Part shown: in pieces, positions 1 through 64,000 of the stretch
Position numbering within the stretch: the stretch's first letter is position 1
How the letters are laid out: the number at the start of each line of letters is the position of its first letter
From: Diadema antillarum
Taxonomy: Eukaryota
Direction: 5' to 3'
Length of the DNA stretch: 64,000 nucleotides
Assembly: GCF_040938485.1 (NCBI RefSeq)
Contig: NW_027271245.1
Coordinates: 62,001 to 126,000, forward strand
Position numbers and translations under genes: made by a program
The notes under the pieces: generated by a model
Told to the model about the DNA's origin: nothing
What the model saw: only the letters and a program-made list of their open reading frames with translations
Database searches by the model: none

Positions 1-562
1 TAATGACGAAAATATTGAGATCGATCGATTATTCTATTTACATGATGAATTCCATGACAAGGCTTCTAAACATTTCCCGAGCTGTAAAAAAAAAAAAAAA
101 AAATCTATTATACATGTTAAAATTGTCGAAGTATTGAGGTATTTTGATGATATGAATGTTCATCTTATTGCAGAGTTCGAAACACTATACGGTGTATTTC
201 TCTTTCTTTCTTTCTTTCTTTTTTTTTTTCTTGTCCTGGGAGTCACAGAATCTTGGCTGAAGAATGACACTCGCACGTGTTATACAATGTATTCAGTGTT
301 ACAATTTTGCGAATATAGAAATGGTAAAAGAGGTGTTGGTGTAATAGATGTTTTTGTATTGGGTCAAGTAAAATATACATATAGAATATTTGAGGGAAAA
401 TAATGAATTTTGTGAAAGATGTGTTTTGAGATAGAAAATGTTTCGAATAAGAATGCATAATAGTTTTCGTTGTTACAGGTTATACCTAATAAATCTTTGC
501 ACTCTTTTGATATATACAGGTTCTTCTTCTCTTTTTGAATATTCATAAATAGGGGGAAAATA

Positions 563-1541
563 CACTCAGCAAAAAAAGAAAGTAAACACTTTTTCAAGTT
601 TATATTTCTCATAGAATATTTGGCTAAAAGTTAATGTATTATACACCATACTGAAGGTAATTTAATTGGCTATCAGTCTAGTAGGTCAATATAAAGGGAA
701 ACTTTACGCATGAGTGAACACCTGTTTTTCTCTTCCACGGCACAAAAGCAAAAATTGCAAAAATGAACAAGTTGTCATTCATCTGCAAGTGCTCTTCCAT
801 ATTTCAAAAATAACAAAAGACAAATTTAACACGATTAGATACATTAAGTTGCAAAAATAAACCTTTGATCTTTATGATATCTTTGAAGCCCAAAATATCA
901 ACAAAGGCCAAAACTAAAGGAGAAAAACGAAGAATCTTTGGTCAAACCCAAATTCAAATGAAATAAGAGAAGGAATATTAACAAAAACGATAGAAATTTC
1001 AATTTGTTTTCAAACGAGGAAAATTGTAGATAATATTTGATTCTTAAATTTATCTCATGAACCTTAAATCACTATATAACAAGAGTAAAGTAAAGAAACT
1101 TTGTTTATTTAATCATCTTTATGCCATTACTCCCTATGTCGTTTGAAGTTCAAGCTGACAGAAAATTCTGACTTTCCCCCTTTAGTTTCCCATTTTGTTT
1201 TTGTTTGATGTTATACAGAGATAAAGAGAACAAAATTTTCTTTTTGCTATTTCATTCATGTCTCTCATTGTGCTAAACTGGCTTTTTGTTGTCATTGTTA
1301 TCTTGAAGGACATTGCCAAATGAAAGACAACTTGTCAAATTTTGCAATTTTTACTTTTGTGCCTTGGCGGGCAAGAATGAAATGTGTTCACTCATGCGTA
1401 AAGTTCCCTTTTAAATTAACCTACTATCATGATAGCCGATTAAATTACATTTGATATGGTATATAATACATTGATTTTCATCAAAATCTTCTATGAAAAA
1501 TATGACCTTGAAAAGTGCTTACTTTCTTTTTTTGCTGAGTG
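563..1541. mobile_element. Foldback non-autonomous DNA transposon (Tc1/mariner-like MITE)
   Basis: Termini CACTCAGCAAAAAAAGAAAGTAA...TTACTTTCTTTTTTTGCTGAGTG, TA on both sides; imperfect inverted repeats extend several hundred bp inward. Confidence 0.8.
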
Positions 1542-2623
1542 TATTTTGTTTCTTATGATTGGTGATTATTTTGTTGATGTAGTGAAAAGAGTGATTTATG
1601 TAATTTGTTCTCCTTTTTGTTTAATTCATGTATTTCTGATGGTGTATTCCCGGATCAGTTCAACATTGCGAAAGTAAATCCTGGTTTGTTTGTTTTTTTA
1701 AGTGATAATATTTCTTATTTGACCATCCAATTTACCGTCAAGTAGATGTATTAGTTATGCAGTTTTTTCCCCAAAATATTTGAGAAATAATTTAACAGAC
1801 TACTTTTCACTTATTCTATTTTATTAATACTCAGGATGGATTTTGTTCAGAACACTTCGGAACACAGGCATTAAGGTAAAACAGCAGTTTATTAAAACAG
1901 TATGTTATATTGATCTGTTTTGATATTCTCGATCCATTCAATTTTGTAGAATTAGAAATCTTGTTCACAAATGCCTAAGCGCTTTTAGTTTGTAATGATT
2001 GGCAATTAGGACTATGTCTCTTTGTATACGTATTCGGCGTGGAGTGGTCAAAGGATTCGTTTTTGGACCATTTTTTTTTTCTGATTATACACACAACTGA
2101 AAAAGTACACCATCCCCCCCCCCCCCCTCTTTATCCAAATAGCGTAACTTTAGTACGAACATCAAATTAATTTTGCAGGGGTATTAATGCACCTAGTGAA
2201 TAACGTCTGTTTGAAAACGAGAATGATCTGTTCAGTCAAGCATGAGTGAGCATACACTAAAGAGAAAGTGGTTGCTTTTCAAAAGTCGGGAATCATTCTT
2301 TTTTTTTTTTTTTTGGAGGGGGGGAGGTCTGTAAAACTTTTTGTCCCTGGTTCTGCATTTACATGCCGTTGTTGTGTTATCATCCATGGAAAAGTAGAAA
2401 ATAGTAAACACACACACAAACACACGCACACACACACACACACACACAAGGAAACACAATGTGGCGCCAAAACGATGAGCGCAAGAATTTTTTTTTTCAT
2501 CTATTTTGTCAGTCATTCAACGACAACACAGATTACACAAATACATTGTACTGGTATACCTCTTGTGATTGAAAGCAAAATGACTCACATTAAAAACATT
2601 GTTTTGGAAAAACTGTAGTATTT

Positions 2624-2625
<2 letters not shown>

Positions 2626-2680
<55 letters not shown>
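2626..2680. repeat. (TAA)n microsatellite
   Basis: Direct inspection; a (CA)n tract also lies at ~2406-2448. Confidence 0.95.
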
Positions 2681-2682
<2 letters not shown>

Positions 2683-2950
2683 TTCGCGTAGAATTAGACG
2701 GCTTACTTCATTTTCCTACTGCACTGGCAACCAACGTCGCGAATCTCGTGAAGAGCAGCATTGAGACACGATATATCCGATTTGGTTCGTATCTACGTGA
2801 GTGCTTGGAAATACTGATTTTGGTGGAATAGCTGATTTATATTGTCATTATTTGCCAGCGACACTTCGCTCTATCTATAGTCTCAGCACTGAGACTTTAA
2901 ACTGCGTTTAAACACAAGTGAATTGTCTAGCAACGAGGAAATGGGCTTAC

Positions 2951-3246
2951 CAGCGATGTCGTATATAATGTGTATATGTAGAGTAAAAAGAAGATGGCGA
3001 AGTGCAGACTCTTTGGTCTCCGTCGTTCACAAGCACCAGCTACCGGCACAAAATCTACATTTCACAAGATGGCCATGGGGGAAAGCGAGTAGATACACTT
3101 GTACAACATGTACTGTAAAATTTGTTCAGCGTGCATAGCCAGCTGCAGTTCGCTAGCGCGGGTCACCGGTACCCGCGCACTCATAGCACCGTTCACCGAC
3201 GTACGCGGCTAGGCAGGTACACGCTCGGAGGAATCGGGGAATCCCC
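2951..3246 (-). promoter_or_regulatory. Putative kB site (GGGGAATCCCC, 3236-3246) plus non-coding first exon ending at CTG|GTAAGC (donor 2950); likely belongs to a paralogue left of the window
   Basis: Shares islands (CGTTTAAACA, ATGGGCTTACCAG, GGGGAATCCCCGCGTTGTTG) with 14353-14735, which lies upstream of P1. Confidence 0.55.
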
Positions 3247-4892
3247 GCGTTGTTGGTGGTGGCGTTGTTGCTGTTGTTGTTGTGTTGAATTGTTGCGTTA
3301 CTCAGTTGTGAATATTTACGCCTAGTAAAAACTCTCTTTAAAAAAATCAGTAGAAAAATATTTATACGGAAAAAAAATACATGTATCATTGCTTCATCAC
3401 TACTGCAATTTTTTTTACTAATTTTGGCCAGCCCGAAGCATATTTTGCTTTAATTTTGATGAAGTATCGGGCAAAGGAGAACAAAATATTACAGTATAAA
3501 TTAAGGCATGAAACTCGTCAGGAAGATATCAGTATTAAGCTCCCTCGAGAGGAATATTTGCGACAGTCAAGGAAGCTTCTTCCTGGGCCAGTTTTACCAA
3601 TCACGTCCCAGAAACTATTTTTTTTTTTTGTGATTTCTTTTATCTTGTCATGATACACTATTATTATTCATTAAACCATTTATATTCAGTATTACAGTTA
3701 AATAACGCAGAACGAAACAAAAACTATTTCATAAAGTTTTATTTGAATCCTTTAATGTTTATATACATATAGTAATTGCTGCAGATTTTTCCAGAGCCTC
3801 TTCACTCATAAATGTACAATTAATCACAAAACTGACAACACACTTCAAGTTACAGATCTTATTTCTCTCTCAAACTGGCATCATACAGTTCCATCCAGAC
3901 TTTCTCCAATAGAGGATGCACAATGAAATTAAGAGTTCAATTTAATTTAAGATTTATTTTGACTTTTCAACGGAACACAAATTAACAGGGCGTCCGAGTA
4001 AGATGACTAGCTACAGAAATCAACTGGCAAGTACTAGTTTTATTCTTCAATACAAACATGCCTGACATAACAATGAAAAGTAAGTTCATGTTTTCACTGA
4101 ACAGGACTATTGATCGCTGAATTTAAAAAAATGTAAGCCTCTTTTTCATGCAAAAGTGAAATTTTTGTAGGGAATATACTTCAAGAGAAATGGCAAAATG
4201 TCGAACGTTAGTCGTTTTATCGGCTTCTTAAGTAATTACTGATAACTTCTTCTCTTTATATTCTCTTTATTTTAATCCCTCACAAGTCAAATCTTATCTA
4301 AGACAAAAACTATTTGTTCAGTCCAAATACATACGAATTAGGCAAGGTTGACTGTAATTTCTTTGGTTCACAACACAGTAGTGTCTCACTTCTGTCATTT
4401 GAGTGGCATATCTTTGGATGTAACTTTTCTATGGTTCTCCTAAATGGTATTTCATTTACTGAATAGTAAATACTTTATTGCGGGCATAACAAAGTAATGA
4501 AAATGACTGTATCATAATCTACCTACAATGGCATCTAAACACACACACACACACACAGGAAAATATATCTCCTCATGTAGATAGGAACACGATGACTGAC
4601 TGAAATTTACAGCTCCCTTACATACTCTGCCCCCCCCCCCCCCGATAATTACTCATTCATTTTGAATATCTACAGTCACCAGCACTACCAAGGATGATTT
4701 CTACCTAATCTATTCAGAATACATCTTGAAGACAAGGCAAGTGCCATAATGTGTCTCGCCCATTCGCGTACAAGAAATTGTACGCGAATGGGATATGGGA
4801 TATAACAGATAATAAAAGAGATATAACAGATAAAAAGAGATATTAAAGAGTAAAAATTTATGGCAAAAAAGAAACGTGCCATAAAAACTTAA

Positions 4893-5341
4893 AGGACAAG
4901 TTCACCTTCATAGACATGTGGATTGAGTGAATGCAGCAATATTAGTAGAACACATCAGTGAAAATTTGGGGAAAATCAGACAATCCGTTCAAAAGTTATG
5001 AATTTTTAAAGATTCTGCGTAGTCACTGCTGGATGAGAAGACTACTACAGTGCATGATGTCATATGCGTACAACCATATAAAGAAAATAAAAAGAGAATT
5101 TCACAAAATTTGACTTTTTGAATGAAGTGCACATTTCTTCGACTTGTTACTGACATATATTAAGGGTAATATTATTCCCCCTGCCTTCTGAAAGAGAGAA
5201 GTCAAGTGTTCTTTTGTTATGCGAGAAAGTGAAAATATGTTGAATTTTCTTTATTCTTTCTTTGTACCGTTGTACTCATGTGACATCACAAGCTATAATA
5301 GTCTTCTCATCCAGCCTCGAGTGAGCAGAAACTTCAAAAAT
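4893..5341 (+). mobile_element. 3'-truncated Kolobok-like MITE (same family as 13690-14341)
   Basis: TTAA|AGGACAAGTTCACCTTCAT start, near-collinear with 13690-14230; inserted at the TTAA of an array-like unit; right end lost. Confidence 0.8.
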
Positions 5342-5344
5342 TAA

Positions 5345-6845
5345 ACGGACCTATGAATCAATAGTTATGACCCATAATAGAAACGCGCCATAAAAACTTA
5401 ACATTGGGCTCTAAAAGTTCGTTGACCCATGCTTGTGACCTTTGACCTTGTGGTGACCATCCACTCCCCAAGGGACATCTACCATCCAAGTTTAGTCACA
5501 AATGGAGTTATGGATCAAAAGTTATGACCCACAATAGAAACGTGCCATAAAAACTTAACATTGGGCTCTAAAAGTTTGTTGACCCCTGCCTGTGACTTTT
5601 GACTTTCTGGTGATCATCCACTCCCCAAGGGACATCTACCATCCAAGTTTGGTAACAAACGAACCTATGGATCAAAAGTTATGACCCATAATAGAAACGC
5701 GCCATAAAAACTTAACATTGGGTTCTAAAAGTTCGTTGACCCATGCTTGTGACCTTTGACCTTGTGACCATCCACTCCCCAAGGGACATCTACCATCCAA
5801 GTTTAGTCACAAATGGAGTTATGGATCAAAAGTTATGACCCACAATAGAAACGTGCCACAAAAACTTAACATTGGGCTCTAAAAGTTTGTTGACCCCTGC
5901 CTGTGACCTTTGACTTTCTGGTGATCATCCACTCCCCAAGGGACATCTACCATCCAAGTTTGGTAACAAACGGACCTATGGATCAAAAGTTATGACCCAT
6001 AATAGAAACGCGCCATAAAAACTTAACATTGGGTTCTAAAAGTTCGTTGACCCATGCTTGTGACCTTTGATGTTGTGGTGACCATCAACTCCCAAAGGGA
6101 CATCTACCATCCAAGCTTGGTCACAAATGGAGTTATGACCCATAATAGAAATGCGCCATAAAAACTTAACATTGGGCTCTATAAGTTTGTTGACCCATGC
6201 TTGTGACCTTTGACCTTGTGGTGACCATCCACTCCCCAAGGGACATCTACCATCCAAGTTTAGTCACAAATGGAGTTATGGATCAAAAGTTATGACCCAC
6301 AATAGAAACGTGCCATAAAAACTTAACATTGGGCTCTAAAAGTTTGTTGACCCCTGCCTGTGACCTTTGACTTTCTGGTGGTCATCCACTCCCCAAGGGA
6401 CATCTACCATCCAAGTTTGGTAACAAACGGACCTATGGATCAAAAGTTATGACCCATAATAGAAACGCACCATAAAAACTTAACATTGGGTTCTAACTGT
6501 TCGTTGACCCATGCTTGTGACCTTTGATGTTGTGGTGACCATCCACTCCCAAAGGGACATCTACCATCCAAGTTTGGTCACAAATGGAGTTATGACCCAT
6601 AATAGAAATGCGCCATAAAAACTTAACATTGGGCTCTAAAAGTTCGTTGACCCATGCTTGTGACCTTTGACCTTGTGGTGACCATCCACTCCCAAAGGGA
6701 CATCTACCATCCAAGTTTGGTAACAAACGGACCTATGGATCAAAAGTTATGACCCATAATAGAAACGCGCCATAAAAACTTAACATTGGGCCCTAAAGTT
6801 CATTGACCCCTGCCTGTGAGCTTTGACCTTGAGGTGACCTTCATA
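5345..6845. repeat. ~157-bp tandem repeat, ~9.5 units, largely alternating A/B variants
   Basis: ATGACCC unit starts at 5367, 5524, 5681, 5835, 5992, 6135, 6292, 6449, 6592, 6749; two units are 143 bp. Confidence 0.95.
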
Positions 6846-9026
6846 TATGGTAAAATGTGAGACTTTGTATGACCCCTCTTCCCTCGAAGTTTGATTGCAA
6901 TTGAAGCCCAGAGTAAAGAGTTATTGAAGTTTTTGTAGCGTTACGGACAGACGACAGACGGACGGACGACGGACGACGGACGGACAGACGCTGCAGGCGA
7001 TCCCTTAGTCTCCCCGCACCTCCGGTGGGCTCGACAAAAATGATGAAAGTGCTTGTTTGTGCTTGGTTCAGCACTGGATCTATCTCTGCAGCTCTCATGA
7101 AAATTGTTGTCTCCACCCTGAATCTTCACAAAATAATACCCGAGTATCTTATACTTGATATGGAGATGTCATTATGTACTTTGGATCTTTGGGGGCATTG
7201 CATGAATTCATAAATAAATAAATAAAAATGAAAATAAAAACAAAAAATAAATAATGTAAACGGTCTGCCTCCTTCCAAACTGGTTATCCACTTAGAAGCC
7301 CAATTGGCTTTGATGTTGATATTTGGGTCTCTTCAGCCCTACTTGGGAGCCACTGAAAACAATCATAAAATTTTATTTCCTTGTCCCAAAGAATGATTCC
7401 AGCCAAGTGTGGTATAAAAATCTATTGTGTAATTGAATGGGGAAAATGACAATGTCAGTGGTAATACTTTTGCCCCGCTCCATATTGTACCTTCCTCCCC
7501 TTAGGTAATATCACAAAAGCAAGAAGAAAGAACAACTCCACTTGGCTAAAAAAACAAACAAACAAACACACAAAACAAAACAAAACAAAAACAACACAGA
7601 GAGAGTATACATGTATTTGGGAGATGTGTTTGCAGAAAATATTTCTATGCACAAAACTTGATAAAAGCACAGTCAGTTTCACAGATCTTACACATGGAAA
7701 GAGCCTTGTACTAACTTTGCCACCTCACGTCGAAAGAAGATGAATACAAGAGTGTTCTTTCGGCTTTAATTCTGATGCTTGCTGTAAGTATCCTCTGTCT
7801 ACAGCAAAGGGCAGCTCAAAAACAATCTTTCATGCCATGCTTTACAGCTATGTATTAAACAAAGTGTCTTGCATGCTTAGCATGGAAAACTTTCTTTGAG
7901 CTTACAGCTGGCTACGATTCATGATACAGATCCACTCTGATACTCTTGATAGAAAAGTAAAGGCCTTAATCTTGTACAGGTGTATTAGCATGATTTCTGT
8001 ACACCAGTGCTATGACTTGTATAGTTTGCAATGTACTGAACGCAGAACAGCACAAGTATCGTCAATGTATTCACAACAACACAGTCCAAATGTTTCTTCA
8101 ATAAGTGCTTTTCTTCATGCCCTGAGAGTCATTTTCCCAGATGAAGCAACTTTGAGCAATTTGGTTCATGACAGTATACGTAACACTTTGGGGACAGTCC
8201 TATTCCATTCATAGCATTTGCATGAATACATTGATGTAACAATGAATTAAAATATAACAGGTTGAAATATATGTACAATATTAATGGAAATTGTTAGAAT
8301 TCAATTCCCCAATTGTGACGATGAGATAAAACAGGTGTTTTGCATGACTCACAGTATACAAGTTATTCAACTTTATGATTTATGGTTGATTTTCACTGCA
8401 TAACATAATGTCATGAAGCTATCATGAAATCAATAACATCATATATCTCAAACTATGTGGACAACTGAATTGTACAATATTGTACTTGCAAAGAGTATCA
8501 AATGCTTACTTCTCTTCAGTCAAAGGTAATTTTTAAAAGGATTAATCTTTACTGTCTTAATGATCTGAAACACTTTTTGTTTAATATGAAAAGATATGCA
8601 GCATATAGCATAAAAAAAGGGACCCTCCTAAGATAATTTTTAAAGGCAAATTTGAGGAAAACAAACATATCACAGCAACCTTTAAAGTAGCCATTTTGAT
8701 TAACAGGCCAGATTTCAACATTTTGTGAGGTTTTGTTTTTTGTTTTTGTTTTTGTTTTTGTTTTGTTTTTTCTCTGGTTCTGCAATAAATCATGTTATTG
8801 TTCTCGTCATATATGTTTGTCATCGTGGGATATTATTTACCTTAGTAAAATTTTCCTACTTTGCTGATTGGAAGGACACTTCATATATCATAGTTTGTAA
8901 ATTTGCTGGCAAAAGCTGCTTGAAATCTTTCACTTGAGAGAGAATACTAATAATACTCAAAGAAGGTTGTGAAATCACCATGGACATGTGCGGTCTCTTC
9001 AATCATTTTTGGCCAATCCCATACCC

Positions 9027-9595
9027 CTACCACCAACGCTGCAGGCAATATCGGTAGAAACTGTACGGGGCTTTCCAAAATGGCACAATATACCAAGGAC
9101 TTGGGCTGCCTTCCACCTTTGTGCTGAGCATAGCTATTGCTCGAGCTCTGTCACCTCGGTACTCATGAAAGATCCATCTTACCCAAGGCAGAAGAGCCAT
9201 AGGCGGGAGAGATGTGCCACAAATGAAAATAACCCTCAACAGCAAATGCATGGTGCTGCTGCAAGACCTAGTCAAACCGCCTACCAAGCTGATGCAGAAA
9301 AAGACAGCTGCTGCAAAAAGATACCATGGCTGCAAGAAAGAGGTTTGCTTCAATGGGGTCACGTTGGTCACAAACGACACCAAGCTCTCCCAGTCCTCAG
9401 GATCCATCTCCCAGTTTGCACCAAGTCTTCCACACACCATGGCCAGAGACGAGCAAGCAAAGGTTGTAGGCTGCTGGTTCCTAAAGGTTGTCATCTGGCT
9501 CCTCTTCTTCTGACTGCGGCTGATACCTGACTGAGCATCCTCCTTGGAGAGAGGCCAAGAGAAGTCATGTCCAATCACTGCCACGTTTTGTTTGC
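9027..9595 (-). CDS. Paralogue P1 coding exon B (joined to 10807-11065; 275 aa): domain C-half plus hydrophobic tail
   Basis: Acceptor TGAAG|GC; GKQNVAVIGHDF...QQPTTF...CGRL homologous to the other five copies; phase matches exon A. Confidence 0.85.
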
Positions 9596-10806
9596 CTTCA
9601 CAAGGATTAGAAGGGAATGAAATTTTAAGAAAATTTGATATCAGTATGAAGAAGAGAATAACATATGGAACAGGGAAAGAAATCTAGTAATAATGATCAA
9701 GCTTCTGGCATTTCCCTATGACACAGACTGTTCCTATCAACCTGAAACTTTTGAGACATGTCTGACATATAAAAACATTCTGCGCAAAAAAAAAAAAAAA
9801 AAAAAACTTGATTCCAATCACTGTAATGTCATATTTTATGGAAAATTGTAAAGCGGCAAGGGGTAGATTACAATGTCATTGTTGGAAATCTACACAAATT
9901 AAATTACTACTGTAAAGTAATACCAGAGCAAGCAATATGTTCTGACCTGGATTGTTAGAATTCTTTATGTGGTACATCTACAAGGCATTGATAAACTGCT
10001 TCAGTCAATAAATGATATTCAGTAATTCCATGCTTTGCTACTGTATACAGTACTTGAGTAATTCAGAAGGGAAAAGTAGCACATTTCCCTGGTATATTTG
10101 CAAAAACTTTGATACAGCACAACAACTCAGGTTTATTTTTGGTTTGTAAGTTTTTATTCCTCAGTACATTAGATGTCCTTCAATGTGATAATGGGGAAAG
10201 AAAAACATGGATCAACTATATAGAGGAAATAGCTTGACTCCAGCTCTGTATGATCTGCTGAGTCACTGTATGAATTTTGGGCTTCGACAAGCAGACAAGC
10301 TGTCATAGGCACCTTCAAATGCATCAATCCAAATTGGTTTGTCATGTCCAACCCTCAAACTACACCAATCAAGCAGTTCCCAATGTACACACAGGTATTC
10401 CCTACAGAACACATACAAGCATGTAGCAACAATAATTAAAGCTCTATCCCTTCTATTTCCAGTTAATGCAAAACAAACACCAGATGCAGGACAATGAATA
10501 CTATATAAGCCATCATTTTTGCGAGGGTTTAATTTCTGTGAATCACTGCTGGACCGCAAATTTAACAACATGCAAAAATGTCGCCCATGCACTGGTTTAA
10601 CAGTGCACTTAAGACGACTTTGTGTCAATTTACGAAAACAGCATCTTGCGAAAAATGTCCATGACCTCCTAATTTGCAAAAATATCTGCACTCAAAAATT
10701 ACAGCTTATACAGTATTGTAATCCCTATGCATTGCTCACTTCAGCCTTTGGCTTAAAGCACATATTTTATTCATGGGCACAAACTTTGACTTATGCTACA
10801 ACTGAC

Positions 10807-11065
10807 CAATGGTATGTTCGGCATGTGGCAGGAACTTGTTGTAGAGGGCATCTGTGACATCTGTTATCGCAAAACGACGATTGTGGATGGAGTGACAGAG
10901 GATGATTCCATGCAGGCGCCCTTTTGGCAGTCGAAACTTGTCCACGTCATTGTACGGCAGCTCGACAAATACGGCTTCTACTTTAGGAATTCTGTTCAGT
11001 CTTGAGAGCAGCCCACTGACATTATCCTGCCTGGCAGATGAGCAGACCCCAATTATTGTTGACAT
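10807..11065 (-). CDS. Paralogue P1 coding exon A
   Basis: ATG at 11065 just after TGCAG|G; MSTIIGVCS...LPY...ILCHSIHNRRFAITDV; donor G|GTCAGT, phase 1. Confidence 0.85.
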
Positions 11066-11195
11066 CCTGCAGACGGTGACTGAAGCTTCTGTGGAAGATA
11101 AGTATCAATTTGTCACTTCATGTAAGAAATGAGACAAACTACCTGTGAGACACAGACTAACTAATCTCTGCCATTTCACAGTCAAAATCACAGTA

Positions 11196-11386
11196 CAGTG
11201 GACTCCTGCTATAACGAAGTCTTCAGGACCAGCAGTTTTCTAGTGTTATATCAAAGTTTTGTTTTATCTGAACGAATAAACAATAAAAAAGAAACACTGA
11301 GCAGATAATGTTGTGGCCTGAATTTCTACTTTGTTGTAACCGGAATTTCATCATTCTAACCGTGTTCCTATAATGGGAGAGGACTG
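11196..11386 (+). mobile_element. Tc1/pogo-like MITE (TA-flanked)
   Basis: TA|CAGTGGACTCC...GAGAGGACTG|TA; same family as 62215-62399 and 62418-62594. Confidence 0.75.
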
Positions 11387-12551
11387 TATTAGCTCATATC
11401 TATTACCCGCATTCAGTGAGCCTTTTGCATATTGATAAGGCATTCCTGTTCCGTATATTCATTCACTGCTTCTTCAAGTCAACAATTTGTGTTTCAATGT
11501 CTGCATTTTTATAAGTATTATCTTCAGTTGTTGTCTAATTTTGTCAAAACATCCAGCAACAACAAAGACTAAATTACACACATACATCACTGTTACTGCC
11601 TTCGTGACTTTGAATTTTCCAAACAAAATGACTATTTGCTGCTGAAGCATTGTTTTTGAGGAACAGTTTCATTAATTTTTGTGAAGATTTTCATATTCAG
11701 CTACTCTAAAGTCATGTGGCCATAATGGATATTTGTGTTAACCTTTTAAGCAGCACTATATACACTGAATAGATAACTTCAAAACTGCACTTTCTATCAA
11801 TTTACAGTGATATAGGTCATTCCCTATAAACATGTAATTGTCAGTTCACGTACTAAGAACACAGTCTTGCTTACAACTGCACCACTAGATAGACTAGGCA
11901 GAGTTAGAATGTGCGGTAAAAAAAAAATCATAATATTACATTCATCCACATCTTACCTGGTTGCATATAACTGCATCAAAAAACTTTAAAAAGAACATTT
12001 TTGTCATTGAATATAGGTTAATTTCAGAATATTTGGTGTTTTCTAATTAGTATTAAGTACTTAGTAACATGTAACTCTGTTGAAAGTTACTGTGTAACTC
12101 CAAAGTTTGGAAGCTGCAAATTAAGTATAAGTCACACACTTTTCACATTATTTTTTTTTTAATGTAGACCCACATTTTGTTCCATCTGAAAGATTCCACC
12201 CATGGATGACACTTGTGTCAGTGTGCATGACAAAACTAAGCTGTAAGAACAGTCAGCTGTTTATGAGTTGCTATGCTACTTTGACATAAGAATGTTCTTA
12301 CATTTATAAATGTGAACAGATTCAAACACATCACTACTAAACAGTGGTTGTCATCTCTCCAGGTGGCTCAGTGCTCTGCCTGGTGCTCTTAAGAGACTCT
12401 TGTCTTAACTTCAATCCCCTTTTCTGCGTCATATCTCAAGAGTAGCATTCCTAGTAAATCCTAACATTACAAGTTTATTTTTTCATCACTTATCATTTCT
12501 TCATCATACACTTAAAGGCCAAGAGTTACCTTTTTCAGGAGATGGCCTTAA

Positions 12552-12939
12552 AGGGACTGTACAGTACTGGTTGAGATGAGAATTCAGCTTAAAGTGACGT
12601 CTTGCGAGATATTTAGAAACCACTCTATGACATGGTACAATTCTACGGCGAGTCAAAAGTTTATTTGATGAAAATCAGTTTTGAAATGACTGATAAATCT
12701 AAAATCAAGGAAAAACAAAGAGATCCTAATAAAAGTCGTGGCCTGTCAATGTTATCAGGATCACTTTTTTATATCTCAGCTATTTGAAGGCCAATTTTCA
12801 TCAAATAAATATTGAATCCTTCTTAAAATTACATGCTCTTTCATATTCTGTAAGAGGTTTCTCATTATCTCACACATACACAAAAAAGTTATAAACCTGA
12901 ATCCTCACCTCAACCAGTAGGCAGTACTGTACTGTCCCT
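12552..12939. mobile_element. Kolobok-like MITE
   Basis: TTAA on both sides; TIRs AGGGACTGTACAGTACTGGTTGAG / CTCAACCAGTAGGCAGTACTGTACTGTCCCT; purine-purine 5' terminus. Confidence 0.8.
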
Positions 12940-26294: not shown

Positions 26295-26560
26295 ATGGCC
26301 GTGATAGGCGTGTGCGATTCAGGACAGGAATCCAGCATCAAAAGTTTGCTCCATGAACTCCGAGATCTTTCATCTAGGAGTGGTGGCGAAGTGAGATTCA
26401 TCCAGCTACCATACAGCGACCTGGACAGCTTTGAGCTGGCACGTGGCATAGTGGATGGAATCATTCTCTGCCACTCCATCCACAATCGCCGTTTTTCCAT
26501 CACCGATGTCGATGATGCCCTGTACGATAAGTTTCTGCCTCGCATGGCAGAGACGTTTTG
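26295..26560 (+). pseudogene. Paralogue P3 exon A (extra T before the donor; pseudogene or sequencing error)
   Basis: MAVIGVCDS...ILCHSIHNRRFSITDV; ends ACG TTT TG|GTGAGT versus ACT TTT G|GTGAGC in P6. Confidence 0.75.
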
Positions 26561-26892
26561 GTGAGTCGAATCAGTTTGTGTTTGATAATTCAGTCAATAT
26601 AAGAACTGTTGAGAAATGAAAACACAAACTGGGATCATAAGTGCATGATTGTCTTGATCATTACAGATCTATTACCGACAATGTTCTTAAATTTCTCACC
26701 AAAACAGTCGAGCTATACCAGTACAGGTACATGTTTATAAAAATTATGAAGGGAGTACAATAGCTAAAACTAGAGATACAGGATATTCAACTAATGTAAT
26801 CAATTTCATTCACAACACAATTCATTACGCTTAAACACGTCTGGATGTTTGCTTTTGTGTGTGTGTGTGTGGTGTGTGTGTGTGTGCGTGAG

Positions 26893-27668
26893 CAGAGCTA
26901 CCAAGTCTCACGCATTCTGCGTGAGACTAAAGCATTTAGGGGGCCGTCTCACGATCTCACGCATGGCACCCATTTTTCTCACGCATCGGGCGAAGTCCGC
27001 AACTTGGGCCTATAATAATGAGCATAGCTCAAAAGATTATAGTGATAGTTGCAAATGAAGGCATATTTCCCTTTTGTCTTTCGCAAAATAAGTAAAAAAA
27101 TGGTCACTTAAAGGGGATGGCTAGGAGGGGTCCTAAACCGATCAGTGGGAATCAGTGGGAATGCTGAGGGATGATTGTTCCAATCCTTGTGGGATTCATT
27201 TAAGAGTACATTATATATCTACTGTTGTGTGAAAATTATTTGCTTCAGAACGGTCTCATATTCAAGTAATGTGCAGATTAATACCCCATCACTGACCAGG
27301 CACACTAACCTGGAAACATTAAAACTGCACTTTACTTGATTATGAGACCATTCTGAAGCAAATAATTTTCACACAACAATAGATATATAATGTACTCTTA
27401 AATGAATCCCACAAGGATTGGAACAAATCATCCTCCAGCATTCCCACGGATTCCTACTGATCAGTTACTAGCCATCCTCTTTAAGTATGCACCTGATTGC
27501 ACCATTAAGAGCTCAAAATTGAAAAATCTCGACCGTGGGAGGCCACGGGGGGGGGGGGGGGGAAAGAAACCCCTCCCACACCCTCGCTCGCGCACACATT
27601 CGCATGCCGAGATGCCGAGTCATGAAAATCTCACTCATACAATTTTTTTTTTGAACTTGGCATCACTG
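26893..27668. mobile_element. DNA transposon-like insertion with 6-bp target-site duplication (CGTGAG)
   Basis: TIRs CAGAGCTACCAAGT / ACTTGGCATCACTG; CGTGAG at 26887-26892 and 27669-27674; single empty site in P4 at 29660-29665. Confidence 0.8.
27112..27480. mobile_element. Palindromic Kolobok-like MITE nested in 26893-27668
   Basis: TTAA|AGGGGATGGCTAG...CTAGCCATCCTCT|TTAA; arms complementary over ~165 bp. Confidence 0.85.
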
Positions 27669-27817
27669 CGTGAGAGTTTGAAAAATGTTTAAATACATGT
27701 ATTATAAAATGAATGGTTCATTTGAGATGTGTACGTAATCAACACGTTAACTTAGTACACCGTATTTCACGCAAAGTTCAGTGAAGTATAATCAATTTAC
27801 GTTACTTTGAATTGTAG

Positions 27818-28265
27818 GGAAGAACAACGTGGCTGTGATCGTGTATGATTTCCCATGGCACACACACAAAGGGGAGTGAAGAGAGAAGCTCCATCCATCG
27901 TGTTCGCATGGGACAGCTTCCGTATCAAACAGCCCGCCACCTTCGAGTGTAGCAAGCTGGCGATCACCTGTGGCAGGCTGGATTCCACGCTGGAGATTGA
28001 CATCGAGGACAGAGAGAACTTGGCGGTGTTTCTACAGAATGTCCAGCTCCGCACCCGCGAGCCCCGCAAACGCAAGTCTTTACTTGAAGTCTTGTTTCTT
28101 GGTGGAGTGGGAGCACTCTTTCTTGCAGCTTCTTATATCCTGTGCACACGCATCCTGTACAAGCTTAAGACCTTCTTTTTTGAAGAAATTGTTCCTCGTT
28201 GGAGCAGGCTCATCAACACACCGGTCTTAATTTGTAATATAAGTAGTCTGTTAGATTGCAGTTAA
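27818..28265 (+). pseudogene. Paralogue P3 exon B (two +1 insertions relative to P4)
   Basis: Acceptor TTGTAG|GG; NVAVIVYDFPW then frame breaks at AAAGGGGAGTGA and ATGGGACAGC; resumes FRIKQPATF...CGRLD...LLEVLFLGGVGALFLAASYILC. Confidence 0.75.
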
Positions 28266-28909
28266 GATTTCAGGTTGTTGTAGTTGAAAAAGTGCAAACT
28301 TCGCACCTTTGATTGGCAGCGTTTATTTTACTGCCCCATTATCTTTGAGCTCTATGATTATTAATATGTTTATTTCTTTCTTTTATTTGAAAGCCAGTTC
28401 ATTGATGTAAGTAATGTTCAAAGTTCAAAGTTCAAGTTTATTTGAACTATTTTATTGGTCCAGTTACTTTCTCATAAACTTTTTTTATTTTGTTTGGTAA
28501 GCTTGTCTTATTTTTTTTCACGGCGACATATGGAGAGGATCATGGGCCTGTCAAGTGTTATACGCAATAAACTCCCGCGCTACATTTTATCTTGTCGTAA
28601 GCTAGAATAAGTTTCTTTCAATATGCCAGAGCATTTTCAGCGCTCACCAATATAGGGTGCATCTCAATGATACCAGCGTGAGTGATACAACCGTTTAGAA
28701 ATAACTTAATGATAATAATAATTAATTCATTGAAAGCTAGGCTTACACTCTTTCGTTGCATATAATTTTTATGGTTAGACAATTACTTTATCTCGGGCAA
28801 GCATGCATCCAATCAAAACAACAATATACCTGTAGGCCTGCACATACGGGTACCGTACCGGAAGAATGCGCATGTTTCAATCCCAGCAAAGGACTAAAAA
28901 GAAAATGTA

Positions 28910-28954
<45 letters not shown>

Positions 28955-29044
28955 TATAAGGCCACAAGTTCTTTATCTCATGACAATAATTATATCTTCG
29001 GCCAACCAATTATTCTTTTCTTACAGTTTTTCACCATACAAGAT

Positions 29045-29336
29045 ATGGCCCTGGCAATACTCTTCGATACGAAGGCCGTGATAGGCGTGTGCGATTCAGG
29101 ACAGGAATCCAGCATCAAAAATTTGCTCCATGAACTCCGAGATCTTTCGTCTAGGAGTGGTGGCGAAGTGAGATTCATCCAGCTACCATACAGCGACCTG
29201 GACAGCTTTGAGCTGGCACGTGGCACAGTGGATGGAATTATTCTCTGTCACTCCATCCACAATCGCCGTTTCTCCATCACCGATGTCGATGATGCCCTGT
29301 ACGATAAGTTTCTGCCTTGCATGGCAGAGACTTATG
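29045..29336 (+). CDS. Paralogue P4 coding exon A
   Basis: MALAILFDTKAVIGVCDS...ILCHSIHNRRFSITDV; donor G|GTGAGT, phase 1. Confidence 0.8.
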
Positions 29337-29801
29337 GTGAGTCGAATTAGTTTGTGTTTTGATGATTCAGTCAATATAAGAACTGTGGAAAATGAAAACA
29401 CAAACTGGGATCATAAGTGCATGATTGTCTTGATCATAACAGATCTGTTACCGACAATGTTCTTGAATTTCTCACCAAACAGTCAAGCTATACCAGTTAT
29501 GAAAATTATGAAGGACGTACAATAGCTAAAACTAGAGATACAGGATATTCAACTAATGTAATCAATTTCATTCACAACACAATTCATTACGCTTAAACAC
29601 AGCTGGGTGGTTGTTGTTGTTGTTTTGTGTGTGTGTGTGTGTATTTGTGTGTGTGTGTGCGTGAGAGTTTGAAAAATGTAAAATATTATAAAATTAATGG
29701 TTCATATGAGATGTGTACGGAATCAACACGTTAACTTAGTACACCGTATTTCACGCAAAGTTCAGTGAAGTATAATCAATTTACGTTACTTTGAACTGTA
29801 G

Positions 29802-30286
29802 GGAAGAACAACGTGGCTGTGATCGTGTATGATTTCCCATGGCACACACACAGAGGAAGTGAAGAGAGGAGCTCCATCCATCATGTTCGCATGGCCACCT
29901 TCCGTATCAAACAGCCCACCACCTTCGAGTGTAGCAAGCTGGCGATCACCTGTGGCAGGCTGGATACCACGCTGGAGATTGACATCGAGGACAGAGAGAA
30001 CTTGGCCGTGTTTGTGCAGAATGTCCAGCCCCGCAGACGCCTGTCTTTACTTAAAGTCTTGTTAATTCTTGGTGGAGCTGGAGCGCTCATTCATGCAGCT
30101 CTGAAGTTGAAGACCTTTGTTGAAAAAATTGTTCCTGCTTTGAGCAGGCTCATCAACACAGCGGGCTTACTTTATAATACAAGTAGTCTGTTAGATCAGG
30201 GAGGAGCACCTCCCAGGTTAGATAACAATTGGATTTCATTTTTCTATCCATTCCCAGACATGTCCATCTTTAGGCCACCATGGTAA
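29802..30286 (+). CDS. Paralogue P4 coding exon B (258 aa in total), hydrophobic helix in tail
   Basis: Acceptor CTGTAG|GG; GKNNVAVIVYDFPW...KQPTTF...CGRLD...LSLLKVLLILGGAGALIHAAL. Confidence 0.85.
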
Positions 30287-31905
30287 TAAAGAGATGACCC
30301 AACTTTTTTCTTCTTTTCATGTTGTTGTAGTTGAAAAAGTGCACACTTCGCACCATTGATTGGCAGCGTTTATCTTATGGTCCCATTTTCTTTGAGCTGT
30401 ATGATTATGAATATGTTTATTTCTTTTTTTTTAAATTTGAAAGCCATTTCATTAATGTAAGTAAGGTTCAAAGTTCAACGTTCAAATTTATCTGAGCTTT
30501 TTTTTATTGGTCCAGTTACTTTCTCATGAACTTTTTAACTTTCCTTCTCAGCTGATTGTTTCATTGGCGTAGATTTTCCCCCGCACAATAGTTTCAATGT
30601 TTTTTTGCCATCTGTAAAATGGCAGAACCGCCGCTGGCAGTTCTCCTCTCCCCATACATGCGTCGTGTTGCAAAGTAGCTTTATATTACGCAAGGACGCA
30701 ACCTACACAAAGTAAAATGGCGCCCCAGAGGATCATTTCATCAAGTATAGCTCTCTGCGTCATGATTCGAGTGGATGCAATCGTTAATGACCCAGAACCG
30801 ACCGTGCAAACTCGGACGACTCGAGGTCGATTTTCATACGCAAATGTGCGCATGCTCTGAACAGTGTTTCTTCCTCCGAACGTCCGCGTCGCGAAAATCT
30901 AAAGCTCCCTCAGGACGTTGCATCTCTCATCTCAGTTTCAATACTTTCTTGATTACGAATACGAGATCATACATAAAGTCTTATATGATTATGTTACTCT
31001 TGGTTAGGGCCTATCATCTTCAATTAACAATGATAGAATGACTCCACGATAAAGGAACAATGAATCGAGTTTTATTGATTAATAATCTTATTTCTCCATT
31101 CAAACTGTTATACAGTTAACATTTGCCATGTGCTAAGGACGCGTTTCTCATTGTTGAATGAGATAATTCCGTGATTGATAGACTGAGGACTCATTAGGTG
31201 TCCAATTGAATAAATGTTAAACAATAATACACCCATGCTTGATTATGTAACCTTGAAACGTACATTCTATTCTTCATAGTGGTGAAAACATGCAATACCC
31301 TCAGTACTATGCGCACACACATTTACACACAAACCTATACATAAAAGAGAGTAATTTTAACTGGAGCACCGTATAGAGGATGATGTACTCAAGTTCAAGT
31401 TCAAGTTAATTTGTTTCATTTCCAACAAAATAATTAGGAATACAATGAAATGTTCGCATATACAGATAATGTCACAAAATCGGTACAACAATATGATGCA
31501 CATAGTAATATGTAATAATGACATAGCTATAGAAATAAATATTATATCATTATGGTAAAGTCAGAAACAAAATTGCTGGAAATGAAGGGGACTGCTAAAC
31601 AGCAGAGCTTGTAGTATGCAGGCCCCTTATAAAAAAAAATCAAATTGCAAAAAAAAAAGAGATCTCTTGAGCCGTATACTTTTCAATAAAAATGTCAACA
31701 ATACATCCGTCTGAATTCAAATTTTCTTCTCTTCTCTTTGTTATCTACGTGATTTTGTAACCTTCTCTACCTTTTCCTTCCTCCTTTCTTGTTCATCCAT
31801 CGCCTCCCAACGACCTCCGAAGGCTTGATACCTGATCCTCACCCTATTCTTCCTTACATTTGTCCCTGTCTCCTATATTCACCCGTCTCCACTAGTGCGA
31901 CTTAA

Positions 31906-31991
31906 CCCTTTCTGTGCCAGGCACATTTGACAGTGTGTACAATGCTATATGGTCTTTGCTGTGCCAATCAGCATTCGAAGCACACAAAGGG
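31906..31991. mobile_element. 86-bp piggyBac-like mini-MITE
   Basis: TTAA|CCCTTTCTGTGC...GCACACAAAGGG|TTAA. Confidence 0.75.
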
Positions 31992-33201
31992 TTAAAGGAA
32001 ACCTCTGGATGATTTTCAGACTTTTACATTTGAACAACTGTAAATTAGTAAAACTGAGTACGGAGTTTCAGAATTTATATATAGTGATTAGGATGAGTCT
32101 ATGAGAATGTTTTCAAAATTTATAACAAATTGCAATGAACAAGGATAATAACATGGCATCCTCGCCTTAAGAATGCATGAGTTGGCTCTCAAGGAAGCAG
32201 AACAAAAAGAAAAAGGCATACAAAATTCTTCACAGGTGAACTTGTTAAGCAGGCGATATTTTGCAATGGAAGTACACTGCATTCCGAAAATATGTGAGGC
32301 TCTGATGTCATCAACGCTGTTCAGTGTAATTTTTAAAAGATTTTCAGTTAATTGGTTTCTCTGCTCAATTAGGACGACAATGGATTCCACGAATCTATAC
32401 ATAGAGCTGTCGATTTATGTATTAGACGATGTGAAATTATGAAAATCGTCTGGAATGTCCCTTTAAACTTCCAGCTCACCGCTCTCCAGTTTGCCTTCAT
32501 TATAATTCTCCCCTGCGAACCCGTCTCCCTCGTTTACACCACCATGGCAGTATATCCTTTTCATACATAGGCGCAGCAGAATGGAACAGATTGCCATAAT
32601 TGTTATCATGTAAATCAGGCCCCAACAGAAGACACGATTATACAATTTGAACATCAAAAATTTGGGCAGCCAACATTGGTGTGATTAGAAATCCATGAAA
32701 GCTAACTAACCAAAATTTGTGTTTAGTGTAGGTATTATACGTACAATGTATATTGTTGAATTGATGCGCATCTATACTTCATTGCATTTTTATTGTGTAT
32801 TTCCAATGTCAGCCATGTGATATATATCAATACTTCATATTCATGTTATTGTTATGTCATATTTAGATACAGGAATCCCAAGAATATCAGTATACAATCA
32901 ATGACCGGCCGGGTTACCCTGTTTAGATAAGGCAAATAGATAAATAGATAAAATGCAAACCTTCCAACAAAATAAAAGCCAACAACTTTTTGAAGTAAGT
33001 TTGGCACAGCTGACAAATTCCTGCCGCAGCTATCAACCATTAAAATTTACTATAGTCCCACTGTCAGTGCCTCATGCTGCATGTAGTTATAGTGTGTTTT
33101 GGAGTTCAATATGATATTTGACTTGCAGAGACTGTACTATGGAACAAGACATTTATTTGGATTTTTCTTGTTAAGTGGTGGACATTTATCTATTCAAATT
33201 T

Positions 33202-33352
33202 GGGCCCAGTTTTATAAAATTTGTTTTCAGTGAAAAGTTACGATAGCTTTTTATAAGCTACTGAAATCTTTGAATCTGATTGGCTGAGAGCATTAATTTG
33301 CCATAGAAATGTGGCAGTTGTCACTGATAACAGGTTTTGTGAAACGGAACCC
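33202..33352. mobile_element. Degenerate PIF/Harbinger-like MITE
   Basis: GGGCCCAGTTTTATAAAA / TTTTGTGAAACGGAACCC termini; internal TGATTGGCTGAG shared (reverse complement) with 38275-38424. Confidence 0.5.
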
Positions 33353-34599
33353 AGGTTGAGCTTTATACGTCATTATGAGTAGAAATGAAGTCAAATGGGA
33401 ATTTACCAAACAGTGAAATTTAAGGAAAGTCGTACAATCCATTTAGAAGTTCTGACTTTGAAATTCTAAATCCATAATGCTATATGCCGTCAACACCGGA
33501 AGAGAAGGCTACGCCCACTGGTATGTCACGGTGATAAGAGTACAATGGCTCCTTTGATTGCCTGTCGAAAAATACATTGTTTTTAAATTATTTTGCTTTT
33601 ATTTCACTGTTTTAATGGCTCGGTTCCACAGTATAGCATTGACTTGATCAGCCAATACATTAACTCTAGACATTTACGTTCCCAGAATTCTGACCCCTTG
33701 TCATCATAAAATCTAAATATTTTACGCGAAGCGGTGGGAACAAACTTTCGCCCACGCCGCCGGCTCTCCTTCATGGATCTCCGTCCCTATTTTTTTTTTT
33801 TTATTCTGTTGAAATGTTTAAAATAATCTCAAGAAGTATTTGTTTGATATGGCTTACAATAATTGATTATTATCATTTTCATTATGTCCTGTACTGCTAT
33901 TATCTCTCGTTTTCTATCTCTGATGTACTCGTATGTAGTTCGTATATTTTGCACATGATTACGCCGAGAGCATTTATTCATTAGAGTGATTTGGCACCTT
34001 AAATTGCATTTATTATTGTTATTATTACAATAAAAAGCAAGGAATTAAACAGAATACCACATTTTCATTTACAGGCGCAATAAAAGAGCATGTTCATTGC
34101 CTCCATCCTTATGGTGGTGTAGCTGTAGAATATCCCCATTGACACACATGTATGTAAGAAACAGGTTGACGAAATGTGCACCCTTCATATCATTTTTAAA
34201 AAGACGGGCGTTGTATAGTCTTGTCATCCGGCTATGACGTCACAAGGGTTTATCTAATCGGGCTTTAAAGAATTACACAATTTGAATGTATTGTATTATA
34301 GAAATATCTTTGTGCTTGCTTCACCAATATGTTCTGATATTTTGTAGCATTCATTTCATCAACCTTGTTCGTGGGGGGGGGGGGGGAGGGGGAATCTCCC
34401 TGTATAAGTTCGTTGTTCAAACACATATGATTTTGTTTCATTTGCACATCTCGTAGAGCACGAAGATATAGAACCTAAAATGCGCACTGCAATTTAAGAT
34501 TGATTAAAAGCATTCTATAAAGTGCACCATGTAATGTTGCTATCGACAGCAGAAGTAGTTGTAGACGCTTTAGTTACAATTTGTATGTTGTAGTGTAGT

Positions 34600-35160
34600 C
34601 TCAGTCGTAGTAGTAGTGGTAGTAGTAGCGGTAGTAGTAGTTGTAGTCGTAGTATAGTAGCAGAGATCAAATAACAAGTTTGGTCTTTTATGTCTTAAAA
34701 TAACCGTTGCTGTATGCCAGTAACAGAAGAGTAACAGAAGAACATGCTGGCTCAAATTTTCCTACTGTCTCTGTTCTGCCATGGACGTCACTGCCCGTTG
34801 GCGATCACTGATGCAGTAAGCCTCCTCCAGCTTCCCTGTCGTGCGAGTGATGTATGTAATGACGATGCTCTCTCGCCAGCTATCCCAGCCATTGTGGAAA
34901 GGATCGCGAGTCGTTGTCGTCCACGTGATCTCTTTCCATTTACAAATCCAGTCAGGACTATGATGTTCCGTTTGCCTTTTCCGCGCGACGTGACCCCAAA
35001 AAACTGCATCTGGCGTTTCCTGATGGTCGAGAGCAGCTCACGTTCAGCCGACACCATTTCTAACACTTATGTGTTTGATTTTATCATTGTCCATGATATT
35101 CTCAACATTCTCCTGTATAGCACCACATCTCAAAACTTTCTATTCTGTGTCTCTTCGCTT
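34600..35160 (-). mobile_element. 5'-truncated RTE-clade LINE
   Basis: ORF 34788-35066: IRKRQMQFFG...GFVNGKRSRGRQR typical of RTE C-termini; 3' (ACT)n-like tail. Confidence 0.75.
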
Positions 35161-36039
35161 TGTTAACTGTCCATGTCTCTGGGCCACTGTGCTCCTGTAT
35201 TCAGAATGTTGCAGCATGAAGACGCCCAAAGTATTTAGTAATCGTGTAATCCGAAGAGGAAGAACACAAGAGATAATGCTATATTAAAGTCATGAGAGAC
35301 AGGACGATTTCATGAATGAATAGCCACACATTTTCTATATAATTCACTGTAATCATTCAACATGATTGAATGGCTGAGTTGTATATAACCAACAGGCTGT
35401 CTTAGACATCTTTTGCATCTGCCAAAGGGTAATAGCAAACCTTTCCGGAACATTAAAAATGTAAAGCATTATTTTGGAAAACAAAATATTCAGCAAAGAT
35501 TACGTGTAACATATCTGCCACACATAGTGATGTTTAAAGCTTTGAAAATACGTCATAGCATCAAATGTTGTATGTATGTGCTCTTCTTCTTATATAAATT
35601 TGTCAAGTAATTGCAATAAACACCAATTTACAGCTTGGATGCAACACATGTCATCATAAGGCTGATTGATGATGATAAAGACATCAAAGTGCATTGTAGA
35701 TGACGGAGGAGAACGCGGTTAAGAATGAAATAGATGGAACGAGGAAAAAGAAAAAAGTTCAATTGAAGATGTGTCGATATGAGCATGATATACTAATGGG
35801 CTATATAGGGAAATGCACGGTAACTGTGTAGAGATGAATGCGTGCATGTCTGTTTGCTCGTGTCTGCATGTATACAATGCCAATGGGGATGTGTGCATTT
35901 TAGTGACATTTTGATCCTACGATAGGTTCACAGGTTAGCAGGTTATTTCAAATGTTTAATAAAGAGCTATTAATAAGGTCATATTTCAGTCATATACACA
36001 CTACAAAACACCTGTCTGCAAAATATTGCAGACAGGATA

Positions 36040-36630
36040 AAATACCAGCATTGTCTCATGGTCTTTAAAATTTTGAACAGGTTTGCACCGCCTTACTTGA
36101 ATCGCCTGATCACACAGCGACCCGTTTATTATGTAACACGGTATGCTACCAACAGTCCACTGTTTGTTCCTCAGGTTAACACTGAGTACAAAAAACGTAG
36201 CTTTTCTTATTATGGTCCAATGCTCTTTAATAAGTTACCCCTTCCCGTCCAGACGCCGAGTTCATTGCCTCTTTTCAAGAAACACTGCCGACCATTGCTA
36301 CATACTATATGATCTTAGGTTGTGAAGCATGGTAGAAAATAATGTTTGTTTGTTTTTTGCTCATTTGATTATACATTGAGTTGAGTTGATATATGTACCA
36401 CATGTTATTGTAATACACTGGTACCCCTCTAGTACCCTTTGTGAATGTACTTGTAAATACAGTATATAATTCGTTTGTTTGTTTGTTTGTTTTTGTGTAG
36501 GTCACCTATTGTTTGTTTTTACCTGAAAGTTTATGTATGCATTGTATTATTGTATACAGAGCTTCCTTGAAAAGCTGTCAGCAGAACTGAACGGAATGTC
36601 CCTGTTAAAACATGTTGTGAATAAATAAAT
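36040..36630 (+). mobile_element. L2/CR1-type LINE 3' end
   Basis: VFKILNRFAPPYL...RSFSYYGPMLFNKLP...SLPLFK, then 3' UTR ending in AATAAATAAAT. Confidence 0.7.
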
Positions 36631-37929
36631 ACTACTTTAACAGAATCTTTTAAGAATGTGCCTCAAAATAAAAATTCACTTTGCGTTCATGTTGACTTTA
36701 ACCCCCTCCCCCTCAAAAAAAAAGTAAAATTAAACAAACAATCAAGGTCCTTTGAAATTGGACAAAAGTTGCCATGTTCATCGTTCGTATGTGCTTTCCA
36801 AGAAGGTGATGACTGTCTATATTCATTAAAATTTGCAAATTACATGAAGTGATGATGCCATTGCCCAGTTAAGTCTCTCATTCGCTTGCACACATTATAT
36901 TCCCTGTAATAATGCGTGCTGTTAAACTCGAATTCACGACGAAAATCTATTATCAGTGTGCTCTGCATGGAGTGGTAATGATTCGGCAATATGGCGTTGT
37001 AACCCGAGGAGGAAGTAACAGGAAAAGGATTCCTGACACTGACACCAATACTATGACTGTGTGATATTTTCTGTATGTAAAAGAAAGAATTGGAGACTTA
37101 TCATCATGTTGTAAGGATTTTTTTTAAAGACTTTATGAGGTCCTACTATATAAATTGTTATGTTATTCAGTTCATTTCAATTTTATTCTATTTTATTTTC
37201 CACGTAGGAAATTTGTTTCGTTTGCATGCATACACATTAATTTGGTAAAAACATTTAAAAGAGATAATATAGCAATAAACATAGATACATATAGGCCTAC
37301 ATGGATATGGTAGACATTATAGAACAATACAACATCAATATCAATGTCGAAAGATACAAGTACATAACATTCGAGGAATTCTACCTCTTATTGAATGTAA
37401 TAATCATTATAATATGAATATACAAATAAATAAATATTACATTATATTATGTCGAATTGATACCGGTATCCAAATAACACATTCATCACACATTGTGTTG
37501 AATGCCCTCCTTCTTTAAACCAAGATTAAAAACAAAACAAAACAAACAAGTCAGTATTTGGGTCCGCTCAGACATGCTGAACTTTAAATGTCATACATTC
37601 TTACCATGTGTTTTTGTATTTGTATTAATTTGTATTGATCTGTATTTCAATGGTTTTTTCTGTGCTTGTGCTTATAGTGACATTTGTGTGTGTGAGTGTG
37701 TGTGTGTAAGTTTGTACGTATGTGTGTAATTTGCATATACGTAGGCCTATTTTTATACCCGAGTGTAGCTGATATGTTTGCGTGAAGTGTAAAACTAGCT
37801 TTGAATTATTCACAGTACATTTACAATTAGCTTTACGAAATACTGAAAAGTTGTAACCGGTAGGAAGACTATAAAGTCGTTAAAAAAAAATTTGGTGGTC
37901 ATGAGACAAACACAATGGAAATGAAAACC

Positions 37930-38129
37930 GGGGATTCCCTCTGCAAATCAAACAGTCATGATAACCTATATACCTGTTTACAGATTACAGGATGTTCTGT
38001 CACATGGCTATACGACCACGGAGATGACGTATTGCACGTATCGACCCTGCAATGGTCATTCGACATTTTGACGTGTTTTACGTTGTGGAAGGTTTGCCAT
38101 GTTGAATGATCGATGTACAAGATGCTTTG
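37930..38129 (+). promoter_or_regulatory. P5 putative kB site (GGGGATTCCC, 37930-37939) and non-coding first exon (donor TTG|GTAAGT at 38130)
   Basis: Reverse complement of GGGAATCCCC; same site-donor geometry as the other copies; assignment to P5 (3.7 kb away) is inferred. Confidence 0.5.
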
Positions 38130-38274
38130 GTAAGTAACGACTACTCTAATTTTTGAACTTTTATATCCGTTAAATTGATGTCGAGCTTAAACTCACAACC
38201 GCATTTATAAAGTGAGGCGGGGGGGGGGGGGGCTGAGGAAACTGAAGGAAGAACAATTACAGTGGTCTGATCAG

Positions 38275-38424
38275 GGGGGTGTTTCATCAACCTTTGTCAG
38301 CGCAAAAAGTTGTTATCGCTGACAATCACCATAGTAACAGTCAGTGACCAGAGCATCTCAGCCAATCAAAACCAAGGATTTTGCTGAAATTGTCAGCGCT
38401 GACAAACGTTGATGAAACACCCCC
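38275..38424. mobile_element. PIF/Harbinger-like MITE with 3-bp target-site duplication (CAG)
   Basis: CAG|GGGGGTGTTTCATCAAC...GTTGATGAAACACCCCC|CAG. Confidence 0.75.
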
Positions 38425-38569
38425 CAGGGTGGTGCAAACGTATAGTATCAGGCAGTAGGCCTATAGGGCCTACTTATAAAAACATTCTGACATTGGCAAC
38501 GAAAGTAGCTGATACATTGTGCAAATCGGCTATTGATGGGCATATATAAAATTACGTTGGCGTAGGCTA

Positions 38570-40450
38570 CTTATCTGTCGCTTGTCATGTATCAAAAATT
38601 TTTGAAAAGCAGATTAAAGATCAGTTATTGGCATATCTTCAGCAAAATGATTTGATTAACATAGATCAAGCTGCATTCTTGCCCCATCACTCAACTAACA
38701 CTTGTCTCCATCGAGCTGTTGATGATTGGTTGGAGTCTTTTAACGATCGTGAAGTAGTTGCAGCATGTTTTCTTGATATTTCTAAGTGTTTCGATTCAAT
38801 TGATCATACGTTATTATTGCATAAGTTGGAATGTTATGGCATCAAGGGCAAACAATTGAAATGGTTTTCTGATTATTTAACTGGTAGGAGTCAAAATGTT
38901 TTTTGTCATGGTCATCTCTCAACATCTGAAAGTATCACGACAGGGGTACCACAAGGGAGTGTACTTGGGCCTATACTTTTCCTCATATTTATTAATGATA
39001 TTTCCGAATCTGTATATTCATCTTCCTGTAATGTATTCGCAGATGATGTAGTAATTTATTGTTCGCACAAAGATACTGATATAGTTACATCAGTGTTGCA
39101 AAATGATCTGAACTCGATATATAGATGGTACAAGAGAAACAGATTAAGTATTAATTTAGATAAGACTAAGGTAATGTTATTAAGTCCACGGTGCTCCAAA
39201 AGTTTGAACATTTTTCTTGATGGAAAAAGGATTGAACAGGTTCATGATTTTAGGTATTTGGGTGTTATAATAGACGACCATCTTCATTGGGATGCACACG
39301 TACAAAATTTAGCCAAATCTATTTCTATGAAATTATTTATGTTACGAAAAATGAACCAATTTTTGGATAAAGATTCACTTTAACTTTTGTATACTGCAGT
39401 TGTTCAACCGTGTATTGATTATTCATGCTCCGTTTGGGGAAATTGCTCTGCTAAAAATAGAAATATTCTATATCGATTACAAAAGAGGGCAGCACGAATT
39501 ATCACATCAAATTTTGATTACGAAACTGCAAATGGGAATGACATAATCAAGGTTTTGAATTTGCAAGCATTTGAAAATAGAAGGAATTATTTTTTGTCAA
39601 CGCTCATGTATAAATGCATCCATGGACTTGCCCCCACCCGAATGTGCAATAATATTGAGATGATTTTTTGACAGGCATGGGTTTAATACAAGAGCAGCTG
39701 ATTCTTTGAATGTGGTACCACCTAAACCGAATGTAGAGTGTTTTAAAAGCTGTTTTAGATATGCAGGAGGAAAAGGTATGGAACTCACTACCAAATGTTT
39801 TAAAGAAATCAAAGTCATTGTCAGCTTTTAAGTTGTTATATAAGAAAATGTATTTTCACTGATTTTATCAAACGCCCTGTTTTTACATAATATGTACCAT
39901 ATTATTTTTTGTCACACTGTGTTACCCACACTTGCCTGGTGCAAATTATGTGTGCATGAATCCCTGAATGTGTGTTATGGGTATACATGCATTCGACTGT
40001 TTAGGTTAAACGGGCATGACTGCCAGATTGCATGTAATCTATTTATTAGTGTAGATTTTTACATAGAATTTCTATCTGCTTTTTATGATCGTGGGCTTGT
40101 TGATTCAAGTCCTTTCTGGCAGAGTTTTTACATTCCTTTTGTACACTAAATGGTATGATTGTGTATATAATCTTGCATCATTTTATTCACTGTTTTAATA
40201 TATTCTTTTGTATCATATTGTTTCATTATATTATACCTAGACTGGTTACTACTGATTTCAATTTAACGTATATTGCTCCTTTCAGCTCTGATTGCTTGTT
40301 TAATTGTAGTGGTTTTTATGCTTACATTTATGTAACATGATTTTTGTATTTATATAGTTGGATTGTACAGGACCTTGATGTAAAACAGCATTCACTTGCT
40401 GATCTTGTTATCCTGTCAAAATATGTTGAAATAAAATAAAATAATAAAAT
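38570..40450 (+). mobile_element. 5'-truncated CR1/L2-clade LINE (disrupted RT)
   Basis: ORFs 38628-39383 and 39387-39671 carry FLDISKCFD, GVPQGSVLGP, FADD and YLG motifs; one in-frame TAA and a later frameshift; AAAT-rich tail at ~40430-40453. Confidence 0.9.
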
Positions 40451-40645
40451 AAAATCGCAGCGTGTGTAGAATTTACTCAGTGGATCGCACTGTTAATCCC
40501 AACCGTCAAAGGATGTGTAACAGTACACTTTACCAGCATATGTGCCTGGTATGTGGAATAGGCTGTTGATGTTTGTACTGCTTGATATTTTCACTTACTA
40601 GTCTATGGTACACGTTTTTATATGCAGAGCTCGACAGAAGCGGTA

Positions 40646-40720
<75 letters not shown>
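40646..40720. repeat. Compound (TA)n(TG)n microsatellite
   Basis: Direct inspection. Confidence 0.95.
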
Positions 40721-40721
<1 letters not shown>

Positions 40722-41898
40722 CCCTGGTACATTATGTCACAGTGGTAACGTCGTCATACGATGATGGTTCCCAAGTGCTAAGCATTAAATTTTATTAAGA
40801 ATTTCATGCGTGATGTTTGTAACCCTTCGTTTTGAAAATCATTTTAGTGGTATAGTAAGAGTGTGTATAGTCCCAATTTACATCAAACATCGCCCAGAAA
40901 GGAGATTAAATGTCGGTATATTAAGCTACTGTTAATACCACTAGAAGATCTGACATACCAAACAAAAATAGATGTAGTTTGAATATCTGTATTTCTTATA
41001 TAAAATTGTTTTTGGTGTTTGCAAGACACTTTTTGTGACCGATTTTATTACAGTATGCAAAATCTAATGGCAATACCATAATAGCGTGATTTTTTTTTAT
41101 TCAAGATATTATTAACATGTTTCGACTTGTCATTTACTTTTTTTCATCGATGTTAAAGTGTAAGGGTCGAGAGAACGACTACTGCATCATGGGTAAACTT
41201 ATAGACAAGAAACGAAAGCAGTGAGAATGTGAACTGCATCTATTCCTTACAAACTTAAGACTGATAAGGAATCAATTAGCAAACTGAATTGTATTTCTAT
41301 TTTAGAGTGTTGTCTCATAATGTATAGGCATACTCTGAAATATCTTCATGGGACAATTGCCGTTGAGTTCATATCGACAGCAAGAACAGAGAATAGAATT
41401 CTAGCATTCTGCAAGCATGTTAAAGAATGTTATCATGATATTACAAAGTGTGTCATGATGCAATAATATCCGATGATGACAAAGTAATACAAAAGCGTGA
41501 AGCGAAATAAGATGTAACGATGAAGCAAAGGGTCAACAACCTAAGGAAATCAAGGTTAATGAATGACATCAACCGTTTAATTGTTACAATGTATTATAGT
41601 AGAGCCTTGTGTCGCCATTACGAAAATGTTTCAATCAGCAAATTAGAATAATTCGAATGAGATTATTAGAGAATACTTGAATATGGAGAGAATTGTTTTA
41701 GAAGACATAGTATTCCTCTATGAGCATGCAAGCAGCAGTGGTTGGCCAATTTTATAGCGAATAGCGCATACTAATATTTCAAATGATTGGATATTTTGGA
41801 ATGTTGGTTAACGCCTCATGAAAACCAAAAAAATCTTTCACACAGATGTCCTCGCGTGACAACGGTAAGAGAAAATACTGCATCGTCCCATCAGGACC

Positions 41899-42154
41899 AT
41901 GGTGATTGTCGGGGTTTGCTCGTCCTCGGGGCGGGAGAGCATTCGGGCCTTCCAATCACAGCTACGATCCGAACAAGAAGTGGTGGTCAAGTTCATAGAG
42001 CTGCCTTACAACAACCTCGACGCATATCGCCTCAAACGAGACTGCGCGGACAAAGTCATCCTGTGTCACTCCATCCACAATCGGAGATTCGCCATCACAG
42101 ATGTAGTGGACTCTCTCTACGACAAATTCTTGAATCACGCTAAAGGCACCTTTG
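41899..42154 (+). CDS. Paralogue P5 coding exon A
   Basis: MVIVGVCSS...LPYNNLD...VILCHSIHNRRFAITDV; donor G|GTATGA, phase 1. Confidence 0.85.
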
Positions 42155-42189
42155 GTATGACGTTATACTCTTCTCGGGCGATTTTAAAT

Positions 42190-42395
42190 TTTTCCGAAGG
42201 TTCGTTAATCAGAAAATTGAATAATGTACCTTGATGTTCATTCATCCGAAAATGAAACGAAGGAAAGGTGGGTACAAGCGAGTGTTTGGAATAACGAATT
42301 CACCTTATTTCATTTTCGAATTAAAGAACCTTTCGAAATAACGACCCTTATATTTCATTTTCGGCTTAACGAACCTTCGGAATCACGAACTGTAA
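42190..42395. mobile_element. Small inverted-repeat MITE in the P5 intron
   Basis: TTCCGAAGGTTCGTTAA ... TTAACGAACCTTCGGAA. Confidence 0.6.
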
Positions 42396-42741
42396 CTCCC
42401 TTCTCAAGATCTTAGGCTATAGACAAACGAGTTTCAAAGATAAATAAATACAACTACGTATGATTACATTTTGTGTGAAAGGATGCACAAGCAATATTTG
42501 GACCGCACTTCCACGATGACACCATGTGTACGGTGCAATCGTCAAGAACAAAAATACGAAGAATTGTGAGTGAGAAACATCTTGAAGAAATCATTAATTT
42601 GACAAGAAAATGCATATATAAATTCTCTTCCAACAAACGACAAAATGATTATTCCTCTTCTCTTTTTCAAGAACAGAAAACGCAAGCATAGCATTTTCAC
42701 TCAAATATTGAAACCTTTTTCTTCATGTTCTCACATTATAG

Positions 42742-43064
42742 GAAAAGAAAATGTAGCCGTGATAGCCCATGATTTCCCCCAACCAGAGAGCGGGGATGGC
42801 GAAGCACGCAAACGACTGACGAAAGTGCGAATGGCCAGCTTCCACATCAAGCAACCGACCACTTTCCAATGCACCGACCTGGCGTTGACATGTGGCAAGC
42901 TGGATACAGTGGTAGATATTGACAATGGCGATTGGCTTCAAGTCAAGAGATTTTTGACACGGAGTCGACAGACTGGCGGAGATTTGTCCTCCTCTTCAAC
43001 CGTCATCATCCAAATTTATAAAGATAACATTGCTTTGGCGTCATACCCACCAGACAATTTATGA
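42742..43064 (+). CDS. Paralogue P5 coding exon B (192 aa in total), short non-hydrophobic tail
   Basis: Acceptor TATAG|GA; GKENVAVIAHDFP...KQPTTF...CGKLD. Confidence 0.85.
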
Positions 43065-43614
43065 TGTAAAAATCTACACTCGTCTGGCAAACAGGAGTGC
43101 GTGGACTTGGATATGGACTGCATGACGCTACGATGTGATTCGACAGGGGAGGGTGGAAGACGGTTCTGCTTTTCATGGCTTTTCATTATTGTTATTACTA
43201 TTTTTTGGAAGGGAGGACTGGTTTTAAATGAAATGAATTCCAACATACGTCTGGTATCTCTCCTCCCCTCAACCTCCACCTTTTCTCTAGGGAAAAATGC
43301 TGATTCGAACGTGGTTGCTAGATTAGAATCGCATTTGCACCGAGGGCGTTGGTGCAATAAAGACTTAATGATTTGTGAAATTGCATTACTTTTTGTAAGT
43401 GAAAGTTACTGTGTTGTGTAGCTCAATAGTCTCTCTATACATTGTATCTGGTAAAGTGTGTGTATGTCATGCATGTGTGTAGCGGGAAGGAGGCGGGGGA
43501 TAGGATACCACTGCTCATGATGCTCCTATCTTACAACCCATCCAACCAGACATATATTGTACAGCATGTGATGAGTTTGCTTGCAAAACGAGTTAACTCC
43601 ATTCCTGTTAATTG

Positions 43615-44850
43615 GATTTGGATTTTGGATTTATTTATTCAATACTCCATAAAAACCATACAAACAAACAGAGAAAATACACTACATATAAGTACAAATA
43701 CATTACATTTAAATTCATGTCGTCAAATTTGTATAAAATAACTGATATGACTGCAACGGATACAAAATATAAACGTCAACATAAGAAATCATGAAGCATT
43801 AGGAACTTGACAGGAAGGCGGTGCCCTATATGAAGCCAAGTCCTTTAACATGTACCAAACGAATATCATATATATTACAAAGTTACAAACAGCAGCATAA
43901 AAAAAAAACATAGACACACAAACACATTAAACAAAAAGTTTATGTATAGTCTTATCAAAAATATTTTCTATGATACATTTATTCTAAAGATTGTCTGTCA
44001 CTTAAATACTGCTTAAGATGGGTTTTAAAAATCGTAAAAGTCTGACTTAACTTTATTTCCTCTGGTAACTCATTCCATATTTTCGGTCCATTATAAAATA
44101 TTGACTTTTGATACGAGCTTAATCTTACAAATGGCAAGTGATAATTAAAAATGTTTCTTGTTATACATGTATGTACCTGGCTATTGAGCTTAAAGTAATT
44201 AGTTAATACTCCAGGAAGCATATTATGAGAACATGAAAACATAAATATTGCACTTTGATATATATACATATTATAAATATTAAGAATTTTCAGACGATCA
44301 AATATTGTATGAGCACGGTAATCGCTATGAGATACAATTCTGATTGCTTTCTTTTGTAATTTTAAAAGCCTCAACATATTTTGTTCACTACAGTTTGCCC
44401 AGATTTGTATACAATAATTCAAATAAGGCAGAATTAGAGAATTATACAATAACAATAAAACTTCTTTTGGATACGAATGAAATCTATACAATAAACCAAT
44501 ATTTTTTGAAAGTTTGTTGCAGACAACATCAGTGTGCTGGTTCCAAGACAATTTTTCATCAATTATTACACCCAAAAACTTAACATATGGAACACATTTA
44601 ATAAATACATCATTGATTTTAATGTAAACAAAATCATTGTGTACTTTTTTGTTTGAAAATAACATAAAATTTTTTTATTTATATTAAGAACAAGCTTATT
44701 TATATCTAACCAATAAACTAGCTTTTTTAATTCACTTGCAAATTGTTCCTGTAATATTTGTATATCAGAATTGGACATGAACACACTGGTGTCATCTGCA
44801 TATAGAATAAACTTTAAACAATCAGACACATTACATATATCATTAATATA
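43615..44850 (-). mobile_element. 5'-truncated L2/CR1-clade LINE (frameshifted RT C-half)
   Basis: ORFs 44566-44829 (LYADD) and 43979-44665 (KFLGV...LILPYLNYC...GPKIWNELP); AATAAATAAAT tail at ~43620-43640. Confidence 0.85.
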
Positions 44851-47599
44851 CAGAGTATATTTGCGATTAAAGCTACTTAAAGATATAGAAGACTATAAGA
44901 AAATATAGGATTTTTCATTGTTTCATGAATACTCTTTGTTATGTAACAAGTGAGGTGTCACTTGAATGGTTTTATTTTGTTCTCTCTGATTGTGGACTTA
45001 CTTTAAATTTTTTGAAAATGGCGCTTAATCCTTTATTTTAAATGGGTTAGTCAAATACCAATTACTGATTGGATAAACACAGTCACGTGATGGAGGCACA
45101 CAAGTTATGTTCGCCCATGGGAGAACATTTTTGTAATGTTCTCCCATGGGAAAACAATTTCACGTAACAAATGACAAACGATATCAAACGATTGAACGAT
45201 CATAATTATTTTCACACAATCGATAGAATAAATTTGCCTATTCCATACAATGTGAAAAAGCAGATTTGACTAACCATATAACATACCAGATGATGACTTT
45301 TGTTGTCGGGAGCATGTACCAAACGTTAAACCCTTCGGCTGGAACATTCGGTATGTTCCCTCCCCCGCCAGTCATCATCTGTATATTGTGGTCTAACTCT
45401 TCATATCATGCATTTAAGTCCCTGTGCTATATCATATCATCGCGCATTCTAATTAAAAAGAAGAAGAAAAAAAAGTTTGATAAAAACAAATCATATCTCA
45501 CATCAGCAGACTGGCTGTAAGATGCAGTTCTTCTTTATTTCCCCCGAGAAGCAGAATAAAATGCAACTATGCACAGCCCTCTCGCTGTACACTGCTGGCG
45601 CACGAAGACGTCGTGCTTCGCAAGGCGTCTGGTTGGGCTATATAAAGGGATGTTAATGTCTGCAGGAAAGGTTCAGCTTTGTTAATGTAAGAACTTAGAG
45701 TAAAAGCATTTGTAAATAAAGCACAAAATTCGTGCAATATGTTTGATATGCAGTGTGTCTACTCGTTCACTGATATTTGCCTGTTCTAATCTCTACACAG
45801 TTATTTTGGTTGTGTGATTTTTTTTTTTCTTTTTGTATGCAAACCAAAGAAATTGTGTGTGTTTTTCCTGTTGATATGAAAGTGATCTCTTATATTTCTA
45901 TATCCTTTATTGGGGATAGAATATTATTACTGCCTATATAAAAGTTTTGAATCTGTCATTTCCATTATATGAGGTTTTAACTGATAAGAATTATACTGCC
46001 AGAGAAATTGACAAGTACAAAACTCTTCTTGAGCGTGATATAATCAAGCGACCAGGCTATGAATCAGATCTTTGTTCAACTTATTGTATGCAGATTTGAT
46101 ATATTTATAGTAATTCATGCATTATATTACAGAAAGACATTCTATTCGCATACTAGCGGTATATCCATGTACAATGTATATCCACAATAGTGCATGGTTA
46201 CCTTTACATCACTTAAATTATACAATTTAATGAACAATTCTATAAAACAAGGCTGTTTCAAAACAATTAATAAAAAGTGTGTATCACAGATCAACCTTAG
46301 CAGTTGTTTATTATGATTTGTATCTATTTTATAAGTATATTATTTTGTACATGCACCAACTCAGGTTATAGGGACCATTCAGATCCTTTATTCGCGGAAA
46401 TAAAAGCACTTAAGGTAAACAACATTAATTTTTCGCAAAACTCACTCTTTATGTTTCGCTTACTTTACAGTTAGTTGCCATATTTTTACTCATTATTTCA
46501 GATATACAAGGTCATACATTCTTTTCCCACAAGTACAATCTGATAAATTTCGTTTACATAATCCCAATGCGATGATGGCTCTGATATCTATCAGACACAC
46601 CGGATCTCGATATTTGGAACTCTCTTCCTTCTGAAATTCGTGGTTTAAAGTCCATGTAGGCCTACTACAATAAGAAAGCTTCAAAAACAATGTAAACAAT
46701 GTTGCTCTCTGGATATTATATCAGTGATTTCACAATGTCATTGTAAGAGTACTACACACGAGATTCCTTCGTGGAAATATCGCCGTACTTAATTTACTAA
46801 GTATAACGTAATCATGCAACCGACCATGACCTGTAACTGTTCACGTATACCTCGGTGAAAAAAAAAAAAATTTTGCCATGCCTTACTGATAAGTGATCCA
46901 GGTGATCTAACTTTGTGTAAAGCTTCGGTAAAAGCAGACAGACCTCTCCTTTCCCCTTTCTTCTATCCTATCTCGAAGCAAGTCATCCATCCCTCTCCTG
47001 ATACGTATTATCTACGAGGGCTGCATGCAAATCAAGCTCTATATGCTTAAACTGTAGCGCCCTTCTGTATTATTCATTGTATCACTGATACGTTTTGCTG
47101 TACTTTGTAAATGCATTGAAGAAAAACAACATGGTATTGTCAACAACTTATGTTCATGGCACCAACAATGTGCGCACGCTGCATCTATACATGTATGTGC
47201 ATGTACAATGATAAGGCAGGAACTAATAAATCAAATCAAATCAAATCAGATTTATTATGATTATACATGTATATCATCATGACAATATCTCTGCTGGCCT
47301 TTGAGCACGGAGGGAGTGAGAACGTCTCACGAACGTTTCGCATATTTATTTCCGGAACAAGAATATTGCGATAAAAAGTACACAGCTGGTCGTGATTATC
47401 CCGTTCTTCCCTGAAGAAGAATGTATCAGGGAAGATGAAAAAGAGGTTGAAGTTAAGATGATTGTAAAACACCGGGATGATTTTCCTTCAACGTCTTTCC
47501 ATGGTCACGGACAGAGCGTGACCTGAACCCCTCTGGATTCAAGTATATATGATGGGGGTAATGATGGTGATAATCATGTTTTCACGAAACACGGATATA

Positions 47600-50500
47600 A
47601 TAATAATAATAATAATAATAGATATCATTTATAAAGCGCTTATTACAATGTTTCTAAGTGCTGAAGAAAAATTAGGAAAGATGAATTCAGTTATGGAGTA
47701 TATACAAATTGTAATACGATGAAACACAATACAAAATACATAGAAAAAAACATTGTAAGTTATAACTTATAAAACAAACTTAACATTTATGCAGACTGTA
47801 TATAATAAATCAATACAAATTACATAATGTAACGACAACAAATGGAGCCGGGACTCGCAATGTTGGTTACTGGTGTTCGTTTTTATTCGCAGGTTCTGAT
47901 CGTCAAAACCAAACCCAAGCAAGCCCCCTGCCGGAGACGAAGATAGCTGACTCTCACGAATTCTGCTCACAATATGTCTCGATGCTTTCCCGTTGTCAAA
48001 GATTCCAATATGAAGTGAGGAGAGGAAAACTTTCTCTATTTATTGGGTTTAGGACCCTTCCCAAAGATATATTTTAACTTTAAATTCCAATCCACCGACG
48101 CACAGTTCTACGTCACTTTTACTGCCACTTTGTTTGGGTGGAGGGCTATGTCTGGCTATGAGGTCATAGCTTGACCCAAGGAGGGCAGAGAGTGGACATT
48201 ATGCCCAAGTTTGGCAAGTAAAAGTGGAGAATGTGACCGGAAGGATTGGACTTCCTGAATGACGCAGGGTGACTCATTTTCCAGAAAATATATTTTTATG
48301 TTACTTTTTGTTTTGAATTTTTGGTTCTCAGAAATCTTTCTTTCTCTTTGTTTCGACAAAAACCACAATGTTACATTCTCCCCTGCTTCATGTTGGCATC
48401 CCTGACAACATACCACAAACATAATTATTTAATATTAATTAATGATACACTTAATTTCTACCTGAAAGTAGAGTAAGGAGTAGCAAGTGCGACTTGCTAA
48501 CATCCGCCAAAATCTCTTCAGTTACGGTTGGCGGCGCCTTTCCCTGCAGCCTAGCCGAACGCCTTGGGAGTGGAGCTGACTCCAGTCCATCTTCCGGGCG
48601 CTCCCCTGCTTTTTCCAAAGCAGGGAGGTCGTCCTCCCTCGCGGTGGCTGCCTCGCCATCATCTGTAACTGATAGGCCTACATGGTCACTGTCGTTCCGT
48701 GGTTGACGTCTGGGTTGTCATCTATACACGACTGCTCTGGGGACGTCAGGGCTCCTAAGCTATCTCCAGGTTCTCCGTCATCGCGTCTGGGCATCATCCT
48801 CAATATCTAATTGAGGCCAGAGGAGGAACCACACGCATCCTCGTACAACAGCATTACACTCGCCAGATGAATAGGGATTGCCTGAAAATAGTTCCAGAAG
48901 ACCAGTCGGCGTCCTTGAAGCTAGATGTCGCTGTTGCTGAAGTCTACCATCTGGACAGGAACTCTTCCCGAGGAGGGCACCCTTACGAAAGTAGGTAAGA
49001 GAACGAGTCCATTTGGTAATGTTGAGGCATCCCACTCCTCAACAACTGCGACTGAACGCTTGCTTCCTTACAGTTGAATAGACACGGCCAGAAACCATGA
49101 ACGTGACCGTTCTTCCACTGGTTCCGCCTTCAGCTTACTTCCGTTCAACACCTCGATTTCTGCTGATTTCTCCATCATGTCTCCGGCGAGGGGGCTGTCG
49201 ATGACCAGTGAACTGCGATCCTGTCCGTGACGCCAATTTTTTGTAACGACAACAAATGGAGCCGGGACTCGCAATGTTGGTTACTGGTGTTCGTTTTTAT
49301 TCGCAGGTTCTGATCGTCAAAACCAAACCCAAGCAAGCCCCCTGCCGGAGACGAAGATAGCTGACTCTCACGAATTCTGCTCACAATATGTCTCGATGCT
49401 TTCCCGTTGTCAAAGATTCCAATATGAAGTGAGGAGAGGAAAACTTTCTCTATTTATTGGGTTTAGGACCCTTCCCAAAGATATATTTTAACTTTAAATT
49501 CCAATCCACCGACGCACAGTTCTACGTCACTTTTACTGCCACTTTGTTTGGGTGGAGGGCTATGTCTGGCTATGAGGTCATAGCTTGACCCAAGGAGGGC
49601 AGAGAGTGGACATTATGCCCAAATTTGGCAAGTAAAAGTGGAAAATGTGACCGGAAGGATTGGACTTCCTGAATGACGCAGGGTGACTCATTTTCCAGAA
49701 AATATATTTTTATGTTACTTTTTGTTTTGAATTTTTGGTTCTCAGAAATCTTTCTTTCTCTTTGTTTCGACAAAAACCACAATGTTACAATAACATGAGA
49801 GAACAGATGAGATTTCAGTACTGTTTTGAAGGAGTCTACTGTTGGAGCTTCACGGACGTGGATGGGCAAGTTGTTCCAGAGTGTAGGTGCGATTACACTG
49901 AAGGCGCGGTTGCCATAACGAGTACGGGTGCGCGGTGCCGATGTGAGTTGAAGATGTGCAGTGGAGTGAGAACGAAGGCGTCTGGTTGTTGAGGAAGAAG
50001 ATATAGTCCGGAGGGAAACCAGATGATGAAGATAGGATATGATGCTACGTTGTGGACAATCTTGTAGGTGAGGAGTAGAACTTTGAAGATAATGCGGTCA
50101 TGAATTTGTAGCCAGTGCAGTGATTTGATGACAGGTGTGATATGTTCATGCTTCTTCTACGGTGCGTGTGATGAGACGTTCAGAGGTGTTCTGGATGCGT
50201 TGTAGCGGAGCAAGACAGGAGCGAGGAAGACCAGCTAGGAGGCTGTTGCAATAGTCCAAGTGTGAAAACACAAATGCATGTACCAGCTTTTCTGTAGTTG
50301 GCTCATTAAGGAATCTCCCTATTTTCCCAATTCTAACAATGCCAAAAGAAGCCGATCTGCAGACATTTCGAATTTGGTTAGTGAGAATGAGATGCTTATC
50401 GAGAGTAACACCGAGATCCCTCACACCGTCAGAGGAAAAAACGCATTCTCCAGCCATATCCAAAGAAGGTTGAAATCCCGGTTGCTGCCTAAACTGGGAT

Positions 50501-50650
50501 GAGATGAACAACAGCTCAGTTTTGGCTTCATTCAGTTTGAGATGGTTGCGGGAAGACCATGATATCGCTCACTCATACAAGTTTGGTCAGGCGGAAATGC
50601 CAACATGCTCCTTATTACATCTCTTTGGCGAGAGTTGCATGATATGTTGC
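47600..50650 (-). mobile_element. L2-type LINE 3' fragment split by the LTR element
   Basis: RT C-terminus at 49790-50650 (DLGVTLD...SHLDYCNSLLAGLP...TVDSFKTVLKSHLF); 3' UTR and (ATT)n tail at 47600-47827. Confidence 0.75.
47828..49789 (-). mobile_element. Non-autonomous (TRIM-like/internally deleted) LTR retrotransposon, probably Ty3/gypsy-type
   Basis: 548-bp LTRs (47828-48375, 49242-49789) bounded by TGTAAC...GTTACA; ATAA target-site duplication; PBS TGGCGTCACGGACAGGAT (49218-49235); polypurine tract AAGCAGGGGAGAA next to the 3' LTR. Confidence 0.9.
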
Positions 50651-51059
50651 ATTGCATTAATAGTGTTAGTCGCAGTATTTACCAACTGTACCAACTATAT
50701 TTTCACGCTTTTCATAGCACTATTATAGGTAAATCATTACAACTCTAGAACGATTTAACTTGAATTCATGAATTAAAAAAACTAAAACTAAAATCTGAAG
50801 ATATACTTTGCATGCAAACCAGGGGAAAACTTGTAAAGCAATGATAGTTGTTATCGTCTGTAATCGTTTTTTTCCCTAGCCACTAACAGTAAAGACTACG
50901 TGATTTTTTTACCATTACCAGTTGAATACGACGATTCGAGAAAACCATGTACAACTTAAGAATGGACATGCCTTTCCTATTTTCAGTGTGCCTTTCACTC
51001 TTTTTTTTTGTCAAAACTGATTTCACTAACCCTATAAAGCCCAAGCTATTTTGACCCTT

Positions 51060-51175
51060 CCCCGGCCTTAATCCTAATTCTAATCCTGAACCTAATCCTA
51101 ATCCTAACCCATACTCCTAACCTTAAACCTAACCCTAACCCTAATCTTTACTCTAACCTTACCACTAAACCGTAT
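51060..51175. repeat. Degenerate (CCTAAC/CCTAAT)n telomere-like tract
   Basis: Direct inspection; interstitial and degenerate. Confidence 0.7.
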
Positions 51176-51526
51176 CTAGGCGGGGGGGGGGGGGGGGGGG
51201 GGGGGGGTAATTGCCCTCTGAGGGTAATCGCCCGGATATAGTGCCATAATGGCAACCGGCAATATCAAACAAAGCTGAATTATACATCAAAATATTCGCG
51301 ACAAAAATTTTAGGAAAAGTCATCAAAATTTGGTTGAAATTGAACTAAGGGCGTAGGTGTGGTAAATGTAAATATAGCGGGGGCACAACGTGCGCATACC
51401 CCCCCCCCCATCCCCCTTTGGATTATAGGGTCAAGTTAATCAAACCGACCATAAAAATTTAAGGGTAATTCCTTTTTAATCTGAATAGTGAAAAAGAGAA
51501 AAAGACGCCGGATACCCCATTTTCCA

Positions 51527-51571
<45 letters not shown>

Positions 51572-52049
51572 ATCATATAACCTCATTCTCAACTATTTCT
51601 TGTTATATGTAACAACATGCGCCCTTTCAACAAAATGCGGACGACAGTATTGATGATTTTATCAATAATAAGTAAGCTTGAATTGCGAGATTTTTGTACA
51701 TATTATTACAGCAAATCCCCATGTACGACAACATTCTACAGTAGTCATGGTAATAATTATAATCCTTTGTCTTCTGTTTTCAAGGAAACATTTCAATATG
51801 AACGTAGAATATGATTTTCATATAACAGAAATTTAGGAATCACGTCTACAGACAGAACACTATAGGATCATAAAACGTCACAGAAATTACTCTTTTCCGG
51901 CCTTGTGTATAGTGACTTTCTAGTGTAAAAGGGTAAATGCTTTGATTAGGCAAAAATTACGTTTTGTTCTATGATTATGACATATAATATATAACATATA
52001 ATGAATAATATATAACATATAACATAATATGATATATAATATACAATAT

Positions 52050-55000
52050 TGCCCACTGCCCACTGCCCAGTGGGCAGTGGGCAGGTCCTTCTGGTCCTGT
52101 ACGGGTAGTGAGACGTCCCCGCCCTCCACGAGTCTCCCGCTGCCTTGCGGGCAGTTTTTTGGTTAATCAAAGGCTAGGGAGTAAACCTTATCCAAATCCG
52201 GAGCGGAGCCCCTAAGGCGGTTAGGTGTTGCAGCTTCATCATCTCTCCGGCAGCTCCTACAGTCCAGTTGTGGCTAGGATGTGTCGCCCTGCGTCCCTCC
52301 TGGCTAGATCAGCTGGACCGAGAGGGGGGTCCTGGGCTTGGGCAACCCAAGGCCTCCACAGTTCTTCTCGCCCAGGATTCAGTGACTCCACCCTCCATCT
52401 CTTCTCTTCTTCTCCCAAGTCCTGAGGCGATGGGCGAGTGGCGACGGTAGCAGGTGCAAGATGGCGCTGGGAGCTTCTAGCCATGGACCTACACTCAGGC
52501 GGTCAGGGCAAGGATGGTCGTTCTACAACCTACCGGGGCAAGGGCATAGTTCGGCAGCCACTCTGACGACGGAGCAGCCCTTTTCAGGGACAGCACTGCT
52601 CCCCCCTCATGGGGAAGGGTCTAGAAAAGGTGACCTAAAAAAAGCTTGCCTCATCTCCATCCTGTCAGCATACCGCAGCTGACTGGACATCTACCACGCG
52701 GTCGAAATACAAGAGAAACACGAAAGACGAACTCAAAATCATCCCGCCGGAAAAGCACCTTATGTGTTGGAGCCTGGAACATCAGGACACTCATGGATAA
52801 CCAAAACTGTGACAGACCAGAACGTCGAACAGCACTTGTAGGTCGAGAACTGCTGAGATACAGCATCGATATTGCTGCCCTCAGCGAGACACGCCTTGCA
52901 GACACTGGGGAGATCACCGAGGCTGGAGCTGGATACACTTTCTTCTGGTCGGGAAAGGCACTAAATGAACGCAGGGAGGCAGGAGTTGGTTTTGCCATTC
53001 GCACCACCCTCGTCAAGAACCTGGGGTCCCTCCCAAGGGGTATCAGCGACCGCCTGATGGTGATAAGAATCCCTCTCCATGGCAAGACGCACTTGTCACT
53101 CATCAGTGTGTACGCCCCCACCATGACCTATACTCTGGAGGAGAAAGAGCTGTTCTATCAGAACCTCTCCAAAGTGCTGCGGTCAGTTCCTAAAGACGAC
53201 AAGCTGCTGATACTAGGGGACTTCAATGCCCGGGTGGGTAGAGATGCCCAGTCTTGGCCAGATGTCATTGGGCCACATGGCACTGGCCATGAGAACACCA
53301 ACGGCCAACTGCTACTCACCCTCTGTGCTGAACATGGACTCACCATCACCAATACCCTGTTCCAACTGCCAGACATCCACAAAACTACCTGGATGCACCC
53401 AAGATCCAAGCACTGGCACTTGATTGATTATGTGATCACCAGGCGCCGAGACATCCAGGATGTTCGCATCACAAGAGCAATGAGGGGAGCTGACTGCTGG
53501 ACAGACCACCTGCTGCTGAGGTGCAAACTGTCCTTTTCCATTGTCAGCAGGCATAGACGTCAGAAATCTGACGTTAAAAAGAAAATGGATGTCCAGAAGC
53601 TAAATGAACCAAACACAAAAGAAGCCCTCATCACCAACCTTGCAAACCAGCTTGAACATCTACCAGCAGAGGAAGACTACGAGAAGGCCTGGGCCAACTT
53701 CCGGGATGTGGTGTATGACTCTGCCAGTCTGACTCTTGGATATATGACAAGGAAACACCAAGACTGGTTCGACAACAACAACAAGGAGATCACCACCCTC
53801 CTCCAGGAGAAGAAAGAAGCCTTTACAGCCTGGCTCAATGACAAAGACTCCCAAGCGAAGCGTGACCGCCTCAAGAACATCAGAGGAAAGGTGCAGACCG
53901 AGCTGCGACAGATGAAAGACAAGTGGTGGGAGAACAAGGCTGCAGAACTACAGCAGTACGCAGACGAGCACAACTCAAAGAAATTCTTTGCCAGCCTGAA
54001 GGATGTGTATGGCTCCACGCCAAATGCAATGGCACCTGTGCGCTCTGCCAATGGAACCCTGCTTACTGAGAAAAGCAACATCATACAGCGTTGGAGCGAA
54101 CACTTCAGCCAGCTACTAAACAGACCTTCTCAGATCGACCAGCAGGCCATTCAAGATATGCCACAGCGCCCAGTCCTGACCTTCCTTGATGACCCCCCAA
54201 TGTTGGCAGAAACCCTGAAGGCAATCAAGCAACTACATGCGGGGAAAGCACCTGGTCCTGACGGAATACCCCCAGAGATCTTCAGAGAGGGAGGTGCAGC
54301 CATTGCCATCAAGCTGACCGAGCTGATACAGCAATTCTGGGAAGAAGGATCGGTGCCGCAGGACTTCAAGGATGCCAACATTGTGCATCTGTACAAGAAC
54401 AAAGGGGACAGAGCTTCATGTGACAACCACCGGGGCATATCACTATTGAGCATCGCAGGAAAGATTATGGCCCGTGTTGTTCTGAACCGCATCTCACACC
54501 ATCTGCTGGACGACGTGGTCTCTGAGAGCCAGTGTGGATTTAGGAGCAACAGGGGGACAATAGACATGATCTTCGCATTACGGCAGCTACAAGAGAAGTG
54601 CCGAGAACAAAACCAGAACTTATACATCCTCTTCGTAGATCTGACGAAGGCTTTTGACACTGTCAGCCGTGAGGGTCTGTGGGCTATCTTGACCAAGCTG
54701 GGCTGCCCTCCTAAGTTTGTCAGGATCATCCAGTCCTTTCATGATGGCATGATGGCTCGCATTGTGGCAAACGGAGATATCTCTGACCCATTCCCAGTCT
54801 CCAATGGTGTAAAGCAAGGCTGTGTGATGGCTCCTACACTCTTCAGCCTCATGTTTGCTACCATGCTCTTCTGTGCCCTCTCCAAGTGTGATGCTGGTGT
54901 CAGTATTCGGTACAGATGTGATGGCCGATTCTTTGACCTTAGACGTCTGAAGGCAAAGACCAAAGTCCTGAAGGCCCTTGTGAGAGACTTCCTGTTTGCA

Positions 55001-55956
55001 GACGATTGTGCGCTTGCAGCATTGAATGAACCAGACCTCTCAGAACTTGCCACTTGTTTTGCAGAAGCAGCAAAAGCCTTTGGACTGACCATCAGCCTGC
55101 AAAAAACAGAAGTGATGCTCCAGCCTGCACCTGGCCTGTCACCTCCTGAGCCTCAGATCGAGATCGAGGGCACAAAACTGAACAACGTGGAGAGCTTCAC
55201 ATACCTGGGAAGCTGCCTGTCTTCAAACTGCAGCATGGACAAGGAAGTCTCCAAGAGGCTCGCAAAAGCAGGAACTTCGTTTGGCAGACTTTGGACACGT
55301 GTGTGGGGTGAACGAGGCATCAGGCTTTCTACCAAGCTGGCAGTCTACAAGGCAGTCGTCGTCACATCCCTGCTCTATGGCTGTGAGACATGGACGCTGT
55401 ATAGGAGGCAAAACCGTGCACTTGACCAGTTCCACCTCCGCTGCCTGCGACGAATCATGGGAATTTCCTGGCAGGATAGAGTCTCAAACACTGAGGTGCT
55501 TCGCAGAGCCAAAATGTCTGGGATCGAGGCCCTCATCATGAAGGCCCAGCTCCGATGGGTCGGACATGTTGTCCGAATGGATGATACTCGTCTACCAAAG
55601 ATGATCTTCTTCTCCGAGCTGGCTTCTGGAGCAAGGAGCATTGGAAGGCCCCTGAAGCGGTACAAAGACAGTCTGAAAACTTCCCTTGTTGCCTGTGGCA
55701 TCTCAGCCCGTGACTGGCAGTCGCTTGCCTCTGACCGCACCGTCTGGCGCCCAGCTGTCCAAAGGGGTGCAAGACTGTTTGAGGAGAAGCGCCTCAGGAG
55801 CTTGGACCAGAAGCGAAAAGCCCGCAAAGAGAGGATCACGGACCCTACTTCTGCTGTGGCATGCCCAACATGTGGCCGCGTCTGTGCGTCCGCCTTTGGG
55901 CTCCGCTCCCACCTCCGGCGTCACTGACGTCATTGTCGAACCCGACAGACTTCCAT
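52050..55956 (+). mobile_element. Full-length RTE-clade non-LTR retrotransposon
   Basis: 10-bp target-site duplication TATACAATAT (52040-52049, 55957-55966); GC-rich 5' leader; single long ORF; short 3' UTR. Confidence 0.9.
52646..55927 (+). CDS. RTE polyprotein: AP endonuclease, reverse transcriptase and C-terminal Cys/His finger
   Basis: Uninterrupted 1093 codons: GAWNIRTL, ALSETR, LGDFNARVG, TDH, QCGFR, FVDLTKAFD, GVKQGC, LFADD, YLG, CPTC...HLRRH. The listed start is TTG, not ATG. Confidence 0.95.
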   Translation: MPHLHPVSIPQLTGHLPRGRNTRETRKTNSKSSRRKSTLCVGAWNIRTLMDNQNCDRPERRTALVGRELLRYSIDIAALSETRLADTGEITEAGAGYTFFWSGKALNERREAGVGFAIRTTLVKNLGSLPRGISDRLMVIRIPLHGKTHLSLISVYAPTMTYTLEEKELFYQNLSKVLRSVPKDDKLLILGDFNARVGRDAQSWPDVIGPHGTGHENTNGQLLLTLCAEHGLTITNTLFQLPDIHKTTWMHPRSKHWHLIDYVITRRRDIQDVRITRAMRGADCWTDHLLLRCKLSFSIVSRHRRQKSDVKKKMDVQKLNEPNTKEALITNLANQLEHLPAEEDYEKAWANFRDVVYDSASLTLGYMTRKHQDWFDNNNKEITTLLQEKKEAFTAWLNDKDSQAKRDRLKNIRGKVQTELRQMKDKWWENKAAELQQYADEHNSKKFFASLKDVYGSTPNAMAPVRSANGTLLTEKSNIIQRWSEHFSQLLNRPSQIDQQAIQDMPQRPVLTFLDDPPMLAETLKAIKQLHAGKAPGPDGIPPEIFREGGAAIAIKLTELIQQFWEEGSVPQDFKDANIVHLYKNKGDRASCDNHRGISLLSIAGKIMARVVLNRISHHLLDDVVSESQCGFRSNRGTIDMIFALRQLQEKCREQNQNLYILFVDLTKAFDTVSREGLWAILTKLGCPPKFVRIIQSFHDGMMARIVANGDISDPFPVSNGVKQGCVMAPTLFSLMFATMLFCALSKCDAGVSIRYRCDGRFFDLRRLKAKTKVLKALVRDFLFADDCALAALNEPDLSELATCFAEAAKAFGLTISLQKTEVMLQPAPGLSPPEPQIEIEGTKLNNVESFTYLGSCLSSNCSMDKEVSKRLAKAGTSFGRLWTRVWGERGIRLSTKLAVYKAVVVTSLLYGCETWTLYRRQNRALDQFHLRCLRRIMGISWQDRVSNTEVLRRAKMSGIEALIMKAQLRWVGHVVRMDDTRLPKMIFFSELASGARSIGRPLKRYKDSLKTSLVACGISARDWQSLASDRTVWRPAVQRGARLFEEKRLRSLDQKRKARKERITDPTSAVACPTCGRVCASAFGLRSHLRRH

Positions 55957-56676
55957 TATACAATATATCTGTATGCAATTATATTTGTAAGATCACAACT
56001 ACTGATCTACAGTATATATTTCAACAAACATGTCGGAAAAGGGAAACAAACCAAATACGTCTCTACGGAATCGCTGATGGAGACAAATCATGAAAATCCT
56101 TCAAATCAAATCTTTATCTATAGATGCTATAATAACCTCGCTTCATTCAAGATTATGTTTGTACATATACATGTATATAAACTTTTTTGAGGATGGTTCG
56201 ATGTGCTGCACTTGCACTGCTTTTTCATTTTAAGTTTTTTTTTTTTCATGCATGCATGGGTGTTCATTTCTTTATCATTATTATTATTTTTTTGTTGGGG
56301 GGGGGGGAGGGAAGTCTTTTTAAGAGCCCTCCACCTCCCCCCCCCCCCCCCCCACCCCCCACTCCCCTGGCATTGTCCTACATGTTGGATGAATCATAAA
56401 TCATAATTCATGGCTTTAAAAAGCAAATGTACAGTGCTGAGTAATCACACTCATCGAATAGGATTCTGGAGGGGATTTCAATATCTATTTCAATTACAGT
56501 GTATGTTTAATGTGTACTAGTATTTATTCAAAAAGCAAAAAAGCAAAAAGGTTAAGTTGAACCGCTGAACAGAGCCAGCGACAGAATGCCTGGTCATGTG
56601 CCTTTCCCATAGACACTTTCGCCACTGTTGAGACCCTTTGCCAGTGCATACTAGTACTATACATGTATGTGGTGGT

Positions 56677-57133
56677 GGAGAATCCCCGTCGTGCGGCAGG
56701 AAATTCCTTGCCGACATACGAAACTATCACATGCTATTTACGTGCAGTTCAGCGGTCGATACATGCTTCATATCTCATGAATGTGACTTTCAAAAATTAT
56801 GTCATTGTCGCCCCGTATAGAAAGGCAAACATTTTCAGTAGCTGCAGAGGGGTAAAGTACATGGATCAAACGACGCTACTTGTGTTGAATGCAGAGTGAA
56901 TGCAGAGCTTCAGAAGCCAGAGCAAAAGCCAGGCCAGGGTCTCGGCAGGGAGTCATATACAAAACTCGTCATCATCTCCGACTTCGTCAGTTGTCTTTGA
57001 CGTGCATTACATTTGATATCGTATTTCGTCGAAATCGTGGATCGCTGTCCCTTAATCTCGCCAGCCAGCTACCAGAGACCTAGCAGCAGTTACAAGATAC
57101 AGTGTGCAAACTCTCTTCAGAAGAGCAGTCAAG
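56677..57133 (+). promoter_or_regulatory. P6 putative kB sites (GGAGAATCCCC 56677-56687; GGAAATTCC 56699-56707) and non-coding first exon (donor AAG|GTAAAT at 57134)
   Basis: Minus-strand GGGATTCTCC fits GGGRNWYYCC; acceptor TAACAG at 57931 precedes the P6 ATG. Confidence 0.55.
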
Positions 57134-57959
57134 GTAAATAGTGAAGAATGCGTGTATGCTTGCACTTACACTTTTCAGATCATGATGGGCATCAACAAAC
57201 CACATAAAGGTCTCTTCCATAAGTATATACTAGTATGCCACATTTTGGTGGTCATCTTCTTAAAAGTAAAGGGTGCTTGAAAAGCAGACGTTTGGTTCGG
57301 CCTTTGTATTATGATATATAGCTGTAGCAAAGTTTTGTTCGTTCGGGTATACAAATATATGTTTCAACTTTGAAAAACATTCATATAGTTTGGTGATCAA
57401 TTCTCATAGCTAGATTCTACAGAATCATATTAGAATTGCGAAAAAAAAATCGTGCTCTGACTTCAATGAAGTGTTTTGATGGTGATATATTTTTAGAATT
57501 CAACTTTCTATTAAAGCACCATGCAGACACACACTGCAGGGAAACCATGACTGATATCCTGGAATTCTAAGATATGTATAAAGTCATGATTTTCTGGTGT
57601 TTACATTATGAGACAGCATGATCAAGGAAAGAGATGGCTGATTTCTGTTAGGAATATTGGTAGAGCCAAAAGAAGTTGCCATGAGCTTATCATGATCGAT
57701 TCAGGGACCATTTGACCAGTGCCAATGTGCAGCCATTCATTTACATGCTGGAAGAGTATGGACACAGATAGATTTTAAGGACAGAAAAAGAAGCATTCAT
57801 TTGAATTAGAAAAAGTTTTAAACTCTTCAAAAGTAAATCAAGTCCATCTCTTCTTTTGTAGTACATATCATTGTCCTGGGAGCACAATTCCTTTTTACAT
57901 GTATTTTTTTTTTTATTGTCTGCTGTAACAGAACTATCCAAGGAACAAGGTCTCCCATC

Positions 57960-58224
57960 ATGGGTGTAATAGGCGTATGCAGTTCTGGACCAGAATCCAG
58001 CATCAACCGTTTGCTACGTGTGCTCCGAGATCTTTCATCCAGGAGCGGCGATGAAGTGAGATTCATCCAGCTACCATACAACGACCTGGACAGCTTTAAG
58101 CTGGCACGTGGCACAGTGGATGGAATCGTTCTCTGTCACTCTATCCACAATCGCCGTTTTTCCATCACTGATGTTGATGATGCCCTGTACGATAAGTTTC
58201 TACCTCGCATGGCAGAGACTTTTG
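57960..58224 (+). CDS. Paralogue P6 coding exon A
   Basis: MGVIGVCSS...DGIVLCHSIHNRRFSITDV; donor G|GTGAGC, phase 1. Confidence 0.9.
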
Positions 58225-58800
58225 GTGAGCAAATCAGTTTGATGTGTGATACAATTACTGTCACAGTAGTTTCACATTATTTTCTCTAAGGACAGACGAA
58301 ATTATGAATCTTGTTGCCATATTTTTCTTAGTCTATTTCTGCTATTGGTCGATGACAACAACAAAAAAGAATCGAATAGTTTCAAAATGAAAATTTAGAT
58401 TCTTCCAGATTTCAGGTGATTGCTGTTGAAATGTGGCATTAAAAAGAAAACATTGAGTTTTATAGTTACAAATTAGTGAATCAGTGTTGGGAAGAAGAAC
58501 TATAATATAATATAGAGAAATAGTGGTATTAAACTTGCATGATTGTTCTTATATTAATCCCCCTCTCTCTCTATCTATCTATCTATCTCTCCATCTCATT
58601 TTCTACCTATTCTCCCTTGATTAATAATAATGATGATGATAGTAATAATACTAAAATATATATAACTATATATATTATATAACTTATAAGTGCCTAATAC
58701 TGATGTTACTAAGTGCAACAATATGGAAAATATTAAATCAAAATACAGCATTATGTACATACAATAACACTCTAATCCACCCATATTCCCCGCTCTGCAG

Positions 58801-59918
58801 GAAGAGAAAATGTCGCTGTGATAGCTCATGACTTTCCATGGCCATCAAATGAGAACCTGCACACCCAGGTCCAGGAGGCTCGCATGGCAAGCTTCCGCAT
58901 CAAGCAGCCAACCACCTTTGATAGCTCCGCCCTGGTCCTCACCAGTGGTAGGATGGATGCCATCTTACAGATGGATGTGGGTGACCTGGAGAAGCTAGAG
59001 AGGTTTGTCACCAATCTGCGCATGGCTACCACTCACTTCAAGGTCACAGAACTCCCAGGGATTATGTGTGAATCTGCATGGAACCTTTCTCAACAAATGA
59101 TTGAGATTCTCCTGATCATTTTGTTTATGTTGCATCCTCCTTTGCGGCAGGGGATGTTCTTTCTGTTTGCTAACATTACCCTCTCGCTGATGCTTATCTG
59201 CACCAAGCTGAAGGATGTTGTTTCATCACCCATCATGCCACTTTCAGTACAGCGCTGGTCTCTGACATACAGCAACTCCCTGAAGACGGCCTGTCATGAT
59301 ATGAAGAAATCTGGGAGCAAAATCTGTGCTTCAGTTACATCCTATTCCAAAGCCTTTGCTAATGGTGTGTGGTGCCGTCTGCCAATCAGCTTGGTCAATT
59401 CTGGTAAGAAAGGGAGATCATATCTTTTTGGATCTCTTTCAGCTTACTACACCACTGTTAAGAACTATGTTAAGGACTGTGCTGGTTGGCTGTATGGGAT
59501 GATCAAATCATTGTCAATCCCAAAAGAGTGGGTACAGAACAGTTGTAATGCAGTGTATACAATTTACATCGGCATCAATGAGTTTGTGTGGATGATGTAC
59601 TCAATGATACCATCACATGTCACTGTAAAGGAGTGTTTCAGATCATATTTGTCATTCACTGCATGGGAGATACAGAGAGGCAATGGGTCTAGCCTTCTGA
59701 CATCAGTAACCATAGCAACAGGATGGCTGAAGACCAAACTACAGACCTGCCTGTACCTGTCCCTGTGGCTTGCTCGTCTTCCGTTCTTGATACCATGGTA
59801 TGTGGCAGCTGCGTGCTACAATACCACACACAACATGGTGCATTATCTTTACAGAATGAAGAGGGCCTGTTTTACTATGATATCTTATCAGTCTACAAAG
59901 AGCAAAGGATGCAACTAG
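58801..59918 (+). CDS. Paralogue P6 coding exon B (460 aa in total), long tail with several hydrophobic segments
   Basis: Acceptor CTGCAG|GA; GRENVAVIAHDFPW...KQPTTF...SGRMD; 1.1-kb open frame. Confidence 0.9.
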
Positions 59919-62214
59919 AAAATTTGCAAGCATGAAGGACAAAACTGCTAGAAGTGCACATTTTTCCTTCCTCTTTCCAAACTGAAATATCCGAAGTTTT
60001 GCAGCATATATCATAAAACTTCACAGCATAGTTGCCAGCGACAGAATTATGCTAATTGTTTGTTGTTGGCAGATGTCTACTTGTATGCCTGTTTGGTGTC
60101 AAGAAAATATGTGCTGGATTTGTTTAACAAGATATTCAGAGACATGGCCCGCTCTTGATTCTTCTTCTTCTTCTTCTGGTTATGTCTGCCTCCTTCAATA
60201 AGCTGAAGATTCTTACAGACTGTGTTATTTCCATTATGATATAGTGTATTTATAGATACAATGTATTTGTAAGCACATAACAAATATGAAGAACAAGACT
60301 AGCCACTGTGTTCAACCGTTAGTCGGTTACAGAATGCTCCCACAGATGGCGCTGCGATGCAACAATTTCCGATGCCAGCTCCTTACTGTTCTTGGAAAGA
60401 ACGAATGGCGATGTGATTCAGATGCGATTTACGGTGCTGTGGATGAGCAATTCCCTTTGATAGCTTCTTGTCATACACTGATGATAAAATATGATGAAAT
60501 AGTCGTTCATTGCCACGCATGAACATTTCAAAACAGAGCTACTTTATCTTGCTAGTATGATATTTTGAAAGTTGGGACTCGTGAGACAATCCGTGCCAGC
60601 AGTTGAATTTATGGTTTTATATAAAGCAGTGACAAATTGAGAAAAAAAAAATCAGTATTGTACCTTGCAAAAGTCAACCCACACAGGGCCAGAGAAAATC
60701 TGTTGACTTATGGGAATATTTGTATTGACAAAATAACAAAACAAAATGGGAGATTTAACTACAGTATTCTTGATTTTTACATTTCATCGACATGTGTGTG
60801 ATTTGTTGACTTACGCAATGTTCACTTACAGAAGATTTACTACATGTATATTGTTTTCGCGTTCAAATGAGAAGTTATTGATTTCCTACCTTATAGTGAT
60901 AAGAATTATGAGGCACATTTATGTTTGGGAGGCAGTATTTTGAAAATGTTCAATTTCATGATTGTAATTTGCCTCACAAAAAATACTGCATTACATACAG
61001 TACCGGTAGTCATTTCTTTGCTTATACCAGTACATTAAATGAATGACTGCTCATGGTAACAACTGAGATTGAAAACAAGCAATTTTCAAAGATTTTATTG
61101 TAGTAGTGATCCTACTTCATGGCATACTTGTGTAATGTTAACATCACTGGAGCACCAGTGAATAGGCCTGGAAGTGAATTTTACATGTGTGAAGTCCTGA
61201 ACACTGGATGTTTGGAAAATTTTCTTTGCCTAATTATGCTTGCCTTATTATACTTGCCTTTTGAAATACATGTAGTAAGCTTCTTGAGTACCAAAGAATA
61301 CTGGAATAGATAGTAGACATAAGGAAAGACATTGCTGTTGTATGCAATTGAGCCTTTATTGTATACAACTACCATGTAAATGTTGCATATTAAATGCAGT
61401 TTCCCATTGTGTATTAAAGTCATTGATCTGCTGGTGACAGCTTTAAGATATACTTTGTGCGTTCTAACCAATGCACTGAAAAGTCTTAACTTCAAGCACT
61501 ACGTGTAATAGGACCTTGCTTACCATTACTCAGCTTTGGCTCTAGTTGAGGAAAACACAGTGCTAAATTTTCCTGTCACATCATAATTATGCATTTACTT
61601 TATAATGACAGGATTGCTAGTTTGTATCTCGGCTTTGGTTTGTTTTGTTTTTATTGATAACAGAGGTGGAATTGCAAACAAACTGTGCCCCGCTGTATAA
61701 CCCACATGAGGCGCTGATTTAGTAATCTAGATTGAGTTCCTTTTTCTTCAAGTACAATCCCAACATGATAAGGTACATGATAATAAGAGATAGCTGAGTA
61801 AAATAACAACTTTTGCAAAGGGTGTGTAGATAATTGGAAAAAAAAAATGATGGTATCTGGATCCTATGTTGGATGCTAAGCTCAAACAAATATCAGAGAA
61901 ATAATCACTCATAGTACATGTGCATTATCAAACATGGTAGGATTGGGAATTGCGTATTGTCAAATGTTGGCAGTGCTGATAGTTTTTACTCTAGCCTCTC
62001 CCAAGAGATCATGAACAATAAAATCTACCAGACAACATCATTACTGACGTGGATATGGTTGTATGTCTTCTACTGTCTTCAGGAATTTTGGGTCACTTTG
62101 GCTTATAATTGCTCAATATATAGATGGTTATGGGTTGATATTGAACACGTAATACCCCTTAGTCATCCATGGTTGTTTATTATTCCTAAATGTTTGACCA
62201 GAGGAATATTTATA

Positions 62215-62594
62215 CAGTGTACTCCCGTTATAAGGGACATCGTTATAGCAAAATTACAGTTACAATGAAGTAAAAATTCAAGCCATAACATAATCCACTC
62301 TATGTATTTTCATTGATTGTTTGTTTGGTTATAACGAAATTTCGATATAACAAAAGAAAACTGCCGGTCCGAGAACTTCATCATAACAGGAGTCCACTGT
62401 GTCACAGTTGTCTTTTACAGCGGACTCCTGTTATAACGAAGTCGGCAATTTTCTTTCATTATATAGAAATTTCGTTATAACCGAACAAATAAACAATAAA
62501 AGCACATAGAGCTGATAATTTTGCGACCTGGATTCTTATTGCGCTGTAACCGGAATTTTGTTATAACCGTGTTCGTTATAATGGGAGTGCACTG
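62215..62594. mobile_element. Two adjacent, oppositely oriented Tc1/pogo-like MITEs (62215-62399 and 62418-62594)
   Basis: Both match the 11196-11386 family (CAG.GGACTCCTG.TATAAC / TTATAA.GGGAGT.CACTG). Confidence 0.75.
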
Positions 62595-64000
62595 TACACA
62601 GTGATTGAGGGATGAATTTTTTCATACACACTATTGGATAAAGAAAAGGCTAATGAAGGCTATTAAGAAAACATACATAATGAGGCATATCACTGATAGA
62701 GTCATAGCACTAGAACCATACATGGCATATTTATTGAATATCAATGGCTATCCATATTTACAATCGTGTACAAAAAACAAACATGCAACTCTCTGAAGGG
62801 GCAATGCATGGTATTACCATAGTCCAGAACTTACAGTCTACCATCTAAATGTACATAATTTGTCTTTTACCTTTCCAGGATTACTGGTTTCTTTTCCAAA
62901 TCATGAGAATGGAGAACATTTCTGTCACAAGTTACAAATGATACCCTGGTATTGATGCAGAAGGATGTCCATGCACATTAGTTCAAATGTTTGTATACAT
63001 GCATGATGATGATGAGTACTACAATTACAACTGGTTGGACAAAAAAAAAAATCAAGTGCTCCCACTAAATATTCTTGATTTTGAAAAGTAGTGACCAGGG
63101 CACTGACATTGCAAAACATTTCAAACTTGCTTTGGCAATCATTTTACTCAGCAACATTTGATACAGATGAAGTAACTGAATGCTGCCTTTTGCAAGGAAA
63201 ATCTGAAGTCAACATGAGTGCATGTTAAATCAATTCTCAAAATTTGATAAGAATTACCTGACAAAGATTTCAGTCGTGTGAGGCATTCCTGATCCATTAT
63301 AAACATCATTGCATCAGATTTTACCATGGAAAGGCAAGAAAGCATGTGGCCAGAAAAATGACATTTTTTACTTGAATCATTTAAATAACTTCCATTTCAT
63401 CATCAGCATCAACAACCTATTATATATATTTGCAGCTCAGGTTTGTTTTTCCTTTTCCTTTTTCTAAAAAAATGTGCATAAATGTTTCAAAAGCTCCTGG
63501 AAATATGCTTGCTTAAAATCAGTTTAATGTTGAAGTGCAGGTAATGGTACAGATGTTTCCTCATTTCATACTTTATTTCACAGAGGGCCTAAACTTGCAA
63601 TAATCAATTCAAACAAAATACATGTAGCTTACCAGTATTCAAAACTGTGAACTTGCAATGAATGTAGCATTCTTACAAAGGAAGTAAACTATCAAAATTT
63701 ATTTCTTTTTTAAAGAAACACTGTTTGAAATTGGATTATTAGAATCTGGAAAATTAAATGTAAATTGATGAAAGTCATCTGATCTGTTACTTCCCGAATT
63801 CAAAGAGCCAGAGTAAGCAAATTCTACAGGCATTTTTATATTTTATTTTAATCTAGATTGTTGCAGCACATTTAGAAATGTAATTCATTCACTGAGATAA
63901 AAGTAGCATAACTACCCAAGCTTTCATTTGTTCAACCCTTTCAGTCTCTTGGCAACATGATTACATTCACTGTCAACTGGACTTCAGGCTGGTTGTTGTG

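What the first reader, a model, noticed from the sequence alone, without database searches (positions are those of the whole stretch)
2951..57133. NF-kB-type site followed by a non-coding-exon donor ahead of almost every paralogue
Seen: GGGGAATCCCC at 3236, 14713 and 24009; GGGGAATTCCCC at 25409; GGGGATTCCC at 37930; GGAGAATCCCC (+GGAAATTCC) at 56677. Each is followed, in the direction of the adjacent gene, by a GTAAG/GTAAA donor ~190-450 bp away (2950, 14379, 23819, 25730, 38130, 57134). The flanks are otherwise unalignable, except for islands shared by 3236 and 14713. A GC-rich 11-mer occurring three times in AT-rich DNA is very unlikely by chance. Established: GGGRNWYYCC is the Rel/NF-kB consensus, and G4...C4 palindromes are p50-type sites. 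Inference: the cluster is a coordinately NF-kB-inducible unit whose cis-element outlived promoter divergence.
Basis: partly seen in the sequence, partly recalled or inferred. Interest (0 to 1): 0.8.

Follow-up and report, generated by a model that had tools for sequence, protein, structure and literature searches.

The report
Conserved kB palindrome in urchin promoters
An 11-base NF-kB-type palindrome lies just upstream of the first exon of almost every gene in a sea-urchin gene cluster, and the same 11 bases precede related genes in distantly related sea urchins, so it is almost certainly a working control element, probably bound by NF-kB, although its binding and induction could not be tested.

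Summary
The window is from the sea urchin Diadema antillarum. It holds seven tandem paralogues of an unnamed gene family. An eighth paralogue starts just left of the window.

GGGGAATCCCC-type sites lie at all six listed places (11 hits against 0.24 expected). Each faces a paralogue and is followed by a GGTAAR donor 190-447 nt downstream. The flanks do not align, and the sites are not in repeats.

New evidence supports selection on the site:
- The exact 11-mer lies 196-1293 nt upstream of the coding start of six homologues in Strongylocentrotus purpuratus and Lytechinus variegatus (6 found, 0.036 expected in 166 kb).
- It is the only invariant block in those promoter alignments.
- No other 6- to 8-mer is shared by the 15 promoters.
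- All sites keep a full GGGRNWYYCC match.

The 11-mer equals the mammalian MHC-kB site that p50 homodimers prefer. One survey found only p50/p105-type NF-kB in echinoderms.

Gene D is the exception. It is a truncated duplicate that begins 16 nt before C's donor, so it probably uses C's promoter.

Binding by NF-kB and immune induction remain inferred, because no RNA run was listed.

Verdict: a real, conserved kB-type promoter element. It is a new member of a known kind.

The parts
3236..3246 (-). kB-type palindrome of gene S0, GGGGATTCCCC in the gene's direction. The gene's coding exons lie left of the window (protein P0014; its ATG is 545 nt before window position 1).
   Evidence: Conserved in the D. 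setosum orthologue at L004 5651.
2946..2950 (-). Putative donor of the first exon of S0 (CTG|GTAAGCCCAT), 286 nt downstream of the site.
   Evidence: Gene A shares this island.
14713..14723 (-). kB-type palindrome of gene A.
   Evidence: It sits in a 25-nt island 96% identical to S0, inside a promoter that otherwise does not align.
14375..14379 (-). Putative donor of the first exon of gene A (CTG|GTAAGCCCAT).
9354..11056 (-). Gene A coding exons (11056-10811 and 9584-9354).
   Evidence: An acceptor lies before the ATG.
24009..24019 (-). kB-type palindrome of gene B.
23815..23819 (-). Putative donor of the first exon of gene B (ACG|GTAAGT), 190 nt downstream of the site.
19419..22544 (-). Gene B coding exons (22544-22311 and 19637-19419).
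25409..25420 (+). 12-nt palindrome GGGGAATTCCCC of gene C, 1.4 kb from and divergent to gene B's site.
25730..25734 (+). Putative donor of the first exon of gene C (TTG|GTAAGC).
26295..28262 (+). Gene C coding exons (protein P0002). The second coding exon carries two 1-nt insertions relative to D, which break the frame.
28481..30536 (+). Gene D (protein P0001), a tandem copy of C. The copy begins 16 nt before C's donor (25714 against 25730), so D keeps the donor and intron but has no kB site or promoter.
   Evidence: The sister-contig model P0003 joins C-type and D-type exons.
37930..37940 (+). kB-type site of gene E, GGGGATTCCCT (10 of 11 bases; a full GGGRNWYYCC match).
38130..38134 (+). Putative donor of the first exon of gene E (TTG|GTAAGT). 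The 3.8-kb intron holds a MITE and a LINE reverse-transcriptase fragment.
41899..43061 (+). Gene E coding exons (protein P0022).
56677..56687 (+). kB-type site of gene F, GGAGAATCCCC. The D. setosum orthologue has the perfect GGGGAATCCCC.
56699..56707 (+). Second, 9-nt kB-like site GGAAATTCC, 12 nt after the first. It is also kept in D. setosum.
   Evidence: It is the reverse complement of the IL-8 kB site quoted in PMC9991059.
57134..57138 (+). Putative donor of the first exon of gene F (AAG|GTAAAT).
57960..59420 (+). Gene F coding exons (protein P0005).
34389..34399 (.). Orphan kB-like site GGGGAATCTCC beside a G14 run. No family gene is nearby, so it is probably chance or a relic.

Best explanation
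Each transcription unit of this tandem sea-urchin gene cluster has a promoter-proximal kB-type palindrome (GGGGAWTCCCC or a one-step variant). The palindrome lies about 140-500 nt upstream of the donor of a short first exon that is mostly or wholly non-coding. Selection has kept the element across the family for the whole history of modern sea urchins, while every other promoter base has turned over. The most likely reader is a dimer of the echinoderm p50/p105-type NF-kB. Its 5+1+5 half-site geometry fits this 11-mer exactly. On that reading, the paralogues are switched together when NF-kB enters the nucleus, presumably in coelomocytes during an immune or stress response. Shown here: the sites, their position and orientation relative to the genes, their non-random occurrence, and their deep conservation as the only shared promoter element. 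Inferred: which protein binds, and that the output is inducible activation.
For: Enrichment in the window: 11 hits against 0.24 expected, and 27 against 3.0 for GGGRNWYYCC. Six of seven places face a paralogue. The sites are not part of any repeat. The D. setosum orthologues of F and S0 keep the site despite kb-scale insertions nearby. In 165.6 kb around 11 camarodont homologues the exact 11-mer occurs 6 times against 0.036 expected (P 3e-12), always 196-1293 nt upstream of a family coding start. Two more genes carry one-mismatch versions. In a three-way S. purpuratus / L. variegatus promoter alignment the palindrome is the only contiguous invariant block. No other 6- to 8-mer is shared by the 15 promoters above shuffled controls. 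Copies S0 and A align from 45 nt before the ATG to the 3' flank (78% in the intron). Upstream they align only in a 25-nt island around the site. All 16 sites listed keep a complete GGGRNWYYCC match, and mismatches to the 11-mer fall at outer positions. CpG observed/expected is 0.82-1.2 around the sites against 0.66 for the window, which is promoter-like. Donors cluster 130-340 nt downstream. Acceptors precede every ATG. S. purpuratus gene models start their coding sequence inside the first exon, 196-491 nt after the site. GGGGATTCCCC is the MHC-kB site, and 11-bp 5+1+5 sites are preferred by p50 and p52 homodimers (PMC9991059). S. purpuratus has a p105-type NF-kB, and a survey found no c-Rel in echinoderms (PMC11432056). 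Two S. purpuratus family members are expressed in coelomocytes (PMC13043383 Table1).
Against: There are no binding data and no transcript data for Diadema: no RNA run was listed, so transcription start sites are not mapped. Three of 11 camarodont homologues lack a convincing site: the L009 gene, the first gene of L011, and L012, which has only a one-mismatch site 5.6 kb upstream. One of them (LOC100888558) is nevertheless well expressed in coelomocytes. In the UVB data set the site-bearing LOC100890563 shows no evident induction. Mammalian p50 homodimers lack an activation domain and can repress, so the direction of the effect is open. Other proteins, such as HIVEP/Schnurri zinc fingers, bind the same sequence in mammals (my own knowledge, not tested here). 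In D. antillarum gene F the site carries a G-to-A change relative to D. setosum.
Confidence: 0.6

Rival explanations
1. The palindrome is a real, selected promoter element, but a protein other than a Rel-homology factor reads it. Candidates are a HIVEP/Schnurri-type zinc finger or an echinoid G-string/C-string binding protein. On this reading it sets tissue-specific or basal expression rather than NF-kB induction.
For: All the conservation evidence fits any sequence-specific binder equally well. No binding or induction data exist. There is no evident induction in the one coelomocyte data set found.
Against: Every variant keeps a full GGGRNWYYCC match, and two promoters add a second, differently shaped kB-type site: GGAAATTCC in gene F and GGGAATTCCC in the first gene of locus L010. 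That pattern is expected for Rel dimers, not for a factor that needs the exact 11-mer. The sequence is identical to a textbook p50 site.
Confidence: 0.25
2. NF-kB binds the element, but the element acts as a constitutive or repressive p50-homodimer site. It would hold the genes off or at a set level, so the cluster is not an inducible immune unit.
For: The G4..C4 11-mer is the homodimer-type site. Mammalian p50 and p52 homodimers need cofactors such as Bcl3 to activate (PMC9991059). Family members are already expressed in unstimulated coelomocytes.
Against: Invertebrate p105/Relish-type proteins carry their own activating capacity (my own knowledge). In echinoderms, which one survey reports lack c-Rel and RelA, the p50-type factor is likely to serve as the activator.
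Confidence: 0.15
3. The sites are inherited leftovers of gene duplication, or were spread by a mobile element or gene conversion, and have no function.
For: S0 and A are recent duplicates and share the site with 22 identical bases. TE fragments are abundant around the promoters.
Against: The flanks are not repeated anywhere in the window. The intron and 3' flank of S0 and A have drifted to 71-78% identity, and the rest of the promoter is unalignable. The identical 11-mer persists in genera whose promoters are fully diverged, at 6 found against 0.036 expected.
Confidence: 0.03

Closest known systems
MHC class I enhancer kB site (MHC-kB, GGGGATTCCCC), the classic p50-homodimer site of mammals
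   Same: It has the identical 11-nt sequence, the 5+1+5 palindromic geometry with an A/T centre, and a promoter-proximal position (PMC9991059).
   Different: Here it is in an echinoderm, ahead of an unrelated and unnamed gene family. No protein binding or induction has been shown.
Insect antimicrobial-peptide gene clusters with promoter kB sites read by Relish, Dif or Dorsal (my own knowledge)
   Same: Tandem paralogues each carry a promoter-proximal kB element that survives while the rest of the promoter diverges. This gives coordinate induction.
   Different: The insect sites are asymmetric (GGGGATTYYT type), and their inducibility has been shown by experiment. Here the products are membrane-anchored intracellular-looking proteins, not secreted peptides.
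Interferon-inducible GTPase clusters of vertebrates (IRG, GBP, GIMAP)
   Same: They are clustered, fast-duplicating paralogues that share an inducible promoter element. The best structural neighbour of the sea-urchin domain is human IRGQ (Z 10.0, rmsd 3.9 A over 149 residues), and Irgb6 also appears at Z 8.9.
   Different: The family consensus has no P-loop. Sequence identity is only 8-9%, and Z 10 is only slightly above the background of 7-8. The shared element is kB, not ISRE/GAS.
185/333 (SpTransformer) immune gene cluster of S. purpuratus
   Same: It is an echinoid tandem family expressed in coelomocytes (one search shows both in the same count table).
   Different: The proteins are unrelated, and the promoter elements of 185/333 were not compared here.

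Membership tests
Rel/NF-kB response element (kB site) | The sequence fits GGGRNWYYCC. | tested here: met
   All six window sites and all 10 sites listed in other loci contain a full match.
Rel/NF-kB response element (kB site) | Dimer geometry: two G-rich half-sites around a central A/T. The 11-bp 5+1+5 form is typical of p50 and p52 homodimers. | tested here: met
   GGGGA-W-TCCCC is identical to the MHC-kB site quoted in PMC9991059.
Rel/NF-kB response element (kB site) | It lies in the promoter or enhancer of the regulated gene, upstream of the transcription start. | tested here: inconclusive
   The site is always on the 5' side, 138-545 nt before the first-exon donor. S. purpuratus gene models start their coding sequence 196-491 nt downstream. 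Start sites themselves are not mapped, because no RNA run was listed.
Rel/NF-kB response element (kB site) | It is conserved beyond neutral expectation in orthologues and paralogues. | tested here: met
   The exact 11-mer occurs 6 times against 0.036 expected in camarodont loci. It is the only invariant block, and the only alignable island between the S0 and A promoters.
Rel/NF-kB response element (kB site) | It is bound by a Rel-homology-domain protein of the same organism. | not testable with these tools
   The literature reports a p105-type NF-kB in S. purpuratus (NP_999819.1; PMC11432056). There are no binding data.
Rel/NF-kB response element (kB site) | It confers stimulus-dependent transcription. 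| not testable with these tools
   No RNA run was listed. The only data set found is UVB-treated coelomocytes, with no evident induction of LOC100890563.
5' non-coding first exon with a downstream intron | A donor with the consensus G|GTRAG downstream of the promoter, and a polypyrimidine-AG acceptor shortly before the ATG. | tested here: met
   All six donors read G|GTAAG or G|GTAAA. All six first coding exons have a pyrimidine tract and AG 20-50 nt before the ATG. Donor position is non-random.
5' non-coding first exon with a downstream intron | Transcripts join the first exon to the first coding exon. | tested here: inconclusive
   No reads were available for Diadema. S. purpuratus models for four family genes begin their coding sequence in that first exon. 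These are the minus-strand gene of L005, the first gene of L008, and both genes of L011.
Motif carried by a dispersed transposable element | The flanks of the sites are repeated and alignable among copies. | tested here: not met
   Self-comparison of the window and of the promoter regions found no shared flanks apart from the S0/A island. Camarodont flanks are unalignable.
P-loop GTPases (IRG/TRAFAC class), for the encoded proteins | A Walker A / G1 motif GxxxxGK[ST] after strand 1. | tested here: not met
   The consensus of 48 family members has no conserved G1 motif. There is no Pfam hit. The similarity is at fold level only.

The most novel reading that the evidence does not exclude
The kB palindrome marks an echinoid-wide NF-kB regulon whose main output is an undescribed family of membrane-anchored proteins with a G-domain-like fold but no P-loop. 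These would be an invertebrate deuterostome counterpart of the vertebrate inducible immunity-GTPase clusters, wired to NF-kB rather than to interferon signalling. The wiring would have been kept since before diadematoid and camarodont sea urchins separated.
Probability: 0.25. Interest if true: 0.75.

Novelty: new member of a known kind. Interest (0 to 1): 0.55.

Why it matters
I found no paper describing direct NF-kB target genes or their cis-elements in echinoderms. Here a single 11-base element is the only thing conserved in the promoters of a fast-evolving, lineage-specific gene family, across sea urchins that separated on the order of 200 million years ago (my estimate from general knowledge). 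That gives three things:
- a precise element that can be mutated in reporter and gel-shift experiments;
- a ready set of candidate NF-kB targets for studies of coelomocyte or larval immunity;
- a search term (GGGGAWTCCCC within about 1 kb of first exons) for defining the wider regulon in sea-urchin genomes.

It also flags an unannotated protein family, with more distant relatives in frogs, as a likely immune or stress effector.

Tried and rejected
- **RNA evidence.** The look-up of sequencing runs listed no RNA run for 22200-28100. Read laying could therefore not be used, and start sites and induction stayed untested.
- **Family scans.** Pfam found nothing for the exons or for eight longer relatives. 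A first Pfam call exceeded the size limit. A profile search of PDB sequences gave nothing.
- **Structure prediction.** Single-sequence AlphaFold was useless (pLDDT 47). The 48-sequence alignment then gave pLDDT 94.7.
- **Fold searches.** Foldseek against PDB gave only weak flavodoxin, WrbA, CENP-M and GTPase matches. The ESM Atlas gave flavodoxin-like and unnamed chordate clusters.
- **Feature search.** The ESM Atlas feature search of the first coding exon gave only weak, unnamed clusters.
- **First word search.** Using the second coding exon alone, it found only the window's own proteins.
- **Literature.** No paper mentions the S. purpuratus LOC identifiers in its main text. No paper was found on echinoderm kB cis-elements.
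- **Second shared motif.** A k-mer search for one found none. An apparent 'AGRCTAAGCG' motif upstream of some sites did not survive that test.
- **Simulation.** A simulation-based null timed out. An analytic first-order Markov expectation replaced it.
- **TE origin.** I considered and rejected a TE origin for the site at 14713. The LINE-derived segment shared with 34768-34822 lies 113 nt beyond the site and is not collinear with it.
- **Earlier findings.** The look-ups gave only one unchecked title.

Full report
**What the window is.** The window is record positions 62001-126000 of contig JBFRCO010000357.1 of the Diadema antillarum assembly GCA_040938485.1. D. antillarum is the long-spined sea urchin.

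tblastn with the two conserved coding exons finds six paralogues inside the window:

| Gene | Strand | First coding exon | Second coding exon |
|---|---|---|---|
| A | minus | 11056-10811 | 9584-9354 |
| B | minus | 22544-22311 | 19637-19419 |
| C | plus | 26301-26558 | 27829-28052 |
| D | plus | 29078-29335 | 29813-30037 |
| E | plus | 41905-42153 | 42753-42932 |
| F | plus | 57966-58223 | 58812-59021 and beyond |

A seventh gene, here called S0 (protein P0014), has its ATG 545 nt left of window position 1, on the minus strand. So the site at 3236 belongs to a gene whose coding part is outside the window. Its 5' intron is about 3.5 kb, much like the 3.3-kb one of gene A.

**The observation.**
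- With up to one mismatch, GGGGAATCCCC gives 11 strand-hits at seven places, against 0.24 expected from dinucleotide shuffles. None of 100 shuffles reached 11.
- GGGRNWYYCC gives 27 hits against 3.0 expected.
- The seventh place (34389, GGGGAATCTCC) adjoins a run of 14 G and has no family gene near it. I treat it as an orphan.

Read in the direction of the adjacent gene, the sites are:
- GGGGATTCCCC for S0, A and B;
- GGGGAATTCCCC for C;
- GGGGATTCCCT for E;
- GGAGAATCCCC followed 12 nt later by GGAAATTCC for F.

Both orientations of the central A/T occur, as expected for a palindrome read by a homodimer.

**The donors and the first exon.** The six donors are at the stated coordinates, and all have G at position -1. 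A GTRAG pentamer by itself is weak evidence: the null median distance to the next one is 420 nt. Position does carry information, though. The first GTRAG lies 130-340 nt downstream of the site in 5 of 6 window promoters (P 0.004). Across species it does so in 11 of the 14 promoters tested (P 2e-5), and a fifteenth, the second gene of locus L011, is also in range.

Three further points support a short first exon:
- Every first coding exon has a pyrimidine tract and AG 20-50 nt before its ATG.
- S0 and A share the donor island (CTGGTAAGCCCAT plus a 16-nt intronic motif) while the rest of the intron does not align.
- In S. purpuratus, four family gene models begin their coding sequence inside that first exon. 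In one the first exon ends ATG|GTAAGT, with the ATG 196 nt after the site. In another the ATG is 491 nt after the site and the donor 545 nt after it. In a third the ATG is 261 nt after the site and the donor 315 nt after it.

CpG observed/expected is 0.82-1.2 within 200 nt of the sites, against 0.66 for the window. That is what unmethylated promoters look like. Transcription start sites themselves remain unmapped, because no RNA run was listed for this stretch.

**Not a repeat, not a duplication leftover.** Self-comparison of the window, and an all-against-all comparison of the promoter regions, show no shared flanks. The exception is a 22-25-nt island around the S0 and A sites.

That exception is itself informative. 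S0 and A align from 45 nt before the ATG through the first coding exon (93%), the intron between the coding exons (78%), the second coding exon (87%) and the 3' flank (71%). Upstream of that, across intron 1, the first exon and the promoter, only the island around the palindrome aligns, at 96%.

A LINE-derived segment near the site at 14713 (14836-14890, similar to 34768-34822) lies 113 nt beyond the site and is not collinear with it.

**The exception, gene D.** D is a tandem copy of C. The duplicated block starts at 25714, 16 nt before C's donor at 25730, and continues to the end of the gene. D therefore inherited the donor and intron but no promoter and no kB site. Conversely, C has the promoter, but its second coding exon carries two 1-nt insertions relative to D that break the frame. 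A gene model on a sister contig (P0003) joins C-type and D-type exons into one product. The simplest reading is that D is transcribed from C's promoter. That explains 'almost every paralogue'.

**Related species.** This is the decisive new evidence.

In D. setosum the orthologue of F has a perfect GGGGAATCCCC and the same GGAAATTCC. It keeps both despite a 0.44-kb insertion just downstream and a roughly 4-kb insertion just upstream. The orthologue of S0 also keeps its site. Diadema species are too close for this alone to prove constraint, since background identity is 80-94%.

I therefore fetched loci for more distant family members (35-50% protein identity) from S. purpuratus and L. variegatus. 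Distances below run from the site to the family coding start.

| Locus | Species | Site | Distance upstream |
|---|---|---|---|
| L005, plus-strand gene | S. purpuratus | exact 11-mer | 581 nt |
| L005, minus-strand gene | S. purpuratus | exact 11-mer | 196 nt |
| L008, first gene | S. purpuratus | exact 11-mer | 491 nt |
| L008, second gene | S. purpuratus | exact 11-mer | 630 nt |
| L011, second gene | S. purpuratus | exact 11-mer | 261 nt |
| L006 | L. variegatus | exact 11-mer | 1293 nt |
| L010, first gene | S. purpuratus | one mismatch, plus GGGAATTCCC 27 nt upstream of it | 784 nt |
| L010, second gene | S. purpuratus | one mismatch | 1595 nt |
| L009 | L. variegatus | none | - |
| L011, first gene | S. 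purpuratus | none convincing | - |
| L012 | L. variegatus | one mismatch | 5.6 kb |

In the 165,564 nt examined, a first-order Markov model expects 0.036 exact copies, and six are seen (Poisson P 3e-12). For up to one mismatch, 1.14 are expected and 10 are seen.

In a three-way alignment of two S. purpuratus promoters and one L. variegatus promoter, the palindrome is the only contiguous invariant block. A k-mer census of 15 promoters finds no other 6-, 7- or 8-mer shared more often than in shuffled sequences. A more distant D. antillarum paralogue on another contig (L007) has GGGGATTCCCA 4.6 kb upstream of its ATG, with a GTGAGT donor 276 nt downstream. That is the same layout as S0 and A.

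**Which factor.** The 11-mer is identical to the mammalian MHC-kB site. According to PMC9991059, p50 and p52 use 5-bp half-sites and their homodimers prefer 11-bp 5+1+5 sites, whereas RelA and c-Rel homodimers prefer 9-bp sites such as GGAATTTCC. The reverse complement of that 9-mer is the second site in promoter F.

All 16 sites I listed keep a full GGGRNWYYCC match. Departures from the 11-mer fall at its outermost bases, or leave another register intact. That pattern fits Rel dimers better than a factor needing the whole 11-mer.

S. purpuratus has a p105-type NF-kB (NP_999819.1). A 2024 survey found p50/p105-type but no c-Rel or RelA proteins in echinoderms (PMC11432056). This fits a homodimer-type site being the preferred form in this lineage. 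None of this is a binding experiment, so a non-Rel reader of the same sequence remains possible.

**What the genes encode.** The family has no Pfam domain and no named member. A full HMMER scan found 163 cluster representatives. The members whose sources were looked up are echinoid or frog proteins.

With a 48-sequence alignment, AlphaFold gives a confident model (pLDDT 94.7) of a three-layer alpha/beta domain spanning both coding exons. Foldseek finds only weak flavodoxin-like and GTPase-like neighbours. The exhaustive aligner ranks human IRGQ first (Z 10.0), followed by EngA, other GTPases and Irgb6 (Z 8.9). Z 10 is only a little above the usual background, and the family has no P-loop. I therefore call it a G-domain-like or flavodoxin-like fold of unknown activity. 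The residues C-H-S, N-R and H-D are nearly invariant. A long helix (residues 180-229 in the low-confidence single-sequence model) follows; I read its hydrophobic start as a possible membrane anchor.

Two S. purpuratus members (LOC100890563 and LOC100888558) are expressed in coelomocytes. Raw counts range from tens to hundreds per library in PMC13043383 Table1. That study used UVB, not microbes, and shows no evident induction of the site-bearing gene.

**Verdict.** The element is a real, selected promoter element of kB type. That NF-kB reads it is the best-supported mechanism (about 0.6). That it makes the cluster immune-inducible is plausible but untested. This is a new member of a known kind of element, attached to an undescribed gene family. 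An unchecked first-reader note (s1-215093) reports a conserved NF-kB site in duplicated promoters elsewhere in this genome. I could not examine it.

Noticed in passing
window 52646-55927 (+): An uninterrupted 1093-aa LINE ORF with endonuclease and reverse-transcriptase domains lies about 750 nt upstream of promoter F. At the orthologous place in D. setosum the flanks (window 51550-52049 and 55957-56439) are only 88 nt apart (L003 3057-3145), so the insertion appears specific to D. antillarum and recent.
   Followed up: partly
window 5343-6839: A 157-nt tandem repeat of 9.7 copies at 86% identity, with higher-order periods of 300 and 457 nt, lies between the promoter of S0 and the 3' end of gene A.
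   Followed up: partly
window 26295-30536: C has a promoter but a frame-broken second coding exon. D has intact exons but no promoter. The sister-contig gene model P0003 joins C-type and D-type exons into one two-domain product.
   Followed up: partly
window 34950-35060 (+): The annotated last exon of gene D (the final 37 residues of P0001) lies 4.7 kb downstream. It sits inside a LINE-derived segment, antisense to a reverse-transcriptase C-terminal ORF (34788-35066, minus strand). It is either an exonised TE fragment or a gene-model artefact.
   Followed up: no
window 13895-14224, 5001-5342, 27106-27486, 62213-62596, 11194-11388, 38274-38425: Several MITE-like inverted-repeat elements are present, some in the 5' introns of A and E. 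None overlaps a kB site.
   Followed up: partly
window 47828-48375 and 49242-49789: Two 548-nt direct repeats are 99.6% identical and 0.87 kb apart. They could be an LTR-like pair or a very recent duplication.
   Followed up: no
alignment A1 / model m5b756a157479 (proteins of the cluster): The family domain folds confidently (pLDDT 94.7) as a G-domain-like or flavodoxin-like alpha/beta sandwich. It has nearly invariant C-H-S, N-R, H-D and Q-P..F residues, which look more like an active or binding site than a dead scaffold. Some frog relatives are fused to a P2RX7 C-terminal domain.
   Followed up: partly
L003 7988-8430 and 3599-7676 (D. setosum): The D. setosum promoter of the F orthologue has a 0.44-kb repeat-rich insertion between the kB pair and the first exon, and about 4 kb inserted just upstream. 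The kB pair is nevertheless intact.
   Followed up: partly
L007 12818 and L002 21686: Further GGGAATTCCC(C) sites lie downstream of the P0015 and P0014 genes in D. antillarum. They may be promoters of neighbouring, unexamined genes.
   Followed up: no

Follow-up and report, generated by a model that had tools for sequence, protein, structure and literature searches.

The stretch of Diadema antillarum DNA analysed here (64,000 nucleotides, hereafter the window) raises the question of what the two-exon genes repeated along it encode, and whether their shared domain belongs to any family already known. The first-pass annotation, made from the letters alone, had read them as six tandem genes for a divergent TIR-like signalling domain that could not be assigned to a named family.

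A cluster of six paralogues in the window

Six-frame motif scanning together with splice-site mapping identified exactly six copies of the domain family in the window (Table 1), and tblastn with family proteins, a check that had been proposed for the copy number, returned the same six and no others there. The tblastn E-values ranged from 1e-39 to 1e-129, so the similarity far exceeds chance. Five of the six paralogues are intact and one (c3) is a pseudogene. The ends of the cluster had been placed at 9027 and 59918, which are indeed the stop codons of c1 and c6. The copies are neighbours and are not uniformly head-to-tail, with c1 and c2 on the minus strand and c3 to c6 on the plus strand.

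Table 1. Positions of the six family copies and of one associated candidate exon, numbered from the first nucleotide of the window
Feature	Extent	Exon 1	Exon 2	Strand	Status
c1	9027..11065	11065..10807	9595..9027	minus	intact, 275 aa
c2	19242..22556	22556..22301	19648..19242	minus	intact, 220 aa
c3	26295..28265	26295..~26560	27818..28265	plus	pseudogene
c4	29045..30286	29045..29336	29802..30286	plus	intact, 258 aa (two-exon model)
Candidate alternative third exon of c4	34950..35060			plus	in NCBI model P0001, residues 236-272
c5	41899..43064	41899..42154	42742..43064	plus	intact, 192 aa
c6	57960..59918	57960..58224	58801..59918	plus	intact, 460 aa

The two-exon layout is common to all six paralogues. 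A phase-1 intron at the same glycine had been claimed for every gene; this holds for five copies, in which the intron lies within an invariant Gly codon (exon 1 ending ...G|GT and exon 2 starting AG|G(A/G/C)), whereas the junction of c3 is now phase 2. Canonical GT..AG junctions are kept in the five intact copies, whose spliced coding sequences are open, and the NCBI gene models use identical junctions: c5 is P0016 (100% identity), while c4 corresponds to P0001 (99%) and c6 to P0005 (98.6% over 295 aa). Only c3 and c4 stem from a recent tandem duplication, with 90-93% nucleotide identity across ~2.7 kb; the other pairs of copies share 43-69% protein identity. Orthologues of the window copies in D. 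setosum are 71-87% identical. Retroelements are abundant in the window.

Features of the individual copies

In c1 two hydrophobic segments come after the N-terminal domain; its closest annotated proteins are P0019 (94%) and P0011 (85%), and its D. setosum relative is P0017. A hydrophobic segment lies close to the C-terminus of c2, which forms a lone branch in the tree and has no retrieved annotated protein nearer than 46%. The pseudogene c3 carries an extra T ahead of the donor, which causes the shift in junction phase, and a single inserted base pair at about 27870, in exon 2, that produces an in-frame stop. Its intron has been enlarged by a ~330-bp palindromic element (27136-27466), and the NCBI model P0002 bypasses the damaged stretch.

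The ancestral start codon of c4 is now AAG, and an upstream ATG gives 10 added residues. This copy has one hydrophobic segment, and its domain row is identical to that of P0001 in the tree alignment. Since tblastn matches residues 236-272 of P0001 to the window at 100% identity, the matching stretch is listed in Table 1 as a possible third exon used alternatively. c5 is without a hydrophobic tail. In c6 a hydrophobic segment lies within a long extension at the C-terminus, and this tail is conserved because the D. setosum orthologue P0004 aligns with c6 over 430 aa (86.5%).

Domain architecture and predicted fold

The shared alpha/beta core that had been predicted to emerge after splicing is present as a domain of ~165 aa, which in each gene begins at or near the initiator Met and lacks a signal peptide. 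The first exon covers the domain from strand 1 to helix 3 and the second from strand 4 to helix 5, after which comes a variable tail; in four of the five intact copies this tail contains a hydrophobic segment that resembles a membrane anchor. The motifs listed by the first-pass annotation (IGVC, LPY, LCHS, LYxxFL, VAVIxHDF, QPTTF, CG, DxxxLxxF) are all found and map onto modelled strands and helices.

AlphaFold modelling had been suggested as a check of topology, and two independent models (pLDDT 86.9 and 82.6) both gave a five-stranded beta-alpha sandwich. The fold is predicted with high confidence to be of the flavodoxin-like class, meaning the general class of TIR domains, CheY receivers and the small-GTPase core, with strand order not read from coordinates. 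Structural alignment to TIR and CheY chains is near-complete at about 3-3.5 A. The link between strand 1 and helix 1 comprises only about three residues and is variable (SGQ, TSA, SRS).

Similar architecture is seen across the family. The domain starts <=30 residues from the Met in 204 of 281 proteins, and a hydrophobic segment ahead of it occurs in only 9 of the 281. A strong hydrophobic segment follows the last domain in 73 proteins, 34 of which are tail-anchor-like; a clear hydrophobic anchor is present in only about a quarter of family proteins.

Conserved residues

Seven residues are invariant across the family (H69, T79, Y86, L90, G98, V104, Q135) and six are near-invariant (L67, R75, V81, D83, V102, D108), giving the signature LxH(S/T)xxxxRxx(I/V)T(D/N)VxDxxY ... 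V.V..(H/D)D ... QP. Between urchins and frogs, conservation extends to His69-Ser/Thr70, which follow strand 3; to Arg75, Thr79 and Asp83, which occupy the next stretch, a mobile loop and the beginning of a helix; to Asp108, which follows strand 4; and to Gln135, located in helix 4. From their secondary-structure positions, rather than from coordinates, we infer that the conserved polar residues lie at the C-terminal edge of the sheet. In folds of the flavodoxin-like class this edge is the place of ligand binding.

Other positions vary by lineage. After strand 2, one echinoid clade and Endozoicomonas have LPY, whereas a second urchin clade has LTQ/LTH and frogs have ISN/ITN. The Cys of the urchin CHS motif is Tyr in frogs and Leu in the second urchin clade, and R, T and D are lost in several frog tandem copies (P0077 domains 4-5). 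No Glu is invariant or near-invariant anywhere in the family, the nearest conserved acidic residue being Asp83, and where frogs have the E of YDxEL, urchins have F.

Distribution and evolution of the family

Searches gave 461 cluster representatives at E <= 1e-3 and 69 at E <= 1e-30. The family includes 38 echinoid proteins and more than 100 anuran proteins, being greatly expanded in frogs, where single proteins contain up to five tandem domains; it appears to be absent from most other vertebrates sampled. No viral homologues were found. The symbiont Endozoicomonas elysicola has a single family gene, which stands alone among unrelated neighbours. The Xenopus tropicalis gene P0277 has a phase-1 intron at the same invariant Gly codon, and its additional third exon codes for a transmembrane anchor at the C-terminus. 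Because the same intron is found at the same Gly in Xenopus, the family is probably older than the echinoderm–chordate split and would have been inherited by vertical descent.

Lineage-specific tandem expansion, proposed by analogy with invertebrate immune families, is borne out in both urchins and frogs: three X. tropicalis paralogues lie inside 23 kb, the anuran set is large, and the tree consists of lineage-specific clades. The earlier reluctance to name a family was equally well placed. Pfam, NCBIfam and PADLOC gave no family match to the domain proteins, sequence searches of solved structures (PDB) with two family profiles gave nothing meaningful, and literature searches by locus names and by topic found no description, members being labelled "uncharacterized". 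On these searches it is an undescribed and unnamed deuterostome gene family, and probably an ancient one.

Relationship to known domains

Several readings of the domain were weighed against a general one, a cytosolic module that binds a ligand or partner. According to the first-pass annotation it would be a highly divergent TIR (STIR-clan) domain, with an innate-immune role as either a homotypic signalling adaptor or an enzyme that cleaves NAD. Structural comparison ranks TIRs among the best matches to the family models: with the frog-homologue model, Foldseek PDB ranks 1, 2, 4, 6, 8, 9 and 10 are TIR domains at E ~1e-3 (among them TIR-STING, BtpA/TcpB, cryptic TIR, SIGIRR and BtTir), and CAP12/Pycsar TIR clusters recur for both models. 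Like TIR domains, including bacterial CAP12/Pycsar and TIR-STING, the family domain is predicted to be a five-stranded parallel beta-alpha sandwich of about 140-165 aa, cytosolic, often at a protein terminus and subject to tandem, lineage-specific expansion. A Ser-x-Ser after strand 1 loosely resembles TIR box 1. The fold class proposed earlier is upheld in two models, but the TIR assignment itself found no counterpart in profile searches, as TIR, TIR_2, SEFIR and TIR-like HMMs gave no score even at E <= 1-10 in 149 members (Pfam on 30 urchin and 99 frog members, PADLOC on 20 mixed members), and separate exons gave nothing against TIR-type profiles. LPY, which had been placed at the BB-loop position, does lie there, immediately following strand 2; since only one echinoid clade and Endozoicomonas have it and it is replaced in frogs and the second urchin clade, it is not a family-defining BB-loop proline. 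The family has no BB-loop Pro/Gly throughout and, with positional equivalence judged without coordinates, no invariant Glu at the place of the TIR catalytic one, and its signature is unlike TIR boxes 1-3. We regard the TIR reading as possible, on balance unlikely.

A somewhat smaller probability is given to descent from immune GTPases of the AIG1/GIMAP or IRG type, whereby the domain would be a degenerate, P-loop-less pseudo-GTPase serving as a membrane-tethered scaffold, as in CENP-M and IRGQ. CENP-M is the best Swiss-Prot Foldseek match, in the language-model comparison, once the family's own clusters are set aside, the closest named entries to both an urchin and a frog query are AIG1/GIMAP (0.61) and CENP-M (0.57-0.62), and one S. 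purpuratus relative in AlphaFold DB is named 'AIG1-type G domain-containing'. GIMAPs likewise occur in tandem clusters and have their domain at the N-terminus and a membrane anchor at the C-terminus. However, those language-model scores are well below 0.9, the tool's level for more than a lead. Unlike IRGQ, CENP-M and AIG1/GIMAP, the family has no P-loop, G3/G4 motif or sequence-profile match: it lacks a Walker A GxxxxGK[ST], the strand 1-helix 1 link is short, neither DxxG nor NKxD is among the family-wide conserved residues (the conserved positions being H-S/T and HD or DD), and the AIG1 and MMR_HSR1 HMMs match none of the 30 urchin and 99 frog members scanned. Walker A-like strings among 284 proteins occur only in P0040, P0260 and the kinesin head of P0075, the other 281 having none. 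In a weak test, hhalign of the family profile against one neighbouring S. purpuratus GTPase exon gave nothing. The domain has one beta-alpha unit fewer than Ras-like GTPases, and the helix between strands 2 and 3 in the frog model fits flavodoxin-like folds. At most, the domain would be a degenerate derivative of P-loop GTPases. Less likely again is an enzyme of its own kind, for instance a small-molecule hydrolase or phosphotransferase that would use the conserved Arg, Asp and His-Ser/Thr. Polar residues that are invariant or nearly so (H69, S/T70, R75, T79, D83, D108, Q135) lie after strands 3 and 4, and such strict conservation from urchin to frog is typical of catalytic or ligand-binding sites. 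Against this, Ser/Thr alternation at position 70 argues against a Ser nucleophile, the Cys of a would-be CX5R loop is replaced outside one clade, some frog domains have lost R, T and D, and no known enzyme family was matched. That the copies are chance ORFs, transposable-element pieces or relics of dead genes is very improbable indeed. Retroelements abound in the window and c3 is a pseudogene, but the reading is already contradicted by the open frames and canonical junctions of five copies, the D. setosum orthologues, the Xenopus homologues with the same intron and the strong residue conservation; no similarity of the exons to reverse transcriptase or transposase was found.

Among other members of the fold class, the CheY phospho-acceptor Asp ends strand 3, where the family has His-Ser/Thr; after strand 1 the family is Ser/Thr-rich instead of having the acidic pair, and it has no conserved Lys after strand 5. 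The FMN phosphate loop of flavodoxins (S/T-x-T-G-x-T) after strand 1 is not conserved, and the sole flavodoxin match was to the Flavodoxin_5 HMM in 1 of 30 members (E = 0.11). A CX5R phosphatase or rhodanese site was also considered, which urchin CHSxxNR would fit, and was rejected on account of the lineage-restricted Cys.

Proposed function

The presumed position of the conserved residues, at the ligand-binding edge of the sheet, makes a ligand- or partner-binding module the most likely working model. We judge it somewhat more probable than its negation that the window holds a six-paralogue cluster of this ancient, fast-evolving and undescribed family whose domain is a cytosolic, often membrane-tethered signalling module. 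The hydrophobic tail would provide the tether, and the conserved pocket would signal by binding either a partner or a small ligand, which may be phosphorylated or be a nucleotide. Birth-and-death evolution in tandem arrays, which in the window has left one pseudogene and one recent duplicate, points to a putative immune or conflict-related role, inferred from the pattern of family evolution alone. Families behaving in this way have often proved to be immune components, here by analogy. This one has hundreds of members, has presumably been kept since before the echinoderm–chordate split, forms independent large tandem arrays in urchins and frogs, and was acquired on one occasion by a bacterium associated with animals.

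A bolder version, which we hold to be improbable, is that of an unrecognised deuterostome immune signalling or effector module, TIR-related or pseudo-GTPase-derived, whose pocket of His-Ser/Thr, Arg, Thr and Asp would act at intracellular membranes by binding or processing a signal derived from a nucleotide; the Endozoicomonas copy would then be a captured host gene that interferes with the pathway. Defining the domain would name several hundred "uncharacterized" proteins and offers a target for structural and biochemical work, with possible relevance to D. antillarum, a species known for disease-driven mass mortality.

Neighbouring families and possible frog fusions

In one chordate Atlas cluster near the family, 18% of members are DUF4630/C2orf72, to which papers assign no function; Pfam scans of family members contained no DUF4630. 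KAP_NTPase gave weak matches in 6 of 99 frog members, none of which has a Walker A. In P0198 and P0155 the match overlaps the domain itself, around the VVIDDLxD strand, and therefore reflects a local likeness to a Walker B strand rather than an NTPase fused to the domain. Long frog gene models show no consistent fusion partner. Among 62 of them, a Kinesin motor appears in 4, KAP_NTPase and AAA_16 in 2 each and P2RX7_C in 1, and some of these may be gene-model fusions.

Gene copies in the window

A six-frame scan of the window found the motifs proposed for the family at exactly six loci, and tblastn with family proteins returned no seventh copy or fragment in the whole window. In exon 1 of each locus an ATG directly precedes the first strand (M-x-V-I-G-V-C). 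Five of the six loci have exon ends of the form ...G|GT at the donor and AG|G(A/G/C) at the acceptor, which places the intron in phase 1 within a Gly codon, and the five CDSs that are open after splicing encode 275, 220, 258, 192 and 460 aa. The six-copy, two-exon, phase-1 family described in the first-pass annotation is confirmed, with corrections: copy 3 is a pseudogene, the copies lie on both strands and copies 3 and 4 are the sole recent tandem duplicate (90–93% nucleotide identity across ~2.7 kb). Copy 3 carries an additional T ahead of the donor, giving a phase 2 junction, and a 1-bp insertion in exon 2 that leads to an in-frame stop; the NCBI model P0002 bypasses the damaged stretch.

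Remaining pairs of copies share 43–69% protein identity over the core. Among annotated D. antillarum proteins, the counterparts of copies 5, 4 and 6 are P0016 (100% identity), P0001 (99%) and P0005 (98.6%), respectively; exon 2 of copy 4 used as a query retrieved proteins of the same species at 97% identity over the match. The D. setosum orthologue of copy 6 is 86.5% identical over 430 aa. AAG now stands where copy 4 had its ancestral start codon, ahead of the first strand (29045-29075); an upstream ATG, also the start used in model P0001, gives ten more residues (MALAILFDTK).

Coordinates of family genes, neighbouring elements, related loci and secondary structure of the urchin domain model
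Feature	Position	Strand	Remarks
Copy 1	9027-11065	-	
Copy 2	19242-22556	-	
Copy 3	26295-28265	+	
Palindromic MITE-like element	27136-27466		~330 bp; matches own reverse complement at 87%; inside copy 3 intron
Copy 4	29045-30286	+	
ORF between family genes	38628-39671	+	
Copy 5	41899-43064	+	
ORF between family genes	43979-44665	-	
ORF between family genes	50146-50511	-	
Non-LTR retrotransposon ORF, intact	52646-55927	+	1093 aa; apurinic-type endonuclease and reverse transcriptase domains
Copy 6	57960-59918	+	
P0082 gene, Endozoicomonas elysicola chromosome	L001 8001-8780; L002 6001-6468		259 aa; 36-39% identity
Three tandem paralogues, Xenopus tropicalis (CM004451.2)	L003 1205-22118		203-208 aa, three exons each, within 23 kb
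Model strand	residues 12-17		
Model helix	residues 21-36		
Model strand	residues 41-46		
Model connection	between 41-46 and 64-70		17 residues, LPY at its start
Model strand	residues 64-70		
Model loop	between 64-70 and 84-97		13 residues, CHSIHNRRFSITDV, partly low-confidence
Model helix	residues 84-97		
Model strand	residues 102-107		
Model helices	residues 117-141		
Model strand	residues 144-147		
Model helix	residues 159-170		

Retroelements and other repetitive DNA

The window consists of AT-rich eukaryotic DNA in which several ORFs of retroelements lie. The surroundings of the intact non-LTR ORF are locally GC-rich (GC 0.53 versus ~0.37 elsewhere), and this element may have been recently active. 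Among the ORFs that separate the family genes, a reverse transcriptase match covers 38628-39380, and 39387-39668, 43982-44665 and 50149-50511 have no Pfam match; retroelement debris appears to be interspersed through the gene cluster. At ~1.26 kb, the intron of copy 3 is longer than the 465-bp intron of copy 4, its recent duplicate, in part because of the palindromic element within the copy 3 intron.

Distribution and ancestry of the family

A search with the domain retrieved 38 proteins of the echinoids Diadema, Strongylocentrotus and Lytechinus; each is named "uncharacterized" and none contains a Pfam domain. When 1.84 billion cluster representatives were searched with a profile, 461 proteins matched at E <= 1e-3 (69 at E <= 1e-30), and in many of them the domain is present two to six times. 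According to name look-ups and a further profile search, the non-echinoid members retrieved are uncharacterised proteins of anuran amphibians, from at least 20 genera, and one bacterial gene. AlphaFold DB clusters hint at candidate members in elephant shark and in a few invertebrate groups, among them rotifers and amphioxus, and no viral homologues were found.

The bacterial protein, P0082, belongs to Endozoicomonas elysicola, a gammaproteobacterial symbiont of a sea slug. It was the sole prokaryotic match in a set of 185,579 species, each represented by one genome. The gene stands by itself among unrelated neighbours and falls within the echinoid clade of the tree, on a long branch with weak support. 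A lone gene placed among echinoid sequences fits acquisition from an animal, and such a capture is the probable origin of P0082.

In the X. tropicalis paralogues the first intron is also in phase 1 and interrupts the invariant Gly codon that is split in Diadema; the P0277 gene reads CTA G|GTAGGG at the end of exon 1 and CACAG|GG AAA at the start of exon 2. The last of the three exons encodes a C-terminal transmembrane tail anchor. That intron position, phase and architecture are all shared argues that the gene was inherited vertically from an ancestor older than the echinoderm-chordate split.

In the tree frogs stand apart from echinoids, which form two deep clades, and the expansions in Diadema and in the camarodonts (Strongylocentrotus, Lytechinus) are separate. 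Copies 4 and 6 are sisters, and copy 6 has an orthologue in D. setosum; copy 1 clusters with a D. setosum protein, and copies 2 and 5 stand alone. Combined with the presence of a pseudogene and a recent duplicate, this pattern indicates birth-and-death evolution in tandem arrays.

Protein architecture

Among 281 family proteins that start with Met, the domain begins within 30 residues of the Met in 204. Only 9 have a hydrophobic segment ahead of the domain, so the domain should face the cytosol. A strong hydrophobic segment follows the last domain in 73, in 34 of them within 35 residues of the C-terminus; in the window such segments are present in copies 1, 2, 4 and 6 and absent from copy 5. 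No Pfam family matches the C-terminal tails. In long frog proteins as many as five copies of the domain follow one another in tandem, the signature being degraded in some copies, and other domains are sporadic among these proteins (Kinesin motor in 4 of 62, KAP_NTPase in 2, AAA_16 in 2 and P2RX7_C in 1). Some frog proteins with extra domains may be merged gene models.

Fold, conserved residues and possible relatives

Pfam gave no match with separate exons or with 10 full-length proteins, and no consistent match with 30 urchin domains at E <= 10 or with 99 frog proteins at E <= 1. PADLOC and NCBIfam searches with 20 mixed members were negative, the sequences of solved structures gave no meaningful match to two family profiles, and literature searches by locus name or topic found no description of the family. 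Weak KAP_NTPase matches occur in six frog proteins. For the frog proteins P0198 and P0155 a fused KAP NTPase was rejected, as both matches fall on the domain itself, near the VVIDDLxD strand, where the sequence locally resembles a Walker B strand.

The urchin domain was modelled with 30 homologues (pLDDT 86.9, pTM 0.84) and the frog domain with 99 (pLDDT 82.6); the frog model has the full five-fold beta-alpha pattern, including a helix linking strands 2 and 3. In numbering of P0001, and across urchins, frogs and the bacterium, H69, T79, Y86, L90, G98 (the intron Gly), V104 and Q135 are invariant and L67, R75, V81, D83, V102 and D108 nearly so, giving an approximate signature LxH(S/T)xxxxRxx(I/V)T(D/N)VxDxxYxxxL ... 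G ... VxV(I/V)x(H/D)D ... QP. No Glu is conserved across the same range. The conserved polar residues come after strands 3 and 4 and lie on the loop preceding helix 3. In the flavodoxin-like fold class ligands are bound at that sheet edge; judged by secondary-structure position, these residues would lie at the predicted ligand-binding edge. A CX5R phosphatase loop was rejected, since the Cys of CHS is replaced by Tyr in frogs and Leu in a second urchin clade.

We conclude with high confidence that the domain family is real, ancient and unnamed, that its fold is flavodoxin-like and that the window holds five intact members and a pseudogene; it is a new sequence family inside a known fold class. 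Its superfamily is less certain. The domain had been read as a divergent TIR with LPY at the BB-loop position. The fold agrees, and TIRs are among the structural neighbours: Foldseek against the PDB ranked TIR domains top for the frog model (TIR-STING, BtpA, a cryptic TIR and SIGIRR, E ~1e-3) and flavodoxins and WrbA for the urchin model (TM 0.37–0.5), while Atlas searches by shape gave Flavodoxin_5 and CAP12/Pycsar-type TIR for the urchin model and CAP12/Pycsar TIR, DUF4062 and receivers for the frog model. The motif-level tests failed; LPY occurs only in the bacterium and a single clade of urchins and so is not a family-wide BB-loop motif. Membership of the TIR superfamily is rather unlikely, though a serious candidate. 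Descent from a degenerate GTPase is about as likely. In a comparison of language-model features the family's own clusters came first, and the nearest named ones beyond them were AIG1/GIMAP and CENP-M, at ~0.6, well under the level at which the tool treats a match as more than a lead. The remaining, larger share of the likelihood goes to a lineage separate from both, or to a distinct type of enzyme.

As to function, we favour a cytosolic module, often tethered to the membrane, whose conserved polar pocket would bind a partner or ligand; its setting is fast-evolving and may be immune. The family deserves definition and a structure; an unusual mechanism is not indicated so far.

In Strongylocentrotus purpuratus, the gene adjoining that of the family protein P0103 (L004 8773-9180, minus strand) has a first exon with a clear GTPase P-loop (GRTGCGKSS) and, judged by sequence, looks like an interferon-inducible-type (IRG-like) GTPase. 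The best structural match of the family is IRGQ, and the proximity of an IRG-like gene to P0103 may be a coincidence.
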